Part shown: positions 1-64,000 of the stretch, one piece after another
How the letters are laid out: each line of letters starts with the position of its first letter
How positions within the stretch are numbered: the first letter of the stretch is position 1
IMG/VR virus record: IMGVR_UViG_3300036799_000043
Coordinates: 47,055 to 111,054 of that record
Source: a virus
DNA length: 64,000 nt
Direction: 5' to 3' (one strand)
Translations under genes and position numbers: made by a program
The notes under the pieces: model-generated
Database searches by the model: none
What the model was told of the DNA's origin: nothing
The model's input: the letters and a program-made list of their open reading frames with translations, nothing else

Positions 1-193
1 TCCGACACGGTTTCTACGATGATTGGTCTATCGCTGACACTGCGCTGATCGAGCGCGTGCTGAGGTGTCCGATCAAAATCGAGCAGACTATCGATGAGCT
101 TGAATTCGATGCAGTCGTGCTTGAATTGCCAGTTGTCGTAGACAACGTTCTGGTTCAGTAGAGCCACCAATACACGACAAGGAGACTTACCCA

Positions 194-862
194 GTGACTT
201 CTCGACTTCGTATCGCCCTTGCATTCGCGCTACTGCTCGCTGTGGTGTTCCCAGCGGCGTCTGCGTTCGCGTGGACGTGTCAGCCGGGCGTAAAGGACAC
301 GCCCGCTAACGAGCAGGCAGGACTCTGCGTTTTGCATCCAACACCGACCCAAATCCCGACGACTGCACCTACTCCGCAGCCGACAGTGCAAACACCTGCA
401 CCGACCCCGCCGATTGTCGTCGTACCCACGTCAGCGCCGCCCGTGAGCGCACCGCCGCAGACCAATACGAGCAGCGCGCCGAGCTTTGAGAACATCTGCG
501 TCACGAGTGTGAGCGACAACGTGCAGCACACGGACATCGTGCGCACGAGCGACGCCAATGCGTATCTCGCGCAGCACGCTAACGCATATCACATGCCAGA
601 CATCGGCAACTGCGGACCGACAGACGTGTACTTGCAGACTGCAAAGCCGACTGTGGCGATCACGCCCGTCCCCGTCACAGCGACGCCAGTAGCAACTGTC
701 GAGTCGACGCCCGCGCCAACTGTGACGCCAGAAGCGACGCCGACTGCTACTGCTACGCCAGTTATGACGACGCCGACTGCGACGCCAGAAGTCGTCGAGA
801 CACCAGTACCCGCTGTGCCTGACACGGGCGACGGAACTGCCGCCGATGAGATCGCTCCTTAG
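194..862 (+). CDS. Secreted Pro/Thr-rich protein with C-terminal VPDTG sorting-like motif (putative sortase F substrate)
   Basis: Signal peptide ending ASAFA, PT-rich linkers, C-terminal PAVPDTGDG; SD AAGGAG upstream; overlaps sortase gene. Confidence 0.75.
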   Translation: MTSRLRIALAFALLLAVVFPAASAFAWTCQPGVKDTPANEQAGLCVLHPTPTQIPTTAPTPQPTVQTPAPTPPIVVVPTSAPPVSAPPQTNTSSAPSFENICVTSVSDNVQHTDIVRTSDANAYLAQHANAYHMPDIGNCGPTDVYLQTAKPTVAITPVPVTATPVATVESTPAPTVTPEATPTATATPVMTTPTATPEVVETPVPAVPDTGDGTAADEIAP

Positions 863-1313
863 CATCACCGCAGCGCTGCTTGTCGCGGTGCTCAGCGTGT
901 CGAGCGCCTACGCTGACGATCTGACTGTCTCGATCCCAGACATCAGCGTCAGCGCAGCGACAGAGCGACTGGGTGTCGTCGATGACGTGCTCAGCGCTCC
1001 AGACGATCCCGACTCGCTCGGCGTATTCGAGTTTGGCGAGCAGACGATCATTGCCGGTCACCGAGACTGGCAGTATCGTCTGCGCGCTTTCTCTCGCCTG
1101 GATCAGCTACAGCAAGGCGCAGAGGTCGACTTGAGTGACGGTCGCAGCTACAGCGTCGACTCGACTGCGGTGCTCGACGTAGACGACGCAGACGCGTGGT
1201 CGAGCTATCTGACTGGTGACGACTCGCTCGTACTCGTAACGTGTACAGGCCCGTTCTCCTTGAGTCGACACGAGTACTTGCAGCGCTTCGTCGTGCTCGC
1301 GTTGCCAAATTAG
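846..1313 (+). CDS. Class F sortase
   Basis: N-terminal anchor; IIAGHRD (His), AFSRLDQL, LVLVTCTG (Cys), YLQRFVVLA (Arg) catalytic motifs. Confidence 0.88.
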   Translation: MRSLLSITAALLVAVLSVSSAYADDLTVSIPDISVSAATERLGVVDDVLSAPDDPDSLGVFEFGEQTIIAGHRDWQYRLRAFSRLDQLQQGAEVDLSDGRSYSVDSTAVLDVDDADAWSSYLTGDDSLVLVTCTGPFSLSRHEYLQRFVVLALPN

Positions 1314-1316
1314 TAC

Positions 1317-1345
1317 TTGCGCTGCGATATGCAGTGCTGTATAGT
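1317..1345 (+). promoter_or_regulatory. Repeated phage promoter/operator copy P1
   Basis: TTGCGC-17-TATAGT, spacer ends GCAGTGCTG; ATG 7 nt downstream. Confidence 0.85.
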
Positions 1346-1352
1346 GAGAGCA

Positions 1353-1577
1353 ATGAACACGACGACAGAGATCAAGCGCACGACACTCACCGCTACAGCC
1401 GCAGCCAAGCTGCACTGCTCGCAGACCCACCGCTGCACCGACAGCGTTGTGGTCGTGCTGAGCTACCAGTTCGCAGACGGCGCTCGGCTCAACCACTACC
1501 CACTGTGCGAGTCGCATCAGGGCGACTATTCGCGCGACAGCCAAACGCTGCGCGCAATCAAGGAGATCGTGCGATGA
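1353..1577 (+). CDS. Hypothetical Cys/His microprotein, leaderless (MNTTTE...)
   Basis: ATG 7 nt after -10 of P1; stop overlaps next gene. Confidence 0.7.
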   Translation: MNTTTEIKRTTLTATAAAKLHCSQTHRCTDSVVVVLSYQFADGARLNHYPLCESHQGDYSRDSQTLRAIKEIVR

Positions 1578-2071
1578 GCAGCGTTCTGCCAGCGATGCCG
1601 AAGAACGCGATCCAGCGCAGCAAGCTCGAACTCGACGCAGAGAAAGCAGCGCGCAAGTCGCTTGAGGACAGCATCACCAATCTGCGTTCGCTGATGCACA
1701 GCGACAAGTTCCGCGAGAACCCGTACGTCAACATCGTCGACATCCTGACGTGGGCAGAGCAAGCGATGAGTGCTGCGAGCGACGCCGAGTCTGCTTCGTA
1801 CGCAGTCGGCCGTATGCGCCAAGCTGTGTACAGCAACATCACTACAGCGCTCGACACGAACGGCGCCAACGCTCTGTACAAAGTCGACGCGTTCGCTCTC
1901 GAAGGACCTGAGACGCGCACTGTGTACGTGCTCAAGTCAGATGTCGAATTCGCGCTTGAAGTGCTGCGCGCTGATGGCATCTACTATCGCGCCGAACTGA
2001 GCGAATGGGAAGATGCACGACCGTGGGAGCGCGAAGGTCGCTGGCTCTACGCACAGTCGGTGACGCTGTGA
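1574..2071 (+). CDS. Hypothetical protein
   Basis: SD AAGGAG, ATGA overlap with upstream gene. Confidence 0.7.
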   Translation: MSSVLPAMPKNAIQRSKLELDAEKAARKSLEDSITNLRSLMHSDKFRENPYVNIVDILTWAEQAMSAASDAESASYAVGRMRQAVYSNITTALDTNGANALYKVDAFALEGPETRTVYVLKSDVEFALEVLRADGIYYRAELSEWEDARPWEREGRWLYAQSVTL

Positions 2072-2734
2072 AGCACGAACAGACCGAATACACGCTCGGG
2101 CCTGCGCCAACCTTTTACCATCACGCGCACTGCTCGTGCGGCTGGAGAAGTAAGGGCAGAGGTCACGTTGAGACTGTGCGGCGAGACTGGGAGCAGCACG
2201 AGCGAGAATCCAACTTGCCGAAGCTCGTCGAAGGCGAGTGCTCGTGGTGCTGTGAGCGGTCTGCGCGTTGCGTCGAATTCTTCTCCGGACTGTCGTACGC
2301 GCGACTGTGCCCAGACTGCATCAAGCGCATGCACAAGCGTAACAACCAGCTTGCGACAGCAGATCGTCACGTGCGCTATGCGGAGAGGGCTGGACATGCC
2401 AGATAGGGTGCAGTCAATGGAAGGCATGATGCTCGAAGCTGAGCAGCACGCGGCGCGCAACGAAGCCGACAAACAGGCCCTTGAGCGCATTGTCGAGAAC
2501 CGACGACAAGCGTTGCAGATCGCAGAGACGAAGTGGACGGAAGTGCGCGATGGTCTTGTGTTGCAGCTACAGTGCTGCACAGGACCTCGTGACAACTTCG
2601 CGCTGCCGAGTGTCGTTGCGCACAGCGCAGACAAGCTCAATCAGTGGTTGACAGCCTACGATCAAGCGAGTGAGGAATACTACGCCGCACGACGGGCGCT
2701 GCGCTGCTTGAGAGGGGAGCCAGAAGATAGCTAA
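2068..2734 (+). other. Two overlapping hypothetical CDS (2068-2406 Cys-rich; 2396-2734 coiled-coil)
   Basis: Translationally coupled ORFs. Confidence 0.55.
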
Positions 2735-2749
2735 CGTTAGACTGTCAAC

Positions 2750-3247
2750 GTGAGCGAACCAGCAGCGAGCGACGTTGTAGAGGCGTTTTGCGACGCGCTC
2801 GCTATTGCGGTCAGATACGCCACAAGAGCGCAGCGAATATATCTGCGCATCAATGGGAAGCGAGGAACCGGAACAGTGGTAGATATTCCTGATGATCGCG
2901 CATTCGGCCTTGTCGTCGACTTTGAAGACAAATTTGGCGAACAGGCGCGCGAGCCGGGCGCAGTCACTTTCAGCAGCGACCAGACTGATCTCGTCACGAT
3001 CACGCCGAACACGATGCTTGACGCCGACGGCAATGTCGTGCCCGCAACTGACGACATGCACGCGACTGCTATGGCGAACGCCGGCAGCGGCAGCTTCAAT
3101 CTGTTCGCGAGCAGCGGCACGCTGAATCTCGAAACGCCCGAGGCGTGCAACATCGTCGCTGGTTCTGCGGTGACCGGCCACGTGGTCGTCGAATTGACGC
3201 AACCCGCTGCGTCGTCGGCACATCACCGCACTCACAAGGACAAGTAG
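2750..3247 (+). CDS. Hypothetical beta-rich (possibly Ig-like) protein
   Basis: ORF followed by hairpin AGGCGTCGCAG-TTTAT-CTGCGGCGCCT. Confidence 0.6.
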   Translation: MSEPAASDVVEAFCDALAIAVRYATRAQRIYLRINGKRGTGTVVDIPDDRAFGLVVDFEDKFGEQAREPGAVTFSSDQTDLVTITPNTMLDADGNVVPATDDMHATAMANAGSGSFNLFASSGTLNLETPEACNIVAGSAVTGHVVVELTQPAASSAHHRTHKDK

Positions 3248-3313
3248 CTCACAGGCGTCGCAGTTTATCTGCGGCGCCTTCTCTGACACACACGACGAAT
3301 GGTGGGGCCACCG

Positions 3314-3790
3314 ATGAGTGACTTATTGATCGAGCGCGCGACACACGACGATTACTGGCTTATTCAGCAGATTGTAGAGTCTGCAAATTTGCCATCAGAC
3401 AATGTGCATTCGACACCGTTTCTGATTGCGCGCAAAGATCAAATACCAGTAGGCGTGATTGGCTACAGTATCGAGAGAGAGGGCTGGGTGCATGTGCGCT
3501 CACTCAGCGTACGTAAGTCGTTTCGGCGTCAAGGTATTGGCGAAGCACTGATACAAGCGCTCGTGGACTATCTCAAGACGCGCGATGACGCAACGGTGTT
3601 GATCGTTATGTGCATGTACTGGAACATTCGTTTCTACAAGAATCGAGGTTTTCAGCGCATCTCGTCGCAGGCGAAGCAACACGATCCAGTCGCAGCGCTT
3701 GAGGAACATTCGCACTGCACGTGCTTCGCTCTGCGACTACAGCAGCCTATTGAGGACGTGCTCGCGCCGCAGATGCTAAATGCCAAGTAG
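3314..3790 (+). CDS. GNAT family N-acetyltransferase
   Basis: SLSVRKSFRRQGIGEALI motif A and RFYKNRGF motif. Confidence 0.88.
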   Translation: MSDLLIERATHDDYWLIQQIVESANLPSDNVHSTPFLIARKDQIPVGVIGYSIEREGWVHVRSLSVRKSFRRQGIGEALIQALVDYLKTRDDATVLIVMCMYWNIRFYKNRGFQRISSQAKQHDPVAALEEHSHCTCFALRLQQPIEDVLAPQMLNAK

Positions 3791-4367
3791 GCCACCGCTA
3801 CCCGACAGTGACGCTGCGTACGTTTGCCGTAACCATCACACGGACGAGCTTGTCAGCGGCGCATTGTTCTCTCAAAACAACGAGCATCGATACGCGCTCT
3901 GGCGCATGTGGGGAGACGGTGCGTACGTGCTGTTTTGCGGATTGAACCCGTCGACTGCTGACGATCTCAAGAACGATCCGACGTGTACGCGTGAAGTGAA
4001 CTGGGCGCGAGCATGGGGCTTCGATGGCTTCGTCAAAGTGAACTGGGGCAGCTATCGCTCGACGAGTCCGCTCGTGCTCAAGGGTCTTGGGCCTGACACT
4101 GCGACTGGTGGGTTATTCAACGATATCGCGTTGATCCACTACGCTCGTCAGGCCGCGCTCGTCGTGGTGTGTTGGGGCGTACACGGTGCGCTCTGGCAGC
4201 ACGGTAGGAAGGTCGTCAGAGCATTGCAGACGTGGGACGTGCAGCCATACGCGTTTCACTTCTATCGCGCTGGTAAGCGTTACGCAGAGGTGGCAAACGG
4301 TGAGCCTCGTCACACGCTGTACCTGCCAAATTCTGCTCGACTGCACGCGTATCAAACGCGCCTCTAA
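3780..4367 (+). CDS. DUF1643 domain protein
   Basis: HRYALWRMW, GLNPSTAD..NDPT, VVVCWG, NGEPRH.LY motifs. Confidence 0.88.
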   Translation: MPSRPPLPDSDAAYVCRNHHTDELVSGALFSQNNEHRYALWRMWGDGAYVLFCGLNPSTADDLKNDPTCTREVNWARAWGFDGFVKVNWGSYRSTSPLVLKGLGPDTATGGLFNDIALIHYARQAALVVVCWGVHGALWQHGRKVVRALQTWDVQPYAFHFYRAGKRYAEVANGEPRHTLYLPNSARLHAYQTRL

Positions 4368-4395
4368 CGCCACGCTGATGCTGCTCTGATACGAG

Positions 4396-5064
4396 ATGTC
4401 GCATTCTGATGTACGTAAACAGACCGGGGTAGCTCAGTTGGTAGAGCACGGAGCGGGTACAAGTCGACACGATGAGCGCGCAGAGCACGTAGCTAGTGCC
4501 GAGCAGACTCAAAGCGAGAATTCGCGGCCCTTGCCGAAGCCAGACACGTTTGCAAGCGTGCGCGGAACAGGGAAAGAAACCTCCGAGGTCGTGGGTTCAA
4601 GTCCTGCCCCCGGTGCTAGATCGAGAGCAGGCGTACAGCTTCGCTGGCGTCAAGCTCTTGGCAGAGCAGAGTGCCCGTACGCGTACCGCTGGGTGCTGCC
4701 ACTCGGTCGCTTCGGCTCGATCAGGCTGCATCAGTGGTTGCGATCAGACGACGAGCGCGCAGCGCACGATCACCCGAGCGACTTTCTGACGCTCGTGCTG
4801 TTCGGCGGCTACGTCGACGCGCTTGAGCATGCAGACGGCTCGCAGAGTTACGACAGACTAGCTGTCGCAGCGGTGCGCTACAGACGCGCTGAGCACCGTC
4901 ACAGAGTCGTCCTGACGCATTCCCCAACGTGGACACTGCTGTACTTTGCGCCCGCGCGTCGTGACTGGGGTTTCTACAAGCGTCGAGCGATCGGTGGCTT
5001 TCGCTTTCTTCGGCAACACAAGTGGTTCGCGAGCTTCGGTCACCATCCGTGCGACCAGCAGTGA
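4396..5064 (+). CDS. Phage cupin-like protein (start uncertain; ORF reads through the tRNA-like element)
   Basis: RLHQWLRSDDERAAHDHP.DF.TLVLFGGY, HRHRV, WTLL...RRDWGF motifs in C-terminal 150 aa. Confidence 0.7.
   Translation: MSHSDVRKQTGVAQLVEHGAGTSRHDERAEHVASAEQTQSENSRPLPKPDTFASVRGTGKETSEVVGSSPAPGARSRAGVQLRWRQALGRAECPYAYRWVLPLGRFGSIRLHQWLRSDDERAAHDHPSDFLTLVLFGGYVDALEHADGSQSYDRLAVAAVRYRRAEHRHRVVLTHSPTWTLLYFAPARRDWGFYKRRAIGGFRFLRQHKWFASFGHHPCDQQ
4423..4615 (+). tRNA. tRNA-like RNA with 127-nt insert in place of the anticodon loop (Trp-like acceptor A1:U72/G73; anticodon undeterminable)
   Basis: Acceptor ACCGGGG/CCCCGGT; D arm GCTC-AGTTGGTA-GAGC; anticodon stem CGGAG(4449-53)/CTCCG(4581-85); T arm GTGGG-TTCAAGT-CCTGC. 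Confidence 0.75.
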
Positions 5065-5085
5065 CGCGTCCGTAATGTTTAGCTC

Positions 5086-5114
5086 TTGTCTAAGCAGCCG
5101 TGATTACACATACT
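5086..5114 (+). promoter_or_regulatory. Sigma70-type promoter without operator palindrome
   Basis: TTGTCT-17-CATACT upstream of leader with ACACGAC-TAAGGAG. Confidence 0.6.
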
Positions 5115-5163
5115 GCGCTCGCTGACAGCGAAGACTGTCAAGCACACGACTAAGGAGCGAACG

Positions 5164-5628
5164 ATGTTTCGCACAATCTCTCGCACTGTCACTGTTCTCG
5201 CCGCCGCTGCAGTTCTCGCCGCCTTCGCTGTTGCACCCGCGTCAGCGTATATGCCAACGCAGAGCGACTATCTGCATCTCGACAACTTCAACCTGAAAGC
5301 TCAAGACGTTGGCGGCAATAACTGGCTGACGCTGGGTGATCTCAAGACGACTCGCTATGCCGTAGTGCGAGCCACGAACGTCAAAGGCGCTGCCGGCGTG
5401 ACTATGACGCTCTGGGTGAGCGGTCGCGAGGACAAGCTTTACGTGCAGAACAACCAGACCGTGCTCGTCGACTTCGGCAAGTACATCAACACTGACACGT
5501 TCACCGAGATGCAGATGCAGTTCCCGCGCGGCACTCAGGTGACCAACGTCACGCTCGACGTGTACGCAGTGTCGAGTGGCTTCTTCTCTGCTATCGCTGC
5601 GCCGACGCCAGCGCCGTACGTTCCCTAG
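5164..5628 (+). CDS. Secreted hypothetical protein
   Basis: Signal peptide ending APASA; strong SD; terminator follows. Confidence 0.8.
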   Translation: MFRTISRTVTVLAAAAVLAAFAVAPASAYMPTQSDYLHLDNFNLKAQDVGGNNWLTLGDLKTTRYAVVRATNVKGAAGVTMTLWVSGREDKLYVQNNQTVLVDFGKYINTDTFTEMQMQFPRGTQVTNVTLDVYAVSSGFFSAIAAPTPAPYVP

Positions 5629-5647
5629 CTTTCAGCGCTCGCGTCAC

Positions 5648-5683
5648 AAAACGCCACGAGTCTTCGGATTCGTGGCGTTTTCT
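5648..5683 (+). terminator. Intrinsic terminator fused to promoter P2
   Basis: AAAACGCCACGA...TCGTGGCGTTTT. Confidence 0.8.
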
Positions 5684-5684
5684 A

Positions 5685-5714
5685 TTGCGCTCGCAGTATG
5701 CAGCACTGTATATT
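5685..5714 (+). promoter_or_regulatory. Promoter/operator copy P2
   Basis: TTGCGC-18-TATATT; AGTATGCAGCACTGTATATT. Confidence 0.85.
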
Positions 5715-5723
5715 GAAAGAGTC

Positions 5724-6566
5724 ATGAACACGACGACGCGAACAGATGTCCACTCACCGAAGAACCTCATCACTGAGGACTACGAACTCGTCAACTGCTT
5801 CGACAACCAGACTGCCTGGGCAATCACTGAGTACGGCTTGACGATCTCGCGCAAGCTGCACGCTGATGACGAGCTTGGTCGCGGTGCGAACCAGTGCCAC
5901 CACTGCGGCGCTCACATTCGCTACTTTGCAGTGCTTGAGCACACGCCGACCGGCAAGTACATCGTTGCTGGCGAGACCTGCGTCGACAATCGATTCTCGC
6001 GAGCGACCGCTGACTTCCAGCGCCTCCGCAAGCAAGCTGAGCTAGATCGCGCGCAGCAGCGCATCAAGCGAGCGCTCGAACAGTTCGCCGCTGACAACAG
6101 CGATGTTGCGTTTCTCGCGACTGGCGAGCTTCCGGAGAGCATCTCGTGGAACAACTTCGTGAGTGACATCTCGCGCAAGCTGCGCATGTACGGCGAGATC
6201 AGCACTCGTCAACTGACCGCCGTTCGCGACGCCATCCAGCGCGCCGAGCAGCAGAACGCAGAGCGCGCCGCTCGCAAAGCAGCCGAAGCGACGCAGATCA
6301 CGAGCGATGTCGTTGAGGGCCGCATCGAGATCAGCGGCGAAGTGCTCTCGACCAAGTGGATCGAAAGCCAGTTCGGTAGCTCACTCAAGATGCTCGTACG
6401 CGACGCTCGTGGCTTCAAAGTCTTCGGCAGTGTCCCGAGCAGCATCAGCGCGAATCGTGGCGACCGCGTTCGCTTCGTCGCGACAGTCGAGCGCTCGCGC
6501 GACGACTCGCAGTTTGGATTCTTCTCTCGCCCGAGCAAAGCAGCGGTCATTACGACCGCTGCGTAG
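5724..6566 (+). CDS. Hypothetical protein, N-terminal Zn-binding motif and C-terminal OB-fold-like region; leaderless MNTTT start
   Basis: CHHCG...GETC; GEVLSTKW..SQFGSSLKMLV..GDRVRFVATV. Confidence 0.75.
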   Translation: MNTTTRTDVHSPKNLITEDYELVNCFDNQTAWAITEYGLTISRKLHADDELGRGANQCHHCGAHIRYFAVLEHTPTGKYIVAGETCVDNRFSRATADFQRLRKQAELDRAQQRIKRALEQFAADNSDVAFLATGELPESISWNNFVSDISRKLRMYGEISTRQLTAVRDAIQRAEQQNAERAARKAAEATQITSDVVEGRIEISGEVLSTKWIESQFGSSLKMLVRDARGFKVFGSVPSSISANRGDRVRFVATVERSRDDSQFGFFSRPSKAAVITTAA

Positions 6567-6567
6567 C

Positions 6568-6596
6568 TTGCACGTGAGTTAGCAGTAGAGTAGACT
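6568..6596 (+). promoter_or_regulatory. Sigma70-type promoter
   Basis: TTGCAC-17-TAGACT, followed by ACACACGACAAGGAG leader. Confidence 0.65.
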
Positions 6597-6625
6597 GAGA
6601 CTACACACGACAAGGAGACAGTCAG

Positions 6626-6772
6626 ATGCCTAAACTCGAACGCGCCGCTCGCCGCGACGCACGCGAAAAAGCCGAACCACGCCGCAACGTGCACCAGAAG
6701 TCGGCTCGGCGCCGACAACTGCGCCGCTCAAGCGTCATGCGACTTACGGCCGCTTACGGCCGAGCCGCATGA
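6626..6772 (+). CDS. 48-aa Arg-rich basic peptide (not in ORF track)
   Basis: SD AAGGAG; MPKLERAARRDAREK...GRAA*; TGA overlaps next ATG. Confidence 0.65.
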   Translation: MPKLERAARRDAREKAEPRRNVHQKSARRRQLRRSSVMRLTAAYGRAA

Positions 6773-9191
6773 CGAGCATCGATAAGCTCCCGAATGCACT
6801 CGTCGAAGCAGCGCGCCAGACTCTCGGCGTCGACGCTGGCGACACAAGCCGCGACGCACTGATTGAGAGTATGAACGCGCGCACGCTCGTCAGCAAGTAC
6901 ACACAGTGGCATCTTGGCGATAGATCATGGGGCACGGCCATCTACGACTACATCAAGGAGATCGAGCCGTGACACTCAACTATCAGCCAATCCCGAGTGT
7001 CAGTGGCAATGGCTACACCGCGCTCACACTGCGCGAACCAGGCGAATGGTTCGACCAGCCGACGTGGTTCGTGTTCGTGGGAGGTTGCGGTGTTGCGCAG
7101 ACCACGACACAAGCTGACGCCGAGCGCGAGCTACTCGCGCGCGCTGTTAGCTACTGTGACCGACACATCGCGTACGCCAAGACGCAGATTGAGCACTACG
7201 AGCGTCAGAAACGGGTGCTGCAATCGAATGGACTGATAAGGCAGGTTGACTGAGTGGCTTCCGGCAATATCGACGATCCAGAATTCACGTTCAACGATCT
7301 AGTCGACTGGGCGGCGAGCTACTTGCTGATCGAACTGATAGCTGGTCGCTTCCGTCAGGGTGTTTGGATGGTGTGTTCACAGTCCGTACGTTGGCGAGCG
7401 ATGCGCAGTGATGAGGCTGTTGGCGCAAATATGTCGTGGACGAAGAAAGTCAAATGACCGACGACGAGCGCATGTCACTCGACGAGCTACAGCGCCTCAT
7501 GCAAGCGCATCAGGCTGAGTGGGTAATCATCCCCGAACAGAAGCTAGACGAGCTTGGCATTGTCGACTACACGAGTCTCAACACGACCATAAGCTCGTCG
7601 CGCGAACTGCTGTGTCGTGAGTGCTTTATCGCGACACGATCCATCGTGGTTGCGGCGTGGCCGTGTACGACGCACAAGCTGCTCGCGCGTAACCAGGAGA
7701 TGACCGAATTGGTACAGCGCTTGTGGGGAGCGGTGCATCACTTGGATCGTGAGAATCCCTTTATACGCCAGGCATACGAGCACCTCGGGCTACACGTCGA
7801 GCGCTGAAAATGGAGCATCAATGTCGATAACGCTTGTGTTTCCAGACTGGCCAGCGTGGGTCTACGTAGTCGTTGTTGCCCTGTTGGTACTCATTGGCTC
7901 GATAGGTGAGCAGATCGGGCGTGATCTGTACGACTTTTTCGCTCGACGCGTACGACGATGACTGACAAGCTGCTACATGGCCTACGACCACTGACGCTGC
8001 AGTACGCCGGCATGATCGCGCTCGCGCTGCTCGAAAGCGACGAGTTTCGCTGCACCGCTGAGAAGTGGATGGACGACGACGCAGATCAGCACGAAGACTG
8101 GTACGACGACAAGGATCGCTGTACACACGTGCTGACCGTCGAGATCGAACACGAGTATGGCGAGTACGGGTCGCTGCTGTCTAGCGCGCTCGTCGTGCGC
8201 GGTGTGTGTGCAGCGTGGCACAGATACGAGTGGGGCGAAGGTGGCGTATACGAGGAGATCGCGCATCGCTACAGCGAGCGTCAGCAGCTACTCCGTCGTG
8301 TGCGCGAAGTGATGCGCCTGGGTGATCTACCAATCAAGCACAAGATGTGGGATGTGATGCCATTCTGATGCCAACAGCTATTACAACAGACGCTAGCTGC
8401 GAGACATGCGGTAAGCGTGTCGAATTCTGGTACACGTCAAGCGGTCCCGTCGATGTCGGCGCGTGCACAAACTGCGGTGCGTCGGCGGTCTTTGCGCATG
8501 TGGTGTCTTCGACGATTGCTAATTACGGCGACACGGGCATGTCGCTCGAACAGCTTGGCAAGCTACCTGCACACGAAGCCGACTCTCTGCTCATGCGCAA
8601 GCTGTATGAAGTCAAGCAGCAGATCAACGCTCTGACCGCCGCCGCTAATCAACTCGATTCAATGCTGTACGAGCGCGTCAGGTCGCGCGGTCCCAAAGCA
8701 GATCGTACGAGCGACGGCGTGTACGAATACCGAGTACACGAGACAGTCGGCAAGTGGTCTTTCAATCTCGAAACACTTGCCGAGTTACAGCAGCACATCA
8801 CACCAGACGAATTCGACAATGCCGTTGTGTTCGTGCCAGAGCAAGTGATTGCAGCGACGCGCAAGCCGAATAAGACGAAGCTCAACGAACTCGCGAAGCG
8901 CGGTGGCGACATCGAGCGCATCGTAGACGCGGGTTGCTCGCCAGAATCGACGAGCATCAAGACAGAAGTGACACGGAAGAAGAAGTGACACGTCTGTCGC
9001 AGGCGGCGCGTGTGCGGTGTCAGTCATGCGATTGGCGTGGCTATCGTACGTACTTCACAGAGTGTGAGCACGACACCGCCTGCTCATGCGCGCACCTCAG
9101 CGTTGTCGCAAACCCGTGTCCGCGCTGTGGCAGCAGACTGCTCGGTGAGTATCCAAGGTATGCACGTGAGGAGGTCACACGACGAAAATGA
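6769..9191 (+). other. Run of coupled small hypothetical CDS (6769-6972, 6969-7253, 7254-7457, 7454-7807, 7821-7961, 7958-8368, 8368-8988, 8985-9191)
   Basis: Stop/start overlaps typical of phage early operons. Confidence 0.6.
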
Positions 9192-9700
9192 GCGACAGCC
9201 AGGAGCACTATCTGGTGGTGCGTAACGCGCTCGACGAGCAGAACCCAGACAAGTACACCCACCTACTGCGCAGTGGCATTGGTTCTGCTGCACAGTGGAG
9301 TATCACAACTGCACTGCAGGAGCTTGGCGTCAAACACCGCTATAGCGTCAGCGTGCAAGACATTGCAATTTGGACGACGCCAGATGACGCCGAACGCGCC
9401 GAGTGGATCGCGCACCGCGTCGAGGAGCGCTCCAAGACGTGGGAATTCGTGCAGCGCTTCGCTACAGTTATGGAGCACAAGTTCTCACTGAATCGCCACA
9501 AGGGTGATCGTGATGGCTGGCTTGTAATGTCGCCAAACGAGATCATGCTCAAGCTACGCGCTGAGATGTGTGAGCTTGAAGCCGCATATCACGAGTGGTA
9601 TCTAAACTCAACAGTTGAGGCAGCGCGTGCTGTGCTGCTGGAAGCTGCAGACGTTGGTAACTTCTGTGTCGAGCTAACCGACAAGATTGGTGCCCTCTGA
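9188..9700 (+). CDS. MazG-like / all-alpha dNTP pyrophosphohydrolase domain protein
   Basis: KLRAEMCEL...VLLEAADVGNF motif; SD GAGGAGG. Confidence 0.65.
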   Translation: MSDSQEHYLVVRNALDEQNPDKYTHLLRSGIGSAAQWSITTALQELGVKHRYSVSVQDIAIWTTPDDAERAEWIAHRVEERSKTWEFVQRFATVMEHKFSLNRHKGDRDGWLVMSPNEIMLKLRAEMCELEAAYHEWYLNSTVEAARAVLLEAADVGNFCVELTDKIGAL

Positions 9701-10895
9701 TGGCGGCCATTGTCGCGCGCGAACCTGGTAAGTCAGCGTCGGTAGTCAACAGTCAAAACGTGGCGTTTGTCGATGCTGACTACCGACGCAAGACAGTGAC
9801 CGTGTACTTTGCGCCAAGTCCAGCGAATGTCTTGAGCAAAACATGGTTATTCGACTCCAGAGAAGGTGTTGACAGGATGCTGGACACGTGCGCTGCTGCG
9901 TTCGACGCCGACGCTGGGATTGGTAGCAATGATTGACGCTATCGAGGCGCGACTCATCAGCGGTTGCACAGAATGGACGACAGCCGACGTGCAAGCGCTC
10001 GTCGACGAGATGCGTAAGCCGCTACGACACGAGTACGACCCAGTTTCGCTGCTTGAGGCCGCACAGTGGCTAGAGACGTTGCGCTCGCTGTATCACCGAG
10101 AGGAGGCGTACTGCAAAAGGCTTGAGGCCGCCAACGCAGCGATGCGCGAAGTCGTCGAGTTTGCCGGCTACTGGGCGACCGCTCGCGGCAAGCATATCGA
10201 GCGCTGGGCGCGACGCCTCAAAGAGGTGTACCGCGAGTATCGCGCTACGACACCGCAAGAGACTGCCGCAGGGAGCTACATGGGATGAGCGTAGAAGCCG
10301 CATTGACGTTGGCTGTTGTGTTTGACATTATCATGCTCGCCTGGCTGTTCGCGCTGACAGCGAACGTGCGCGCACTTGAGTCCGATCTGCTGGCGATGTA
10401 TCGGGAGACACGCGAGCGCACAAAGTGAGTGGGCCACACTGCGACGTGTGCGGTGCTGACAGCATTGCTGTCGCGTGCAGTGCCCTGGGTGCGGTCAGCT
10501 TCGCTTACTGTCGAGACTGCGCTATCAATGGTGCAGAGCCGCGCGGCATTCTTGAGGGCATGGTGCTCGACATGATGAGCGGTCCAGTTCCGTTCACGCC
10601 AGAAGTCGAGACAGCTAATTGGCTGCTCGACGGTGTGACAACGCTGATCGACGGCGAGTACGTCGTCGCGCGCGAAGCGCTCAAGCTGCCGAGTGATGAC
10701 GACATCGCGCGCTATCTCGACGACGGTGGGCCTGTCGACCTGATGGGCTGGGCACATCGAGTGATGCGCGCGTCCAGAGAAGCGACTGACATGTCAAACA
10801 AGCTGCACTGCGAAGGTGTGCCACATGTCGACTGTCACTGCACGTGCTCGTGCTGTTTTCGCGTGTGTGATCCTGATGCGACATGTGCGTTCTGA
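9700..10895 (+). other. Small hypothetical CDS (9700-9936, 9929-10288, 10425-10895 Cys-rich)
   Basis: Coupled ORFs. Confidence 0.55.
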
Positions 10896-11338
10896 GTGAT
10901 GGATCGCTGCTGCGCGCGCTGATGAGCGGTGTACTCGTCATACGCCCCTGGGACGTAAAGTACATACAGCCGTGTAGCTACGATCTGCACTTAGCACAGG
11001 ACATCGACCTTGAGCCATTCGAGAGCGCACTTGCCGACACGGTCGAGTGGATCGAGATGCCACCGCACCTGCGCGGTACGCTCGCTGGCAGGTCGTCAGT
11101 TGCACGACTGTTCGTGCAGCCGCACTGTCAGGGTGGCTACATAGATCCTGGCTTTCACGGCACGCTGACACTTGAGATTACCAACTTGAGTCGCGAGCAT
11201 CGACACTTCGACGCTGGCGACAGACTGCTACAGATGGAGGTAAGTCAACTCGACAAAGCCGCGCTCAATCCGTATCACGGTCGTTACTTAGACCAATCAG
11301 GACCTACGTCGAGTCGTTTCGGGCACGGCGACAACTAG
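10883..11338 (+). CDS. dcd: dCTP deaminase
   Basis: IQPCSYDLHL, GRSSVARL, GYIDPGFHGTLTLEITN, Y.GRY.DQ.GP. Confidence 0.92.
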   Translation: MCVLSDGSLLRALMSGVLVIRPWDVKYIQPCSYDLHLAQDIDLEPFESALADTVEWIEMPPHLRGTLAGRSSVARLFVQPHCQGGYIDPGFHGTLTLEITNLSREHRHFDAGDRLLQMEVSQLDKAALNPYHGRYLDQSGPTSSRFGHGDN

Positions 11339-11357
11339 CTTTCCCACACGCGAAAGG

Positions 11358-13631
11358 TTGCACGTGACACTTAGCTTAGAAGAACAGCGCGCAGTCACAG
11401 AGGCAGTACCGCCCAAGCAGATCACGAAACGTGACGGCAGAGTCGTCGACTTCGACGCCACACGTATTCGACGAGCGTTGGCGTTGTGCTTCACCGGCGT
11501 CGGTAAATACGACGCAGAGCGCATTGACGAGATCGCGGGTCGCGTCGTTATGGCGGTGTCGTATCGAGACTCGATCACTGTCGAGCAAGTGCAGGACATC
11601 GTTGAGGTGATTCTGCAAGCTGCTGGCGAGTACGCTGCAGCGAAGCACTACATCCTGTATCGTGCAGAGCACGCCAAGCAGCGCGCAGAGCGTCCTGTGC
11701 CGGACGACATGCGCGCGCTGTTCGAGTCGAGCGCGACGTACTTTCCAACGCAGCTACAGCAGTTCCAGTTCTTCGATAAGTACTCGCGCTTCGACTACGA
11801 CAAGGGCAGGCGTGAGACGTGGGAGGAGACCGTCAATCGTTCGGTCGACTTCCTGCACGAGCTTGTCGCCAGTCGCACGCGCATCGACCTTGGCGGCAAC
11901 TTCTACGACACAATCCGACGTGGCATGCTCGACATGCGCGCCATGCCCAGTATGCGTCTGCTCGCGATGGCTGGCCCCGCAGCACGACGCGACAACTCGT
12001 GCATTTACAACTGCACGTACTTGCCCATCAGCGACATGGGCGCGTTCGCAGAGACGCTGCTACTCAGCATGGCAGGTTGCGGTGTCGGTTTCTCTGTCGA
12101 GTCGCGCTATGTCGAGCAGTTTCCTCGAGTTTCTCGCCAAAATACGCGTGACGCGATGCCGTACCTTATCGACGACAGCACGGAAGGCTGGGCGCAAGCA
12201 CTGCTGTTCGGACTCGAATGCTGGTTCAGCGGCTGGGATGCCAAGTTCAACTACGACGAGATTCGACCAGCAGGCACGCCGCTGCGCACGAAAGGCGGTC
12301 GTGCGAGCGGGCCCGAGCCGCTGCGTAAAATGCTCGACTTCACACGCGCTCGAATCCTTGCACGTCAAGGGCGTACGCTGCGCACGATAGACGCGCACGA
12401 CATAGCGTGCATGGTCGGCTCAGCAGCGGTCAGCGGCGGTATGCGACGCACTGCAATGATCTCGCTCTTTGACTTCGACGACACCGCAATGCGTCTGTGC
12501 AAGAGCGGTGACTTTGAGCGCGAGAATTCGCAGCGCTGGAATGCCAATAACTCTGCAGTCTGGCCAGACGAGGACCTAGACCAGCTACAGGTAATCGAGC
12601 AGGTGATGGACATGGTGAAGTCGCAGCGCGGAGAGCCGGGTATCTTCAACCTGCGTGCTGTGCGTCTGACGCTGCCTGAGCGACGCACGTACAGCGACGA
12701 GCTACGTACGAACCCATGCGGCGAGATCATTCTGCCACCGTATGGCATGTGTAATCTGAGCATCGCTGTCGCGCGTGCTGGTGACACGCTGTACGACTTG
12801 CGTCAGAAGGTCGAGCTTGCAGCGCAGATCGGCACAATCCAGTCACTCGCAACACACTTCCCGAATCTACGTGCAGACTGGAAGAGTAACTGCGAGCGTG
12901 AGCGCTTGCTGGGCGTCGACATCACTGGCCAGCTAGACTGCATTGCTGCACAGGTTCCAGAAGTGCAGCGCGATCTACGGCGTCACGCTGTCGATGTCAA
13001 CAAACGACTTGCAGACGTGCTTGGCATCAATCAAGCAGCGAGCGTGACGTGCGTCAAGCCAAGTGGCAATAGCTCGCAACTGCTCGACTGCTCAAGCGGT
13101 CTGCACGCGCGCTGGAGCAAGTTCTACGAACGCAACGTACGCGTCTCTGCACACGGCACGCTGTACAAGGTGCTCAGAGACGCGGGTGTGCCTATGGACC
13201 CGGAGAACGGTCAATTTGCGGGCACCGCAAATACGTACGTCGCGCACTTCGTCGTCAAGGCGCCTGATCGAGCGATCACGCGCGACTCGCGTACTGCGCT
13301 CGAACAGTGTCGCTACTGGCTGCAGTGCAAGCGAGAGTGGACTGAGCACAACCCGTCGGTGACGATCACGTACGCGCCAGACGAGATCGCTGGTCTGATT
13401 ACGTGGATATGGGAGAACCGCGACGTGATCGGCGGCATGGCCTTCCTGCCGATCAACGATGCCAAGTACGCGCAGCTTCCATACATCGAGATCGACGAAG
13501 CCGAGTACGAGCGACGCGCAGCAGCGTTTCCCACAATCGACTTCTCGAAGATTTACCGATACGAATCGGTCGATCTGACAACAGCGGCGCAGGAGCTTGC
13601 ATGTCTCGCTGGAGTCTGCGAAGTCGAGTAA
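11358..13631 (+). CDS. nrdJ: Class II (adenosylcobalamin-dependent) ribonucleotide reductase with N-terminal ATP cone
   Basis: ATP cone KRDGRVVDFD; YNC, TNPCGEI, TCVKPSGN, C-terminal CLAGVCE; no R2 gene nearby. Confidence 0.92.
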   Translation: MHVTLSLEEQRAVTEAVPPKQITKRDGRVVDFDATRIRRALALCFTGVGKYDAERIDEIAGRVVMAVSYRDSITVEQVQDIVEVILQAAGEYAAAKHYILYRAEHAKQRAERPVPDDMRALFESSATYFPTQLQQFQFFDKYSRFDYDKGRRETWEETVNRSVDFLHELVASRTRIDLGGNFYDTIRRGMLDMRAMPSMRLLAMAGPAARRDNSCIYNCTYLPISDMGAFAETLLLSMAGCGVGFSVESRYVEQFPRVSRQNTRDAMPYLIDDSTEGWAQALLFGLECWFSGWDAKFNYDEIRPAGTPLRTKGGRASGPEPLRKMLDFTRARILARQGRTLRTIDAHDIACMVGSAAVSGGMRRTAMISLFDFDDTAMRLCKSGDFERENSQRWNANNSAVWPDEDLDQLQVIEQVMDMVKSQRGEPGIFNLRAVRLTLPERRTYSDELRTNPCGEIILPPYGMCNLSIAVARAGDTLYDLRQKVELAAQIGTIQSLATHFPNLRADWKSNCERERLLGVDITGQLDCIAAQVPEVQRDLRRHAVDVNKRLADVLGINQAASVTCVKPSGNSSQLLDCSSGLHARWSKFYERNVRVSAHGTLYKVLRDAGVPMDPENGQFAGTANTYVAHFVVKAPDRAITRDSRTALEQCRYWLQCKREWTEHNPSVTITYAPDEIAGLITWIWENRDVIGGMAFLPINDAKYAQLPYIEIDEAEYERRAAAFPTIDFSKIYRYESVDLTTAAQELACLAGVCEVE

Positions 13632-13668
13632 GCTTGTAGCGATCCGTCGTACGGGTCTCCTGTTTCTG

Positions 13669-13702
13669 AAACGCCACTCGTTGCCGCGAGTGGCGTTTTC
13701 TT
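13669..13702 (+). terminator. Intrinsic terminator fused to promoter P3
   Basis: AAACGCCACTCG...CGAGTGGCGTTTTC. Confidence 0.85.
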
Positions 13703-13703
13703 A

Positions 13704-13732
13704 TTGCGCTCAGCAATACAGTGCCGTATAGT
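13704..13732 (+). promoter_or_regulatory. Promoter/operator copy P3
   Basis: TTGCGC-17-TATAGT; ATG at 13742. Confidence 0.8.
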
Positions 13733-14214
13733 GTCAGAGACATGAGCAAGCGACGACAGGGAACGAACGCAGCGCTTGAGAGCTATGACGAGACGTTGAG
13801 CGCGAGCTACATCGCCAGGCAGCAAGCACGCGAGAGCGAAGCGCAACTCCTTGAAAGTCGCGCGCTCGAAGCCGACCAGAACGCGAGCGAGTGGGAGCAC
13901 GACGACGACGACTGCGGATGTCACTGCATGTACGTTCGTATGGCCGAGAGCTACCGCGAGCGCGCTAGCACGACACGAAGGGGATAACGCCATGACAGCA
14001 CGACAGATTGACACGACGCGCATGATCGCCAGCTTCGACTCGATCAGCAAGAAGAACGGCCAGAGCGCTCGACACTACGTCGCACTCGGATTCAGAGCGG
14101 TGCAAGCGTGCGACGGTCGCAGCATCAGCGCCGTCTCTGTCAGCGCGACAGACGAGCGCTACAAGACATGCGTACGCTGCGCGAAGCTTGCTGCGTCACA
14201 AACTGGCGAAACAC

Positions 14215-14243
14215 TTGCGTCGACGTAAACAGCGCTGTATATT
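14215..14243 (+). promoter_or_regulatory. Promoter/operator copy P4
   Basis: TTGCGT-17-TATATT, ACAGCGCTGT core; GTCACA upstream. Confidence 0.85.
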
Positions 14244-15086
14244 GTGAGAGTCATGAACACACGACGAAAGCCCCGCTGGGTGATGTATGCAGAGAATCAG
14301 GAAGCTCGCAAAGCAGCAGCGCGCGACGCGCTCAAGAACCCCATGACCGTAATCAACGGCCGCGTGCGCAGCAGCAGCGAGTACGCATCCGCAGTCGAGC
14401 GCTGCGCCGCCGCCATCACCGCTTTCTACTCGCGCGATCTGACAGACGAGCAATTTACTGCAGAGTTTCGCGCTCGTGGTGGACGCACGAAGATTCGATG
14501 CGAGATCGTCTCGGAGACGCTCGCTGGCGAGACAGTCTTCGGCAGCGAACTTGCTGGAAACATTCCGATGGAATGCTTTATCTCGCTCGAAGACATGCAG
14601 CTAGTCGAGATACGCGCGCTCCGATCGCGCGAATGAGGAGAGTCATGAACAACACGACACCAGAGTACCTGTTGAGTGGTTGCGAGCGCGATATCTGCTA
14701 CGGCGGACACGAGGACGCCGTCAAGCAGCGCAAGAGCGACGCGCGCTGGTTCATCACAATGGGCCACCCAGGCTTCAATAGCGCGACAAACAACGGGCGT
14801 GGCTACAGAACATACGCGACCGCTTACGCTGCGCTGGATCGATACGGAGCCCGCAAGTGATTGCTCGTGCCGAGACGCGTGAGTATCGAGCCGCGTACAC
14901 ACGCGGCTGGAGCTACTCGCAGCGCGAGACAGCGACTCTCGATCACGTCGACTCGCAGTACGGCCGAGATCCGCGTTACAACGCGATTCTTGACGGCTAC
15001 CTAGATGCCGCTGCGGGACGTGAGAAGTACCACATGCTGCAGTGCTCGCTTGGCAAGATCGAGTGCAGCGAGCACGACTGGTGAAA

Positions 15087-15146
15087 TGTAACAGAAGTCA
15101 CAGAGTGGCGTAATCGCTTGCGCTTTAGTATGCAGCGCTGTATATT
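15087..15146 (+). promoter_or_regulatory. Promoter/operator copy P5 with upstream TGTAA-N6-TCACA site
   Basis: TTGCGC(15118)-17-TATATT; AGTATGCAGCGCTGTATATT. Confidence 0.88.
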
Positions 15147-15152
15147 GAACGC

Positions 15153-15800
15153 ATGAACACGATGAAGACACCGCTGCAACAGCAACAGTTCGCGACCGCC
15201 CTCAAAGTGCAGACGACAGAGGCAATCAAGCAGTACACAATCATCCAAGCGCGATTGATTCAACTGGGTTTTGGCGAATATTGCGGGCGCTGCGGTGGCA
15301 GTGGCCACTACTCGTTCAATCTGCGCGATGGAACGATCTGCTTCGGATGCGCCGGCAGCGGCTGGGTCGCTCGCAAGCTCACCGCGAAGCTGCTCGCTGA
15401 GATCACTGCGATTGGCGACGACAAGCTCGCTGCAGCTATCGAGGAGATCACCGAGCGCACGCGACTGCGCAAAGCAGCGACAAATGCAGCCAAGCGCGTA
15501 CTCGACACGTGGAGCGCGACTGACGTTAGCAAAGCATACAAGTGGACGAATGCGTACAAGTCGAGCCACACGTACAGCGAGCGGGACGAGTACATCGCTG
15601 ACACGTTCAATAAGCCGATGCACGATCTCTACAAAGCAGTCGAGCAGGAGAGCGCGCAAGTCGCGTGGATGAGCCAGCGACTCGCGACGCGCGATCCCGA
15701 ACTGCTCGCAGCGCAGCGCACGCTCGTCGAGCACGCTGACGCCGCAGTCGTGTCGATCAACGCCCTTGCAGAGCAGCTACGCAGCTTTCTCGCTGCGTAG
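15153..15800 (+). CDS. Hypothetical protein with DnaJ-type CxxCxGxG zinc finger; leaderless
   Basis: CGRCGGSG...CFGCAGSG. Confidence 0.75.
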   Translation: MNTMKTPLQQQQFATALKVQTTEAIKQYTIIQARLIQLGFGEYCGRCGGSGHYSFNLRDGTICFGCAGSGWVARKLTAKLLAEITAIGDDKLAAAIEEITERTRLRKAATNAAKRVLDTWSATDVSKAYKWTNAYKSSHTYSERDEYIADTFNKPMHDLYKAVEQESAQVAWMSQRLATRDPELLAAQRTLVEHADAAVVSINALAEQLRSFLAA

Positions 15801-15803
15801 TTC

Positions 15804-15833
15804 TTGCGCATTGCACACTCAGCGCTGTATAGT
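15804..15833 (+). promoter_or_regulatory. Promoter/operator copy P6
   Basis: TTGCGC-18-TATAGT, CAGCGCTG core. Confidence 0.8.
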
Positions 15834-16515
15834 GCGACTACACACGATGACAACAGCAACGAACGCCCTGTGGTTCTTAGGACCACCGCTGCCACAAGCA
15901 GAACGCGCTTACGCCGCCGCTCAGCAACGCGCTACAGAACGCCAGAGCGAGAGTGCTCAGCGTGACGCAGCAGCAGTCAGACGAGCGCGTAACGCGCGCT
16001 TCGCGATGCTGCACGATCTCAACGTCAAAAGCTGGAAAGGAAGTCAACGATGATACAGCGAGTCACCGAGCGCCCAGCATCGTACTGGGTCGCTCAGCAG
16101 AAAGATTGGATCGCACGCTGCGGCGGCGATCTCGAAGGCTACATCGCGAACTACGGCAGCGTGCACGACGAGCAGCACAGCGGCGACGGCGGTGAAGCGA
16201 TCTACGCTGCAGACATCGCGTATTTGCGCCAGCTTGAAGCTCGACACGCCGACGAGCGCGACCTGCGACGCGTAAACGACAGCCGTGCCGGGCGTGCGCA
16301 GAGCGAGCGTCGCTTGCGCGCTGAAACGGCGCTTACGCATCTCGCGCACGCCATTGGCTGTATCGAGCGCATACGCGACATGTACCCGCTGGCGCTCAGT
16401 GAGGACGCGCGCTCGCTAAGCATGGCTATTGAGGACTTAGACGATGTGCGCAACTTCGTCTCGTCAACACTGCAATGACGCCCGAGCCGCGCATCAGAGA
16501 CGGCAGTATCGCGCG

Positions 16516-16911
16516 GTGAGTGACTATTCGAGCTTCGCTGTGCCGAAGCCCGTCAAGCGCGTGAAAGCCCAGAAGCGTCGGAAACCGCTCGGAGCGCGCG
16601 CTGACCGTGTTGATGATTCGCTGCGCGTCGAAGTACTCAAGCGCGACGGCGTATGCTTTCTACGCACGCTGTATGAGGACCACGTGTGCTTCGACAAATT
16701 CGACGAGCAGCACGCGTCGACCGACCTCGACAAGCTCGAAGTCGATCACTTCTGGCTCGACGGTGCGCACATGGGCGACAGAGCGCCGAGCGACCTCGCG
16801 CATCTCGTTGCGATGTGCCACTGGGCGAACGTGATCCACAAACCAACACGCGAAGAAAGGGCCGCAGAGCGTGACTACAGCAGACGACTCTACCCAGACG
16901 CGCACGACTGA
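16516..16911 (+). CDS. HNH-type endonuclease-like protein
   Basis: VLKRDGVC...LEVDH...LAHLVAMCHWAN. Confidence 0.65.
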   Translation: MSDYSSFAVPKPVKRVKAQKRRKPLGARADRVDDSLRVEVLKRDGVCFLRTLYEDHVCFDKFDEQHASTDLDKLEVDHFWLDGAHMGDRAPSDLAHLVAMCHWANVIHKPTREERAAERDYSRRLYPDAHD

Positions 16912-17311
16912 GACGCACTGTCGCGAGTGCCAGCACCCGCTCGACAAGCATCAACAGGTCAACGATCACACCGACTGCACCGCTATCTACGTCGATCCAT
17001 TCAACGGTGAGGAGACATTCTGCGCCTGCTCGCGTGGCTGCTGCCTCGTCGAGCAGTGTCCAGGCAGGAGTCCAACGCATGAGTGCTGCATCTGTCTCGT
17101 CTGCTGATCCTCCGAAGTGGGGAGCGTGGTCTGCACGTCGTCTCGTCGCGCGCAAGCTGCACGACTGCAACGAATGCGGACACTTGATCCTAGTTGGGGC
17201 GGTGTATTTTCGACGCTACGGTCGCATGGGCGAATCGACACAACCATGGACGTATCTGTCGTGCGAGTCGTGCGAGCGTAGGCTACGTCGAGAATTTGTG
17301 GCGAAATAGTC

Positions 17312-17340
17312 TTGCGCTCGAATACGCAGTGCTGTATAGT
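17312..17340 (+). promoter_or_regulatory. Promoter/operator copy P7
   Basis: TTGCGC-17-TATAGT; ATG at 17349. Confidence 0.85.
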
Positions 17341-18454
17341 GAGAAGCAATGAACACGACGACGAGCGCAACAGTCACGATCAAGGGCACGACATACGACA
17401 TTCTGACAAGCGACACAGTAGAGACGCATCGCGCAGCGAATCGCCCGAATCTCGCCAGCGTGCTTGAGCATCGCGGGATTTTACGGGACATGGCGATTGT
17501 TCGACAGAACGGATCGCTCGTGTATCACGTCTACGAATTTGCCAACGTGCGATTCTCGCGTGTGACGAGCCAGTTCTTTCACGTCACGCCTGCCGAAAAA
17601 GCAGAGATGCAGGCGAAGCTGTCAGAGGTGCTGTCATGATCGTCGACTACAGCACAGTCGCACGCGAGACGCGTGCCAGCGTCGCTGAGAGTGACGCACT
17701 GCTCGCGCGACTGCGACGCAGTGAAGACTTGATTATCGGCCGCTCTGATGCGGAGATCCGTGCTGCTCGTATCGTCGAGTTACGCCAAGAGTGCGCGCGA
17801 CATGCTGAGCTTGAGTCGATGCTCGCTCGCTGGTCGCGCACGGTTCGGGAGATGCCACGACGATGAGCGACGAGAATACGAAGCCAACCATTGCTGAGTG
17901 CTGCGAGCTACGCGAGTGCTGTCCGTGTTGCCCAAACGGCTACTGCGAAGACGAGACGGCGACTGCTGACGACTGTCACCGACTGCAGAGCGAGACTGAT
18001 CTGTACGGCGAGTGCTGCGACTGTTGCAAGCCATGACGATACTACAAGGACGCACGCTCGTCGAGCTACGCAGAGATCACGTCGAGATCGCGCTTATCTG
18101 GCTGCGCGAGGCGCGAGATCAGCGCTCGACGCTGACTGGTCGACAGCACGCGTATCTACTCGCGAAAGCAGCGTGGGCGCGTCGCTCAGCACTTGCTGTC
18201 ACACAGACGATAGAGATGGTGAGACGTGAGCACTCAGAGTCACGTTGACGAATTCGAGCGCATCGCGCGCAACTACACGCGTCGTATGAAAAACGACGCC
18301 AGACGCCGCTACGCCGTTGCCTACGCGACTGCGCTGATCGCTACAGACCTACTCGTCGACGACGTGCAGGCGCCGTCCTGTGACTATCTGAGCGCGTGTC
18401 AGCAGCAGGGAGTCCAAGCGATGCTCGACGACGTAGCAAAGCGCGTGCTGGCAA

Positions 18455-18514
18455 AGTAACAGAAGTCACAAAGACGTGGATACTCTTGTGTCTCTGTCTA
18501 CAGCGCTGCATACT
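18455..18514 (+). promoter_or_regulatory. Promoter/operator copy P8 with upstream AGTAA-N6-TCACA
   Basis: TTGTGT(18486)-17-CATACT; TACAGCGCTGCA core. Confidence 0.82.
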
Positions 18515-19663
18515 ATGAGAGTCATGAGCACTTACGTTTCACTCACCGAGCGCGCAATCGCAGCGCACATCGCTTGGATCGATGCCGTCAACGACGCGAA
18601 CACTCAGCGCGTAAGCAATCACGCTGACGCAATGCTGCTGATCGAGATCGCGCGAGACGAGTGGAAAGCAGCGATGAGCGAGCAAGACGAGCAGATCGCG
18701 AGTGGCGAGCTTGTAGTCGATACGCAAACGTTCGCACAGCGCAAAGCAGAGCAAAGCGCTCGCAACGCTGCACAGCAGATCATCGCGCGACAGTCAGTCG
18801 CGTAAGAAAGAGAGCACACGCGTGAGCACACGACGCGAAACGACTTTAGAGACATGTCACTGCGGTGCGAGCTTCGACCGCAGCGACCATTGCCCAGAGT
18901 GCTACTGCGAGCAATTCGAGGCATACTGTGAGCACGTACACGTGCCAGAAAGCGGACGCATGAACACGACGACAGAGCACAACCACTTCATGTCCAGCTA
19001 CGACACGATCATCGACTCGCTCGACAGTGAGTACCGTTGCGACTGCGACGACAACATCGTCGGTGGCCCGCGCGAGCACTCAGGCGAGCGCTTCGTCGAG
19101 CACATGCGTCGAGAGGACGGTCAGTGCAACCTGGCGCTCGTGTGTGCGGCGCACCTGCCGTTTTCTGTCGTCTTCGTCTCGCGTGAGATAGCCGACATCG
19201 AGAGCATCGAGCTTGAGTCGCTGACTGCAGAGCGCGAGCTTGAACTGCGAGCGCAGCATGCCAACGACACCGCCGCTGACTGACTTGCTCAAGCCGACTC
19301 GGCTCAAGCTGCGCGTGCTCAGTCTCGCCATAGCCGCAATCGCTCTGTACGGGCTCGCACAGCGTGACCCGCAGGACGTAGCTCTACTGAGCGCGTGTCT
19401 GATCGGCTTCGCGCTGTCACCGCTGTCTGTGCGGCGAGAGGTGCTGTATGACGTTGAGCACATCGTCGTCAAAGAGCCACGTGCGCACAAAACTGCGCAG
19501 CGTGCAGAGATCGTCGAAGACGAAGTAGACGCGATAGACGAGCGCGAGCTAGCGACAACGCTGCTCAAGAACAACCCGAAGCTCGTTAACAAAGACTTGG
19601 CGCTCGTGATCGCGCGACGCATGATCGCTGATGGAAGTGTCATGTCACAAAATGGCAAAATAC

Positions 19664-19692
19664 TTGCATCGCAGTAAGCAGCGCTGTATAGT
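19664..19692 (+). promoter_or_regulatory. Promoter/operator copy P9
   Basis: TTGCAT-17-TATAGT; ATG at 19700. Confidence 0.85.
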
Positions 19693-20425
19693 GTCAGTAA
19701 TGAACACGACAGCGATCTACAGCAGCGCCAGTGAAGCGCAGCGCTACAGCACAAACGCGACGTACCGCCAGACGAGCGACCTATTTGTCAAAGCTCAGCA
19801 GTTGCAGCGCCTCGCCGCTGAGATCGCCGCGCTTGCGACCGAGATCGTTGAGAACGGCAATGCCCCTTCTCGCGAAGCTGCTCAGCAGATTCTGGCGGCA
19901 CTCTGATGAGCCGCGCTCGCCCGATCGAAGTCATGTTCCACGAGCTTCGCGCGAACGCTGCCGCCGACCGCGCTAAGTACGGCGTGTTCTCAATCAAGAA
20001 GAATGGCGAGCGCTATGCGAAGCCCAGCGTGGTTGAGTCGACAGAAGCGTACGCCGAGCGACGCGCGCAGTGGATGCGCGATGCGAATCCTGGTCGAGAC
20101 TTTGTGGTACTCCCTCTGTGAAACAAGCACAGCGCACACCACTTCAACGCGAAAGGCAACGCGCGATGATTACGTACGAGCGAGTCGACGTGAACTACGC
20201 ACGACTGAGCTATCAGCACGAGCTATTCCACATCGTTGCGCATGGCAAGAGACTCAAGCCGCGCGCAACTGCGCTGTGCGGCCTCAAGCGCGACAACGTG
20301 TGGGAGGACTGCCGCGTGCGTCGACCCGAGCAAGTGTGCGGCATGTGCCAGCGCAAGCTCGACGAAATCGACAAGTAACAGAGGTCACAGAATGGACGAA
20401 GTGCTCGAATTGAGTGCTTTTAGTC

Positions 20426-20454
20426 TTGCGCTCTAGTATGCAGCGCTGTATATT
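20426..20454 (+). promoter_or_regulatory. Promoter/operator copy P10
   Basis: TTGCGC-17-TATATT; AGTATGCAGCGCTGTATATT; ATG at 20461. Confidence 0.88.
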
Positions 20455-21644
20455 TAGTACATGAGCAAGACAGTTTCAGCCACGACAGTCGCACGACTCG
20501 CAGAGCACAGCGCGATTCGCACCACGGGTGCTTTCGTTCATCAGATTTACGGTGGCCGTGGATCGATCAACGGTCAGACCAACTGCGGCCTGCGCAATGG
20601 CCGAAGCTCGCGCCGCGCGCTCGTCAACCTCGCTGAGGTGAGCGTCGACAAGCTCTGTCACAAGTGCTTCCAAGTCGAGCGAATCACGCGCGAAGCGGGC
20701 GAATAGCCCGCTCAACACACGAAGGGAAACAAGAATCATGAGCACGCTCAGCACCGGCTATCAGCAGTACGTCACAGTCGACAACTGCTCAGACATTCGC
20801 AACTGTGTGTACTGTGGCAATTACAGTGAGCCACTCAAGGACAATAGTCGCGGGCAGGTCGTCTGTCGCGACTTCGAGAACTGCGTTTGGAATCGAGTCG
20901 ACAACGGCGAGATCGATTCAGATCGCGCTTGGAAATTGATCGGGAGGAAGTAGATGCAACTCGACCACGTGCAGATCAGCGTCGCGCGCGTGCTGCAGAC
21001 AGATGCGGAGATAACGCTGCTCAACGCTCGCAGCCAAGAGCTATGCGAAGCCGATAGCAGGCTGAGCAGCGTACGCAGCGTCGAGATCGCTGCCGCCGAG
21101 CTACTCGCACGTTACCAACGCGAGCAAGACGAGCTAGACAAGTTCATGCGTCAGTTTCGTCTCGTGCCACCAACGCTTCCCGCGGATATTCTGATCGAGC
21201 GACTCGTGCGGCGTCTACAGGAACTCGACGAAGTAGAGAGCTTCGCGAGCTACCTCGTCAGCATGAGCGGCAGCCGCACGCTGATCGAAGACGCAGAGCA
21301 GATCCAGGACCTGTTGAATCGGCATAGACTCGCGCGCACAGTGTCGCCTAGCCGCCGTCAGCGACGACTCAGACGTGTCGTGCATACGTCTGAGTGCTCG
21401 ATCATTCCGTGCCTCTGCTGATGCGGTGATCGTCGGCAATAGAGCTATTGGCATGCTGACGTTCGAGCAGCAGTGTGAAGCCGAACTAGCGCAACAGTCC
21501 TCAGACCCTCCAGAGAACTGGCACAGAGCTAGCGGTGAGATGTTGTGCAGTTGTCAGCGTGAGTACTGGCGTCACGCTCGACATTGGCCACACATCTGGC
21601 TACATGCGTTGTGCGATGGGAGCTACGTAAAGCTCTAAGCCTGA

Positions 21645-21716
21645 AAGTGCGCATCTGCCGTCCTGCGAGCCAGTTGCGCACTTCCTATTCGATTCGAGCG
21701 CTGTGGTGCGGCGCTC
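21645..21716. terminator. Two hairpins between convergent transcription units
   Basis: AAGTGCGCA/TGCGCACTT (21645-83) and GAGCGC/GCGCTC (21696-716). Confidence 0.5.
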
Positions 21717-21728
21717 ACTGACAGCGTA

Positions 21729-23774
21729 TCAGTTCGCGATCAGATCGACCTCAGTCTCGACCTCGTGCTGCCACTTCGTGAGTGCCTTACGTCGATGCGC
21801 GTGCCAGAGCTTTGCATTTTCTCCAGGAGCTTCCCAGCGGCAGTCGCGCTCGACATTGACACAGCGTGGGTTTTCGCACATGTGCTCGACTGACAGTACC
21901 CGAGCTTTCATGAGCATCGCGACTTCGTTGAGATCGAGACCTTCCTTGACTGCGAGCAGCAGCGCGTAGACGAGCCATTGACGCCCCATATACGTACAGC
22001 GTGGACGACCGTTGCTGCCCTCCTGACTGAGTGAGTAGCTTGTCTCTGTACAGCCGTTGATACCGTACGGCCAGACGTGTCGTTTCCAGATCGCTAGTAG
22101 CTGCTCTGCGTCTCGTTGATCCGCACGTAGTCGACTACCTGTGATCCACTCTGGCATCGCTACAGGACCCGCTACAGGTAGCTTGTGTTCGACGATGGAT
22201 AGCGTCGCTTCGTCCTCTTCCAGGAACTTCTCCGCGTCTGCATCAAAAACCTCTGCATCCAACTCATCGCTGTACTGTTGCAGCGGTGCGAGTGCAGCCC
22301 GCTCTTGTGGTGCAGCGGCTTCGTCGTCGTCTAAGCCGCCCTCTATTCTCGGCGCTACTCTGACGTGCTCTCTGTGTACAGCAGCGCGAGTGATGTACGG
22401 CGCGAGGGATACGGCTTGCACGCCGGGTCTGCCTGCGACTAAGTAACCCTCTAACTGATCGAGCGTCACGTTGAGTACAAGCTCGCTCGCGCGCACTGCG
22501 AGTCCGGGTAAGTCTTTGAGAATATCCTCGCACCATTGACGACTTTGACGCGCGAGTGGACCGAGTCCCATGATGAGTGAAACCGCAGCGTTCGCTTGCA
22601 GCACAGTGCCCAAGTCTTGCGGGTCTTGCGACAGATACAGAATGCGCCAACCGCGGGCGCGCATCGAGCGAAAAAGGTCGTCCATCTCTGTGCGTCGAGT
22701 CTTGAGAAACGCCGCTTCCTCGAGGACGAGAATGACATCGTGCACGACTTCGGCTGCACGCTTGCACTGCACAATACCCGCGACACCGATCAACGGTGTC
22801 AGCTTTGGATTCGTGTAGCTGTTGCCGCTAAGGTGAATGATGACGGGCTCGTCACGGCTAAGCTCTGACACGAGATCGAAGTCATTGCCGAGTGATTCTG
22901 AGCACACACGCGACAGCGACTTGAGTCGGCGCAGCCACGTCTTTCTCGCGAGCGCTGGGACTTCTTCGTCCTCTTCCATGATGCGCTGACAGCGAGCGAT
23001 CATGTCTGGCCACGTGCGCTGTCTGTTCGCGCTGTCAATCTCCTCAAGCGCTTGAGAGATAGCGTCGCTCATCAACTGCGAGAAGAAGCCGGTACTTCCG
23101 GGTGACTCCGGCCAGATCGTCGGGATTGCTTCGGCGATCATCTCGCGATCACCGTCGAGCACGTTCCAGCCCAATCCCATACGAATGCGCCAGCGCAGCA
23201 CGCGCATGCCCATGTCTTCGGCTTCGTTCGTTGCTTCCTCAATCGGGTCGCTGCGATCAAAGCTCAGCACAACGACTTTGCGGCGCTTCCAGAAGCCAAG
23301 CGAGCGCATGATCCGCATCTTGAGTCCGATAGTTGGCTGCAAAATCATCGACACGACTGCGGTGCTCTTGCCGCTACCAGAGCCACCGACGATGAGTGCG
23401 TGCGTCTGATCGAGATACGTCATGACGCCGCCGACGTACCAGTACCAGGGCTGCACGAAAAAGTTACGCCGCCACGATGCGAAGCGTCGATGCCAGGGTT
23501 GTCGTCTGACGCGTATTGGGCGAACTTCCTTGGCGAGTTTCGATGTCACTGCAAAAGACATTCGCACTCGATTGATGACGAGCGCGAGCATGAGCCACAG
23601 CACGCCGAAGACGATGACGAAGCCAGCCCATGCGTCGACGCCAAGGTCTGCGAGATGCGTCAGGTCTTGATTCTGCCACGCGTCTTTGAGCGCGTCGACT
23701 GTCGGGCTTAGCTGCGACAGCGTGTCTGGTAGCTGTCGCAGCCCAGGCGCGATCTGATCGAGCCAGTCGCGCAT
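21729..23774 (-). CDS. VirD4/TraD-like type IV coupling ATPase with C-terminal HNH/His-Me-finger-like domain
   Basis: N-terminal TM; Walker A GGSGSGKS; Walker B ILVLEEA; RARGWRILYLSQDPQDL; C-terminal VEHMCENPRCVN..EN. Confidence 0.8.
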   Translation of the reverse strand: MRDWLDQIAPGLRQLPDTLSQLSPTVDALKDAWQNQDLTHLADLGVDAWAGFVIVFGVLWLMLALVINRVRMSFAVTSKLAKEVRPIRVRRQPWHRRFASWRRNFFVQPWYWYVGGVMTYLDQTHALIVGGSGSGKSTAVVSMILQPTIGLKMRIMRSLGFWKRRKVVVLSFDRSDPIEEATNEAEDMGMRVLRWRIRMGLGWNVLDGDREMIAEAIPTIWPESPGSTGFFSQLMSDAISQALEEIDSANRQRTWPDMIARCQRIMEEDEEVPALARKTWLRRLKSLSRVCSESLGNDFDLVSELSRDEPVIIHLSGNSYTNPKLTPLIGVAGIVQCKRAAEVVHDVILVLEEAAFLKTRRTEMDDLFRSMRARGWRILYLSQDPQDLGTVLQANAAVSLIMGLGPLARQSRQWCEDILKDLPGLAVRASELVLNVTLDQLEGYLVAGRPGVQAVSLAPYITRAAVHREHVRVAPRIEGGLDDDEAAAPQERAALAPLQQYSDELDAEVFDADAEKFLEEDEATLSIVEHKLPVAGPVAMPEWITGSRLRADQRDAEQLLAIWKRHVWPYGINGCTETSYSLSQEGSNGRPRCTYMGRQWLVYALLLAVKEGLDLNEVAMLMKARVLSVEHMCENPRCVNVERDCRWEAPGENAKLWHAHRRKALTKWQHEVETEVDLIAN

Positions 23775-23775
23775 G

Positions 23776-24368
23776 TCAGACCCACGTGAAGATCAGCGCG
23801 ACAGCATCAGCGAGCAACGAAAACGTGCCGCTGATAAGCCGACCGATCAGACTGAGCGTCATGCGCGGTGAGAAGATCAAGCCAGCGACAAGTACTGCCG
23901 CGATGCCGATCAGAGTGATTGTCTGCTCCATACTGCCACCTCCTTTCAACGTAGATGCCATTACTCTACAGCATCCATTGGCTCGTGCAGAGTAGGCAGA
24001 TCGGGACCATGCCTGAATAGCCCTCTAGCAAGGCCGTAACGCACTGCGCGCTCGACAAGCACTGCTAGCGAGTACGCGGCGAAGTACAGCAGCAGAGCGG
24101 CGGCGACGAGCGCTCCCACCGCAACCTGCTGCGTTAGCTCGACAACGTGTGGGTCTGCGTTGATTGTCGGTGAGCCGTACATCGCTCGCCAGAGAACTGG
24201 GAACTGTGTCGGCAGTAGCGTCGTGAGCAGCGCGCAGATGATGACGTGTCTCGCCATTTTCGTGCGATTGAACTTGAATATAGCGGTGATGAGTAAGCCG
24301 GCTGACAGCCAGACGGCGACACCAAACACGAACCAATCGAGAAAATATGCCGAGTCAGACTTGAGCAT
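23776..24368 (-). other. Two small membrane proteins of the tra-like operon (23776-23961; 23961-24368)
   Basis: Hydrophobic TM segments, coupled to flanking genes. Confidence 0.65.
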
Positions 24369-26629
24369 CAGGCAGCCACCATTTCAACGCGACGCGCGCG
24401 TTTTTCGTCTGGGTCTGTCGTGTACAGCGTTTGCTCCTCGGGGCACGCTTCAATTTTGAAGCTGACGACTCGTCGACCAATGCGCATGACCGCGTTGCGT
24501 ACACGAGCGGCGTCAGTGTCCCCAGGGTTCGGCTGGAATTTCATGACCTCAGCGCTCGCAGCGTCTCCCAACTGCAGCGCAGCAACGATGCTCGCGACTT
24601 CGTTCGGTGCCTGCGCGAGCACGATGAGCACTGGCGACATGCTGATTGCCTTGCGCGTTTGTTCGTTCTTGAGAAAGTCCCAGGCTTCTTGCGACGCGAA
24701 GACGCCAACAATGTTCGCGTTACGCCCTTGCGTCGCGACGCGCTCGATAAAGTCGCGTCCCGCGTGTGTCTTGGCGAGTACGTTCGCCTCGTCACAGCCG
24801 AAGATACGTGGTGTCAGTGAGTCAAGCTGTCGCGCCCACTCGTACTCAGCGATATACGCGAGCGCTTCTGCCTGCTGCTGCTGATTGAGACTTGCCAAGT
24901 TGTAGCAAATAGCGTCACTCTCGACGTATGGGATGTCCAGCGGGTCAGTGACGACGATGTAGTCTCCGCCGCATGCGCGCATTAGCGGCCAATAGTCGCC
25001 GTGCTTTCTCTCGCTCAGATGCGGCTTGAGATCGATCAGCGTGAACGGCAGCCCAGAGCGCACGATGAGCATCTGGATTAGAAACGTCTTGCCAGCGCCA
25101 GTCGCGCCCAGCATCGCGATCATCTTTGCGTATAGCGCTTTGTCTTCGATGTCGAGCATGACGACTTCTTGTGCGCCGCGCGCAGTGCCGAGCACGAAGC
25201 CGTTATTGCGCAGGCCAGACTGCCCGAATGGATGCACTGCAGCAACAGTCTCGCCGAGGTATGGTCGTGTCGGTCCCAATGGCGGTAAGCCGCCGATCGG
25301 CAGCGTTGCCCAGCGCCCCTGCATGTGCTCGAAGGTTGCTTCGCGAAAGATCGCATTTGCTTTGCGTAGACGGTTCTTGACACGCGGTGCGAACGCTTTT
25401 GGCATTGTCAGCGCGAGTGTCACGCGCTGCACGCTGTCCTCGTTGCGCTTGAGCTTCGCCTCGACGTACTGCAGATCAGCGAGCGCGTCGCGATGCTCTG
25501 TTGCTGCGGTTGGAAGCATGCACGCGCCTTCAAACCACTCCATGATCTTCGTCACCCACGCTGCGTCGTCAGGCTCGAAGAACAGACCAATATCAACTGG
25601 CAGTCCAGACACGATGTACATGATCCACGCGACGACGACGTTACGTGGAAAGTAGCGCACGACGATTGTCACCCAGTCCGTGTTGTCGATACCAAAGCTC
25701 GTCGTCGAGTGCGGGAAGTACTTACGTGTGCCGAGCACGCTGTCGAGAATGTCGTGCATCTCGTCGAGCTTCGTTTCGCGCACTTGCAGTCCAGCGTCAG
25801 TCAGCGCGCCAGTCACATCGCGCACGTGCTCGACGAGCTTGTCAGCAGACGGTGCTGAGCACACGACGACGATTCGGCGACGAGTGAGCGCTACTGCACG
25901 CTGACGCATCCAGCGCTCGATAGCAGCGCGCAGAAACGCGAAGCGACTGCCTACTGGAGGCATTGTGTGCTCGACGAGCCAGTCAGGGTCTTCTGGTCGA
26001 CACTGCGCGACGATCTGCACTGGGTACGTTGTCGCCTTGATACCAGCAGTAAAGCCTGCCCAGCGTGACGCTCTGTCGCTGTCGGTCATAAGCTCGATAG
26101 CGCCTTGTGCGTCGACTGGAATCATCATGCGGTGCGGTACATGATGCTCCCAGTACGTAGTCTTCCAGGGCGTGTGCTGCATGATGCGCCAGAACGGTGG
26201 TTCGCGTACGAACGTGAGCGACTCGCCCTGCAGTCGCATGCGCAGCATCTTCTCCGCATCGACTGGGAAATAGGTCGCACCGCGTGGGTCGTCGTACACG
26301 TCATACACGGCGTCGCTGCGTAGAAACCAGTGCTTGAGCGCAACGAACAGCCATAGGTGCATCCAGCGACCGCCGGGATGCACGATCACGAACGACATGC
26401 CGAGTGTCAGCACAACGACACGCGCGAGCATCATTGGCGAGATCAGCGTGCCCTCCTGAAACGGCGTATCGTCGAGATGTATCCAATTGTCGAGGCCGAA
26501 CGTCAGCCCGACAGTCAACAGGGTGGCAGCTACCTGCCACCCTGTTGCATCGAACGGTTTGCGAAGCGGTATCCAGGGCGGGTCGTCACCGAGACGCACT
26601 GGAACATAGCACTCATCGGCGCGCATCAT
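24368..26629 (-). CDS. PrgI-like membrane domain fused to VirB4/TraC-like ATPase
   Basis: Two N-terminal TMs followed by PGGRWMHLW; Walker A GATGAGKT; Walker B IFGCDEAN; GRNANIVGVFASQ. Confidence 0.8.
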   Translation of the reverse strand: MMRADECYVPVRLGDDPPWIPLRKPFDATGWQVAATLLTVGLTFGLDNWIHLDDTPFQEGTLISPMMLARVVVLTLGMSFVIVHPGGRWMHLWLFVALKHWFLRSDAVYDVYDDPRGATYFPVDAEKMLRMRLQGESLTFVREPPFWRIMQHTPWKTTYWEHHVPHRMMIPVDAQGAIELMTDSDRASRWAGFTAGIKATTYPVQIVAQCRPEDPDWLVEHTMPPVGSRFAFLRAAIERWMRQRAVALTRRRIVVVCSAPSADKLVEHVRDVTGALTDAGLQVRETKLDEMHDILDSVLGTRKYFPHSTTSFGIDNTDWVTIVVRYFPRNVVVAWIMYIVSGLPVDIGLFFEPDDAAWVTKIMEWFEGACMLPTAATEHRDALADLQYVEAKLKRNEDSVQRVTLALTMPKAFAPRVKNRLRKANAIFREATFEHMQGRWATLPIGGLPPLGPTRPYLGETVAAVHPFGQSGLRNNGFVLGTARGAQEVVMLDIEDKALYAKMIAMLGATGAGKTFLIQMLIVRSGLPFTLIDLKPHLSERKHGDYWPLMRACGGDYIVVTDPLDIPYVESDAICYNLASLNQQQQAEALAYIAEYEWARQLDSLTPRIFGCDEANVLAKTHAGRDFIERVATQGRNANIVGVFASQEAWDFLKNEQTRKAISMSPVLIVLAQAPNEVASIVAALQLGDAASAEVMKFQPNPGDTDAARVRNAVMRIGRRVVSFKIEACPEEQTLYTTDPDEKRARRVEMVAA

Positions 26630-26630
26630 G

Positions 26631-26879
26631 TCAGTGCGGCATCGAGACGGTCTGTACGCCGCCGACAGCTTTGAGTAGCAGATTGAACACGTCGTTTGGA
26701 CGCACGATGAAAATCAGCGCGAGCACAAGGCTACCGATCTCCGTCAGCGCGAAGGCGAAGCCCTTGGCGCCGCCCGTTGCGACTTTGTAGCCGAGCAGCA
26801 GCAGCATGACGACGATGATGGCAATGCCGACAAGCTGCAGTGTTCCGGCAAAATTGATAACGGCACTTTCTGGTTGCAT
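26631..26879 (-). CDS. VirB2/TrbC-like pilin-type membrane protein
   Basis: 82 aa, two TM helices, directly upstream of the VirB4-like gene; SD GGAG. Confidence 0.6.
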   Translation of the reverse strand: MQPESAVINFAGTLQLVGIAIIVVMLLLLGYKVATGGAKGFAFALTEIGSLVLALIFIVRPNDVFNLLLKAVGGVQTVSMPH

Positions 26880-26937
26880 CGTTTGTTATCTCCAGAACGC
26901 TCGTACGAGCAGGGCGAATGTAGACGCGAAGTACCTC

Positions 26938-27264
26938 CTACTCCTCATTGGGAATTTCAGCGCTGACATCGCAGCGCTCGTCGTTTGCGAAGCACGGCGT
27001 ATCGCTCATCTTTGCGAGCACGTGCACAGTGCATTGCGGTGTGTCGTCGTCGATAGGCGTCAGCACGACCCAATTAGGGTCGTCAGAGAGCCACACCGTG
27101 ACGTTTTCGTACGTCGTGAAGTCAGCGCAGCCGCCCGGCGCCTCAGCGCGATAGCGACCGTCAGTCAGCGCTAGACCAAAGCGCGTTGCGTCGACCGTGT
27201 CGGGCGTCGTGTAGCCCGTAGTCGGGAACAAGCTCTGCGCGAGTAGCAGTAAGGCGAAGATCAT
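26938..27264 (-). CDS. Small secreted Cys-containing protein
   Basis: Short signal-like N-terminus, four Cys. Confidence 0.6.
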   Translation of the reverse strand: MIFALLLLAQSLFPTTGYTTPDTVDATRFGLALTDGRYRAEAPGGCADFTTYENVTVWLSDDPNWVVLTPIDDDTPQCTVHVLAKMSDTPCFANDERCDVSAEIPNEE

Positions 27265-28253
27265 GGGCGTGCGAAGCGTGGGTTATGACTCGCGTAGAAA
27301 CCAGTGAAAATGTCGTTGATCTGCACGTGCGTACCTCCTGCATCGATCATTTTTCCGTTTCCAATGTACATACCTTCGTGAGTCGGATTGGCACCGCAGT
27401 CAGTGCACGTGTTGTCGAAAAATACGATATCGCCAGGTACGATCTGCTCGCGCGTGAGTGGCGTTGCCCAGAGAATCTGCTGTGTCGTCACACGTGGTGC
27501 GCTGATGTGCTCGTGAGCAAGCACGTTCTGCACGAAGCACGAGCAGTCGATGCCGTTACGTGAGCAGCCACCGAACAGATACGGCACGCCCAGCCACGAC
27601 GCTGCGTAGTCGAGCGCGTCGGCGAACCACGCGTTTGGATGCGCCTGTGCGACAGCGAGTGCGGCTTGTGACATGAACGCGAGATACGCGCCAGTGTGAT
27701 TCGGCCCACACGACACCGCGTACGTGAACCACGGGCAAAAGCCATGCTGCGCGAGCACAAATGCCGCATGCGCGTTGACTGCCGGAGTCTTGAGCGCGTC
27801 GACGCCACCGAACTGGGCTGCGTTGCGGTCGTTTATTTGCCATAGGCCAGTGTCGACACTCCCGTCGTTATTGTGGTGTTGCAGCGCGGGATCGCCGTCG
27901 TGATTCTCAGCGAGTGAGACTGCGACAGCTTCAATCAGTGCGTCACCAGTGAAGCCAGCTTGCTCCGCGAGCACAGCGCGCTCGACGACACTGGTGATGC
28001 CTGATGAGCCTGCAGCGATCACGACGGGATTGCCATTGATCGCGACATCGTTGCCTGTGCGCGTGACAAATTGCGGCCCAAACTGCGAAGCAGCCCACCA
28101 CTGGCCCCACGGCTGAGCGAATATCGATTGCGTCACACCAGCCGTCTCGACGAAGACGAAGCAGGCAATACCAGCGAGCAGATACAGCGCGTAACGCACG
28201 ATCTCATCGCCAAAGAAGAACGCGACGACAGAGCGAACAGCGGCGAGCATCAA
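27261..28253 (-). CDS. Bifunctional cell-wall hydrolase (lysozyme/SLT-like + NlpC/P60), CwlT-like
   Basis: AVSLAEN...DTGLWQIN; WLGVPYLFGG...GIDCS, HEGMYIGNG. Confidence 0.88.
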   Translation of the reverse strand: MMLAAVRSVVAFFFGDEIVRYALYLLAGIACFVFVETAGVTQSIFAQPWGQWWAASQFGPQFVTRTGNDVAINGNPVVIAAGSSGITSVVERAVLAEQAGFTGDALIEAVAVSLAENHDGDPALQHHNNDGSVDTGLWQINDRNAAQFGGVDALKTPAVNAHAAFVLAQHGFCPWFTYAVSCGPNHTGAYLAFMSQAALAVAQAHPNAWFADALDYAASWLGVPYLFGGCSRNGIDCSCFVQNVLAHEHISAPRVTTQQILWATPLTREQIVPGDIVFFDNTCTDCGANPTHEGMYIGNGKMIDAGGTHVQINDIFTGFYASHNPRFARP

Positions 28254-29473
28254 GCGGCTCCGTAGGCGGGTCTGTACGGGCGATTCGTTGCGGCAGAGCC
28301 AATACCAGTACCGTTGTAGCTACCCATCTGCTGTATCGGGTTGTGCGTTACGCCAGACGCAACTGCGCCTCCTGTCGTGCGAAACGAATTGACGCCCTGC
28401 TGAGCACGTCGAAACAGGAACATAAGTCCAGCTAGCCCGAACATGCTGCCAGCGCCGAGTCCCATCGGAGCGAAGATCGTCACGGCTTTGATCGCCATGA
28501 ACAGCACAGCGAGCTTGACGAGCACGGTCGCACCACTGTCAACGCCGTTGAAAAAGGTAAGTACGCTCGACGCGATGCTCAGACAGATGACGACGATTGG
28601 CTGGCCGAACAGCCAACCGAAGAACGAACGAAAGAGCAGCACGCCGTAGCTGCGCGTGACAGAGAACGCGAACAGCACACCTGAGATTGGCATGACTGTC
28701 GTCGTCAGAATCAACACGCCATCGCGCACGATCATCTTGACTTCGAGGATGAGCAGCACAATGGCGTAAATGAGACTCGTCAGCATACTTGAGAAGAACG
28801 TTGCGGGCACGCCGATGATGCCAGGGGGGCCCTCAGGCTGAGTGACACCTGGAATCTGCGGCTGAGGCGGCATCGTCAGTGAGTCCGCAGAGAACGTCAT
28901 GAGCGATGGATCGCCAAACTGAGCGCTGAGCGCGTTGCAGATGTCGACGCTGTGTATCGCGATGCTGTCGCTAAACATTGCGATGAGAAAGCCAACAACC
29001 ATGATTGGTAACAACTGCTGCATAGAAGTCGTACCCATCAGATTGCCAAACGCAAGCTGCACACCGACGTACACGATGCCGAGCAGAAACAGTGACAGGG
29101 CGACGAGACGCGCGACACCTCTGAGCTTTGCTGCGGTGTCGACGTTGATGAGATTCCACGGCGTGTTCGTGAAAATGTTCGGCCCTTTGAGCATCGCAGA
29201 CGCCATGTTGACGGGTACGCTCGCGTGATCGAACTCAGTATTTGCGACGAGAAAGTCCATCATGCCGACTGTTGCTTTGGGATCAGGCGATGGCGGTGTG
29301 ATGTTGACTGTCACGTTCGCGGGTGCAGACGGCGCCGGGTTTTGCACGATTGGATTGCCCGATCCAGGTGCAGGAATCGGCACGGGTTCGATGCCTGCTG
29401 GCGCAGCATTTGCAATAAGAGTCGTCAGAGTAAACGCGCAGATTGCAAGTGGCAATGCCATTCGACATTTCAT
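28250..29473 (-). CDS. VirB6/TrbL-like polytopic membrane protein (start probably ATG 29473)
   Basis: Signal-like N-terminus, Pro-rich region, 5-6 TMs, Gly-rich tail; first gene of the operon. Confidence 0.72.
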   Translation of the reverse strand: MKCRMALPLAICAFTLTTLIANAAPAGIEPVPIPAPGSGNPIVQNPAPSAPANVTVNITPPSPDPKATVGMMDFLVANTEFDHASVPVNMASAMLKGPNIFTNTPWNLINVDTAAKLRGVARLVALSLFLLGIVYVGVQLAFGNLMGTTSMQQLLPIMVVGFLIAMFSDSIAIHSVDICNALSAQFGDPSLMTFSADSLTMPPQPQIPGVTQPEGPPGIIGVPATFFSSMLTSLIYAIVLLILEVKMIVRDGVLILTTTVMPISGVLFAFSVTRSYGVLLFRSFFGWLFGQPIVVICLSIASSVLTFFNGVDSGATVLVKLAVLFMAIKAVTIFAPMGLGAGSMFGLAGLMFLFRRAQQGVNSFRTTGGAVASGVTHNPIQQMGSYNGTGIGSAATNRPYRPAYGAA

Positions 29474-29548
29474 GGTCGAGAAGTGTACACGCCGATGCGC
29501 CGTATTACTACGCAAACATCGGCAATACACACGTGTTACTCTCGCGGC

Positions 29549-29731
29549 GTGACGAGTGGCGATGGACTGCTGACCGTGCATGAGGTTGCTCAGCGCTTGA
29601 GAACGTCAGACGAGACAATCAGACGTTGGCTACGTAAGCGGCGTATACGCGGGACGAAGTTGTCGGCCAGAGGTAGATCAGGCTGGCGTGTGACAGAAAG
29701 CGAGCTACGACGAGTGCTAAGCTCTGACTGA
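29549..29731 (+). CDS. Excisionase-like (HTH_17/MerR-type) DNA-binding protein
   Basis: LLTVHEVAQRLRTSDETIRRWLRKRRIRGTK..GWRV; GTG 6 nt after extended -10 TG-T-TACTCT. Confidence 0.82.
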   Translation: MTSGDGLLTVHEVAQRLRTSDETIRRWLRKRRIRGTKLSARGRSGWRVTESELRRVLSSD

Positions 29732-29777
29732 CTGTCGAGGGGGTGAGCCACATGTGAGCGCATGCTGAGCAGTTTGC

Positions 29778-29856
29778 AACGACACTGCGCTAGCGACTCA
29801 ATCGCCCTCTAGGCATGCGGTGTGACGAGTCCACTTCGGTCAAGCGCAGTGTCGTT
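29778..29856. repeat. Perfect 14-bp inverted repeat enclosing nested stems
   Basis: AACGACACTGCGCT ... AGCGCAGTGTCGTT. Confidence 0.8.
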
Positions 29857-29860
29857 TTAG

Positions 29861-29910
29861 GTCACAAAAGTGGCGAAAGTATTGCGCTCTAGTATTCAGT
29901 CGTGCATACT
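29861..29910 (+). promoter_or_regulatory. Promoter/operator copy P11
   Basis: GTCACA, TTGCGC(29882)-17-CATACT; ATG at 29920. Confidence 0.85.
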
Positions 29911-30295
29911 GAGAGAGTCATGAGCACAGCACGCGACAAAGCCCGCGCAGAACTCGCAGAGTATCTCAAGGGCAGCAAGCACGAGATCGCCAATCCTCTC
30001 GCAGAGCCAACACTCGAACAGCGCGCGATGCGCGCACAGTCGATGCTCAGTTTCGTGTCAGGCGTTGCAGTGCGCTTCGCAAGCAACGTCGACACGACAG
30101 ATCGCTACACGCGCTCGCTCGTCGAGCGCACTGAGCGCGACATTCGCGACATCCGCGATCTGTACAAGAGCGAGCTTGGCGAGTGCCGACGCTGCAAGCA
30201 TGCACTCGTCGGCGAGATCGTCGAGATTGTGTCTGGCGTGACTGCAAGTCGTTTCTACGCGCATCTCGATTGCGTCGAAGACGGCGACGAGCTTG

Positions 30296-30356
30296 CGTAA
30301 CAGATGTCACAACACTGGCTAAATGCTTGCGATTGCGCTCTACAGTGCTGTATATT
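30296..30356 (+). promoter_or_regulatory. Promoter/operator copy P12 with upstream CGTAA-N6-TCACA
   Basis: TTGCGA(30327)-18-TATATT; ATG at 30366. Confidence 0.82.
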
Positions 30357-31051
30357 GAAAGAGTCATGAACACGACAGCAGCGACGACGACGAAGCTCGG
30401 CAGCGACATTCGCAGCGGCGACATTCTCGTAAACAACTGGAACTCAGATCGACTGCCAGTCTCGATTGTGAAGTCGAGCGAATCACTGCAGATCAAGGGC
30501 GTCGTCGCTGTCGCGGGCATTGCGACGCATGCACAGCGCATGTACATCTGGGCTGCTCGCGAATACACAGTACTCGCCAAGTAACACACGACAGGAGACA
30601 CTCTCTGATGACTTTTAGCATTGACCAATTCACGTACAGCAGCGAACGTCGCATGCTCGTTGCCGAAGCGAGCGACCTTCGACTCAGCAGCACTCCTCGC
30701 GAATTCGATGTAGTCGGCCGCACTCGCACTGTGCGCTTTGTGCTCACCGGCCAGAACTACGATGCACAAGGCGACGATACTGTCGCTTGGATCTACTCGA
30801 CGTACGACAACGTGCGACACACTGTCAGCGTGCACATTCTCAATGACTGACATAGATTTCAGCCAGTGGACAACTGCGCAGCTTCGTGCTGCTGAGCACC
30901 TCGCCAAGTCGTCAGCACACGGCGCAGCACTGCTCGCAGAGATCAAACGACGCGAAGTAGCGGGCACGCTCGACGACGGCTCTGAGCAGCGTGTACGCGA
31001 CTTTCTGCAGCGCAACAGACGCAGACGCGTCAGTCGCGAGCGCTAAGTACG

Positions 31052-31080
31052 AAAGCTCCCGCAAGGGAGCTTTTTTTGTT
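31052..31080 (+). terminator. Intrinsic terminator
   Basis: AAAGCTCCC-GCAA-GGGAGCTTTTTTT. Confidence 0.9.
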
Positions 31081-31090
31081 GCTCGTCGAG

Positions 31091-31110
31091 CAGCTACAGT
31101 CGTGTATACT
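31091..31110 (+). promoter_or_regulatory. Degenerate promoter/operator copy P13
   Basis: TACAGTCGTGTATACT; ATG 7 nt downstream; poor -35. Confidence 0.6.
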
Positions 31111-31285
31111 GAGCGCGATGACAACTCTCGATCAGCGCAGATGTGCTGTGTGCTCGCGAAAGCTCGCAGCGACACACGACGCCAATGAGCCCTTGTGCGC
31201 GACGTGCGCCGAGCTATCGCCAGAGTTTGTCGCGATGAGCGCAAAGCTTGCTGCTCAGCGTGGCATTCCATTTGACGACGAGTAA

Positions 31286-31792
31286 ATGAGTCAAGTGCTG
31301 CTGTATCGCGCTGTTGTGTCAGAGACACTGGTCACAGCGTTCAAGCGTCGAGTGATGTTGCACTTGCGCAGCTATGGACTTGAAGCAGCACGCTACATCG
31401 AGTGGAATCAGAACGCTTGGCCAGAGCTACGCGATTCAACCGAAGCGCTCGCGATTGTCGAGGAAGTCATGTGGGCGACGTACGCGACCGAATCACCAGC
31501 AGTGCAGATAATCTGGCACTTACCCGATGCTGACGCGCAGACGCCGATGTACACACACGTCGATCAAGCTGACGCTGGCATGCAGTTCACGCGCATCATC
31601 GGCGTTGCGCTGAGTGATTGGCGAGCAGCGAACGGCGCACCGTGGTACTTGAGCGACGGCGAGCGCTGCAGTGTCGAGATCAATACGGGTGATATCTACA
31701 GCATGACTCCTGACACGCCGCACAGCGCTGGATTGAACCTGTCCAGTGAAGCTCGATTCGGCATGTACTTACGCTGGCAGAAACCGATGTGA
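31286..31792 (+). CDS. 2OG-Fe(II) oxygenase, PhyH-like
   Basis: HVD...GVALSD..AANGA...GD......HSAGLN.S...R. Confidence 0.75.
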   Translation: MSQVLLYRAVVSETLVTAFKRRVMLHLRSYGLEAARYIEWNQNAWPELRDSTEALAIVEEVMWATYATESPAVQIIWHLPDADAQTPMYTHVDQADAGMQFTRIIGVALSDWRAANGAPWYLSDGERCSVEINTGDIYSMTPDTPHSAGLNLSSEARFGMYLRWQKPM

Positions 31793-31888
31793 CTGACGAT
31801 GCACACAGACTGCACGCGCAGGCTGATTGCGGTGATGCGTACTCAAAAGTGATGCACACCAGTTATGCTCGTATGCAAGAGGAAAGCC

Positions 31889-32401
31889 ATGCCTGATCGC
31901 TTCAACGAAGACATACGACGCAACGCAGTAGATAGAGCACGCGAACTGATCGAAGATCAAGGCTATAGCCAAAATCGCGCGTGCACAGCAGTCGCCGAAG
32001 ACCTCGGCCTCAAGTCGCCACGTACAATCGCGATCTGGGCGGTCGATCTAGAGCAGCCGCTTCCAAGTGGCGCAGATGCACGCGCAAAGACAGCAAAAGC
32101 AACTGCGAGCACGGTCGTGTATCACCAGTTGGAGCGTCTTGGGCTGAGTGATCGAGCGTTCAGGAAGCTCGAAGAACTGCTGCCAAAGATCGTCGAAGCA
32201 GCCGAGATGTGGAAGTGGACGACAGCGTTCGACATCTTGATTGAGAAGCGCAGATTAGAAGAAAACAAGAGCACAGCGAACACGTTCGTTGGTATTCAGT
32301 CGAACGAGCCAAGCACGCTCGACGAGCTAGCAACGGGTACGATCACACGTCAGCCAGCGCTACCGCCGAACGTCTCGCCGCTCGCAAGGAGACAAGCGTG
32401 A
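31889..32401 (+). CDS. HTH protein, possible terminase small subunit
   Basis: N-terminal HTH (ACTAVAEDLGL.SPRTIAIW) plus helical region; upstream of TerL. Confidence 0.45.
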   Translation: MPDRFNEDIRRNAVDRARELIEDQGYSQNRACTAVAEDLGLKSPRTIAIWAVDLEQPLPSGADARAKTAKATASTVVYHQLERLGLSDRAFRKLEELLPKIVEAAEMWKWTTAFDILIEKRRLEENKSTANTFVGIQSNEPSTLDELATGTITRQPALPPNVSPLARRQA

Positions 32402-32622
32402 CACGCGATGCACATCGCATCCAACCGATGCTCGAACGCTTGAGCGCGCTCTGGCAATCAAACCCAGACATGCGCTTGGGACAGATCATCGTCAACGCTG
32501 CGCGAGAGCTACAGCACAGCGATGCGTACTACCTCGAAGACAGCAGCTTGTACTACCTCGAAGATGCAAGTCTGCTCGACGGCATCGAGCTACTCGCGAG
32601 ACGCATTGAGGTAGGTGCATGA
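32398..32622 (+). CDS. DUF1040/YihD-like small protein
   Basis: RDAHRIQPMLERLSALWQSNPDMRLGQII. Confidence 0.65.
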   Translation: MTRDAHRIQPMLERLSALWQSNPDMRLGQIIVNAARELQHSDAYYLEDSSLYYLEDASLLDGIELLARRIEVGA

Positions 32623-33389
32623 AAGTGCGTCACCTCGTCGTGCTGACCGTGTTCTTCGTTGTCTGGACGCTAATTGATCTGCCCTTGTACGTACTGCGCC
32701 GTATGGGCCTTGCTGTGAAGGAATTGGGTGCATGAACGACGACGACGAGAACTACGTCGAGATCGGATTCGAGCTATTCGGTGGAAGGCATGATTGGGGA
32801 CTGTACGGCGCAGCAGCGGACGTTTTCGCACGCGTCTGCATACTCGTCGTCGTATGCCTGCTGATGCTTGCTGGGTATCTGCTGCACTCATGAGCGACGA
32901 GCTACACGTGGGCGAGTTCACGTTGACTGACGCAGACGGCAACGTGCATCACGGGACGCATGGTGTGATCTCTGGCGAAGGCGTGACGCGGCTCGTCACC
33001 GAAGCGCGCTTGCTGCACGTTGCCATCGATGCGCACGGCGTGACGCCCGCGTATGAGGTGCTGCAGTCGCACAACTGTCGAGCAGAGCCGCACTGTACGT
33101 GCGATCACAACTCGTGGTATCACCGCGACACAGATGATGAGGGCATGTCTGGCGCTGCTGAGTGTGGCGCAGACGGTTGTAGCTGCACGAGCTACGACAG
33201 ATGCCACGCGTTCAAGCCGTGAAAGAGCAGATCGAGTTTTGCGAAGCGGTTGTAGCTGATCTGCGGCGACTCTTTCCAGGCTATCTGGTTACGTCAAACT
33301 CACGAAGCGTCAAACTTGGCTCAATACTGACAGTCACGATGACTGCTGAGATTGCACGACGACTGCTCGATAGCCATCAAGCGTCGCTC

Positions 33390-33418
33390 TTGTGCTCCAG
33401 TATTCAGTGCTGTATACT
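33390..33418 (+). promoter_or_regulatory. Promoter/operator copy P14
   Basis: TTGTGC-17-TATACT; AGTATTCAGTGCTGTATACT 20-bp palindrome. Confidence 0.85.
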
Positions 33419-33427
33419 ACGAGAGTC

Positions 33428-33661
33428 ATGAACAACACGAGCGAACGTAACTGCGGCAAGTGCAACGGTAGCGGAACCTTTCTTCACTTCGGTGCATGCT
33501 TCGAGTGCAACGGAACGGGAGTCTCGAAGGCTCGCCGCGTCGCTACTCTTAGCCCGAGCCGTCTTGCTTCGCTAGACGATCTCGAAGCGCGCGAGCAACT
33601 CCGATACGAACTGCTCGCAGACGCCGCCTACCGTGCATACCGTGCCCGACGGGCACGGTAG
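33428..33661 (+). CDS. CxxCxGxG zinc-finger microprotein, leaderless
   Basis: CGKCNGSG...CFECNGTG. Confidence 0.7.
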   Translation: MNNTSERNCGKCNGSGTFLHFGACFECNGTGVSKARRVATLSPSRLASLDDLEAREQLRYELLADAAYRAYRARRAR

Positions 33662-33667
33662 TCGCTA

Positions 33668-33940
33668 ATGCCGCGTCCAATCGATACGCCGTTTGGCGAA
33701 CACTTACGCAAATGGCGCAATGATCGAGCGCTGTCGTCAGACAAGCTCGCTCAACTGCTCGGCGTCCACCCGCGTGCAATCGCCAGACTCGAGGAATTGA
33801 CCATTGAAACCGCCGAGACGCAAGAGATCGAGCAGAAATGTCGCGAGCTACAGCAGAAAATGCACGAGCCGACGCTGCTCAGCGTGTCTGCAGCGCGCTC
33901 GATCTGGGAGCTAGAACGCATGAAATTGACACGCGTGTAA
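33668..33940 (+). CDS. XRE-family HTH transcriptional regulator
   Basis: FGEHLRKWRNDRALSSDKLAQLLGVHPRAIARLE. Confidence 0.82.
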   Translation: MPRPIDTPFGEHLRKWRNDRALSSDKLAQLLGVHPRAIARLEELTIETAETQEIEQKCRELQQKMHEPTLLSVSAARSIWELERMKLTRV

Positions 33941-34339
33941 GACTTTTGGCACATGGCAATGACGGATTCGACACGATCCGTCGAAAATCCTCGGGTTACA
34001 GGCGGTCAGTGTCGAAACACACGTGCCAATGTATGTTGCCAAACTTACACGCCAGTCAGACTTGACGAATACGCGATACTGAGCGCGTGATAGCACACAT
34101 GTTCGCTCGCAGCGTGCTCGACACGTCACCCACGTATCTCGATCCCTCTTGTCGTTGCGGTGAGAAGTTCAGTCGCCACATGATGCCTGCACACGAGATG
34201 GGAGTAGATGATCGCGACGTGCCCGTACGCACGCGCGTGAGAGTCGAGCGTATCGCACGTCAGATCAATACGCCAAGTGCCATCGACGGCATCGGCAACT
34301 TCGTCTCGTGGGATGATATCGACTGGCTCGTCAAAGAGC

Positions 34340-34367
34340 TTCGCAAGCGCACGTAGTGCTGTATACT
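34340..34367 (+). promoter_or_regulatory. Degenerate promoter/operator copy P15
   Basis: AGTGCTGTATACT then CACGACGAAGGAG leader. Confidence 0.6.
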
Positions 34368-34393
34368 AAGCAGAGCACGACGAAGGAGCACTT

Positions 34394-36750
34394 ATGGACT
34401 ATCCCAACGACATGGAGCTACGTGATGGTGACTCGCTTGAGTTTACCGTCCAGATCAGTGACGGACAGCCTGTCACGCTACAGAGCATGCGCAAGCTCGT
34501 GCGGCGGGTTCGCACCGGGCAGACACCGCTGTTTGCCACGACTGACAGCGCACCAGTTATGACTGAGCTACACAAGCTCTGGGGTACTGCTCGACGCCCA
34601 GCAAGGCCACCTAAATGACACAACTCAAGCCATCTGACATTGAGGCGTGGCCCTGATGATCGTCACGTGTCACCTCGCACGAGACGAGATTGGCGACACA
34701 CTCGTCGACACTGTCGACGTGGTGAGCAACTCCATGCGCGGCAGCTTGTCGCCGCGTACTGTCGAGCGCTGGTTGCTCGCACAGCACTACGATGGTGGGC
34801 GATACGAGACGATGGTTTGCATCGGTAGCAATGAGCCATCGTTGTATCGCACAAGGACATGGCAGGCCGCGCTGTGCTGTCACCGATGGTGGATGCGATA
34901 CGCAGAGCAGCGACGCATCAATGTGATATGGCCTGCAACTTACATGGCGTTGTCAAAATGACGTTCGGCGGTGAGCACTCGACGCACCGCACGTTCTATC
35001 TGCGGCGCTATCCAGACCACTGGACGGTTGAGAACGTCAATGATCCTGTCGCACCGCTCAGCGACAATGACCAGTTTCGACTGATCGAGCAAGCACTGCA
35101 TGCCTGGCCTGCAGAGACGTGGATCGCAGTGCAAGTGCCGTGGAGGCTAAACCCGCGCATTGCACCCTGGAAGTCAGTCACGATGTCACTGCGAGGCAGG
35201 GAAGGCTGGCGCGTCGAGCGACTATATGACACTGGCGCAGAGGTCCAACCGAGTGACAGGCAGTTTGAGCTTGTCGTCGCATCGGTCATTATCATGCCAG
35301 AACACTACGACAGATCGCTCAACATCAACGAGCCAATGCGCGTGTTGACGCAGAGCATGCGTCTCCTGTCAGAGACGCTCGACGTGCTCAGCGCGCACAC
35401 GTCGACGCGCGGTGTGGCGGAAGCGGTGGTGCTGCGATGACAGCCGTAAGCTGCATAGATATGGCGCACGTCCCATGCGACGAGTGCGGCGGCTTTCACC
35501 CGCCAATGTGGAGTCACAAGTTTGCGCCGTGTTGCAACCTAGACGCGCAAGCTCGTCAGCACTCGCGTGATCGCGCCATAGCCGTTCTGGAGACACAGAC
35601 AGCGGGCGATACGCCGCAGACTGAGCGCAACATGACACTGCGCGAGCGCATACGTGTAGCAGAGGCAACGCGCAACGTTGACCGTGTCGGGCGTGTCGAG
35701 ATACGTCAGACGCAGGACGGCACTGTTGTTGAGTCGCTATGGCTCAACGGCGTCGATCTGTTCAAGTGGTTCGGCACTGCCTGTCTGCACGATCTGACAG
35801 TGCACGTTCGACTGGAGGTCGTCGACGAATGAGCCGCTTTGAGTACGACGACTACGACTCGACGATCACCCAAGAAATGTGGCAGCACAACGTCGATCTC
35901 GCATTGCGCGGTCGCAAAGGCCAGAAAGCACTACGTGAGCTACTGCTGGCGCTCGACGCTGTACCTGGTCACCGCCTGATACGTGACTATCTCGTCAATC
36001 CCGAGCAGGGCGAAGCGTGTGCAGTTGGCGCATGGCTTGCGTACAAACGCATTGCTAGTGGTCAGACAACCGACTGGAATGACACGCTGCGCGCGCTGTA
36101 TCAGCAGTATGGCGAGACAGAGGGCTGGGAAACCGGTGACATCGGCCGCAGAGAGCTTCGCGTCACAGGCACGCTCGCGCAGCACATTGCATATCGCAAC
36201 GACGACTATTACCGCTCAGCGACGACGCCCGAGCAGCTATGGCAAGCGACGTACGACTGGGTACGGTCGCAGATCGTCGACTGATGCACCGCTTCAAGCG
36301 CGACACCGCTGACACGTGCGAGTGTGGTCAGCCACCGTGCGTTGCGCAGCACGAGGACAATTTCAGATTGCCGCACGTGCTCTTTGGCTATTCTGCAAGC
36401 CTGTTCGATACGCGCTATCTCGTCGTGCGCTGCAAGTGTGGCGCAGAGGCGCGTTACGACACTCAGTGGGGTACGGTGATTGCTGGTGCTACAGGCAACT
36501 GGCGATCTGTCGAGACAGCACTGCAGGAAGCCTCATGACACAGCCACTTGACGCTCGCACGTGCCCGAAGTGCAAGCGGCCGAAGTCGCCTACTGCAGTT
36601 GCGGGTAAGTGCTATCACTGCTCGACAGGCAAGAGCATTCGACTTGACGCTGTGACGCGCGTCGAGCAGCCTGTCAGTGTGATTCGCTTACAAGACAGAC
36701 TGCGCATGCGCGCGAAGCAAGACAGCGCTGAGCGCCTTCCTGCGACGTAA
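34394..36750 (+). other. Small hypothetical CDS cluster (34394-34618, 34647-34961, 34958-35440, 35437-35832, 35829-36284, 36284-36538, 36535-36750)
   Basis: Coupled ORFs. Confidence 0.55.
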
Positions 36751-37376
36751 TGCCGTACGCGTGCTACTGGCTCGAACCGACGCACAAAGCGTACGTGTCA
36801 CTTCGCCGCTACACATACCACGACGACAAGCCGTGTCCCAGTACTGACTGGGGACATGACGCTGAGACGCGTATCGAGGACGAACCAGCGCAGATCGTCG
36901 ACGGCATACTCAGAGTCGACGATGCGTCGACGTTCGCGAGCGATGCACGCTGGCCGACACAGTGCACAGCGTGCGGGTATGCGTTCGACGCTGACGACCA
37001 TCAGACCGTCATGCACCACTTGATCTACACGCGCAGTGACACTGGCGATGAGATGCTGCTGCGCGACGCGACGCCGGGTGCTGTGTGGGACGCGCCCTGG
37101 ATGGGTGTCTTCTACAGAGGCCCTGATGAGCGCTGCGTCGTCGTCATGACGCCAGGGCATGAGTGGTTCGTCGACTCGCGTGCTGCGAATTGCGGCTCAC
37201 CTGACGACAAATGGGACTCCCCAGGGCACCATTACTGTTGGGTGCGTCACGGTGATCCAACACACCCTGAGACACTGCACGTCGACAAGAATGGGCATAC
37301 GTGCGCTGCCGGTGCTGGCTCGATTCAGGCAGGCAACTATCACGGCTTTCTGCACAATGGGCAACTGACAGACTGA
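36750..37376 (+). CDS. Cys/His-rich hypothetical protein (DUF6527-like C-terminus)
   Basis: CWVRHG...GAGSIQAGNYHGFLHNGQL. Confidence 0.6.
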   Translation: MPYACYWLEPTHKAYVSLRRYTYHDDKPCPSTDWGHDAETRIEDEPAQIVDGILRVDDASTFASDARWPTQCTACGYAFDADDHQTVMHHLIYTRSDTGDEMLLRDATPGAVWDAPWMGVFYRGPDERCVVVMTPGHEWFVDSRAANCGSPDDKWDSPGHHYCWVRHGDPTHPETLHVDKNGHTCAAGAGSIQAGNYHGFLHNGQLTD

Positions 37377-37377
37377 G

Positions 37378-37722
37378 ATGTTCCAGAAGTTCTCGACGTA
37401 CGTCAGCGCTGTCACTGGTAGCCCGTACGCGTTCGTTGCTTCTGTCGCAATCGTCGTGCTCTGGGCACTGTCTGGACCGTTGTTTCACTTCTCGGATACG
37501 TGGCAGCTTGTTATCAACACGGGCACGACGGTTATCACGTTCCTGATGGTGTTCTTGATTCAGAACAGCCAGAATCGTGACGTACGTGCATTACACTTGA
37601 AGCTCGACGAATTGCTACACGCGCAGCCACAAGCACAGGACATCTTTATGCACATCGAGACCGCTGACGCTGCACATCTCGACGAGCTTGAGGCGGCACT
37701 CGCTCGACGACGTAATGCCTGA
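37378..37722 (+). CDS. Low-affinity iron permease (Fet4-like) family protein
   Basis: GP.FHFSDTWQLVINTGTTVITFLMVFLIQNSQNRD..ALHLKLDEL. Confidence 0.9.
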   Translation: MFQKFSTYVSAVTGSPYAFVASVAIVVLWALSGPLFHFSDTWQLVINTGTTVITFLMVFLIQNSQNRDVRALHLKLDELLHAQPQAQDIFMHIETADAAHLDELEAALARRRNA

Positions 37723-38081
37723 ATACGCAATGCCGTCGAGCGGCGACGACGATGCTGATCGCGCAGCGCTTGAGGCGTTCAAGCAACGCCAACTACTGCT
37801 CGCAGAAGGTCTATGCCCGAACGTGCAGCAGCATGGGCCTGTTGCGCTCGAACAGATCGCGTCGAACGTACGTGAGTGCCCAAAGTGTGGGTTTACGCAC
37901 ACGTCCATACCGATCAGTGCTGAGTGACAAACTCACTGTTATTGCCAAGTTTGTGCTCGTGGCGCTACTCGCTGCCGCACTGTTCGCACCTACGCGCGAC
38001 GCTCGTATACAACTGCTGCTGATACTGATCGGCGTGTCTATCTTCTGCATCGTCGTCGAGCACTACACGCGCGAGTGACGC

Positions 38082-39731
38082 ATGGTAGTCGAGCAGTACG
38101 CGCCCGATGATGGGGGTTTCGACCGACTCTCGCTGCTCGAACAGCTTGAAGCTGACTACGCGTGGTGGCTCTGGCGACTGTTCCCGCAGTACTTCACAGA
38201 CGAATCTGGCAACGTCATTCCAATGGCAGACCATCACCACGACGCGTGGGAGTGGTTCTGGGAAATGCCAGATGCACGCCCGCGTCCGCTGATCTTCTTG
38301 CTGCCGCGTGGTGGCGGAAAGTCGACGACTGTTGAGCTTGGCGTGGTGTCGCTCGGCTGTCGCAACAAACGCAACTACGTGCTGTACGTGTCAGCGACGC
38401 AAGAGCAAGCTGACGATCACGTCACGAGCATTGGCGCGATGCTCGAATCACGCCGTCTAGAGATCGCGTACCCACAGATGTCAGATCGCTATGTCAACAA
38501 GTACGGCTCATCGAGAGGTTGGCGGCGAGATCGTCTGTGGACGAAAACGGGCTTTGTAATCGATGCGCTCGGACTCGACACTGCGAGTCGTGGCGTAAAA
38601 CTCGAGGATCGACGCCCAGACGTGATCGTGTTCGACGACATCGATGAGGATGGAGATACCGACAAAGAAGTGCGCAAGAAGGTGCGCATCATCACTCGTC
38701 GCTTACTGCCTGCTGCTGCGTCAGGTGGTAACACCGCAATAATCTTCTGTCAGAACCTCGTGCATGAGCGTTCGATAGCTGCTCTGCTGTGCAACCGCCA
38801 CCCTGATCCCAAGGGTGCGCAGCTTGACGACTTTCTCGTTGACAGACGCGTGATTGGTCCGATACCTGCTGTGCGCGACGCGGACGTACGCTTTCAGAAT
38901 AACCACTTTGAGCTAATCGCTGGCGAAGCGACATGGGCCGGTCAGTCGATTGAGGTCAATCAACGTCTGATCGATACAGACGGCTACTCGTCGTGGAAGC
39001 AAGAGCGTCAGCACGACGTAGAACCACCCGCTGGCGGCATGTTCTCGCATCTCGACTTTGAGGCTATGACTGTCGAGATGGCTGACGTACCGCCACTCGT
39101 GCGTATCGTCGGTGCGCTCGATCCCGCGGTGACGAATACAGACGACAGTGACTCTATGGCGCTGCAATTCGACGGCATTGGTGTCGACGACTGCATCTAT
39201 CGTCTGTGGTCGTGGGAGCAGCGTTCGACACCTGAGACAGCGATGGAGCTAGGCCTGCGGCGCTGCGTTCACTTCGGCGCAGATGCGCTCATCATCGAGA
39301 CAGATCAGGGCGGTGATCTGTGGCTAGAGAAAGCACCAGAGACATGGCTGCATCTCATCGCGAAGTGTGACGGTCGCGAGACAGATCAAGACTTTGCACC
39401 GCACTCAACAGCAGACGCGTGTCCGTATCTCGTGCACATCACTGAGAACTCGATCTTTCCAAGCGTGATCGGTATGAAAGCTGGCTCGACGCAGATGCCA
39501 AAAGCGCACCGTGCGTCACTCATGCTGCAGGACTACGAACGCCCGAATCAGATACGTCACGTGCGCAGTGGCACACATCAGGTGCTACGTGCTGCGCTGA
39601 ATCGCTTTCCGAAAACGAAGCCCCTGGACCTGACCGATGCCTCATTCTGGGCATGGAACGAACTGCGCAATCCGTCTGTCGTGCCGAGCTTCGTGCTGCA
39701 AGCTGCAGTCAGCGGGTGGTCACCGCGCTGA
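38082..39731 (+). CDS. terL: Terminase large subunit
   Basis: LPRGGGKST Walker A, VIVFDDID Walker B, GALDPA nuclease motif, DLTDA. Confidence 0.92.
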   Translation: MVVEQYAPDDGGFDRLSLLEQLEADYAWWLWRLFPQYFTDESGNVIPMADHHHDAWEWFWEMPDARPRPLIFLLPRGGGKSTTVELGVVSLGCRNKRNYVLYVSATQEQADDHVTSIGAMLESRRLEIAYPQMSDRYVNKYGSSRGWRRDRLWTKTGFVIDALGLDTASRGVKLEDRRPDVIVFDDIDEDGDTDKEVRKKVRIITRRLLPAAASGGNTAIIFCQNLVHERSIAALLCNRHPDPKGAQLDDFLVDRRVIGPIPAVRDADVRFQNNHFELIAGEATWAGQSIEVNQRLIDTDGYSSWKQERQHDVEPPAGGMFSHLDFEAMTVEMADVPPLVRIVGALDPAVTNTDDSDSMALQFDGIGVDDCIYRLWSWEQRSTPETAMELGLRRCVHFGADALIIETDQGGDLWLEKAPETWLHLIAKCDGRETDQDFAPHSTADACPYLVHITENSIFPSVIGMKAGSTQMPKAHRASLMLQDYERPNQIRHVRSGTHQVLRAALNRFPKTKPLDLTDASFWAWNELRNPSVVPSFVLQAAVSGWSPR

Positions 39732-39793
39732 TATACTGCGCACGCGACTGGCCTTGTCCAGGTATCCCCTGGCAGATTCCGGCCGCTTAGGGG

Positions 39794-39832
39794 TCTTGAG
39801 CTTGCTGGGATCGCACGGCTCAAGACACCTTC
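39794..39832. terminator. Hairpin between convergent terL and minus-strand cassette
   Basis: GTCTTGAGC...GCTCAAGAC. Confidence 0.55.
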
Positions 39833-41846
39833 TTTGTGTAGACTCGACTCGCGATACGTGAATTGTGTGCGATGCACCTGTCACGTACTTCGCGCTCAGC
39901 TTGCATGTCTTGCTCTGTTTGCACGCGTAGAAATGGTCTGCCATTGACCCACTGCACGCGTACAGCACGCTTACCGTCGACAAGCACGTCAACCCAAGTG
40001 GCGCCACCGTATTGTTGCTCTGCTTCTGGCTCGTACTGCAGTGTGACGTTGGGCATGTTAGTTCCTTTCTGAGCGCGCATAGCGTAGGTGAGATAGCAGT
40101 ACGTCGTGCGTCTCATGCGGTGCTCGCGTCGAAGGCACGTACAGCGTGTCCTGACTGACGCATAGCGCCCGAGCACGCTCTGCTGACACAGATAGTGGTT
40201 GCCGACTGCGCAGTAGATACATTCCATTATGGTTTCTCATCTGCTGCGAAACACGCTCGACACAGTTGTTGTACGCCGTGTTTCTCAATCATCATTCGGT
40301 ACGCAGCTTTCACCACGTCGAGCATTGCATCGTTGGTCAGATCACTCGTCGATCCCTCACCATGCGCGATGTAATCAACTGTGATTGGTTGATCGCAACG
40401 CGTACAGTTTAGCCCGACTGCAACGTCAGATAAGCCAGCATTGTTCATACTGGCATCGCCCAGACTTTGTTGGGTTCAGCGGGGTTGTACGACGCAACAT
40501 CGAGACGCAGGTTCGAGCGCGTCAGCAACACTTCTCGCCAATCTTTTTTCTCGATCTCGTGAGTGCAGACGTACCAGTGTGTCGGGTCGCCGCCTGTGCG
40601 CGCGAGAATGACGTACCACTGACGCTTGATGTGCTGTTTACGTGCGAACTCTGGCCACGGCATTGCATTGACGTTGACAGTGAAGCGCACTGCGAGCTTG
40701 TCGAGACTCGGGTGAGTCCACTTCGCACCGCTCGTCGCGAGATCAGCCTGACGCGTCAACCACACGACATCCGGCCCTGCATGCTGCTTGAGCAGGTCGA
40801 CGTTACTGTCTGTCAGTGTGAGCTTTTGATCGTGCAAGATGTTCGGCAGATGCAGGACTGACGTGTAGTGGTAGAGCCTCACGTTGCCCACCGCTTTTGT
40901 TCGCTGACGATCTCAACGGCGATACGCATGCGCACCGCACGCTGCGAGCCATTGCCTTCTGAGAAGTAGGTGTACATGCTGCTGCGCCCTTGCTCGCGCT
41001 GCATGATCTCGACATCTTGCGGTAGCAAGTCGATAAACAATTCGCCGTTGATGTCTCTAACGCGCATTGGCGTTTCTCCCTTCAATGATGCACAGTGCTG
41101 GATCGATGTATTCGAGCATCTCTGCGTCTGCCCGAGGCAGCCAATTTTGAGCGTGCTGCGCGCAGTAGAACGCGCCTTCGCCGTTCAGCATGTTGTGTGC
41201 GCGCGACAGCACGCGATAGTCACCTCGTACGCCGCCGCACAGCTTGCAGGCATTGCCGACGAGTGCGCCACGTGCATTCGTGCTCGCGCGCGGTAGGTCG
41301 ATCTGCACGCGCGCGAAGTCCGCGTCCGTGTACACGATGCGCTGATCGGTGCGAGTCGGCAGAATGACGCTCATGCGCATGCCTCCAGTTCGTGTCGACG
41401 CATGTAGCCCCAGTTGCGTCGACGATCTCGTTCTGACTGCTGTCCCTTGCCGGTGCACTGATAGCAGATGCCCCACGTGCCCTTGCGTTCGTTGACGTAT
41501 TCGCCGCTACCGTCGCACTTGTCGCAATGCGTCCACGTCGATTGATCGCCGTCGAGCTTGCGTATCTCGTCGATTGTCTGCTCGATCTGTCGCTTGTCGT
41601 ACTTGAAGCTCGGCGAACGCATCGCCATATCGAACATGCTGTCCTGAATCTGGCGACGCTGCATCGCGTACGGGTCAGTCGGGTAGCTCATCGCTGGCCT
41701 CGCACGTGATTGGTGACGCCACGGCAAAATGCGCATTGATCTTTTGCGAAAGCTGCGATCACGCGTGGGGTGAGTGCATACAGTCGATGGCCGCATGCGT
41801 AACGCGGTCCTTCGGGTGGTCGAGTCTTCGGGCGGTTCTTGCTCAT
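39820..41846 (-). other. Minus-strand cassette of small genes between terL and portal (41688-41846, 41371-41691, 41057-41374, 40879-41067, 40445-40891, 40227-40448, 39820-40056)
   Basis: Coupled minus-strand ORFs downstream of promoter P16. Confidence 0.7.
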
Positions 41847-41877
41847 CTGCTTGCTCTCTCTCGCTCGTGTTGAACAC

Positions 41878-41906
41878 ACTATACAGCACTGCTTACAAGA
41901 GCGCAA
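41878..41906 (-). promoter_or_regulatory. Promoter/operator copy P16 (minus strand)
   Basis: TTGCGC-17-TATAGT with GCAGTGCTG core on the reverse strand. Confidence 0.85.
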
Positions 41907-41924
41907 GTGTTACGCTCAGACGCA

Positions 41925-43757
41925 ATGGCTGAGCGTCGTAAGACTGCGCGAGTGACGAAAGCGCCGCTCGCCACGAATGATCCATCAGCGCGTGCTGTAG
42001 CTCAAGCTGCTCGACAGTCCGCAGTTGGCAATCTCGCGAGCGTGCCGGGCATCACGGGTGTCGCAACAGCAACGCGCAAGACAGTCGACTCGCTTGGCGT
42101 ATTCTTCGGCAGTACGCCCGTAATCGTGCCACCTCCAAACTACGAAGGTGAGTGGCAGGTCTTCAATCTCGACGCGAACACGTTCGCGAAGCTCGGTCCG
42201 CAAGCGCTCGTCAATCGCATGATCGAGCTATCGCCAGACATCTCGCGAGCGCTCTGGGACTATCTGCGACTGTTCAACCCTGGCTGGACGCTTACGTGCT
42301 TCAACGTTGGAACTGACTCGCAGAACACGCGTGCACAGGCGATTGCTGACGCGATTGTCGCGAAGCTGAATCGTATGTACGGCACTGTCGACGTGCTGCA
42401 CGGTCGTATGGGCATGTCGATGTTTCTGCGCGGTGCACTGTTCTCGGAACTCGTGCTCGCGTTGAACGGCAGGGACTTCGTTGACATGCCAGTGATCGAT
42501 CCCGTCAGCGTGCGCTTCCGGCGTATGCAAGACGACGAGCGCGGCCAGTACTTTGAACTCGGCCAGATGCAAGTAACTGGCTACGTTCAACTCGATCAGT
42601 ACGAGACGATCACGTACATACCCGTTGACCCATCGCCAGACACTCCCTACGGTCGACCGATGGTGTCGCCAGCGATCTTCGCGAGCTTGTTCTTGCTCGG
42701 TCTGCTGCACGATCTGCGACGCGTCATCGCTCAGCAGGGTTACCCGCGCATCGATATCACAGTCGATCTGTCAGCGTTGTTTGACGAAGCGAAGAAGGCG
42801 ATGCCGAGCATTGTCAACAACCCGACAAAGTATGGCGAGTGGGTATCGAAAGTCTTCGACGGCATCAAAGACGTGTACGCGAATTTGCAGCCAGACGACG
42901 CGTACATCCACGGCTCGTCTGTCACTGTCAACAAACCCGTTGGCACCGCAGATCCGTCGAGTCTGGGTGCGATTCCGTCAATTATCGAGATCATCGAGCG
43001 TTGGCTTGTACGTGCGCTCAAGACGATGCCGCTACTCATGGCGACGCGTCAGTCGACGAGCGAGACGCAGGCGAACCGTGAGTGGGAGATTCACGCTGCA
43101 GGCATCAAGTCGCTGCAGCACTACGCCGAAGTGATCTGGGAGCGCCACATGTCGCTTGCGCTGCGCGCTCAGGGTATCCAGTGCGATGTACAGTTTCGTT
43201 ACGCCGAGCTACGCGCGAGCGAGATGATGCGCGATCAGCAGACGATGCAACTGCTTATCCAAAATGCGTTCGCCAAGTATGCGCTCGGCGTTGAAGATAT
43301 CGACGCAATGGCGACAGAGATCGCTGGTCATCCCGCGGTCGAGGAAGAGCCATTGTTCATCCCGAAAGCGTGGAGCAGTGGCGCACCAACTCCCGCTGAG
43401 CAGCAGAACCCAGACGGCACAGAGATCGCTGCGGGTGAGGGCGGTGACAAAGCGCGTGTTATCGAGTGGATGCCAAACCCGAACAGACTCAATATTACGC
43501 GTAAGATCGACGGTGCTGAGTACGTGCCGGTGCAGACCATGACGAATCGTGGTCGAGTCATCATGTGGCGCAAGCGTGGTACACGTGAAATTCGCGCTCC
43601 AGGCGGCGCTACAGGCAAGATCGAGTCGCACGGTGCAGTGCTCGCCGTACCTGACGTGAAAGTCGACAAGCGCTCGCTGCGTAAGGCTGTGACACGCTTC
43701 GACGACAGCGTGCCTGACTGGGCTGGCATTCTCGACGCGCGTGAGAAGACAGCATGA
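41925..43757 (+). CDS. Portal protein
   Basis: Size, position between terL and head genes, PYGRPM motif. Confidence 0.8.
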   Translation: MAERRKTARVTKAPLATNDPSARAVAQAARQSAVGNLASVPGITGVATATRKTVDSLGVFFGSTPVIVPPPNYEGEWQVFNLDANTFAKLGPQALVNRMIELSPDISRALWDYLRLFNPGWTLTCFNVGTDSQNTRAQAIADAIVAKLNRMYGTVDVLHGRMGMSMFLRGALFSELVLALNGRDFVDMPVIDPVSVRFRRMQDDERGQYFELGQMQVTGYVQLDQYETITYIPVDPSPDTPYGRPMVSPAIFASLFLLGLLHDLRRVIAQQGYPRIDITVDLSALFDEAKKAMPSIVNNPTKYGEWVSKVFDGIKDVYANLQPDDAYIHGSSVTVNKPVGTADPSSLGAIPSIIEIIERWLVRALKTMPLLMATRQSTSETQANREWEIHAAGIKSLQHYAEVIWERHMSLALRAQGIQCDVQFRYAELRASEMMRDQQTMQLLIQNAFAKYALGVEDIDAMATEIAGHPAVEEEPLFIPKAWSSGAPTPAEQQNPDGTEIAAGEGGDKARVIEWMPNPNRLNITRKIDGAEYVPVQTMTNRGRVIMWRKRGTREIRAPGGATGKIESHGAVLAVPDVKVDKRSLRKAVTRFDDSVPDWAGILDAREKTA

Positions 43758-44077
43758 TCGAGATCAATCGTGTGATCGAGCAGAACGCGTCTGGTGGCGC
43801 GCGCCCGTCGATACGCGCATGGATCGATTGGTATCGCAACTTGCTGCACGTCGAGACAGATTCGTACGAGCTAGCCACAGTGACACACGAGTATGGCGAT
43901 GCCACGGTGCACGTCGCGTCAATCACGTCACGCGATGCACATTTGGTCGATCTACGCATGCAGCACCCTCACAACTGCGAGTGCGATGCACATCCTTGAG
44001 CGACGATAGGATGGCGGCTGTTGTGATCGTCATTGTCGCGCTTGTGTTCCTGTACTTAGCCACAGGCGGATTCAGCA

Positions 44078-44899
44078 ATGCCATTCGGTGACCATTGCCA
44101 ATACAAGAAATTCTCTGATTGCACCAAGGCGCACTCTGACAAAGATGATCCAGCGGCGTACTGCGCGACGATTCAGGACAAGACTGAGGAACACTGCAAG
44201 CGCAGCATGCGTATCGAGCTACGCCGTAAGGTGCTGCATGTCGCCGCAATCAGACAGGCTGTCGACGATACGTACGAGTGGGACGAAGACAAGCACCATT
44301 ACCTACGTGATGGTGCTGTCGTGTCGCTCGCGACGATCCTGACGCTGCGCGATCAGCTACTAGACGCGCAGTACGCAGACGCTATCGAGCTTGCTGACGC
44401 GCTTGAGGAAGACGGCGATCTAGAGGCGTGGCAAGAGGCAATGCGCGATCTCATCCAGGAGACGCATTCGGCCGCTTACATGCTTGGTCGCGGTGGCATC
44501 AACTTCACTCAAGCTGCAGAACGTCTCGCGCTCGCTGGCATCGTTACGGCGCAGTTTGAGTATCTGCGTCAGTTCGCCGCAGATGTGCAGGCCGGCAAAG
44601 TGTCGATAGCTGACGCGCGCAATCGAGCTTCGCAGTACATGTCATCAGCGACGTACGCGTTCTCACTCGGCTTTGCAGATGCGTATGGCGACGAGCTACA
44701 GCTACCAGCGTATCCGGGCGATGGTGGCTCAAAATGCCTGATGAATTGTCGCTGCGCGTGGGACATCGAAGAAGACACGAAAGAGTGGCGCTGTTACTGG
44801 ATCGCCACAGGTGACGACGAGCAATGCACAGACTGCGATGATCGAGCGCAGTTATACAACCCGTACGTGCAAAAGCGTGTCGTTGCAGCCGCCGCATAA
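44078..44899 (+). CDS. Minor head/head morphogenesis protein (Mu gpF-like)
   Basis: YPGDG..CLMNCRC motif, position after portal. Confidence 0.7.
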   Translation: MPFGDHCQYKKFSDCTKAHSDKDDPAAYCATIQDKTEEHCKRSMRIELRRKVLHVAAIRQAVDDTYEWDEDKHHYLRDGAVVSLATILTLRDQLLDAQYADAIELADALEEDGDLEAWQEAMRDLIQETHSAAYMLGRGGINFTQAAERLALAGIVTAQFEYLRQFAADVQAGKVSIADARNRASQYMSSATYAFSLGFADAYGDELQLPAYPGDGGSKCLMNCRCAWDIEEDTKEWRCYWIATGDDEQCTDCDDRAQLYNPYVQKRVVAAAA

Positions 44900-46107
44900 G
44901 CCGGCGCTGTTCGTTGACCTTCGTGGGCATGGTTGGCACGTTGCACTCGATCAGAACCCACCGAACTTCGTGCTGCCGCTAGTGTGTCGCTGTGGGCTGA
45001 GAATTGAGACGTACACAGAGCCATCTCCGCATCACTTTCTCGTCATGTCGTATTCCTATAATCATCATGGCGAGTGCTGTGTAGACTGCCTGAAAGGAGA
45101 ACGGCGTGCTTCCCAACGACCTGATGTCACGCTCGATGCAGATGGCACGTAATCTCGTCGGTGCAAACGAACTGCAGCTATCGCGTGAGGTCGCGTTGCG
45201 CGTGTTTCGTCAGCACGGCGGCCAATTCGATCAAGACGGTGCACCGATAACTGCTGGCTGCTACATGTGTCGCGCGTCGAGTGCATGCGAGCATCAATCG
45301 CTGGCGTTCTCGATTCTGCTGTCGCTGTCAGTGTTCGAGACCGCGCGTGAGGCGCTTGTAGACTCTGTTATCGACGAGCTACGCAAGAGGGCACGAGAAT
45401 GAGTCCACAGAGGTTGCACGAAGGCGACGACGCGGCATGGATCATGCAGCAGCCACACAAGGAAAACTATCGACTCGTCACGGACATCAGCGGACATACA
45501 GCAGGTGAAATTGGCCTGCTGCTGGAGCAGTCTGTCGAGCCGTCGCTGTTCATTCTGCGCTTTGCGAATGACGCGACGCCAGTCGCGTGTACGCCCGATC
45601 AGGTCGAGCATGTCAACGCCTGAGCAGTTGCCACGCTGCCCGCTGTGTGGTGCAGCAACGCACAAGATCGACAACGACCGAGCACAGTGCGCGCAGTGCA
45701 ATCACGTCATCAGCATCAGCACTCGCCGCAAACTCGATGCGCGTCGAGCGTTCACTGACGATCCGCGTCAGAAAGGGCCGATCTGATGTTCAACCCAATA
45801 CACGCGTGGGATGAACTGTTCTGCCAGTTTTTTCACATTCCGTTTTTGCGCATTCAGCATTACTCCGGTGGTCGCTGGTTGTGCACAAAGCCAAACTGTC
45901 GCGCGCAGCGACGACGCAAGCCGAACCTGCCAGTGTGAGCATGGAGCTACGTTTGCGCTGGTGGTAGACGCTGTATCGCGCGAGCAGGTTGTGGGTGAGA
46001 TAGGCGAGCTATTCCAACGTCTCGCGAACGGCGGCGCTATCAACGCGCTCGAACTGTCAGCAATGCGCGAGCACATCGCACAGAGCTTGACAGACGCTAA
46101 CTCACCA

Positions 46108-46284
46108 ATGACAACGTACTATTGCAATCAGCGACGCGACGATGGCACGCGCTGCGGTGCTGTCGTGACAGAAACGAACGCGCCGTATGGACGTGCGAAG
46201 CAGCGTTGTCGCATTTGTGGCAAGGTAAATACGATCTACTACGGCGGCTACGCGCGTTACGCAGACTCGCCGGCAAGCCGCTAG
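46108..46284 (+). CDS. Com-like zinc-ribbon regulator
   Basis: YC...RCGAVV...QRCRICGKVN. Confidence 0.55.
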   Translation: MTTYYCNQRRDDGTRCGAVVTETNAPYGRAKQRCRICGKVNTIYYGGYARYADSPASR

Positions 46285-46286
46285 CA

Positions 46287-46315
46287 TTGACGCTGTTGCA
46301 TCTATCTCGCATACT
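46287..46315 (+). promoter_or_regulatory. Promoter of head-tail operon (no operator palindrome)
   Basis: TTGACG-17-CATACT. Confidence 0.7.
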
Positions 46316-46402
46316 CTGACCAGAACGTCGTCCTGGTGTCACCGATGTGTGGCGCCGCGAGTGTAAGCCTATGCGCTCACTGTTTCACACAAGGAGCGCT
46401 AC

Positions 46403-47842
46403 ATGCCAGACATTCCAGACGACACTCAGCAGGACGACGCTGCACGTGAGAGTGGCGACGCGACTATTCTGGTTTATCAATCGCCGCTGACGCGCATCAA
46501 GTCTGTCGAAGACACGAATAGCCTGCTCGATCTCGCGAAAGCGGATCACGCGTTCGATCCAAGTGTGTTCGACGAGAACCCGCCGTTTTTCTGGCGTACG
46601 GTACCGTCGACGCAGCTTATCGATTCGTACGGCACGCGCATGATGGACGACTCGCTGCAGAACTTCGCTGCAGACGCGACCGACGGACGCTCGTTCATGG
46701 CGGCGCATGACAGTCGCGACATGCCGCTGGGTCGCTCGTTACGCGGCGAGTACAAGAACGGTCGCACGAGCGGCGGCAAGCGCACCGAAGTCGACTTTTA
46801 CACGATCCCTGGCATGAAAACGCGCACGTTCAACACCGACGACTTTATTCTGGGCGTGCGCAGTGGCATCAATCACGACGTGTCGATTGGCTTTCACGGT
46901 GGCGAGATTCGCTGCTCAGTGTGCGGTGAGCGCTGGTGGTCATTCTTCGGCATGTCGTTTAGCGAGTGCGAGCACATGCCTGGCATGACCTATAAGAAGC
47001 TCGACGCAAAGGGTGCAGAGACAGACACCGACATCGTTGCGTCAGGCGACGTGTACGGCGCGCACATGTCAGAGGTGAGTGCTGTCTACGACGGCGCGAC
47101 ACCTGGTGCAGCAATCATTGGCATTCTGCGCGCAGAGCGCATGGTCGACGCCGGTCGAGTCTCGCCGGACAATGCGCGCAAACTCGAAGCGCGCTACCGC
47201 ATCAGTCTGCCAGTGCAGCACAACTGGCAGGGTTCGTCAACGCGTCAAGCTGGCGCAGCATCAACTACCTCTGAGGAGGAGGACACAATGCCGAAGGACG
47301 ACGCGCCGAAGACTGGCGCTAACGACAACGCTGCTGGCGACAACAACTCGTCTGCTGCAGCTAACAACAGCGCCGCTGGCGACAACAACTCTGCATCTGG
47401 CAACAACAATTCCAGTTCGGACGTTGCTGCTGCTGAGTCGCGTGGGCGTGCTGCTGGCGTGTTGAGCGTACGTTCGATGCTCGCTGAATACAGCATTATC
47501 AAGGGCGACGACCAGCGCGATCTGCCCACGATTCTGCGCGAGATCGGGCAGCAGCAGACACAGCAGCGCAGTCAAGCCGCCGACGGCGTGCAGTACCGCA
47601 AGGACCTCGTCGCAACTGCATTGGAAGAAGGAGTGCGTGCGCTGGGCGAGAGCTTCAACGCTGACACGTACAGGCCGGTTCTCGAAAGCGCAGACATCGA
47701 CACGATCAAACGTTTCCGAGACGACTGGAAAAAGGTCGGCGACGAGAAGCTCGCCGGTGGTCGCAAGACGACTGACGTAAACGGCCACGAGAACGGCACG
47801 AGCGGTCAGTTCAAGCCGCCGGCCAGCGTGCATCGCGGCTAG
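46403..47842 (+). CDS. Prohead protease / scaffolding protein
   Basis: AAHD..MPLGR, VSIGF, EVSAVYDGA; low-complexity linker and helical C-terminus. Confidence 0.8.
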   Translation: MPDIPDDTQQDDAARESGDATILVYQSPLTRIKSVEDTNSLLDLAKADHAFDPSVFDENPPFFWRTVPSTQLIDSYGTRMMDDSLQNFAADATDGRSFMAAHDSRDMPLGRSLRGEYKNGRTSGGKRTEVDFYTIPGMKTRTFNTDDFILGVRSGINHDVSIGFHGGEIRCSVCGERWWSFFGMSFSECEHMPGMTYKKLDAKGAETDTDIVASGDVYGAHMSEVSAVYDGATPGAAIIGILRAERMVDAGRVSPDNARKLEARYRISLPVQHNWQGSSTRQAGAASTTSEEEDTMPKDDAPKTGANDNAAGDNNSSAAANNSAAGDNNSASGNNNSSSDVAAAESRGRAAGVLSVRSMLAEYSIIKGDDQRDLPTILREIGQQQTQQRSQAADGVQYRKDLVATALEEGVRALGESFNADTYRPVLESADIDTIKRFRDDWKKVGDEKLAGGRKTTDVNGHENGTSGQFKPPASVHRG

Positions 47843-47858
47843 AAAGGGGCTAAACGCA

Positions 47859-48290
47859 ATGGCGAATCCACGTCAAAAGATCGCGTTCGACCAGATTCAG
47901 CCTGATCGGACCAGTTACATGGCCGACAAGGTGACGATTGTCCCAGACAAGACATTGACTGGTGGCTGCGCACAAGTCGGCAAAGCTGTCACTCTCGTCG
48001 CTGGCGGTGGCCCTGGTGTCGTCGCGCTGACGCAGGATGGCAACTTCGTCGTAGGCACTATTGAGTCGTGCGACCCGGATGGTGTGCTCACGATTCTCAC
48101 TGGTGACTACGTACAGGTGCCAGCAGCAGCAGCGATGTCAGTCGGTCAGCGTATGGTCGGCGCGCTCAACACCGGCAATCGTGGGTATGTACGTGCTGTC
48201 GTACCCGCGACGCTCGCTGATGTCGCACAAGCTCGCGGTGTCGTTGTCGACGCGACCGACCCGCTCAATCCATGGGTCTTCACTGACTAG
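47859..48290 (+). CDS. Head decoration/cement protein
   Basis: Small beta-rich protein between scaffold and MCP. Confidence 0.65.
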   Translation: MANPRQKIAFDQIQPDRTSYMADKVTIVPDKTLTGGCAQVGKAVTLVAGGGPGVVALTQDGNFVVGTIESCDPDGVLTILTGDYVQVPAAAAMSVGQRMVGALNTGNRGYVRAVVPATLADVAQARGVVVDATDPLNPWVFTD

Positions 48291-48316
48291 CAAGGGCTGA
48301 GGAGGGACTGCACAGC

Positions 48317-49591
48317 ATGTCCAAAAAGCGACAATTCGACTTGCGGATCCAGGCTTCAAGCCCGCAAGAGATCGCAGAGCGCGTCAGCGTTGAGATGTAT
48401 CGCGACGCGATGCAGGCTGGCATGTCTCTCAGCGCGTGGATGGAGCGACTCTGCCCGACCGACCCCGCCGACATGCGCATCGGCAACGACGCGTTCTCGC
48501 GCGTGCTCGCTGCGAAGGATGTCTACACGCGCAGCATGCCAGAATCTGGCATATGGGCTGACACGTGGAGTGATGTCTTCGAGGATCAGCCGAGTGATCG
48601 ACTCATCGGACTCGAATGGGTTGCGCGTCGCTGGCGCGAAGCGAAGACGAGCAAGCCAGCGATTTATCAGACGCAGGGTCAGCGCGATCTGTACATGGCG
48701 TCTGACTACCCGCCTGGTACGAACGCACGCCCGTACGTCGACGCTGCTGAGCCACGCTGGACGCAGATCGCGCCGGCGATCCCGCTGGATCGTCTCGTCG
48801 CGCTGACAACGCCGATCACGGGTATCGACTATCGCGCGGTGTATCTGCAGAACGTCAACCCTGACCAGAAGCGCATGGTTCGTGTCGGTGAGGCCACCGA
48901 ACCCCCGCGCATGAAGCTCATCACGACTGCGCATCAGATCAACCTCTTCAAGTATGGTCGAATCCTGGAGGCGTCGTACGAGGTACTGCGTCGACAGCGA
49001 CTTGATCGCATCGCGATGGAAATCGCTCTCATGGCGATCCAGGCCGAGGTTGACAAGGTTGCGACAGTCATTGACATCATCCTCAATGGTGATGGCAACG
49101 CGGGTACGTCAGCGACGAACTACAACCTCACGACGATGGACCCGACCGCGTCGACGACAACGCCTGCACCGCCATACAACTTGACCGTGCGTGGCTGGTT
49201 GAACTTCAAGGCGCAGTTCCAGAACCCGTACCAACTGACGACAGCGCTCGTGCAGCGTGACACCGCTGTATCGCTGCAGATGTTGAACATGGGCAGCGCC
49301 AACGTCATGCTGACGCAGATTCAAGCCGCGTCGGGCTTCGGTGGCTTCGAGGCCATCAACCCGTCACTACGCGACAACGTTGCGCTCGGCTGGACCTCTG
49401 ACGCACCGCCACTCAAGGTGCTCGGTTTCGATGCACGTCGCGCGATTGAGCGTGTCGTCGAAGTCGGCTCGAACATTCAAGAGGTCGAGCGTCACGCGAC
49501 GACTCAGACGCAGGACCTCGTCATGACCGAAGTCGAAGGCTACGACGTGCTCGATCCGTTCGCCACAGCCGTACTGACACTCACCGCGTAA
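48317..49591 (+). CDS. Major capsid protein
   Basis: 424 aa; RVGEATE, KYGRILEASYE.LRR HK97-fold-like motifs; position. Confidence 0.85.
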   Translation: MSKKRQFDLRIQASSPQEIAERVSVEMYRDAMQAGMSLSAWMERLCPTDPADMRIGNDAFSRVLAAKDVYTRSMPESGIWADTWSDVFEDQPSDRLIGLEWVARRWREAKTSKPAIYQTQGQRDLYMASDYPPGTNARPYVDAAEPRWTQIAPAIPLDRLVALTTPITGIDYRAVYLQNVNPDQKRMVRVGEATEPPRMKLITTAHQINLFKYGRILEASYEVLRRQRLDRIAMEIALMAIQAEVDKVATVIDIILNGDGNAGTSATNYNLTTMDPTASTTTPAPPYNLTVRGWLNFKAQFQNPYQLTTALVQRDTAVSLQMLNMGSANVMLTQIQAASGFGGFEAINPSLRDNVALGWTSDAPPLKVLGFDARRAIERVVEVGSNIQEVERHATTQTQDLVMTEVEGYDVLDPFATAVLTLTA

Positions 49592-49620
49592 CTCTCGCTG
49601 CAGGAGGTAAGTCACTAACC

Positions 49621-50292
49621 ATGCCAACTCAAAATCGACCAACTGCTGGTGCCCCGAGCGCTGCTGGCGGCGCATCGAACACCGACGCAGAGCGTGCGGA
49701 GGCCGAGCGGCAAGAGCACGCCACGCCGTCAGGCGGCGAACTGACAGACGAGCAGCGCGAGAGCAACGTTCGATACCGCGAGCAGTATCAGCGCTCGTCT
49801 GGCTCGACGCTGACTGAGCTTGAGCGCGAGCGACTCGACACGCTCGGCTCTGGTGCACACGGGCCAGGCTCGCTGTCGCGCTCGACAAAGACCGCGATCA
49901 CGTCGCAGGGTCCCATCGATCACGTTGATCCCGAGATGCGCGACAAAGACTTGTGGAAGCGCCAAGAGCAAGCGCACATCAAGCACAACCAGGACGAGGT
50001 CGAGCGCGCTGCGAAGTTCTGCGAGCAGAACGGACTTGAAGGTCTTACGACCGTCAAGTCGGGTCTGGTCGGCATCAACAAGGATCGCGTCGCGTTCACC
50101 GAGTACAACGATGCGCACCCGCATGGCTTCGCATACGTTGCTGGCTCAGACTCGCCGCCAGTCATCGTTGCGCTCACGCCCGAGGTGCAAGGTGCGTTGC
50201 TCACGTCGCGTATCGTCGAGGCCGAAGCCGACGTGCCGAGTGGCTCAAGCGAGCACGTGCAGAAAGTACAGCCGAGAGGCCGACGCCGCTAA
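49621..50292 (+). CDS. Hypothetical virion-region protein
   Basis: SD AGGAGG; follows MCP. Confidence 0.65.
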   Translation: MPTQNRPTAGAPSAAGGASNTDAERAEAERQEHATPSGGELTDEQRESNVRYREQYQRSSGSTLTELERERLDTLGSGAHGPGSLSRSTKTAITSQGPIDHVDPEMRDKDLWKRQEQAHIKHNQDEVERAAKFCEQNGLEGLTTVKSGLVGINKDRVAFTEYNDAHPHGFAYVAGSDSPPVIVALTPEVQGALLTSRIVEAEADVPSGSSEHVQKVQPRGRRR

Positions 50293-50295
50293 GAC

Positions 50296-52665
50296 GTGGG
50301 CCTTCTGCTCGACATAGGCGACGCTGCTGAGGTGCGCGGTGCAATCGGCGTACAGGTCACCTCAGCAGATGTGCCTGATGAACTTGTCATGCTCGACGTG
50401 TACGTTGGTGTCGCGTCTGATCGCGTACTTGAGTGGCGCGATTCTATCGACACGTCGATTGCAGACGACAATCCCTATCTACGTCGAGCGGCTATCTATC
50501 TGACTGCGGCGCTTATCGCGCCCACCGTGCCACACCTATTGAATGAGCGTACGCCAGACTATCAAGTACAGCAGCAAGCATTGCCAGACCCGACCGCACG
50601 TGTTGACTGGCTGCAAGCGGAGGCGTTCAACGCAGTCACGAAAGCTGCCGGACCTGATGCTGTCGTGCGCTCATTCACCGAATTCGATGTAGCACACGGC
50701 ACGCGTGGTTGGATAGACGGTACTGTTTTACGTGAAACAGATGTGCCAGGCAGGTTGTTCTGGTGAGTGTCACGACAAACATCGCCAGACTCGTGCAGCG
50801 TCGACCGCATGACTTCTTCGTGCTGCAGACAGTGCGCGTACAGAGCGACGGTGGGCTGTCGAACGTGACGAAGCGCTACGGCCCATTTCAGGGCGCATTC
50901 TTCGATCCAGCACTCGCTGCACCGGGTGGTCCAAACACAGAAATACAGGACATTCGCGACGACAAAGGCTATCGACTCAACTTCTTACCGCTCGTCGTGC
51001 CTGTTGGTTCGCCCGATGGTCGTGCTGGCGACGCTGTGACGCTGCGAGATCGGCCTACAGAGCGCGACAAGATAGACGCGCTCGATCTCGGCACGTTCAA
51101 CGTGCTCAAGGTGTCGAACCTGGGCTACGACCCTAACAACAAGTCGCCAGAAGCGTATCGAGCGATTCTAGAGCGTCAAAGCTGATGGGTAATCTCGCTA
51201 TCTGGCTCGAACGTCGCGTTATGGCACACCGATCACAACAGACCGCAGCGACGCGCAACGCGCTCGCGTCAATCGCGAGCAACATCAGCAAAGACATGAA
51301 AGCGAAGCATCCCTGGACGAATCGCACGACTGACGCAGAGAAGTCGCTTGGCGTCATCTCTGAATTCGATCAGAAGGGCAATGAGGGTACGTTTACGCTG
51401 CGCGTTGGCTACGTCAACCCACCGCAGGTGAGCTACGGTATCTGGCTTGAGCTTGCGCATGCTGGTGTTTGGGCAATCGTGCGCCCGACAGTACAGCGCT
51501 ATCGCAGCATCGTCCAGAAGAATGTCGCGCAAGCGAGGCGCGTGTGACTCAGACAGTCTGGCCGCCGACGCAAGTACCCGTCACTGCGCGCGAGCTTGTA
51601 CGTCGACTGATCGCGACAGGCGTGCCCGAGTTTGAGGGTCGTGTGTACGAAAACGACTTGCCCGAACCTGGCACGCCAACACCGTTCGCTGTCATTCGCA
51701 TGGGCAACGACTCGACAATTACGAATTGGGGTGCGAAAGCGACACCGCTGATGGTGTGGCCGTTTATCGGCATGTCTGACGATGCGGTGACGTATCGCCT
51801 GCTCGATCTGCTCATCAGCAAGATTGTTGCGGTGCTGACGCCTAACGGTGAATCGGGCATCATCGACGAAGCTGCTGCACTCGGCACGTCTGTCAGTCAG
51901 ACACCTGGCGCGCTCGGTCAGCGTTACTTCGTCACCTACACGGGCGTCATGACGCAGGACACGCGTGATGAGACGTTGCAAGCGCTGACGCGACCGATGG
52001 AATTCACGTTGTCGACACTCGTCTGGCGCAATGAGGAAACGCAGCCGTTCATTGCGACGCTCGCGCAAGCGACGCAGAACGCGATGCCGACTGCACAGAT
52101 TGATCCAACGCTGTCAGCGCCGACTGATGTCGCGCCGTTCGTGTACTGGCGCTGGGCGCAGTCACCTGTACCTGTCGAGCAGCTAACACTTGACGCATGG
52201 TGGGAAGAAGGCACGGTTATGGGTCATGTGCTGACACCGAATGCGATCAATCGACAAGATGTCGTCGAGCGCGTCGTATCTGTGTTCACACCGAATCTTG
52301 TCGAAGGTTGGCACTTGATGCACTCACCGAACGGCTGGCCGTTTCAAGTGCTCGTGTCGCGCGCTGACGCAACTGCAGACCCATTCGCCATCGGGCAGAT
52401 TACGCTGCGCGCGCGTACAGTCAATGCAGATGGTGACCCGTCACAGTGGTATGGCGAAGGTGATGGCGTGCACACGCCGCCAGACGTGCCGCCGACACCC
52501 ATTGTCTTTGGCCCTGACGCACCGCCACTCAATCAACCTCCAAACGTCGACCCGAATGCACCTCCAGGTCCGAACGGCGAGCCGCCTGGTGAAGACTGGC
52601 CGTACCCGAAGATTCGCCGAGTCATACTAACCCAACCTGTAAAGGGGCAAGTCGATGCCAGCTAA
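50296..52665 (+). other. Neck/tail-completion genes (50296-50766 adaptor, 50763-51185 closure, 51185-51547 HK97 gp10-like, 51544-52665 terminator-like)
   Basis: Synteny; HPWTNRT..A and YGIWLELAHAG..AIVRPT motifs in the gp10-like protein. Confidence 0.65.
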
Positions 52666-53031
52666 TCGAACGCGAGACGAAGACACTGAGCCTGAGCAGG
52701 TTGCGCAGAGCACAGTACGTGACGCTACGCACGAGCTAGAGAGCGCAGACGCACTGCGTCTCGCGTTGTTGCACGGTGCAGAGCAGCAACGCGCTGAGGG
52801 CCCGCGCACGAGCGTTTTAGAGCGTGTCGCGCGTCGACGCGCAGCAGAGGACGACAGACTCGTCACTGCTGGCTCGGGCATCGATCAGTCTGAGATCGAG
52901 CACTACGCTGCATTGTGGAACGTTGACTACTCAATTCTGCGCGCGACGTTCGCGCTGCTCGGCAGAAAACGCGTCGACGCAGACGAGCTACGTGCAGCGG
53001 TGACACACGTCGGCGGACGGGAGGTCTAGGC

Positions 53032-54504
53032 ATGGGCCAGATCGCATTTGGCGTCATCCTGCGACCAGGAACTGTACCCCAGATTCCTGGTGGCTACACA
53101 CGTTTCACTACGTCGCAGAGCATCGCGCTTGGCGTACGCGGTCTGGTTGGTATCGTTGCGCGCGCTGACGCGGGCGATGTCAACATGCCGAAAATTTGCT
53201 ACAGCGTCGACGACACGGTGCGCTACTTCGGCAACAACAATGGCTTTGCACCGCTCATCGCGCAAGCTCTTGCTGGCGGTTCAATCGCCGCGTACTGCTC
53301 GCGTGCAGGTACTGGCGGCACTGCTGCGGTGCTCGTACTCAACAACGACACTGGCTCGCCTGGCACGCCAACTGTCACACTGACAGCAAAGTCGGCTGGC
53401 TCACGAGCGCTGCCAGTCACGATCCGCAGTAGCGTGACACAGCCTGGCACGTTCGAGATCGTCGTGTACGAGGCGGGTGTCCCGCTCGAAACGAAGAACG
53501 TTGGTAGCGTCAATCAAGCGAGCGCATTCATTGCGACGATCAACGCTGCAAACACGGGTTCGAGCTACTACACAGCGGCTCTGACAGGCGTCGCTAATGA
53601 TCCACTCTCGCTCGTAACGCAGGTTGCGCCGACGACCGTAGGCACAAACCCGACTGTCGATGCGACAGCAATGGCAAATGCACGTACTGCTCTGCGTTCG
53701 TTCGCATGGTTCACGCTCATCGAAGACAGCGAGGACCCAGTCGAGCACATCGCGGGCGCAGCGTTCATCGACCAGTGCATCTCTGACGGTCTGCGTCGTA
53801 CCGCGTACTTTGGTCAGAACATCGCGAACGTGACGCTCGACACGATGCTCACGACCATCGCGACAATCAACGACCCGGCTGTCGGCTACGTCACCAACGA
53901 CTTTGCGACAGCGACTGGTACGATTGCGGGTGCGCAAGCTGCAGCGCGTTACGCTGGCATTCTGTCGACGATGCTGACGCATCAGACGATGGCTGGTCGA
54001 CAGATTCCAGATGCGACGATGATCCCGCACGATCTCGTGCAGAGCGACATCATTCGCGCACAGAACGGCGGTGCATCTGTGTTCATGCTCGATCACCGCC
54101 GACGCATCGTCACTGGCAAAGAAGTCAACACGCTCGTGAACCCAGCGTTGCCACCCGTGTGGGCAGAGGCGCTCGACGCGGCGTGGCAGCGCTGGGGCCG
54201 TACAGTACGCGCGTTCACCATCGTTGATGATGTGATGTTGTCGATGCTGGATGTGCTGTTCGATCCTGATCCCGATGCGCGACCTCGCCAGAACAGCATT
54301 GGCTTGAACTTCTTGCTCGCAACGGGTCAGACAACGCTCAACAAGTACGTGCCTGACTCACTGACGACAAACACGAAGCTACTGCTTGATCCAGCGGTAG
54401 CCGCTGTCGCTGGTACGTACGCGTTCAAAATCGACCCATTCGAGGACCTCGGAGGCGTCGACACGATCATCGTCAAACTCAACACCAATCAGGCCACGAG
54501 CTAA
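53032..54504 (+). CDS. Contractile tail sheath protein
   Basis: PGGYTRF, TAKSAG, 490 aa followed by tube gene. Confidence 0.82.
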   Translation: MGQIAFGVILRPGTVPQIPGGYTRFTTSQSIALGVRGLVGIVARADAGDVNMPKICYSVDDTVRYFGNNNGFAPLIAQALAGGSIAAYCSRAGTGGTAAVLVLNNDTGSPGTPTVTLTAKSAGSRALPVTIRSSVTQPGTFEIVVYEAGVPLETKNVGSVNQASAFIATINAANTGSSYYTAALTGVANDPLSLVTQVAPTTVGTNPTVDATAMANARTALRSFAWFTLIEDSEDPVEHIAGAAFIDQCISDGLRRTAYFGQNIANVTLDTMLTTIATINDPAVGYVTNDFATATGTIAGAQAAARYAGILSTMLTHQTMAGRQIPDATMIPHDLVQSDIIRAQNGGASVFMLDHRRRIVTGKEVNTLVNPALPPVWAEALDAAWQRWGRTVRAFTIVDDVMLSMLDVLFDPDPDARPRQNSIGLNFLLATGQTTLNKYVPDSLTTNTKLLLDPAVAAVAGTYAFKIDPFEDLGGVDTIIVKLNTNQATS

Positions 54505-54516
54505 GGAGTTACCGCT

Positions 54517-54963
54517 ATGCCGGCTGCATCACCCGCCGATATCGCCAAGGTGGCCGAAGGCTACAAAGGTTCCTTCTACTGGAATGGCCAGAAGGTCGCG
54601 ACGTGTACTCAGTGGCACGTTGACCGCACTGTACGTCGTGACGGCGTGCAGGTACTCGACGACGACATGGAGTACTCGAAGCGCACGAGCACGAGCTACG
54701 CGCTGACGTTCGAGGAACTGACGATCTCGCACAAGCTCGTCAAGCAACTGCTCGACGCTGACGCTGCAGGCGACGATCCGGCGTTCAAGTTCATTGGCGT
54801 CGAGAAGCGCGGCGACAATCTCGAAGCCCAGTGGATCATGAATGAGGCGTACAGCGACGGCGACCTGCAGATGGGCGGTGCGCAGACCGGCACGATTCGT
54901 CGCAAGACGTACACGTGGCGCTTGAACGGTCGCCCAGACTTGCAAGGCGGATGGGACCTGTAG
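54517..54963 (+). CDS. Tail tube protein (XkdM-like)
   Basis: 148 aa after sheath; GYKGSFYWNG. Confidence 0.75.
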   Translation: MPAASPADIAKVAEGYKGSFYWNGQKVATCTQWHVDRTVRRDGVQVLDDDMEYSKRTSTSYALTFEELTISHKLVKQLLDADAAGDDPAFKFIGVEKRGDNLEAQWIMNEAYSDGDLQMGGAQTGTIRRKTYTWRLNGRPDLQGGWDL

Positions 54964-54996
54964 CCGCGTAAACTTCACAGCGAAAGAGAGGGAGCA

Positions 54997-55739
54997 ATGC
55001 CTCCGCAGAAACCAGCGTCCGACGAGATGCTCACGGATGTGGATCGTGCCAACGGGCACGCGTCTATCGACGATGCAGTCAAAGCAGCACTCAAGTCACG
55101 CGCACACCGGCGTGCAGAGATCATTCCGGTTGCGCGTATTGTCGTCAATGGCATGCTGGTACCCAAAGTCGACGAGTCGGGTAAGCCAGTTGTTGTCAAC
55201 GGTATCTTGCAAGAAGTGCCATTCTCGTTTCGCATTCGACGTTTGCAACGTGCCGAGCGCTTGCAGTGCGAGCTACTCGCGACACACGACGAGTCTGTCG
55301 ACAGATTCGATTCGCCAAACATCACGCGCTCTGTCTACGATCAGAACGAAGGCGAACTGCGCATGCTGTATCGCGCGACTGTGCGCGAGGATCGCGAACG
55401 CTGGTGGGACGACACCGAGCTACAGCAGGAATGGGGCGTTGGCACTGGTTGGGAACTCATCGGCCAGTTTCTCGGTGATCGCCAGCAAATTGAAGCAATC
55501 TTGGCGATGCACAATCTCGGTGATGGCATTACATCGGAGATCAGCCGCCTAAAAGTCGCCTCAGAGCCGGCGGCAATGTAACGCTCTTGCACGAGATATT
55601 CCATCGCACGCGCGGTCGCTTCGCGCCGTGGGACCTCGACGAGCTAGAACCGATGCAGCGTGCTTTTGTCGAGGAAAGCGTGCTGTTTCGCATCGAGCAA
55701 GAGACTGAGCTTTATGAGGCGCTAGGGGGCAACCGCTGA
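54997..55739 (+). CDS. Tail assembly chaperone (XkdN-like, 54997-55581) with -1 frameshift extension to 55739
   Basis: CTA AAA G at 55549-55; the -1 frame gives SRLRAGGNVTLLHEIFHRT...RAFVEES. Confidence 0.72.
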
Positions 55740-55742
55740 TCG

Positions 55743-58700
55743 ATGTCGATGGTCGATCAAGTGTCCTATCAAGAGCGCATCGTCGTTGTCATCGACGAAG
55801 CCAAGCTCAGCGCGTCTATCGCGACTGCTGAGAAGAACTACAACGCGTTCATCCAGAAGATCGCAAAACAGAAGAACATCGAGCTACAGATAAACGCGAA
55901 AGACAATGCCACATCTGCGTTCGCGAAAGTCGCGAGTCAAGGTCGACGGCTAACAAGCAGACCGCACGTTGTCACCGTCAACACGAGCGGTAACGCAGAG
56001 ACGCAGCTACGCACGATGCGGACGCAAGCGACGCAGCTAGGCGCACGCGCAGTCACGATACGTGTCAATGCGTCAGGCACCGCACAGCAGACGATCTCGA
56101 ATCTGACGCGTACAGCACGCCAGGGTATCAACGTACCTGTACGTGCAGCGAGCAACGTTATCGGTGCAGTCGCGCCAAGTGTTATCGGCATGGAGGCGCC
56201 TGCTGTTGGCGGTGCACTTATGGCTGGTGGTGCTGTTGCTGGTGGACTCGCTATCGCGACGACGCTCGGCGTTGCGACAAAGAACGCCATGGACTTCAAC
56301 AACGAAATTGTGCAAGTCCAGAACAACACAACCATGACGAGCGACGAGACAGCGACGCTCAGTCGCAACGTGCTCGATCTGTCAGCAAAGTTTGGACTGT
56401 CGCAAGAGCCACTCATCACCGCTGCTCGACAGATCCAGGACTTGACGCAGAACGCCGACGCAATGAACGGCATCTTGAACGTTGCAAGCGAGACTGCTGC
56501 AGCGACAGGTGCAGATGTCGGCCAGACTGGTGCGGTGCTCGCGAACACACTGCATCAGTACAAGCTCGATCAGGGCAGCGTATCGCAGGTCCAGTTGAAC
56601 GCAGCGCATGCCATGGGCGTGCTGCATCTCGCGTCTGCTGAGGGCAATATGACGATGCAGCAATTCGCTGACTCGTCAGGTCGAGCTATCGCGCTCGCCG
56701 GTCAGCTTGGCGTGCCGCTTGAGCAAGTGACTGCTGGTATGGCCGCTTTGACGCGTAATGGCTACGACGCCGCGCAGTCACAGACACAGTTGGTGAACAT
56801 CTTCACGCGCATCATCAAGCCCGCCGCAGACTCACAGAAACAGATCGAGGCATTGTCGAAGACGAGCGGTGTTGACCTCGTGTCTGCGTACTCAGCAACC
56901 GGCCTGTCGACACTCGGTCTGACAGGCATCTTTGCGCGCACGACTGAGGCGTACCAGAAAATGGGTATGTCGCAATCAGACGCGACTGCTGAGACGTTGA
57001 AGCTCATGAACGCGCAGCGCGGCGGCTTGGGTGCGGCGCTGTTGATGGGCAAAGGCGCTGACGACTTCAACCAGATTCTTGGCGATCTCACGAACACACA
57101 GCTAACCGACACGTACGTCAATCAAGCGTGGGACCGCTCGATGCAGCAGCCGTCAGTGCAGATGCAGATACTTGGGCAGCGTATCCACGTCGCGATGATC
57201 GAGCTTGGTGACCACTTCGTACCCGCTGTCAATCACGCGTTTACGTGGCTCGATCAACTACGCGGCCCGCTTGCAGACGTTGGCGAGCAGCTAGGGCGTT
57301 TCATCGGGCCGATTCTAGGTGTCAGTGACCCGTTGGGCGGCATGGACACAATCGTGCAGGACCTCGCGCTCGGCTTGCACAACATGTCGACGTGGCTAGG
57401 TGAGGTCGCGACTGAGGCCGACAAGAACGGCGCGCTCTCTGATCTGCACACAGCTTTTACCAACATCGTCGACGCGCTCGGCCCTGCTATGGCAGTGCTC
57501 GATCCATTCCGAGCCGGCCTGAGTGATGTAGACACGTCAGCACACGGCATCGACGATGGCTCACACGGTGCTGCAGAAGGCATAAAAGCGTTTGCCGAAG
57601 CTGCAAAAGCAGTCACTGGTGAGATACAACCGTTTCTCGATCTGCTGACTGACATCGAGAAAAAGCTCAACGCGATCACCGCATTCGAGAACGCGCACCG
57701 GCCGCAAGTGACTGTCGCTGGACAAGAGCAAAAGGGTTTGGTCAACACCGTCCCATTGCAAGTCGAGCAAGCTGCTGGCGAAGGCGTGACGCCAGTGCAA
57801 GCAGTCCAGAACATGTGGGACTATTGGTTTGGCGGTCGACAGCAGAAAATCTCAGAAGCCGAGCGCGCTATGGGTACGCAGTCAGCAACAGTCGGTGAAG
57901 CGATCACCAAGGGCATGGCTGACTCGATCAACACTCACGCGCCAGATGTGTACGACGAGACGCGTGCGCTCGCGCAGCAGACGATCTCGACGACACAGGA
58001 CGAACTCGACTCTCACTCACCGTCTGGCAAGTTTATGAAAGAAGGCCAGAACATCGTACTTGGCTTCGCGCAAGGCATCAGTACGCAATCGTCGCTGTCG
58101 ATACCTGGCGCAGTGCAAGACATGGTGTCGCTCGTGCGTTCGAGCTTCTCGGGCGCAATGAGCGCTAACGCTGCAGGCCCGTCTGCGGGCGGTGCTGTGT
58201 CTGGCTCACTCAACGACTGGATCAACAGCGCTATATCGCAGTCGAATGTTGATCCTAACCACTGGGCTGGCAATCTGCAAGCGCTCATCATGCACGAATC
58301 GAGTGGCAATCCGAACGCGCGCAACGACTGGGATGTCAACGCCAAAGCAGGGAACGCGAGCGTCGGCCTAGGGCAGCTTACTGGCACGAATCGCGCTGCG
58401 TACACGCCCGCGGGAATGGATCCGATGGACCCAACTGCGCAGGTGATGGCGACTATCAACTACATCAAAGATCGCTACGGCGACATCTCGAACGTGCCGG
58501 GTATCAGATCGCTCGCTGCTGGCGGTGCGTACAAGCCATATGCGTCTGGTGGCCTTGTGACAGAACCAAGCTTGATGGTGAGTGCGCGCACTGGTCGAGC
58601 GTGGGGCACAATCGCTGAGAGCGGTGCAGAGCGTGTGATCCCGACTGCGCTGTCAGCAGGCGCTGCTGGAACAGCAGTCGTAGGTGGTCAGTTTGCGCCG

Positions 58701-58856
58701 AGCTTCACCATTGTGCAGCAGCCTGGCGAAGACGGTGCAGAGCTTGCTGGACGCATCAACACTCATCTGCAGAACCTCGTGCCGCAGTACTTGCACCGAT
58801 TCTCGCAGCATATCGGTGAGTCGCTGTCGAATATGCCGACTGAATCGTTCTCATGA
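55743..58856 (+). CDS. Tape measure protein with C-terminal lytic transglycosylase domain
   Basis: TP901-type TMP core; IMHESSGNPNARNDWD..GLGQ..YIKDRYG. Confidence 0.9.
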   Translation: MSMVDQVSYQERIVVVIDEAKLSASIATAEKNYNAFIQKIAKQKNIELQINAKDNATSAFAKVASQGRRLTSRPHVVTVNTSGNAETQLRTMRTQATQLGARAVTIRVNASGTAQQTISNLTRTARQGINVPVRAASNVIGAVAPSVIGMEAPAVGGALMAGGAVAGGLAIATTLGVATKNAMDFNNEIVQVQNNTTMTSDETATLSRNVLDLSAKFGLSQEPLITAARQIQDLTQNADAMNGILNVASETAAATGADVGQTGAVLANTLHQYKLDQGSVSQVQLNAAHAMGVLHLASAEGNMTMQQFADSSGRAIALAGQLGVPLEQVTAGMAALTRNGYDAAQSQTQLVNIFTRIIKPAADSQKQIEALSKTSGVDLVSAYSATGLSTLGLTGIFARTTEAYQKMGMSQSDATAETLKLMNAQRGGLGAALLMGKGADDFNQILGDLTNTQLTDTYVNQAWDRSMQQPSVQMQILGQRIHVAMIELGDHFVPAVNHAFTWLDQLRGPLADVGEQLGRFIGPILGVSDPLGGMDTIVQDLALGLHNMSTWLGEVATEADKNGALSDLHTAFTNIVDALGPAMAVLDPFRAGLSDVDTSAHGIDDGSHGAAEGIKAFAEAAKAVTGEIQPFLDLLTDIEKKLNAITAFENAHRPQVTVAGQEQKGLVNTVPLQVEQAAGEGVTPVQAVQNMWDYWFGGRQQKISEAERAMGTQSATVGEAITKGMADSINTHAPDVYDETRALAQQTISTTQDELDSHSPSGKFMKEGQNIVLGFAQGISTQSSLSIPGAVQDMVSLVRSSFSGAMSANAAGPSAGGAVSGSLNDWINSAISQSNVDPNHWAGNLQALIMHESSGNPNARNDWDVNAKAGNASVGLGQLTGTNRAAYTPAGMDPMDPTAQVMATINYIKDRYGDISNVPGIRSLAAGGAYKPYASGGLVTEPSLMVSARTGRAWGTIAESGAERVIPTALSAGAAGTAVVGGQFAPSFTIVQQPGEDGAELAGRINTHLQNLVPQYLHRFSQHIGESLSNMPTESFS

Positions 58857-59614
58857 CGACAGCCGTACTTTACGCCGCTGACGATCCCACAGAGTCGGTG
58901 ATACTGCCGTTCGCACCGCAGTTCGCGTCGCACGATGCAGCAGTCAAGCTCACGTGGTCTGTCTCGCAGCGCGGCGGTGTCTCTCGGCCACGTGGTCGTC
59001 AAGAGCGCGAATTTACGTTCAAGATGCAGCTACCCAGCAAGCGCGATCAGTCTAAGCCATGGGTTACGAATTGGGTGCCGCCTGCTGAGATCGAGCGGCA
59101 ACTGCAATCTTGGCATGCACCGATCGCGAAGCAAGGGACGCGACTGCGTTTTGTCGTCAATGGCGACGAGCGTCAGGTCGACGCGACCGTGTACATCTCA
59201 ACGCTTGATGTGTCACATGAGGGTGTTGGTGACTACAACCTGTCGCTGACGCTGACAGAGTGGCGCGTCTTCTCTGTGCGCTTCGACAACGAAAGCGGTG
59301 ACGCAGCGCCCGGCGATCCTGACTCAGGTGCTGGTCAGAACCCAATACAGCAAGACCCACCCGCGGGACCAGACACGCCCGATCAGTACGCAGTGCAGGA
59401 TGGCGACACGCTTTGGGGAATCGCGCAGACAGAGCTTGGCGACGGTAGTCGCTGGCCTGAGATATGGGCACTGAATCAAGGCGCGCAACAGCCTGACGGC
59501 TCGACGTTCGATGATCCTGACCTGATCCTGGTCGGGCTTGTACTGCAGCTTCCATCGTCAACACCTGGCGAAGCAGACACGAACGATCCCGGTGGCGACA
59601 ATCAGGTTCAATGA
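58853..59614 (+). CDS. LysM-domain tail/baseplate protein (XkdP-like)
   Basis: YAVQDGDTLWGIA...RWPEIWALN...DPDLI.G.VLQLP. Confidence 0.85.
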   Translation: MTTAVLYAADDPTESVILPFAPQFASHDAAVKLTWSVSQRGGVSRPRGRQEREFTFKMQLPSKRDQSKPWVTNWVPPAEIERQLQSWHAPIAKQGTRLRFVVNGDERQVDATVYISTLDVSHEGVGDYNLSLTLTEWRVFSVRFDNESGDAAPGDPDSGAGQNPIQQDPPAGPDTPDQYAVQDGDTLWGIAQTELGDGSRWPEIWALNQGAQQPDGSTFDDPDLILVGLVLQLPSSTPGEADTNDPGGDNQVQ

Positions 59615-59623
59615 TTGTAGCAG

Positions 59624-61198
59624 GTGAGTGCCGTTCCTAGGGATATCTCGGCCGATACAGCAGAGGTAATCGTTCAATCGTCTGACGGGCCATACTCTAT
59701 TCCGTACCTCAGCTTGACATGGGCAGACGACTCACGCGAGCTAGCTATGCGCGTCGCAATGCAGGTGCCTGACCAACCAGACGAGAACTGGGACCCGAAT
59801 CTTGTCGCTGATGGTCAGCCGTTCGTGTTACTCGCCGGCCCACCGTCGTCACCTATCGAAGTCTGTCGTGGACGCTTCAAGGGACACGGCTTCGGCTTCT
59901 CGATAGGAGAGCCGATTACGCCGCGTGGTTACTCTTTGCTGTACGAGATGCTCAACAGCAAAGACGATGTGGTGTATCCCGATCAGACAACTGGCGGTTT
60001 CATCATCAGCGACTTGTGTCAGCAGTACGAGGTGCCTATCTCGCGCATCGACGGGCCGCTCGTTGACGTAGGGCCGCTCGTTGGTCGCCGCAAGAGCATC
60101 GCTGACGTATTCACTGAGATACTCAAGCGCGCACGCGGCAGTGGTGATGGTTCGTGGGTCATGCGCTGGACGCAGAACGGCTTTGAGGTCGTGCGACCTG
60201 GCGGCAATGATACCGTGTACTGGTTCGTCGAAGGCGAGTCGATTCTGGGTGGTAGCGGTGATAGCTCAATCGAGCAACTCATCACCCGCGTCAAGATCGT
60301 GCGCCTAGACAAGACAGACTCAGCAACGCTCGAACGCGATCAGTACGGACGATGGATCGCCAATACTCAGAAGTCAGAGCACGCGAGCGAGATCACGACA
60401 CTGCATGGTCGCGAAGAACTTGGCATTTTGCAAGAAGTCGTGTATGCAAAGAAAGGCTCGACAGACGAGGACGCAATCACACTCGGCAACGCAGTGCTCG
60501 ACATGTACGGCGCGCCAGTTGTCACCGCAACCATAGTCATTCCACTGCTATCAGACATTCAGCGTGGCGATAAGCACCACGTTACTGGCGGCATGTTTGA
60601 CGGCTATATGTACGTGCTCGGCTATTCTGCTGACACAAGCACAAAGACGATGCAGTGCGAAGTTGCAAGCGAATGGAAAGACTCGTTTGCGCAGCCTGTG
60701 CTCGACATCGATCCTGACAACAGCGACGCTGGTCTGCCGCCACCTGGCACGACGGGCTACACGCCGTCGACAGACATCCCACTGCAGTCACAAGGTTGGA
60801 CATGCTCAGCAGCGTCGACAGCATGGATGCTGCGCTCTGTGGGTGTGCAAGCGACAGAGCAAGATGTCGTCAGTGCGCTCGGTGACAGCATCAACAGCGA
60901 CGTTGGCTTGACTGACGGCTCAGGCGCTGGACTGGCCGCAATGCTCAAGACAAAGTACAACCTCAGTGCTCGCAGTGGTGCGGTGACGTTCGACCAGGTC
61001 AGAGATATGGCCGGCAAGCTACCGACTGTGATGGGTGGGCATAACTTCAATCACTGGGTAGGCGTGCGCGGTACTGTCGACGACGACACGCTCACACTCG
61101 CTAACTCAGGGCCTGGCTGGATGGGCATCAGCGGCACATTGACCCGCGACCAATTTGACAGACTCGGGCCGTTCTATGCAGTTTGGATTGCACAGTGA
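59624..61198 (+). CDS. Baseplate hub (XkdQ-like) with C-terminal papain-like (C39-like) peptidase domain
   Basis: ITRVKI, GILQEV; QSQGWTCSAASTAW...NHWVGVRG...LANS. Confidence 0.75.
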   Translation: MSAVPRDISADTAEVIVQSSDGPYSIPYLSLTWADDSRELAMRVAMQVPDQPDENWDPNLVADGQPFVLLAGPPSSPIEVCRGRFKGHGFGFSIGEPITPRGYSLLYEMLNSKDDVVYPDQTTGGFIISDLCQQYEVPISRIDGPLVDVGPLVGRRKSIADVFTEILKRARGSGDGSWVMRWTQNGFEVVRPGGNDTVYWFVEGESILGGSGDSSIEQLITRVKIVRLDKTDSATLERDQYGRWIANTQKSEHASEITTLHGREELGILQEVVYAKKGSTDEDAITLGNAVLDMYGAPVVTATIVIPLLSDIQRGDKHHVTGGMFDGYMYVLGYSADTSTKTMQCEVASEWKDSFAQPVLDIDPDNSDAGLPPPGTTGYTPSTDIPLQSQGWTCSAASTAWMLRSVGVQATEQDVVSALGDSINSDVGLTDGSGAGLAAMLKTKYNLSARSGAVTFDQVRDMAGKLPTVMGGHNFNHWVGVRGTVDDDTLTLANSGPGWMGISGTLTRDQFDRLGPFYAVWIAQ

Positions 61199-61689
61199 TT
61201 GATCCAAAAACAGACTCGTTACTGCGCCGTGCTGCGTCTGTCGCTTCACGCTCGATGCACGAGCGCGTACGTGACTCGCATGTACAGCGCGACCCAGACA
61301 TCGAGACGGGCAGCATTGACGCTCAGGGCAACCTAACGCCGTCACAGAGCACGCTACCGATCCCGCCAACGATGTGGCTCGTCGCACCGCGCGTGTTGCT
61401 CGACAAGCCTGATCTCGGTGAAGGCACAATCGTGCTGTTTGTTTGGGCAGATCAAGAGCGCTCGCGACGCGCGTACATCATCGACGTACTTGAGGATGTC
61501 GCACCGACATCTGAGACAGCTACGATCAATGGCGACGGCACGCTGACCACTGCACGTGGCACTGTCGTCGATGCGGCGAACTGGGCGCGTACTCAGTCGA
61601 CGAGCTTGACTGTCGACGGTGCTGGTGTTGTGATTGTTTGGGCCGATTCGTCTGCACTACGTAAAGCGTACGCCGTGGCTGAACTCTGA
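61195..61689 (+). CDS. Baseplate/spike-associated protein (XkdR-like position)
   Basis: Synteny; internally duplicated motif. Confidence 0.55.
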   Translation: MIDPKTDSLLRRAASVASRSMHERVRDSHVQRDPDIETGSIDAQGNLTPSQSTLPIPPTMWLVAPRVLLDKPDLGEGTIVLFVWADQERSRRAYIIDVLEDVAPTSETATINGDGTLTTARGTVVDAANWARTQSTSLTVDGAGVVIVWADSSALRKAYAVAEL

Positions 61690-62153
61690 TGCCTCTGCTT
61701 GTCTCTGCAACGTTTCCCATCGTCACGACATCGACTGGCGTTACAACAGCGAAACCTGTCGCGTTTCCGCCCGCGCCGCTGTTCGACTTCGAGCTTGGTG
61801 ACTTCGTTGTCGATGCTGCAGGTCGACTAGTTATGGCTGATGGTTACACCGCGTGGCAACAATGGTGCCTAAAAACGCTTATGACGCAGATGTCAGCATT
61901 CCCCATTTACCCGCGCATGTACGGGATGGATATCTCTGTCATCTTCAAGGGTCTATCCCGCCCAGTCGTCGAGTCTGACATTACGCATCGTGTGCGCTAC
62001 GCTCTCACCAGAACAGTGCGCACTATCGATGTAATCAACTTCGTCTTCGACTGGTCGCAAACGTACCAGTTGAACTATCAGTGCATGCCAGTTCCAGCAG
62101 CAGGCGCGCCGTTTATCTTACCTGGTCAATTCCCACCGAAAGGCGCGATCTGA
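61689..62153 (+). CDS. Baseplate wedge protein (XkdS/DUF2634, gp25-like)
   Basis: FDFELGDFV.D..G, AWQQWCLK.L.T....PIY...YG. Confidence 0.8.
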   Translation: MPLLVSATFPIVTTSTGVTTAKPVAFPPAPLFDFELGDFVVDAAGRLVMADGYTAWQQWCLKTLMTQMSAFPIYPRMYGMDISVIFKGLSRPVVESDITHRVRYALTRTVRTIDVINFVFDWSQTYQLNYQCMPVPAAGAPFILPGQFPPKGAI

Positions 62154-62154
62154 C

Positions 62155-63801
62155 ATGGTTATGGACCCGCAGTCTCCCATGTATATCGATCCGACGCAGA
62201 CAACGCCGGACGCCATACTCAACAGGCTACTGCTCACGTCACAACTGCTCGGTGGACTCGACAACTCGGTGGGAGCATGGGACTACGACGTGCTGCGGGT
62301 GTTCTCGATTGAACTTGCGCAAGCAGCGTTTCTGCCACAGAACCAATTCAAGCGTGTGTTTTCTGATACAGCGACTGGCAGCGATCTCGACAAACAAGCT
62401 GAGCAAGTCGGTATCGAGCCACGACTACCGGGTACAAACGCGTCTGGCTTGATTCAGATCACAGGTACTGCTGGCGCAACGATCCCAATTGGCACGCGCG
62501 TTGCGACAAACACCGCACCCGCTCGAACTGCGACGACAGACGAAGCCGTGACGATCCCAGTCGGTTCAACAGTCGCGGGCGTGAGCGCGACCGATCAGTC
62601 TGTCGGCATAGCAGGAAATCTGCCTGTAGGCGCGTACACGCGCATTCTCGACAACGTAGTGGGTGTGCAGTCGATCACGAACTCAACAGCGTTCACGGGC
62701 GGTACAGACCCGGAGGGCAACGCTGCACTGCAAGCTCGCATCAGTCAAGCGAAGAAAGAGCGTGGCGCGTCTGCGAACAGAGCCGAGACGCGCACGACAG
62801 CGCTCGGTGTCGCTGGTGTTGGCGGTGTCGAAGTTATGTACGCGAACGGTGGCTCACCGCCTGTACCGCTTGGTGAGATGCGCGTCACGCTTATCGACGC
62901 AACGGGTCAGCCTGCTTCACCGACGCTCGTCGAGAGTGTGCGCGATGCACTCAGTGAACCGTGGCGCATTGTCAGCGAAGCAGAAACACTCACGCTGTCA
63001 GCGGGCGCTGTCGTCGACGCAACGCAAGTCGGCTCCATCGGCACGTCAGTCGAGCTACCGCCAGCGTCGAGCGCAGAGATTGTGCAGTCGCGCATCGATC
63101 TCGTGCTGCCTCAGGGCGGTATCTACGAGCTACTCCCGCGCATGAAACGTGGCTCATCTGTCGGCGCAGGCAATCTCGTGCAGATTGGCGCATGGGACCT
63201 GATTGCTGCGGCGTGGTGTAAACAGTCACCACTCAGCACTGTTGACGCTCTGTACACACTCGATCACACAGCTATTCCGACGAGCTTCGACAACGTGTAC
63301 GTCGGTGACTTTTTCGCGAACCTGCTCGATCAGATCGAGCTACGTATCATCAGGCAGACTGCAGACGCGACGACTGACTTGTGGGTCGATGAGGTGTTTT
63401 ATCGCTCTGCGATGCAGCGCGCAGATATGGACCAGGCGCTACCTGGTTTCTTTCGTTTGCGCGTACAGCCAGCGGCTAACGTGCCAGTCGACGTACATGT
63501 CACGCTCACGTATGTGTCTGGCGCGACACCTGCATCAGTCAACGCAGCGATCAGAACAGCACTCGGCGGCCCGCCTGTCTCGACGAGCGCTGGCGGCTAT
63601 CTGACATCGATCCCATTCGGCACTGGACTCAATCAAGTCGTGCAAGTTGGTGCGATTGGCGATGCGATCTTCCGAACAACAGGCGTCGCTAGCTACGACT
63701 TCTCGACGCTGACAGTCAACGGTGCGCAGGCGAACATCACTATTTTACCAGAGCAACGCGCGACACTGCGCGATCTCGTCATCAATGGTGCATCTGCATG
63801 A
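62155..63801 (+). CDS. Baseplate J-like protein (XkdT)
   Basis: DTATGSDLD, G.AGN, GGTDPE, GVGGV motifs. Confidence 0.85.
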   Translation: MVMDPQSPMYIDPTQTTPDAILNRLLLTSQLLGGLDNSVGAWDYDVLRVFSIELAQAAFLPQNQFKRVFSDTATGSDLDKQAEQVGIEPRLPGTNASGLIQITGTAGATIPIGTRVATNTAPARTATTDEAVTIPVGSTVAGVSATDQSVGIAGNLPVGAYTRILDNVVGVQSITNSTAFTGGTDPEGNAALQARISQAKKERGASANRAETRTTALGVAGVGGVEVMYANGGSPPVPLGEMRVTLIDATGQPASPTLVESVRDALSEPWRIVSEAETLTLSAGAVVDATQVGSIGTSVELPPASSAEIVQSRIDLVLPQGGIYELLPRMKRGSSVGAGNLVQIGAWDLIAAAWCKQSPLSTVDALYTLDHTAIPTSFDNVYVGDFFANLLDQIELRIIRQTADATTDLWVDEVFYRSAMQRADMDQALPGFFRLRVQPAANVPVDVHVTLTYVSGATPASVNAAIRTALGGPPVSTSAGGYLTSIPFGTGLNQVVQVGAIGDAIFRTTGVASYDFSTLTVNGAQANITILPEQRATLRDLVINGASA

Positions 63802-64000
63802 GTCGACCACGTTCAATCTACTTTGGTCACATGAAACCAGGCATGACTGGTTCATGGGCACGCGTGCTCGCTGATTCACAGAAGACCCCATCACTCGGCT
63901 CGCTGACGAGCTTTTGGCCGGCAACGTTCACGTCGATACAGACAGCGCTCAATTTTTTCATAACAAATGGCGCTATCCCGGTACTCGACTGGAACTCATG
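63798..64000 (+). CDS. Partial CDS (baseplate/tail fibre region), truncated by window end
   Basis: ATGA overlap with baseplate J stop; open to the end. Confidence 0.55.
   Translation, partial: MSRPRSIYFGHMKPGMTGSWARVLADSQKTPSLGSLTSFWPATFTSIQTALNFFITNGAIPVLDWNS

Follow-up and report, generated by a model that had tools for sequence, protein, structure and literature searches.

A dyad of 16-20 bp is fused to the -10 box of some 25 similar promoters in the genome of an uncultured 111-kb myovirus, probably virulent, whose record is ~86% complete. Judging from the sequence, we consider it on balance probable that this dyad is the operator of a dimeric protein that shuts the ~25 early cassettes behind these promoters together. 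Each module would offer the host a promoter of sigma-A/sigma-70 type (CTTGCGC, a spacer of 17-18 bp, and TATAGT, TATATT or CATACT); a dimeric, sequence-specific DNA-binding protein sitting on the dyad would occlude the -10 box and turn the whole class off. The regulator would be made from one of the dyad promoters, the XRE-like protein encoded at 33668 being the best guess, and would close all of them in a negative feedback resembling that of Cro or of controller proteins, which in the lytic cycle would switch early genes off at a set time. Promoters without the dyad, which serve nucleotide metabolism and the head and tail genes, would remain open. One regulator for a whole gene class is a layout already known from other phages, and this would be a fresh instance of it. 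Should one small protein indeed act at a 16-bp site to close ~25 promoters, synthetic DNA alone would suffice to test the whole early programme of this uncultured phage lineage, and the module would be a compact, portable part that joins promoter, operator and leaderless start.

The window (the whole stretch of 64,000 nucleotides analysed here) had been described in an earlier note as holding at least 16 copies of the motif; all 16 copies it listed are present, three of them in degenerate form. The genome-wide motif scan proposed there was carried out with a position-weight matrix on all 111,054 bp of the record. When sites were required to score at least 20.2 bits, the top value among 50 shuffles, it gave ~25, 9 of which lie to the left of the window. 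Exact matches to TTGCGC-N16-19-YATABT number 9 against 0.19 expected, and the 20-bp dyad with up to three mismatches gives 21 strand-hits against 0.02 expected. All of the ~25 copies are placed in gaps between genes or over the last bases of a gene, every one is co-oriented with the next gene, and together they span 11 to 89 kb of the record, with zero copies in the structural module.

The motif has the TTG -35, the 17 ± 1 bp spacer and the TAnnnT -10 of a sigma70/sigma-A-type promoter: TTGnnn is found 17-18 bp from TATAGT, TATATT, CATACT or TAGACT in 21 of the 25 aligned copies, and the modules are predicted to be active as promoters. The three degenerate copies are those at 29882, 31091 and 34340. 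The -35 hexamer TTGCGC shares just three of its six bases with TTGACA, so the sites escape a strict consensus scan, and a generic sigma70 scan did not call them.

With one exception the copies in the window are on the plus strand. The copy at 1317-1345 (TTGCGC-17-TATAGT, core CAGTGCTG) is followed by a putatively leaderless ATG at 1353, which opens an ORF of 74 codons. Strong terminator hairpins precede the copies at 5685-5714 (TTGCGC-18-TATATT, core CAGCACTG; ATG 5724, 280 codons) and 13704-13732 (core CAGTGCCG; ATG 13742, 81 codons). The element GTCACA is found upstream of the copy at 14215-14243 (TTGCGT-17-TATATT, core CAGCGCTG; ATG 14253, 127 codons) and, as GTAACA-N3-GTCACA, upstream of that at 15118-15146 (ATG 15153, 215 codons), which shares the best position-weight score, 32.3 bits, with the copy at 20426-20454 (ATG 20461, 81 codons). 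The copy at 15804-15833 has a short ACACACGATG leader and a hairpin abutting its -35. Further copies are located at 17312-17340 (ATG 17349, 96 codons, MNTTT), 18486-18514 (TTGTGT-17-CATACT; ATG 18524, 93 codons), 19664-19692 (TTGCAT-17-TATAGT; ATG 19700, 68 codons) and 30327-30356 (TTGCGA-18-TATATT; ATG 30366, 72 codons). Two variants, at 29882-29910 (-10 CATACT; ATG 29920, 126 codons) and 31091-31110 (core at 31097-31104, TATACT; ATG 31118, 55 codons), contain the non-palindromic core CAGTCGTG; the latter, which has a terminator hairpin just upstream, and the weak copy at 34340-34367 (core TAGTGCTG, -10 TATACT, poor -35, then ACGACGAAGGAG and an ATG at 34394) lack a well-spaced TTG -35. The copy at 33390-33418 is among the three best 20-bp dyads, with 8 of 10 mirrored pairs, and is followed by a 77-codon zinc-ribbon ORF (ATG 33428) and then by the XRE-like gene. 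The single minus-strand copy of the window, at 41878-41906, is divergent from the portal gene and has a leader of ~31 nt.

In 18 of the 25 copies an ATG stands 6-10 nt past the -10 box and no Shine-Dalgarno sequence is seen, so that the mRNAs are predicted to be leaderless or to carry a leader of at most 3 nt; the geometry fits a start by the host holoenzyme ~7 nt after the -10. A ACACGACGA box follows the start; neither this box nor the leaderless starts and the upstream elements were part of the earlier description. Upstream of the -35 there is either a GTCACA box, a second conserved site in an activator-type position (11 of 25 copies), or a terminator hairpin. The latter is separate from the dyad, far stronger than any fold of the dyad, and abuts the -35 in only 4 of 25 copies.

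The dyad is best written TAnnCAGYRCTGnnTA, with its centre at approximately -16.5, and covers the -10 box. The near-perfect 20-bp palindrome proposed for the spacer is thus a real dyad, but its outer arms are weaker than the 20-mer implied. Information content is 0.9-1.9 bits over CAGYGCTG and 1.0-1.3 bits at the TA four and three bases to the left of this core, while the remaining positions of the left arm reach at most 0.4 bits. The symmetry of the outer arms is nevertheless significant, at 3.0 of 6 complementary positions per site against a null of 1.36 ± 0.19 (2000 trials, maximum 2.08), even though strong conservation is limited to two of the outer positions in each arm. The promoter cores comprise 8 of CAGCGCTG, 8 of CAGTGCTG, 3 of CAGCACTG and zero of CAGTACTG, and the variation in the core across copies is mirrored. 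The half-sites, TAnnCAGY|RCTGnnTA, lie about one helical turn apart over the core promoter, in the form of a repressor operator.

Conservation is patchy, in that the core and the mirrored TA are kept and the stretch from the -35 to the left arm varies; this argues for selection on specific contacts rather than for recent duplication. The genes downstream of the copies are not paralogues. The full 16-bp dyad occurs 12 times exactly and 20 times with at most one mismatch, and is confined to intergenic, promoter-type regions. The bare 8-mer core is found elsewhere in the genome at the expected rate, with no sign of avoidance (17 occurrences of CAGCGCTG outside the modules against 15.6 expected in the whole genome). 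The dyad is never free of a -10 box anywhere in the record. At 22.3 kb of the record, a probable promoter with a leaderless ATG (TTGCTA-17-TATGAT) has the dyad 3 bp further upstream, which indicates that the dyad is separable from the register of the -10.

Other known elements were compared with the dyad. An extended -10 (TGn) was rejected by eye, as the TG abuts the hexamer with no spacer base and the promoters without the dyad do not have GCTG. LexA, CIRCE and NrdR boxes were dropped because the order or spacing of their half-sites does not fit. No known RNA family in Rfam matches the window.

The genome also contains sigma70-like promoters without the dyad, at least four in number. Three of these had been singled out in the earlier note, and inspection of their sequences agrees with it: 5086-5114 (TTGTCT-17-CATACT), 6568-6596 (TTGCAC-17-TAGACT, followed by ACACACGAC and a Shine-Dalgarno sequence) and 46287-46315 (TTGACG-17-CATACT), all on the plus strand. 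The last stands ahead of the head and tail genes; the gene run behind the promoter at 6568 ends with dCTP deaminase-like and NrdJ genes, and no further promoter is predicted within it. The single-repressor regulon suggested by the note fits the repressor-type position of the dyad, its conservation beyond the known needs of RNA polymerase and its lack in other promoters, while binding and repression, as well as the identity of the binder, are predictions made from the DNA.

A palindrome over a promoter could also act as a hairpin that attenuates read-through, attracts an RNase or forms a cruciform for recombination. For two of 12 copies the fold reaches -8.3 kcal/mol with z < -2.5, and the stem-loops of the PeSL elements described below play such a role. 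However, in the other 10 of 12 copies the fold is no better than that of shuffles, the dyad shows no compensatory changes and is not followed by a U-tract, and the terminators, where present, are the separate and much stronger upstream hairpins. On these folding results the hairpin reading was rejected, and it deserves almost no weight. A dyad with no stable hairpin, together with the one site that is out of register, makes a protein operator the best reading.

Among the closest known systems are the PeSL (promoter-early stem-loop) cassettes of the T4-type phages phi1 and RB49 (PMC2839356; PMC4122927). Like the present modules, these are near-identical, sigma70-like early promoters that number in the dozens, have an A/T-rich stretch upstream and introduce small orphan genes within the variable regions of a large myovirus; the inverted repeat overlaps the -10 or lies between it and the -35, and some copies join terminator and promoter functions. 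It is possible, though rather unlikely, that the modules described here are simply strong early promoters of this kind, with the extra bases forming a long consensus or being kept alike as cassettes recombine, and with no dedicated protein binding the palindrome. The ~50 sigma70-like early promoters of phi1 and RB49 have inverted repeats before orphan genes (PMC2839356), and the present modules likewise precede small, mostly orphan cassettes. The hairpins abutting the -35 in four copies, the constant association of the dyad with a -10, which would suit an unusually long promoter, and the absence of the early region from the nearest relative, as in hyperplastic regions, point the same way. On the other hand, the PeSL repeat is a stem-loop terminator with a G/C tract, whereas the present palindrome is loop-less, thermodynamically weak and conserved by sequence rather than structure, with no stable stem-loop within the motif to act as a terminator or attenuator. 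Its conservation differs by position and follows a mirror symmetry, promoters of the same genome that look functional do without it, and at one site it is shifted relative to the -10. PeSL genes also have Shine-Dalgarno leaders, whereas most genes here are leaderless, and no T4-type kinship of this phage was seen in the searches.

The weak -35, with its three of six matches, could instead mean that the dyad is a positive element, at which a factor encoded or injected by the phage recruits or retargets the host RNA polymerase and so makes up for that weakness. The conserved GTCACA at an activator-type position and the many unannotated early proteins, among which a factor might go unrecognised, lend this something, but it appears highly improbable. 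A centre at -16.5 over the -10 is the position of a repressor and not a known activator position. Activators of the MerR type need spacers of 19-20 bp, and those found here are 17-18 bp long. Neither a phage sigma factor nor a single-subunit RNA polymerase turned up in the record, in which two giant ORFs look like lectin or fibre proteins. Early promoters, moreover, have to be active at a time when no phage protein is yet present, save for a factor that is injected.

If the dyad is an operator, the XRE-like helix-turn-helix protein of 90 residues encoded at 33668-33940 (+) is a reasonable but circumstantial candidate for its binder. The earlier note had named it as the obvious candidate for the repressor. 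It is the only HTH_3-type match in the record and its gene lies in the operon behind the copy at 33390, but every family match is below the curated cut-off (HTH_31, 24.4 bits against 27; HTH_3, 20.7 bits against 23). The predicted model has a mean pLDDT of 66, and its top Foldseek matches are all XRE-type, with E ≥ 0.014. Weak sequence or fold matches include C.BclI, CapH, ClgR, HipB, SinR and P22 c2, all of them dimeric operator binders; C.BclI is the best PDB match, itself weak (E 0.086 by sequence, 0.037 by fold). No homologues of the protein were found among 5.8 billion proteins. A small HTH_17 protein (excisionase/AlpA-like, by family match) encoded at 29549-29731 (+) is a second DNA-binding candidate.

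The similarity to C.BclI, although weak, brings to mind the controller (C) proteins of restriction-modification systems and their C-boxes (PMC2632904). These too combine a small XRE-type dimer, a palindromic operator over its own promoter, a leaderless transcript and the logic of delayed feedback. C-boxes, however, occur as one or two sites in a single operon beside a restriction-modification system, in contrast to the ~25 sites of this phage, in which restriction-modification genes are absent.

The earlier note took the regulon for a distributed immunity or lysogeny switch, with the XRE-like protein as a CI-like repressor silencing the lytic cassettes in a prophage. Multi-site repressor regulons of temperate phages offer a precedent: in the cluster A mycobacteriophage L5, as proposed here, a single phage regulator is taken to serve over 20 short conserved sites that are scattered along the genome and follow the direction of transcription, in L5 the operators and stoperators (PMC9283540; PMC6550527). 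Those sites, unlike the present ones, are asymmetric, 13 bp long and bound by a monomer, and many lie outside promoters and block elongation; the present site has dyad symmetry and is without exception joined to a -10. Streptomyces phage phiC31, with conserved inverted repeats bound by the c repressor, is a second example, and shares with our phage a multi-copy inverted repeat tied to a family of highly similar early promoters; it is temperate and has an integrase, and its early promoters are not of sigma70 consensus. A type IV secretion operon and the excisionase-like HTH_17 gene are hints that the phage may live as a mobile or plasmid-like element, and lysogeny genes could be missing from a record that is ~86% complete. 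Six-frame searches of this record, however, found no tyrosine integrase (Phage_integrase), serine recombinase (Resolvase), ParB (ParB_N) or ParA-type ATPase (AAA_31). The promoter ahead of the candidate repressor is one that this protein would shut, a separate promoter for its maintenance was not seen, and the head and tail operon, whose promoter has no dyad, would escape silencing. The switch is thus left unsupported, and an immunity operator seems quite improbable; a loop for early shut-off in a lytic phage is more likely, and is preferred because no lysogeny genes were found. A related idea, in which a single master regulator, with the dyad as its operator, switches an integrase-less phage carrying a type IV secretion system from its lytic programme to a silent existence as a plasmid-like or conjugative element and back, is very doubtful; if true, leaderless promoters would form an immunity regulon across the whole genome of a phage-conjugative hybrid from a monoderm host.

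By gene content the phage is a large myovirus of lytic style that carries genes for nucleotide metabolism. The host appears to be of monoderm type; the relatives of the VirB4-like ATPase are a mixture of Bacillota, Mycoplasmatota and Chloroflexota. Pattern scans of IMG/VR, JGI metagenomes and GTDB genomes, and BLAST for INPHARED, found the motif in no other public sequence, giving single chance matches only, none of which registered a score with the position-weight matrix, and no close relative of the phage was present in the collections searched. The two portal relatives, at 58% and 39% identity, are without the motif and have only structural genes in common with this phage. The nearest relative, which does not share the early region, has a 9-copy promoter of its own with a variable spacer. 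In the present phage the last copy on the plus strand has the large terminase gene downstream of it, so that the promoter-dyad class may not be purely early.

The promoter-dyad module is a real and cleanly defined feature of this phage. The promoter pattern proposed in the earlier note has nine exact matches where 0.19 are expected, and its 20-bp dyad, with up to three mismatches allowed, gives 21 strand-hits against 0.02 expected. Sixteen copies had been listed in the window, and pattern, dyad and matrix matches confirm one at every coordinate given. A 22-column weight matrix, built from 20 copies, was scanned over the whole record with 50 shuffles as the null; approximately 25 sites equal or exceed the top shuffle score (20.2 bits; shuffle mean 13.9). 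Sixteen of these lie inside the window, which spans 47055-111054 of the record, and nine to its left, at record positions 11005-, 14786-, 16839-, 20372-, 21489-, 27855+, 44586+, 45148+ and 46606+ (the sign denotes the strand). All of the copies are intergenic or in the last bases of a gene and each is oriented toward the next gene, while the scan finds none in the structural module (89-111 kb and 0-10 kb of the record). Three copies have an identical non-palindromic core, CAGTCGTG, instead of CAGYGCTG (window 29897-29904 and 31097-31104, and record ~42.4 kb); these may form a subclass whose regulation is weaker or different. Neither 31091 nor 34340 has a well-spaced TTG.

With the copies aligned on the core, each position of CAGYGCTG carries 0.9-1.9 bits of information, and all but one of the six -10 positions carry 1.6-2.2 bits. 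A TA at the fourth and third base to the left of the core reaches 1.0-1.3 bits and mirrors the TA in TA-TA-GT, which makes TAnnCAGYRCTGnnTA the best notation for the element. The other left-arm positions, and the bases from the -35 to the arm, carry at most 0.4 bits, so that the proposed dyad stands in this form while its full 20-mer is favoured only weakly. The symmetry outside the core is significant: the outer arms have 3.0 of 6 complementary positions per site, where random left arms give 1.36 ± 0.19 and never exceed 2.08 in 2000 trials, and the matrix-against-mirror score is 0.489, compared with 0.242 ± 0.033 for other upstream hexamers. Variation within the core is also mirrored (eight promoters with CAGCGCTG, eight with CAGTGCTG, three with CAGCACTG and none with CAGTACTG), as would be expected of two equivalent half-sites. 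Exact copies of the 16-bp dyad number 12, and 20 sites match it when one mismatch is allowed, all of them in intergenic promoter-type regions. Outside those regions the bare 8-mer core is found at the expected rate, and is thus neither avoided nor meaningful by itself.

The promoters have a sigma-70-type geometry, with TTG, a spacer of 17-18 bp, TAnnnT and a gene start 6-10 nt after. TTGCGC agrees with TTGACA at three of six positions, and a strict consensus scan leaves these sites uncalled. Six-frame searches detect neither sigma region 2 nor region 4, nor, using a tool that lacks a positive control for the polymerase family, a single-subunit polymerase; two giant ORFs considered as a phage polymerase resemble lectin or fibre proteins and were rejected. 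This makes transcription by the host holoenzyme the default interpretation.

The module extends beyond the pattern first described. Eighteen of the 25 copies have an ATG 6-10 nt past the -10 that opens an ORF of 55-280 codons with no Shine-Dalgarno sequence; the mRNAs from these copies should be leaderless or have a leader of 1-3 nt. The bases following the ATG are conserved as ATGAACACGACGA, giving a recurring N-terminus, MNTT. In the leadered copies the string ACACGACGA is located at the predicted 5' end, ahead of the Shine-Dalgarno sequence; its presence both in the codons of leaderless genes and in leaders marks it as a nucleic-acid signal, at the RNA or DNA level, and not a protein motif. 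The longer box, (AC)ACACGACGA, lies 7-20 nt past each -10 (e.g. window 1356-1368, 5727-5739 and 17352-17364), where it falls inside codons 2-5 of the leaderless genes, and it is also seen before many internal genes. Upstream, GTCACA is found at a fixed 35-37 bp ahead of the core in 11 of the 25 copies (window 14195-14200, 15088-15103, 18456-18471, 19644-19649, 29861-29866, 30297-30312 and others), with GTAACA 9 bp further up in four of the 11; in a twelfth copy (20441) the GTAACA-GTCACA pair lies ~21 bp further upstream. The location of GTCACA, at about -55, would be that of an activator-type site. In four further copies a strong terminator hairpin (-20 to -26 kcal/mol) and its T-run lie directly against the -35.

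INPHARED holds no close relative of the phage, and the nearest IMG/VR contigs by portal identity, G001 and G002, have only structural genes in common with it. G001 (loci L022-L025, 65.6 kb, 58% portal identity) carries nine copies of a promoter-like module of its own, GTTAACAC, ~17 variable bases and TGTGATTTAAT; the upstream part is TTAACA, and downstream of TGTGATTTAAT come a leader of ~30 nt containing GGAAGCGAGA and then ATG. G002 (L026-L029, 69,487 bp, complete, 39% portal identity) has 32 copies of an invariant palindrome, GTCTGGCGCGCCAGAC, over the whole genome, usually T-rich before and A-rich after (often TTTGTCTGGCGCGCCAGACAAA), many of them just upstream of a Shine-Dalgarno sequence and start codon. 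As no T-run follows, this is no plain terminator; the palindrome may be another genome-wide protein-binding site of this loose lineage. An unrelated viral IMG/VR contig of 71% GC (L007:4320-4375) has a single match, TATAGT, 7 nt and ATGAACACGACG, with a different palindrome (CTTGTGC-N6-GCACAAG) upstream; this may be due to chance.

The dyad could be simply part of the promoter, or a protein site separate from it. Sigma70-like promoters without a dyad do occur in the same genome, at window 5086, 6568 and 46287, as the earlier note had said, and on the minus strand at record ~22.0 kb. They share -35, -10 and ACACGAC features with the dyad promoters, and two of them precede nucleotide-metabolism genes and head and tail genes, respectively. 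A probable promoter at ~22.33 kb of the record (TTGCTA-17-TATGAT, with a leaderless ATG at 22360, ahead of replication genes) has TAgaCAGCGCTGctTT 3 bp upstream of the usual place, indicating that the dyad can leave the -10 register. Conservation is position-specific and mirror-symmetric and the genes downstream of the copies are unrelated to each other, so recent duplication does not explain it; nor does RNA structure, since in 10 of 12 copies the folding is no more favourable than that of shuffled sequences. The spacer is variable in the G001 promoter, in contrast with that of the present phage, and the dyad, centred at approximately -16.5 and covering the -10, lies where repressors classically bind. 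However, the dyad is always accompanied by a -10, and strong conservation in each arm is limited to two outer positions. On balance a separate protein site is favoured, and a repressor mechanism, with the dyad as candidate operator, is plausible but unproven. The shifted-dyad promoter is the rightward member of a divergent control region (record 21.5-22.4 kb), which also contains the leftward dyad promoter at 21489- and the leftward dyad-less promoter.

Conserved inverted repeats are known from phiC31, and the present module is similar, except that this phage shows no sign of temperance. Among published systems, the PeSL cassettes of T4-type phages come closest. They comprise ~50 sigma70-like early promoters that precede orphan genes and carry an inverted repeat either over the -10 or between it and the -35 (PMC2839356). 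The layout is common to both, but the module here does not behave as a stem-loop and adds leaderless starts. The L5 stoperators (PMC9283540) resemble it in that one regulator, here proposed, serves many sites; they differ in that the present element is a dyad and always fused to a promoter. The controller-protein circuits of restriction-modification systems likewise combine a small XRE dimer (here a candidate), an operator over the promoter and a leaderless transcript, although they act at a single locus (PMC2632904).

The XRE-like protein of 90 aa at window 33668..33940 (+) had been named as the candidate binder. It is the sole HTH_3-type match in the record, and its gene is the second behind copy 33390, whose dyad is among the three best 20-bp dyads; these points hold, but all family matches are below threshold (HTH_31, 24.4 bits, cut-off 27; HTH_3, 20.7, cut-off 23), as is that to the PHROG 'transcriptional regulator' (E 6e-4). 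The top PDB sequence match is C.BclI (E 0.086), and a search of 5.8 billion sequences returned no homologue. Five helices are present in a single-sequence model (pLDDT 66), whose top Foldseek matches are all XRE-type dimers (CapH, C.BclI, ClgR, HipB, P22 c2 and SinR; E at least 0.014). That this protein binds the dyad is no more than a reasonable guess. Another candidate is the HTH_17 protein at 29549; direct repeats are the usual target of that family.

The earlier note had such a repressor closing all early cassettes as a lysogeny or immunity switch, a role that is unsupported. In the record, which is 111,054 bp, linear by IMG/VR class and ~86% complete (CheckV), six-frame searches for a tyrosine integrase, a serine recombinase, ParB and a ParA-type ATPase were all negative, and a dyad-binding repressor would leave the dyad-less head and tail promoter unsilenced. 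In favour of such a switch, the record may lack ~14% of the genome, and conjugation genes are present, including an ATPase of monoderm type. Given the gene content and the dyad-less head and tail promoter, we prefer a lytic early shut-off loop.

The phage also encodes NrdJ, a dCTP deaminase-like protein, ThyX, a primase-helicase and an Erf-like protein. The structural genes in the window comprise the portal (41925-43757), a prohead protease or scaffold, the capsid, a 490-aa protein of no known family and a 1037-aa tape-measure-sized protein; among these only the capsid has a Pfam match. Directly ahead of the large terminase (38082-39731) is a gene whose product strongly matches the low-affinity iron permease family (37378-37722 (+), 114 aa, PF04120, E 1.8e-47), an unusual auxiliary gene in a phage. 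Between terminase and portal lies a block of six small minus-strand genes, which the dyad promoter at 41878-41906 drives. Most small proteins of the phage have no match in family or homology searches. Several cassette-first early proteins feature CxxC zinc-ribbon or DnaJ-type CxxCxGxG motifs (33428-33661, 41371-41691 (-), 15153-15800 and 31118-31285), and many gaps without annotation resemble small Cys-rich ORFs.

Follow-up and report, generated by a model that had tools for sequence, protein, structure and literature searches.

The tRNA genes of phages are commonly interpreted as aids to codon usage. In the phage studied here, a single tRNA-shaped gene, apparently unable to decode, overlaps a gene for a small enzyme-like cupin protein. 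What such an RNA does, and whether its overlap with the cupin gene is part of that role, is the question that this locus raises.

The genome record (111,054 bp, 58% G+C) belongs to a phage with a contractile tail, encoding a large terminase, a portal, a major head protein and a sheath, for which no close cultured relative was found. We analyzed a 64,000-nt stretch of it (the window), and all coordinates below are window positions, with every feature of the RNA and of the cupin gene on the plus strand. An initial annotation, made from the sequence alone, had described a perfect tRNA cloverleaf whose anticodon loop is replaced by a 127-nt structured insert, nested in frame within a coding open reading frame (ORF). 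It offered three explanations (a novel intron, an anticodon-less tRNA mimic, or a processing signal controlling the cupin gene), and proposed intron-aware tRNA prediction, a comparison with Rfam and a covariation analysis with homologs as checks. An ordinary tRNA in homologous phages, interrupted here by an unconserved recent insertion, was named as the outcome that would speak against it.

The evidence assembled below leads us to read the element at 4423–4615, with a probability of about 0.6, as a non-decoding tRNA-shaped RNA that would act unspliced and that is tied to the cupin gene lying 3′ of it.

A tRNA-shaped body with a structured insert

A complete cloverleaf can be read directly from the sequence at 4423–4615. 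The acceptor stem pairs ACCGGGG (4423–4429) with CCCCGGT (4608–4614), and U8 and A9 separate its 5′ strand from the D arm (4432–4447), in which GCTC and GAGC enclose a canonical D loop, AGTTGGTA. A26 leads into the anticodon stem, formed by CGGAG (4449–4453) and CTCCG (4581–4585), after which come a 5-nt variable loop (AGGTC, 4586–4590), the T arm with its canonical loop (GTGGG-TTCAAGT-CCTGC, 4591–4607), and the discriminator, G4615; no CCA is encoded. The conserved tertiary-core bases, on which the L-shape depends, are present (U8, A14, G15:C48, G18, G19, A21, U54, U55, C56 and A58). The cloverleaf is thus complete in all four stems, as first described, although ‘perfect’ is slightly generous for a T arm with two G-U pairs. 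The 5′ half of the body (4423–4453), also evident in the ARAGORN drawing, and the 3′ half (4581–4615), which contributes to the list of in-frame start codons discussed below, both keep their pairs in the closest relative of the whole element, on metagenome contig L101.

Exactly 127 nt (4454–4580) separate the two strands of the anticodon stem, and the position following the 5′ strand is a G rather than a U, so that the absence of U33 noted originally is borne out. When introns were allowed, the only ARAGORN call in the entire 111,054-bp record was the element at 4423–4615, as a Thr(GGU) tRNA with a 120-nt intron. Without introns, neither the window nor the whole record yielded a single tRNA, and the tmRNA search (-m) was negative for both. 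No other tRNA-like gene is present in the 111-kb record. With the insert taken out except for seven bases at its 5′ or at its 3′ end, which then form the loop, ARAGORN calls Thr(GGU) or Phe(GAA), respectively, with default settings, indicating that the body is of tRNA quality and that its ‘anticodon’ is ambiguous. An assignment to tRNA-Trp, which had been suggested on the strength of A1:U72 and G73, fails because these positions vary among relatives, which show A73, C1:G72 or G1:C72.

The insert was compared with that of L101, a contig whose cupin is 73% identical to the window's and in which the element likewise lies directly 5′ of the cupin gene, with an insert of equal length (zero indels) and a 3′ end of ACCA. 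Local alignment of the two inserts scores far above shuffled sequences (z = 35). The consensus fold derived from these two sequences, L101 being the sole full relative of this insert type recovered, contains 47 pairs, all of which are standard in both; 12 of the 47 are changed on both sides, nine of them within the insert. When the pairing partners were slid by 1–3 columns as a control, only 0–1 two-sided changes resulted. Folding energies do not distinguish the insert (z = +1.06) or the whole element (z = -0.13) from shuffled sequences; it is covariation, not folding energy, that shows the predicted insert structure.

Two domains make up most of the insert. The 5′ domain (4454–4530; 77 nt) is 53% identical to its L101 counterpart, yet its predicted pairs are all kept, with eight two-sided changes. 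It is closed by a helix of GGGU (4455–4458) with GCCC (4527–4530), which encloses three hairpins (4474–4476/4508–4510, 4486–4488/4496–4498 and 4514–4517/4522–4525). Because G4456:C4529 of this helix is replaced by a compensatory A:U in L101, the GGU triplet that ARAGORN reports as an anticodon is base-paired. The hairpins named at the outset (GCAC/GTGC, GCGA-GAAT-TCGC and CACGTT/AGCGTG) do exist, and their pairing is preserved through compensatory changes in L101. A seven-codon mini-ORF starting at 4472, pointed out in the same annotation, has no counterpart of its ATG in L101.

The 3′ domain (4531–4574) is an irregular hairpin (4531–4535/4570–4574, 4540–4541/4564–4565 and 4545–4548/4557–4560) that contains two in-frame start codons, TTG 4531 and GTG 4558. 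It is followed by an unpaired AGAAAC (4575–4580) adjoining the anticodon stem. Over the last 50 nt of the insert (4531–4580), identity to L101 rises to 90%, and the changes fall 4/1/0 on first, second and third codon positions; that none of the 16 third positions has changed points to selection on the nucleotide sequence rather than on a peptide. Together with A4574, the unpaired bases read AAGAAAC, with a loop-like GAA triplet and an A at position 33, and a GAA triplet two to three bases 5′ of the 3′ stem strand recurs in 14 of 18 insert-bearing relatives. In a third phage contig, of 79.8 kb, which encodes a cupin 70% identical to the window's, the called N-terminus of the cupin protein (P0002) is the translation of the insert 3′ domain and T arm. 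This type of insert is therefore present in at least three phages.

These comparisons bear directly on the possibility that the locus is merely a decaying tRNA pseudogene, broken by junk or by a mobile insertion. Such a gene might well lack U33 and CCA and escape ARAGORN at default settings, as this one does. A search of the genome for a second copy of the insert found none, which sets it apart from repeated mobile elements; its length and structure are conserved in L101, with compensatory changes; and its sequence is more conserved than that of the neighboring gene. We regard decay, which the L101 comparison contradicts, as extremely improbable.

A better case can be made for a true intron-bearing tRNA gene, from which a small intron of a new type, about 120 nt long, would be removed to yield a working tRNA. 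The insert is found in the window, in L101 and in the contig encoding P0002, but the close relative L102 lacks it, the kind of distribution that introns typically show, and the 3′ half of the insert is conserved much as a catalytic core might be. Group I introns in the anticodon loops of bacterial tRNA genes (RF00028) offer a parallel, both in the site of insertion and in presence/absence variation among relatives. The minimum size of a group I intron is roughly 200 nt. The window insert, at 120–127 nt, falls far below this, and its removal would leave no canonical loop. An Rfam search of 4300–4750 gave no match to RF00028 or to any ribozyme family at E values up to 10, only noise (FTX_5, mir-790), and RF00028 was absent from the whole phage record, whereas control genomes did give matches. 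Profiles for the tRNA splicing endonuclease (PF01974) and for RtcB (PF01139) likewise found nothing in the phage record, and no bulge-helix-bulge motif was seen by eye.

The loop itself argues against excision. With the stem fixed, position 33 is G or A, never U, for every way of splitting a 7-nt loop between the two ends of the insert, and the same is true of L101; since U is missing from the final 20 nt of the insert, no excision could supply U33. Relatives that have no insert also lack U33, and the GGU triplet is paired, as noted above. Other related RNAs carry their extra domains elsewhere, in the D loop (L126, L121a, L103) or in the variable/T region (L009), and a single splicing mechanism would not account for expansions at such differing sites. 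On these sequence comparisons, we consider an intron unlikely.

The nearest published item is found in Lak megaphages, whose tRNA genes contain long, highly conserved ‘enigmatic’ introns without a known mechanism (Devoto et al. 2019, PMC6784885); these were found solely by intron-aware prediction, and Rfam could not classify them (PMC6784885). They resemble the present element, by description rather than by sequence, as long conserved inserts in phage tRNA genes, and they set a precedent for phage tRNA introns of obscure mechanism. They differ in being described in otherwise assignable tRNAs with no reported link to a cupin, whereas the window element overlaps a cupin gene and would not regain a normal loop upon excision.

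A cupin gene predicted to begin inside the RNA

The cupin gene occupies 4633–5064, comprising a part homologous to other cupins (4633–5061) and a stop codon, whose start would have to lie upstream of 4633, within the RNA; the first conserved cupin codon follows the end of the element by 18 nt. Homologs are 141–144 amino acids long and begin 4–13 residues before a conserved Trp. Searches of Pfam and of PDB sequences with the cupin gave no match, while phrog_4786 (labeled ‘cysteine dioxygenase’ in PHROGs) matches residues 80–196 of the long ORF. An AlphaFold model of 4648–5061, built with 28 homologs, has a pLDDT of 96, and its best Foldseek matches are the ergothioneine dioxygenase 8qfp (E 1e-6, TM 0.68) and the thiol dioxygenase 4tlf. 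Across 28 cupin sequences, H-D-H and a His farther along the protein do not vary. Judged by these residues and by the best structural match of the model, the protein would be a thiol-dioxygenase-like cupin barrel with a His-rich metal site.

The ORF that had been described as coding, 4396–5064, is indeed open through the element, but only 4633–5061 corresponds to the cupin, and the part upstream (4396–4632), which reads through the RNA, shows no coding pattern of substitution. Differences from L101 are spread evenly over first, second and third codon positions in the element (17/20/16), in contrast to the cupin gene (34/28/75), where 75 of 139 third positions (54%) differ. The stretch 4396–4632 is probably not a conserved protein segment.

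One could still suppose that the whole ORF is translated, with the tRNA-like stretch serving as an N-terminal extension of the cupin and the RNA fold being incidental or secondary. The frame is open through the element not only in the window but also in L101 and in ten insert-free relatives; gene callers begin P0002 and another called protein, P0004, inside or upstream of the element; and the excess of the insert over a 7-nt loop is, as first noted, 120 nt, a multiple of three, with no indel relative to L101. An open frame alone is nevertheless weak evidence, because L101 has another open frame as well and because the frame is shifted by one base relative to the tRNA between the window's clade and the insert-free clade. 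In addition to the even spread of substitutions in the element, all five changes in the insert 3′ half fall at codon positions 1 or 2, and homologs elsewhere start at the short distance from the conserved Trp given above. Translation of the entire stretch as part of the cupin is thus very unlikely in our judgment.

Where translation does begin is constrained by the sequence. There is no in-frame ATG, GTG or TTG between 4616 and 4692 in the window, nor does L101 have an in-frame canonical start codon in the interval from the RNA to the conserved residues of the cupin, so that cupin translation would have to begin within the RNA. The in-frame candidates are GTG 4591, GTG 4558, TTG 4531, TTG 4438 and ATG 4396. 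GTG 4591 lies in the T stem and is preceded at short spacing by a Shine-Dalgarno-like GAGG (4585–4588). L101 lacks the T-stem GTG and keeps a TTG equivalent to TTG 4531, which is also the called start of P0002. In the insert-free clade, the T-stem GTG is in frame in eight of ten loci, and other starts lie 3–6 nt after the RNA; a GTG at 4613, equivalent to the start of some relatives, is not in the cupin frame of the window. The public gene call for this record (P0001, 123 aa) starts at GTG 4693, and thereby cuts off the conserved ECPY motif.

Transcription signals around the locus suggest a longer unit. A promoter-like repeated motif, with nine matches in the window against 0.11 expected, has its nearest upstream copy at 1317–1345, and the motif scan places the next copy at 5685–5714. 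No sigma-70-like site was found near the element, and the sole terminator-like hairpin between the element and 5550 is a weak one at 4981–4996, inside the cupin gene. Genes encoding GNAT and DUF1643 proteins are located upstream of the element. The RNA and the cupin gene probably lie, together with these two upstream genes, within one polycistronic unit.

RNA-cupin pairs in other phages

To our search of the literature, a tRNA-like RNA linked to a cupin appeared in no paper, yet the association recurs widely. Among 43 distinct cupin loci with sufficient flanking sequence, 33 have a tRNA or tRNA-like ARAGORN call on the same strand within 1150 nt upstream (within 150 nt in 15 of those 33), compared with nine of 43 that have one within 1150 nt downstream; a model search adds one further locus, L037. 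The phages concerned are unrelated and come from soil, water and gut, and they include cultured phages of Caulobacter, Brevundimonas and Rhizobium. In L101 the genes neighboring the pair differ from those in the window, indicating that RNA and cupin move together.

In eleven of the closer cupin relatives (ten GC-rich IMG/VR loci and L102), an insert-free, 73-nt tRNA-like gene occupies the same spot, ending 33–42 nt upstream of the codon for the Cys in the ECPY motif. Three of these insert-free genes have exactly the acceptor stem of the window element. Their loops read CAGAUGA, CAGAUUA, CGAACGC or CGGAUGA, never with U33, and in an alignment of ten of these elements 13 of 21 pairs are changed on both sides. 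A plain tRNA-like gene at this position in relatives is part of what had been named as contrary evidence; the other part, a recent and unconserved disruption, does not apply, as the insert is conserved. In AT-rich phages and in CcrColossus, Bajun and RHph_Y1_11, insert-bearing tRNA-like genes are followed by a small methyltransferase gene and then by the cupin gene. In the last three phages the tRNA-like genes sit in gaps that are unannotated in their records.

ACCA is encoded at the 3′ end in many relatives, which suggests a released RNA; CcrColossus, Bajun, L034 and L121 have tandem pairs of such RNAs; and in L004 a copy lies hundreds of nt from the next gene. Counting against our main reading are two peculiarities of the window's phage, namely that its element encodes no CCA and that the methyltransferase usual for the pair is missing: tblastn with five queries found no NPP-motif methyltransferase (best E 0.098), which is absent from the insert-free GC-rich relatives as well.

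Homology of the insert itself extends less far than the pairing. Inserts of L006, CcrColossus and L001, as well as T4 rnaC, do not align locally with the window insert above shuffled controls (z 0.7–2.5), and homology to CcrColossus, RHph_Y1_11, L001 or T4 rnaC, considered on the basis of short motifs seen by eye, was dropped after these shuffle tests. What the wider insert-bearing set has in common is the position, the design and the GAA junction motif. A covariance model based on two sequences, those of the window and of L101, picks up tRNA bodies for the most part and fails to tell insert types apart. Motif scans of IMG/VR (CCGAGCA..AAAGCG.GAATT; TTGCCGAAG..CGGAA..GGGA) returned chance matches in coding DNA alone and no further tRNA-like genes; neither the conserved 3′ motif nor a close relative of the cupin turned up in a scan of GTDB genomes; and BLAST of the region against cultured phages gave no DNA match.

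Possible roles and known systems

Two of the explanations proposed at the outset fit these data. An anticodon-less tRNA mimic and a processing or control signal for the cupin are each consistent with an RNA that travels with the cupin gene across unrelated phages and that contains the cupin start region; both are probably part of the answer, as far as sequence comparison can indicate. Since the initiation region lies within the folded RNA, we infer that folding or processing of the RNA and translation of the cupin would exclude each other.

The transcript would then have two fates. Where the cloverleaf folds, host RNase P, a 3′ nuclease and the CCA-adding enzyme could release a stable RNA, which might act with or on the thiol-dioxygenase-like cupin as its partner, substrate or decoy. 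Folding and cutting would at the same time hide or remove the cupin start region, including GAGG 4585–4588, the T-stem codon GTG 4591 and, within an insert helix, TTG 4531. Where the RNA is left unfolded, the cupin would be translated, and RNA folding would in this way set the balance between RNA and enzyme.

How much of this concerns the released RNA is a separate matter, as the adjacency of RNA and cupin could reflect regulation alone. In the extreme case, the tRNA-like fold would act only in cis, as RNase P/Z punctuation and as a mask over the start codon of the cupin mRNA, and the released RNA would have no function. The start region of the cupin does lie inside the RNA in both the window and L101, relatives have their starts a few nt from the RNA 3′ end or in the T arm, and the element sits inside a polycistronic unit between two promoter copies. 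It is harder to reconcile a purely cis-acting device with the tandem RNA pairs and with the distant L004 copy; encoded ACCA ends and a full tertiary core exceed the needs of a cleavage signal, and masking alone would hardly explain why the insert is almost invariant in its 3′ domain. We consider a role confined to the mRNA possible but doubtful.

The main reading, a non-decoding RNA tied to the cupin, admits a more specific version, which we put forward tentatively and hold to be similarly doubtful: the released RNA would be a dedicated tRNA analog, excluded from the ribosome and working in complex with the cupin, either as a charged carrier whose aminoacyl group or own base is the substrate, or as a decoy that neutralizes a tRNA-targeting host defense. 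An RNA that works with the cupin would represent a new class of phage RNA-enzyme module, in which functional domains are grafted onto a tRNA scaffold; were the complex real, the module would be widespread and so far undescribed, with structured expansions on that scaffold. Because cultured phages carry such RNAs, the question is directly testable. There are also consequences for annotation: default tRNA finders overlook genes of this kind, and gene callers extend ORFs through the RNAs or shorten the cupin, as in this record.

Several known RNAs combine some of these features. tmRNA likewise has an acceptor and a T arm resembling those of tRNA, combined with additional structured RNA and with a reading frame. 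Its hallmarks are absent here, in agreement with the initial annotation: position 3:70 is C:G and not G3:U70, a full D arm with its stem is present along with an anticodon stem, the ARAGORN search for tmRNA was negative, the mini-ORF is unconserved, and the downstream frame encodes an ordinary enzyme.

T4 RNAC and RNAD (species 1 and 2 RNAs) are small stable RNAs of a phage tRNA cluster whose roles are unknown (PMC3014915). By eye, the 3′ end of rnaC resembles a T arm with an acceptor-like end. Membership of rnaC and rnaD in the present group was considered and rejected, as rnaC scores only 7.5 bits against the model and its local alignment does not exceed shuffled controls, and T4 is not among the 61 phage records with a homolog of the window's cupin.

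YrlA and other bacterial Y RNAs that associate with Ro60 (RF02553) are similar in being non-decoding, in having a tRNA-like module and in having a protein partner, and some phages encode YrlA. Their topology is the opposite of that found here, with the acceptor-like stem closed and the long stem open; RF02553 has no match in the window, and no TROVE/Ro60 gene is present in the phage record. A weak RF02553 match in CcrColossus merely spans two adjacent tRNA-like genes. The tRNA-like structures of plant RNA viruses, finally, resemble the element as viral RNAs that copy the tRNA shape without decoding, but they form the 3′ end of an RNA genome and have a pseudoknotted acceptor, whereas the window element is encoded in the DNA of a phage, within an operon, and its acceptor stem is standard.

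Gene calls and neighbours of the tRNA-shaped RNA

The public call for the thiol-dioxygenase-like cupin gene, P0001 (123 aa; 4693-5064), takes the GTG at 4693 as its start codon, and therefore leaves out approximately 20 conserved N-terminal residues, among them the invariant ECPY motif. In contrast to P0001, the gene calls of relatives, namely P0002 and P0004 (proteins from other contigs) and the methyltransferase of the cultured phage RHph_Y1_11, enter or cross the tRNA-like RNA. Genes encoding a GNAT acetyltransferase and a DUF1643 protein (3299-4367) lie directly upstream of this RNA (4423-4615) on the same strand, and are probably transcribed together with it. These neighbours have no counterpart at the locus of L101, a metagenome relative that harbors the same element.

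Upstream regions in related phages

The GC-rich IMG/VR relatives in which the tRNA-like gene lacks an insert (L017-L027) have in common a conserved block (consensus approximately CTGGGAGCC.ACC) and a GC-rich stretch 15-45 nt 5' of the tRNA-like gene; neither has a counterpart in the window. In AT-rich phages, a small tRNA array is found upstream of the methyltransferase-cupin pair (loci L001, L107, L108, L112, L114, L117, L118, L120, L125, L130 and L132). These arrays recurrently contain a tRNA with a CUA anticodon, of the amber-suppressor type and labeled ‘Pyl’ by ARAGORN, which adjoins a tRNA-Ile(GAU); some of the arrays additionally include tRNAs whose anticodon loops measure 8 or 9 nt.

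Promoter-like motif and ACACGAC repeats

A promoter-like motif, consisting of TTGCGC and YATABT separated by a conserved spacer of 17-18 nt, occurs nine times in the window, where 0.11 copies are expected. Eight copies are on the plus strand (1317, 5685, 13704, 15118, 15804, 17312, 20426 and 29882), and one is on the minus strand (41878). The heptamer ACACGAC is also in excess within the window (36 sites vs. 24.6 expected), and is frequently placed directly 3' of the promoter-like motif or directly 5' of a gene start, as at 1357, 3290, 5144, 5728, 9177 and 17353. Within the anticodon-loop insert of the tRNA-shaped RNA, positions 4466-4472 read ACACGAT, one mismatch from this heptamer.

Two large minus-strand ORFs and record ends

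Two large ORFs on the minus strand (681 and 753 aa; 21729-26629) exhibit only weak PHROG matches, to terminase-type ATPases; the true large terminase is encoded elsewhere, at 38082-39731. The first 100 nt of the complete 111,054-bp phage record recur at position 110,840; the record thus either carries a direct repeat of 100-200 nt at its termini or contains an assembly overlap of this length.

Follow-up and report, generated by a model that had tools for sequence, protein, structure and literature searches.

The 64,000-nucleotide stretch of phage DNA analysed here (the window) carries an intact minimal monoderm-type T4SS, which is part of a ~105-125-kb uncultured myovirus lineage. The window belongs to a 111-kb record of an uncultured contractile-tailed phage that closes on itself through an end overlap of 214 bp, and PHROGs matches across the record identify TerL, portal, major capsid, sheath, tape measure and baseplate genes, confirming the terminase, head and contractile tail genes reported in an earlier note on this DNA. 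The central claim of that note, a monoderm-type T4SS gene set without relaxase inside a bona fide myovirus genome, is supported here, but its description of the system as 'complete' was too strong, as no VirB8-like component was recognised. Judged from sequence, the block is a long-resident phage module rather than an ICE that inserted recently or an obvious chimera, and we infer that the phage may use it to move DNA or proteins from cell to cell without virions.

One translationally coupled operon

The eight co-oriented minus-strand genes described earlier are all present and intact (window 21729-29581). Stop and start codons of successive genes touch or overlap (TGATG, TGACATG, TAATG), indicating a single translationally coupled operon, from which a gene for an excisionase-family HTH protein diverges (Table 1).

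Table 1. Features of the T4SS block and its borders, in window coordinates
Feature	Position	Strand	Evidence
VirB6/TrbL-like polytopic membrane protein	28250..29581	-	translation, hydropathy, protein atlas
SLT_3 + NlpC/P60 peptidoglycan hydrolase, membrane-anchored	27261..28253	-	Pfam, PDB sequence matches
Small secreted Cys-containing protein, 108 aa, no family	26938..27264	-	translation
Two-TM hairpin protein, 82 aa, candidate VirB2/TrbC-like (or ConC-like) subunit	26631..26879	-	weak Pfam, hydropathy
VirB4 ATPase, 753 aa, N-terminal membrane segment	24368..26629	-	Foldseek, NCBIfam, profile matches
135-aa protein, ~3 TM segments, no family	23961..24368	-	translation, hydropathy
61-aa protein, two TM segments, no family	23776..23961	-	translation, hydropathy
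T4CP-like ATPase, membrane-anchored, 681 aa, C-terminal His-Me/HNH-like domain	21729..23774	-	Foldseek, atlas, motif
Excisionase-family (MerR/AlpA-like) HTH protein, 51 aa, divergent	29576..29731	+	NCBIfam, PADLOC
Perfect 14-bp inverted repeat just past the HTH gene, 51 nt between arms	29778-29791, 29843-29856		repeat search
13-nt inverted repeat, arms 92% complementary, 13 nt between	21645..21683		repeat search

The VirB6-like assignment held: the protein falls with TrbL_3/TrbL_4/TrbL clusters of the atlas (0.90-0.92, TM-score 0.57-0.64 to TrbL-family clusters), with no match in Pfam, NCBIfam or PHROG. Its longest ORF spans 443 aa, and the likely true start at ATG 29473 gives a 407-aa product with some 5-6 TM segments, a predicted signal peptide and an extracellular stretch rich in Pro. 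Both domains claimed for the 330-aa hydrolase are recognised by Pfam (SLT_3 5.3e-16, NLPC_P60 7.3e-20), behind a hydrophobic N-terminal segment (residues 1-41), and its PDB sequence matches include the Tn916-like CTn hydrolases 4hpe and 9ubf as well as the CwlT-like 4fdy. By prediction it is a bifunctional lysozyme-like and NlpC/P60 endopeptidase of CwlT/Tn916 Orf14-type architecture, an analogue of VirB1. The protein previously called pilin-like is a two-TM hairpin, its gene preceded by a GGAG Shine-Dalgarno sequence, and its resemblance to a pilin amounts to a weak, sub-cut-off Pfam TrbC/VIRB2 match (E 0.0066). Family searches gave no match for the 108-aa protein, which has a hydrophobic N-terminal leader, for the 135-aa protein, whose start overlaps the VirB4 stop, or for the 61-aa protein.

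The excisionase-like HTH, likewise confirmed, exceeds the curated cut-off of NCBIfam TIGR01764 (8.4e-8; 32.5 bits versus 28.8), also matches PADLOC mad1 (3.2e-6), and may regulate the operon. Compared with the genes around it, the block is inverted, and none of the 10 strict copies of the early promoter in the window faces the operon. The operon, lacking this phage-wide promoter, is probably switched separately, perhaps via the HTH protein; phage-family promoters, at 29882 and 30327, lie directly to the right of the block. The 14-bp inverted repeat is a candidate terminator, operator or transfer-origin-like site, with a fold stability not significantly above that of shuffled sequences (z -1.3). 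At the other border, the 13-nt repeat between converging plus-strand genes and the operon end is likely a bidirectional terminator.

The two ATPases

Of the PrgI-VirB4 fusion proposed earlier, the VirB4 part stood, and what had been read as PrgI is recognisable as N-terminal TM helices in a VirB3/PrgI-like position. Foldseek against the PDB matched the model to R388 TrwK/VirB4 (E 2.2e-17, ~780 columns) and T. pseudethanolicus VirB4 (3.7e-8), with HerA reaching only 1e-5; the larger ATPase thus classifies as VirB4 and not with FtsK/HerA, the outcome that the earlier note had named as counting against its reading. NCBIfam matches to conju_CD1110 (4.7e-12), TraC (4e-10) and VirB4_CagE (1.3e-8) all fall under their cut-offs, and distant profile matches bear AAA_10, P-loop_TraG, TraC_F_IV and CagE_TrbE_VirB. 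Walker A and B are conserved among relatives of both ATPases, and in the VirB4 family Walker A (G508..K514 T515) and Walker B (D613 E614) are invariant. A search of 185,579 species genomes gave no close relative of VirB4 (best ~31% over ~130 aa), and just 6 matches fell below 1e-30 among 1.84 billion representatives; a VirB4 at 51% is present on 28 contigs, the longest of 123 kb.

The second ATPase comprises a TM region (~residues 41-76), Walker A (130-138), a helical insertion (~230-305), Walker B (LEEA, 351-354) and an acidic disordered linker leading to a His-Me/HNH-like domain (~560-681, encoded at window 21732-22097). Its earlier description as VirD4-like is favoured by Foldseek, with TrwB as best PDB match (6e-6), and by the atlas, which places it with TrwB_AAD_bind clusters (0.97), its nearest clusters also carrying TraG-D_C and T4SS-DNA_transf; VIA-align instead places TrwB (Z 12.4) below the VirB4 C-terminal domain (16.8), DndH-C (15.7) and HerA (15.2). 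Pfam matches (FtsK_SpoIIIE, T4SS-DNA_transf, TrwB_AAD_bind) are at P-loop level only, and the PADLOC mad8 match (6e-10) is at P-loop-clade level, shared by both ATPases. We accordingly describe the protein as an FtsK/HerA/VirD4-class NTPase that is T4CP-like, its identity as a T4CP not being secure. The same caution applies to its C-terminus, termed His-Me/HNH-like from a (D/E)H-C-N-C...N motif conserved in 11/11 relatives (an Asp replacing one conserved His in the window's own copy), a strand-strand-helix at residues 628-680 of the AF2 model at medium confidence (pLDDT about 60-69), and weak, sub-threshold Pfam matches to zf-His_Me_endon (0.027) and HNH_3 (0.2). We know of no characterised T4CP for which a C-terminal nuclease-type domain has been described.

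Known relatives and possible functions

The block is akin to the monoderm MPF-FA/FATA systems of ICEBs1 (ConE/ConG/CwlT/ConQ), Tn916/CTn (Orf16/15/14/21), pCW3 Tcp and pCF10 Prg, with which it shares VirB4, a VirB6-like protein, a two-domain wall hydrolase, small TM proteins, a membrane-anchored coupling ATPase and the absence of outer-membrane parts; of the named VirB4 models, that of the C. difficile CD1110 family comes closest. Unlike these systems, it lies in a tailed-phage genome, misses all curated HMM cut-offs by far, follows an unusual gene order (VirB6, hydrolase, ..., VirB4, ..., T4CP), has no recognised VirB8-like (TcpC/PrgL/ConB) protein and bears a His-Me/HNH-like domain on its coupling ATPase. 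It also comes without relaxase, oriT, integrase or a replication/partition module: the absence of relaxase and integrase noted for the window held across the whole 111-kb record in six-frame HMM searches at E<=1 (MOB P/Q, F, T and V models; integrases, tyrosine/serine recombinases and resolvases), ParA/ParB gave no HMM match in the record at permissive thresholds, and neither a replication-initiator or partition signature nor an oriT was identified there. The majority of proteins encoded by the phage fit no family, so that a highly divergent relaxase might go unrecognised among them. The second ATPase resembles T4CPs (TrwB/VirD4; the FtsK-like TcpA/Orf21) in its N-terminal membrane anchor, in the RecA-like NBD with helical insertion that comes next, and in the place of its gene, last in a T4SS operon; it differs in its P-loop-only matches in Pfam/NCBIfam, its long acidic linker and its nuclease-type domain.

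A published partial precedent is gp155/gp156 of Bacillus phage G, a 498-kb megaphage, described as TraC/TraD-like homologues of "function entirely unknown" and not as a full module (PMC12484599). Our VirB4 model matches gp155 ('VirB-like') in BFVD (E 3.6e-26, TMt 0.68) and in pairwise BLASTP (8e-10). Within gp150-gp157, small TM proteins and a polytopic membrane protein precede gp155, followed by the TraD-like membrane ATPase gp156 and the HNH endonuclease gene gp157. In phage G, however, HNH is a separate gene, the cluster has no wall hydrolase and gp155 no TM N-terminus; the T4CP-HNH family reaches an hhalign probability of <=1.5% with gp156 or gp157, limiting detectable homology to VirB4. 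Virion and mobile-element genes also share one DNA molecule in phage-ICE tandems and phage-plasmids, as described in PMC13651849 and PMC12282955, and a TrsE-like gene is present in the Streptococcus 'phages' phi-SgaBSJ27/31_rum. A tandem consists of two separable elements with integrase and relaxase on each, whereas the window phage has neither, and its module, unlike those of tandems and phage-plasmids, is part of the phage in composition and evolution.

Our preferred reading, which we put somewhat short of an even chance, is that the T4SS sends phage (or host) DNA to neighbouring cells. The hydrolase would open the wall of the infected cell, VirB6, VirB4 and the small proteins would build the channel, and T4CP-HNH, as a terminase-like 'cut and pump' unit of hexameric translocase and nuclease, would generate an end in replicating phage (or host) DNA and pump the DNA through the channel into a touching neighbour, with neither relaxase nor virions needed. 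Canonical T4SSs recognise DNA only via a covalently bound relaxase and, to our knowledge, HNH nucleases form no such adducts, so that relaxase-free DNA passage through a VirB4/VirB6 channel has no proven precedent that we know of. Streptomyces TraB/clt transfers dsDNA with a pumping ATPase and no relaxase, in a system with no VirB4/VirB6 channel, and phage terminases (TerL, or TerL with an HNH helper) combine ATPase and nuclease to cut and pump into capsids; both would be functional analogues, with homology shown no further than the P-loop clade. Fast host killing by a virulent phage would leave little time for mating, which speaks against DNA transfer.

It is possible, if rather unlikely, that the same machine carries another cargo, exporting phage effectors, toxins or anti-defence factors to neighbours or the medium to kill competitors or prime neighbours, the HNH domain serving some other role such as DNA anchoring or regulation. 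T4SSs are basically protein translocators, effector and bacteria-killing T4SSs work without relaxase, T4CPs also serve protein substrates, and the genome lacks both relaxase and oriT; however, the analysis turned up no effector candidate bearing a recognisable secretion signal, the monoderm T4SSs known so far are nearly all conjugative, and a conserved nuclease-type domain fused to the coupling ATPase points to DNA. Distinctly unlikely is an inward or gate-keeping machine (ComB- or archaeal Ced-like import, or superinfection/conjugation exclusion), in which channel and ATPase-nuclease would import DNA of foreign or neighbouring origin, or degrade it, either to salvage nucleotides or to keep rivals out. 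Breakdown of incoming DNA would suit a membrane-tethered translocase-nuclease, and RNR and ThyX attest the phage's heavy outlay on nucleotide supply, but ComB and Ced have no T4CP, similarity to CedB is negligible (E 0.059), and wall hydrolase and VirB6 fit an export channel equally well. Relaxase-less T4SS-derived importers do exist (Ced, as described in PMC12282955). The weak likeness to the defence components mad8 and mad1 loses force for exclusion given the P-loop-clade level of the mad8 match and the absence of other defence-system components.

Residence in the phage genome

In codon usage the block correlates with the rest of the genome (RSCU correlation 0.969, 67th percentile among equal-sized blocks), and its tetranucleotide distance lies below the genome mean, in keeping with the phage-like sequence style noted earlier by eye; as also noted, att-like repeats are absent, with no flanking repeat of at least 12 bp. 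A 79% TerL match and T4CP-HNH (in one 90% cluster with an 80% match) share the same longest contig size in JGI, 109,824 bp, as do an 80% TerL match and a 68% VirB4 match in Logan, 111,273 bp, and from these matching sizes each contig appears to hold a ~80% identical TerL together with one module ATPase. Matching composition, the apparent sister contigs and the lack of a close cellular relative together bear out the long residence suggested previously.

These data make it very improbable that the block is a passenger with no part in the phage life cycle, whether a remnant, decaying or selfish, of a mating module that an ancestral phage received from an ICE or plasmid or, for the hydrolase and small TM proteins, a lysis cassette. 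Its inversion, the missing phage-wide promoter, an adjoining excisionase-type HTH typical of integrative elements and the lack of another recognised endolysin among ORFs of at least 190 aa would fit such an origin, but 8/8 ORFs are intact and translationally coupled, catalytic motifs are invariant in relatives down to ~51% identity, composition is fully ameliorated and the module appears kept in sister phages, which together are the signature of long purifying selection. Although the record is a metagenome assembly, an artefactual joining of a conjugative-element fragment of a co-occurring bacterium to phage DNA is scarcely credible given indistinguishable codon usage and tetranucleotides, phage-family promoters immediately beside the block, the absence of a close copy in cellular genomes, and two independent assemblies that appear to pair TerL with a module ATPase.

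The phage genome and its T4SS-like operon

Terminase, portal, head, sheath, tape measure and baseplate genes were recognised by PHROG profiles in a single plus-strand late module (table), bearing out the earlier note's account of intact terminase, head and contractile tail genes, and across the record junction it is followed by genes for a baseplate protein resembling Mu Gp48 and a fibre-like protein (Laminin_G/fn3) of 1,696 aa. With these structural genes on one molecule, the record is that of a tailed phage (Caudoviricetes) with a contractile tail. The first 214 bp (G000:C1:1-214, in coordinates of the full record) recur at 110841-111054 (window 63787-64000) at 97.2% identity, and the assembly therefore effectively closes on itself at ~110.8 kb, by circular permutation or a terminal repeat, so that the whole genome could be screened; the 6 mismatches between the ends suggest a terminal repeat or population variants. 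The record is 111,054 bp long, with the window as its bases 47055-111054, and IMG/VR labels it linear and 86% complete. Other genes of the genome specify RNR and ThyX, an annealase of the Rad52 type and a helicase-like AAA_25 protein; a large majority of its proteins lack any family match.

Window positions 21729-29581 are filled by eight minus-strand ORFs, as had been read from the sequence; stop and start codons of neighbouring ORFs overlap or directly adjoin (TGATG, TGACATG, TAATG), a sign of one translationally coupled operon.

Features of the window and of the 681-aa protein (operon genes numbered in transcription order)
Feature	Position	Strand	Size	Remarks
1, VirB6/TrbL-like	28250-29581	-	443 aa	likely start ATG 29473 (407 aa); signal peptide, Pro-rich stretch, ~5-6 hydrophobic segments
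2, TM-anchored hydrolase	27261-28253	-	330 aa	SLT_3 5e-16, NlpC/P60 7e-20, both above cut-off
3, secreted protein		-	108 aa	
4, two-TM hairpin protein		-	82 aa	weak TrbC/VirB2 match, E 0.0066
5, VirB4	24368-26629	-	753 aa	
6, membrane protein		-	135 aa	~three TM segments
7, membrane protein		-	61 aa	two TM segments
8, T4CP-like ATPase	21729-23774	-	681 aa	
TM helix of 8	residues ~41-76			
P-loop of 8				GGSGSGKST
Helical insertion of 8	residues ~230-305			
Walker B of 8				LEEA
C-terminal domain of 8				preceded by acidic disordered linker
HTH gene	29576-29731	+	51 aa	TIGR01764, 32.5 bits (cut-off 28.8)
Large terminase (TerL)	38082-39731	+		PHROG 5e-41
Portal	41907-43757	+		PHROG 7e-35
Major head protein (HK97-type major capsid)	48317-49591	+		PHROG 3e-34
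Tail sheath	53032-54504	+		PHROG 1.5e-23
Tape measure	55743-58856	+		PHROG 2e-44
Baseplate wedge	62155-63801	+		PHROG 9e-43
Promoter copies	1317, 5685, 13704, 15118, 15804, 17312, 20426, 29882, 30327	+		
Promoter copy	41906	-		

In the hydrolase, the previously noted pairing of SLT and NlpC/P60 domains forms the CwlT/Tn916-Orf14 architecture; its PDB matches include Tn916-like CTn hydrolases, and by its domain content it is the probable wall hydrolase of a monoderm T4SS (MPF-FA/FATA). The 443-aa ORF matched nothing in the HMM libraries (Pfam, NCBIfam), and its neighbours in the protein atlas are TrbL/TrbL_3/TrbL_4 and VirB6 clusters (feature score 0.90-0.92, structure TM-score 0.57-0.64), which serve as leads only. 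HMM searches recognised no VirB8-like protein (NTF2 fold, as in TcpC/PrgL/ConB) and assigned the 61-, 82-, 108- and 135-aa proteins to no family, so that what the earlier note called a complete conjugation gene set is narrowed to the core parts of a monoderm channel. The HTH gene is oriented divergently, at a distance of ~100 bp from the operon start, and its excisionase-family assignment holds at the curated cut-off. Two perfectly matching 14-bp arms, 51 nt apart, form an inverted repeat between this gene and the next promoter (window 29778-29856); it may act as terminator, operator or a site akin to a transfer origin, and its fold stability is not significantly above that of shuffles (z -1.3).

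The two ATPases of the module

The 753-aa protein belongs to a small family of 12 proteins among 5.8 billion, all metagenomic, in which Walker A and Walker B are invariant. In Foldseek searches with an AlphaFold model built on these 12 sequences (pLDDT 64), the best PDB matches were full-length TrwK/VirB4 of R388 (E 2e-17, ~780 aligned columns), followed by the VirB4 C-terminal domain of T. pseudethanolicus (4e-8) and, at only 1e-5, HerA, twelve orders of magnitude behind TrwK. A profile search of 1.84 billion representatives returned only 6 proteins below 1e-30 and then more than 1,100 distant ones, a sample of which contained AAA_10, P-loop_TraG, TraC_F_IV and CagE_TrbE_VirB domains. The protein itself stays below the curated cut-offs of Pfam (AAA_10, 21.9 bits vs 27.5; TraC_F_IV, 24 vs 28.1) and far under those of NCBIfam, where it matches conju_CD1110 at 4.7e-12, TraC at 4e-10 and VirB4_CagE at 1.3e-8 (NF045971, 45 bits vs 325; TIGR00929, 33.5 vs 643). 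Taken with the two-domain architecture of the model, these data identify it as a true VirB4 of a very divergent branch. The earlier note had proposed a PrgI-VirB4 fusion; the VirB4 part stands, and the PrgI part is seen only as TM helices in the first ~100 residues, the position that a VirB3/PrgI-like part occupies in monoderm systems.

The assignment of the 681-aa protein is less strict, and the VirD4-like label it had received is retained in a weaker form. HMM libraries match its P-loop only. Foldseek placed TrwB first (6e-6), closely followed by DndH-C (6.6e-6) and HerA (1.6e-5), and the nearest atlas clusters are TrwB_AAD_bind, TraG-D_C and T4SS-DNA_transf (0.96-0.97), whereas VIA-align ranked the VirB4 C-terminal domain (Z 16.8), DndH-C (15.7) and HerA (15.2) above TrwB (12.4). 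Since these rankings conflict, we name the protein T4CP-like only, by modelled architecture and position and short of strict family membership. All 11 members of its family share the C-terminal motif GC...GRP...W...Y...(D/E)H.C.N..C....H..W....N...H.RR, a pattern that we take to be that of HNH_3/His-Me-finger endonucleases; His631, Cys633, Cys638 and Asn653 are invariant in the 11 sequences, and the window's copy carries Asp in place of one conserved His. Weak Pfam matches to zf-His_Me_endon occur in 3 of 11 members (best 0.027) and to HNH_3 in one (0.2), the model forms a strand-strand-helix at residues 628-680 (pLDDT ~60-69), and PDB sequences gave no match to the domain. A nuclease-type domain is thus predicted here, as likely but not proven.

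Comparison with known systems and proposed function

In its components (wall hydrolase, VirB6-like protein, VirB4, coupling ATPase and small membrane subunits) the module agrees with the minimal mating channel that ICEBs1, Tn916 and pCW3 carry, and, as in Gram-positive mating channels, outer-membrane components are absent. Unlike in Gram-positive conjugative elements, where a relaxase normally pilots the DNA, the block has no relaxase, and a predicted nuclease-type domain is fused to the coupling motor. The earlier statement that relaxase, integrase and att-like repeats are absent from the window could be extended to the whole 111-kb record: six-frame searches at E<=1 found no Relaxase, TrwC, MobA_MobL, Rep_trans or Mob_Pre (PF03432, PF08751, PF03389, PF02486, PF01076), the relaxase screen consisting of these five HMMs, and likewise no tyrosine integrase (PF00589) or resolvase (PF00239). 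ParB (ParB_N) and ParA (AAA_31) had no match in the record either, and no direct or inverted repeat of at least 12 bp links the two flanks of the block. Judged by these HMM and repeat searches, the block is not a self-transmissible ICE or conjugative plasmid, which would be expected to carry a relaxase with oriT and either an integrase or recombinase with att sites or plasmid replication/partition genes.

In work on horizontal gene transfer, phages and conjugative elements count as two distinct vehicles, and each has machinery of its own. Phage-ICE tandems and phage-plasmids keep integrases, relaxases or plasmid maintenance genes, whereas the phage described here does not. Two S. gallolyticus 'phage' records of 106-110 kb, Streptococcus phage phi-SgaBSJ27_rum and BSJ31_rum (MN270258/MN270259), have a TrsE-like (VirB4) gene at ~61.6-62.4 kb; they may represent phage-ICE tandems and not modules resident in a phage. 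The best viral match in BFVD was, unexpectedly, gp155 of Bacillus phage G (E 3.6e-26, TMt 0.68), annotated 'VirB-like' in GenBank. Small TM proteins and the polytopic gp153 lie before gp155, and after it come the ATPase gp156, with 2 TM segments, and the HNH endonuclease gp157. In phage G, gp150-gp157 (JN638751, 10972-17839 of the stretch analysed, 86971-93838 of the record) thereby resemble a T4SS-like cluster of three small TM proteins, gp153, gp155, gp156 and gp157. That both clusters combine VirB4 with a membrane ATPase and an HNH or HNH-like part is striking, but sequence homology was seen for VirB4 alone; between the T4CP-like family and gp156/gp157, hhalign found nothing beyond Walker A. 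Of the phage G cluster, only gp155/156 are covered in the published description (PMC12484599). In the literature we found this as the only partial precedent, and no account of a tailed phage with a full T4SS module. Whereas T4SSs as such are known, this one is new in that it resides in a phage, has no relaxase and joins its coupling ATPase to a predicted nuclease domain.

By analogy with terminases and Streptomyces TraB, we tentatively prefer a relaxase-free 'cut and pump' export of DNA from infected cells into touching neighbours. A wider and less probable reading makes this a second, virion-independent transmission route of a virulent-type tailed phage: infected cells would build the phage-encoded T4SS, and the T4CP-HNH fusion, in the place of the relaxase, would cut phage DNA and pump it, terminase-like, into adjoining cells; such a contact route would be useful in soil aggregates, filaments or biofilms, where virion diffusion is poor. 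The phage would then be a true 'conjugative phage' with a new DNA-processing logic for type IV secretion. Movement of DNA would require host range, spread in structured habitats and phage gene flow to be rethought, and the T4CP-nuclease fusion, if it acts in this manner, would represent relaxase-independent DNA loading into a T4SS, a question that also concerns archaeal and some actinobacterial systems. The TraC/TraD-like genes of the cultivated megaphage G, so far unexplained, also gain a context from this module and are a possible experimental entry point.

A channel of the same parts could instead deliver proteins or effectors, which we regard as unlikely and which would be a new phage strategy to manipulate bystander cells. 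It is quite unlikely that the machine handles DNA inward or as a gate-keeper, in the manner of Ced/ComB, or serves for exclusion; this reading finds a weak echo in PADLOC, where mad8 matches both ATPases (681-aa protein, 6e-10; 753-aa protein, 3.3e-8) and mad1 the HTH protein (3.2e-6), but we judge these matches to be clade-level, and the full component set of MADS (methyltransferase, kinase, nuclease and others) or HerA-type defence (Sir2, DUF4297 or NurA partner) is not present, the other six block proteins matching no PADLOC model. The same matches suggest, at clade level, a common ancestry of MADS defence components with T4SS ATPases and regulators. A passenger remnant or a role in lysis is very unlikely. 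Of the earlier interpretation, the resident, relaxase-less T4SS-type module in a phage stands, and DNA or protein transfer is a function that we only infer.

Probable long residence of the module in the phage lineage

By eye the block had seemed to match the phage in style, and composition agrees: its GC, GC3 and RSCU match those of the structural and other genes, with an RSCU correlation to the rest of 0.969 the block ranks at the 67th percentile among all gene blocks of the same size, and 8-kb windows are on average more distant from the genome in tetranucleotides than the block is. Promoters of one family, TTGCGC-N17-CAGYGCTGTATAKT (in detail TTGCGC-N17-CAG(Y)GCTGTATA(G/T)T), occur phage-wide; the start codon follows 6-13 nt after the -10, a spacing that implies leaderless mRNAs, which often open with ATGAACACGAC. 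The copies at 29882 and 30327 adjoin the block and none faces the T4SS operon; the module therefore appears embedded in phage DNA yet separately controlled.

Relatives were recovered from independent data sources. In JGI data, the longest contig measures 109,824 bp both for the TerL cluster (79% identity) and for P0298, a T4CP-HNH protein that shares a 90% cluster with P0015; P0015 and the window's T4CP-HNH protein are 80% identical. In Logan, the longest contig is 111,273 bp both for TerL at 80% and for VirB4 at 68%. A further VirB4, at 51%, was found on 28 contigs, the longest of 123,182 bp. TerL and a module ATPase thus appear to co-occur on sister contigs, as read from equal longest-contig figures rather than directly from synteny, and the lineage comprises several genome-sized contigs of ~105-125 kb from apparently lytic myoviruses. 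Among cellular genomes, one for each of 185,579 prokaryote species, there was no close VirB4; the best match (~31% over ~130 residues) was in Clostridia MAGs and Thermoplasmata, and near these distant genes the other seven block proteins had no match. Related-locus searches of viral and metagenome collections returned nothing, and a plasmid collection gave a single marginal DUF87 match. Composition, the lack of flanking repeats and mobility genes, the adjacent phage promoters, the sister contigs and the absence of a close cellular VirB4 together argue that the module has probably been long resident and under selection in the phage lineage, and against a recent ICE insertion or a chimera, an assembly artefact being exceedingly improbable. 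An apparently lytic myovirus lineage would then have kept a whole monoderm mating channel under selection.

Among 50,697 phages, DNA and protein searches found no match to the block, VirB4 or TerL, and the major capsid protein matched only at ~26% identity, so that no cultured close relative or host is known. Host hints are only weak: the module is of monoderm type, atlas neighbours are commonest in Actinomycetota, and the leaderless early genes hint at a host with common leaderless translation, e.g. Actinomycetota or Deinococcota.

Finally, ARAGORN found no tRNA or tmRNA anywhere in the window (4423-4615 included), and Pfam Sortase (PF04203) had no match in the whole record at E<=0.1, a 222-aa ORF within window 194-1313 being without Pfam match. 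A weak match to DUF932, a family frequent on conjugative elements and phages, lies at G000:C1:12239-13369 (-), with YAcAr/SLOG and DUF1643 proteins at G000:C1:16894-17655 (-) and window 3780-4367 (+), respectively. The gene directly after ThyX, within G000:C1:28998-31144, encodes 423 aa with a 2OG oxygenase domain of the Asp/Asn beta-hydroxylase type, and the two form a possible nucleotide or DNA modification pair.
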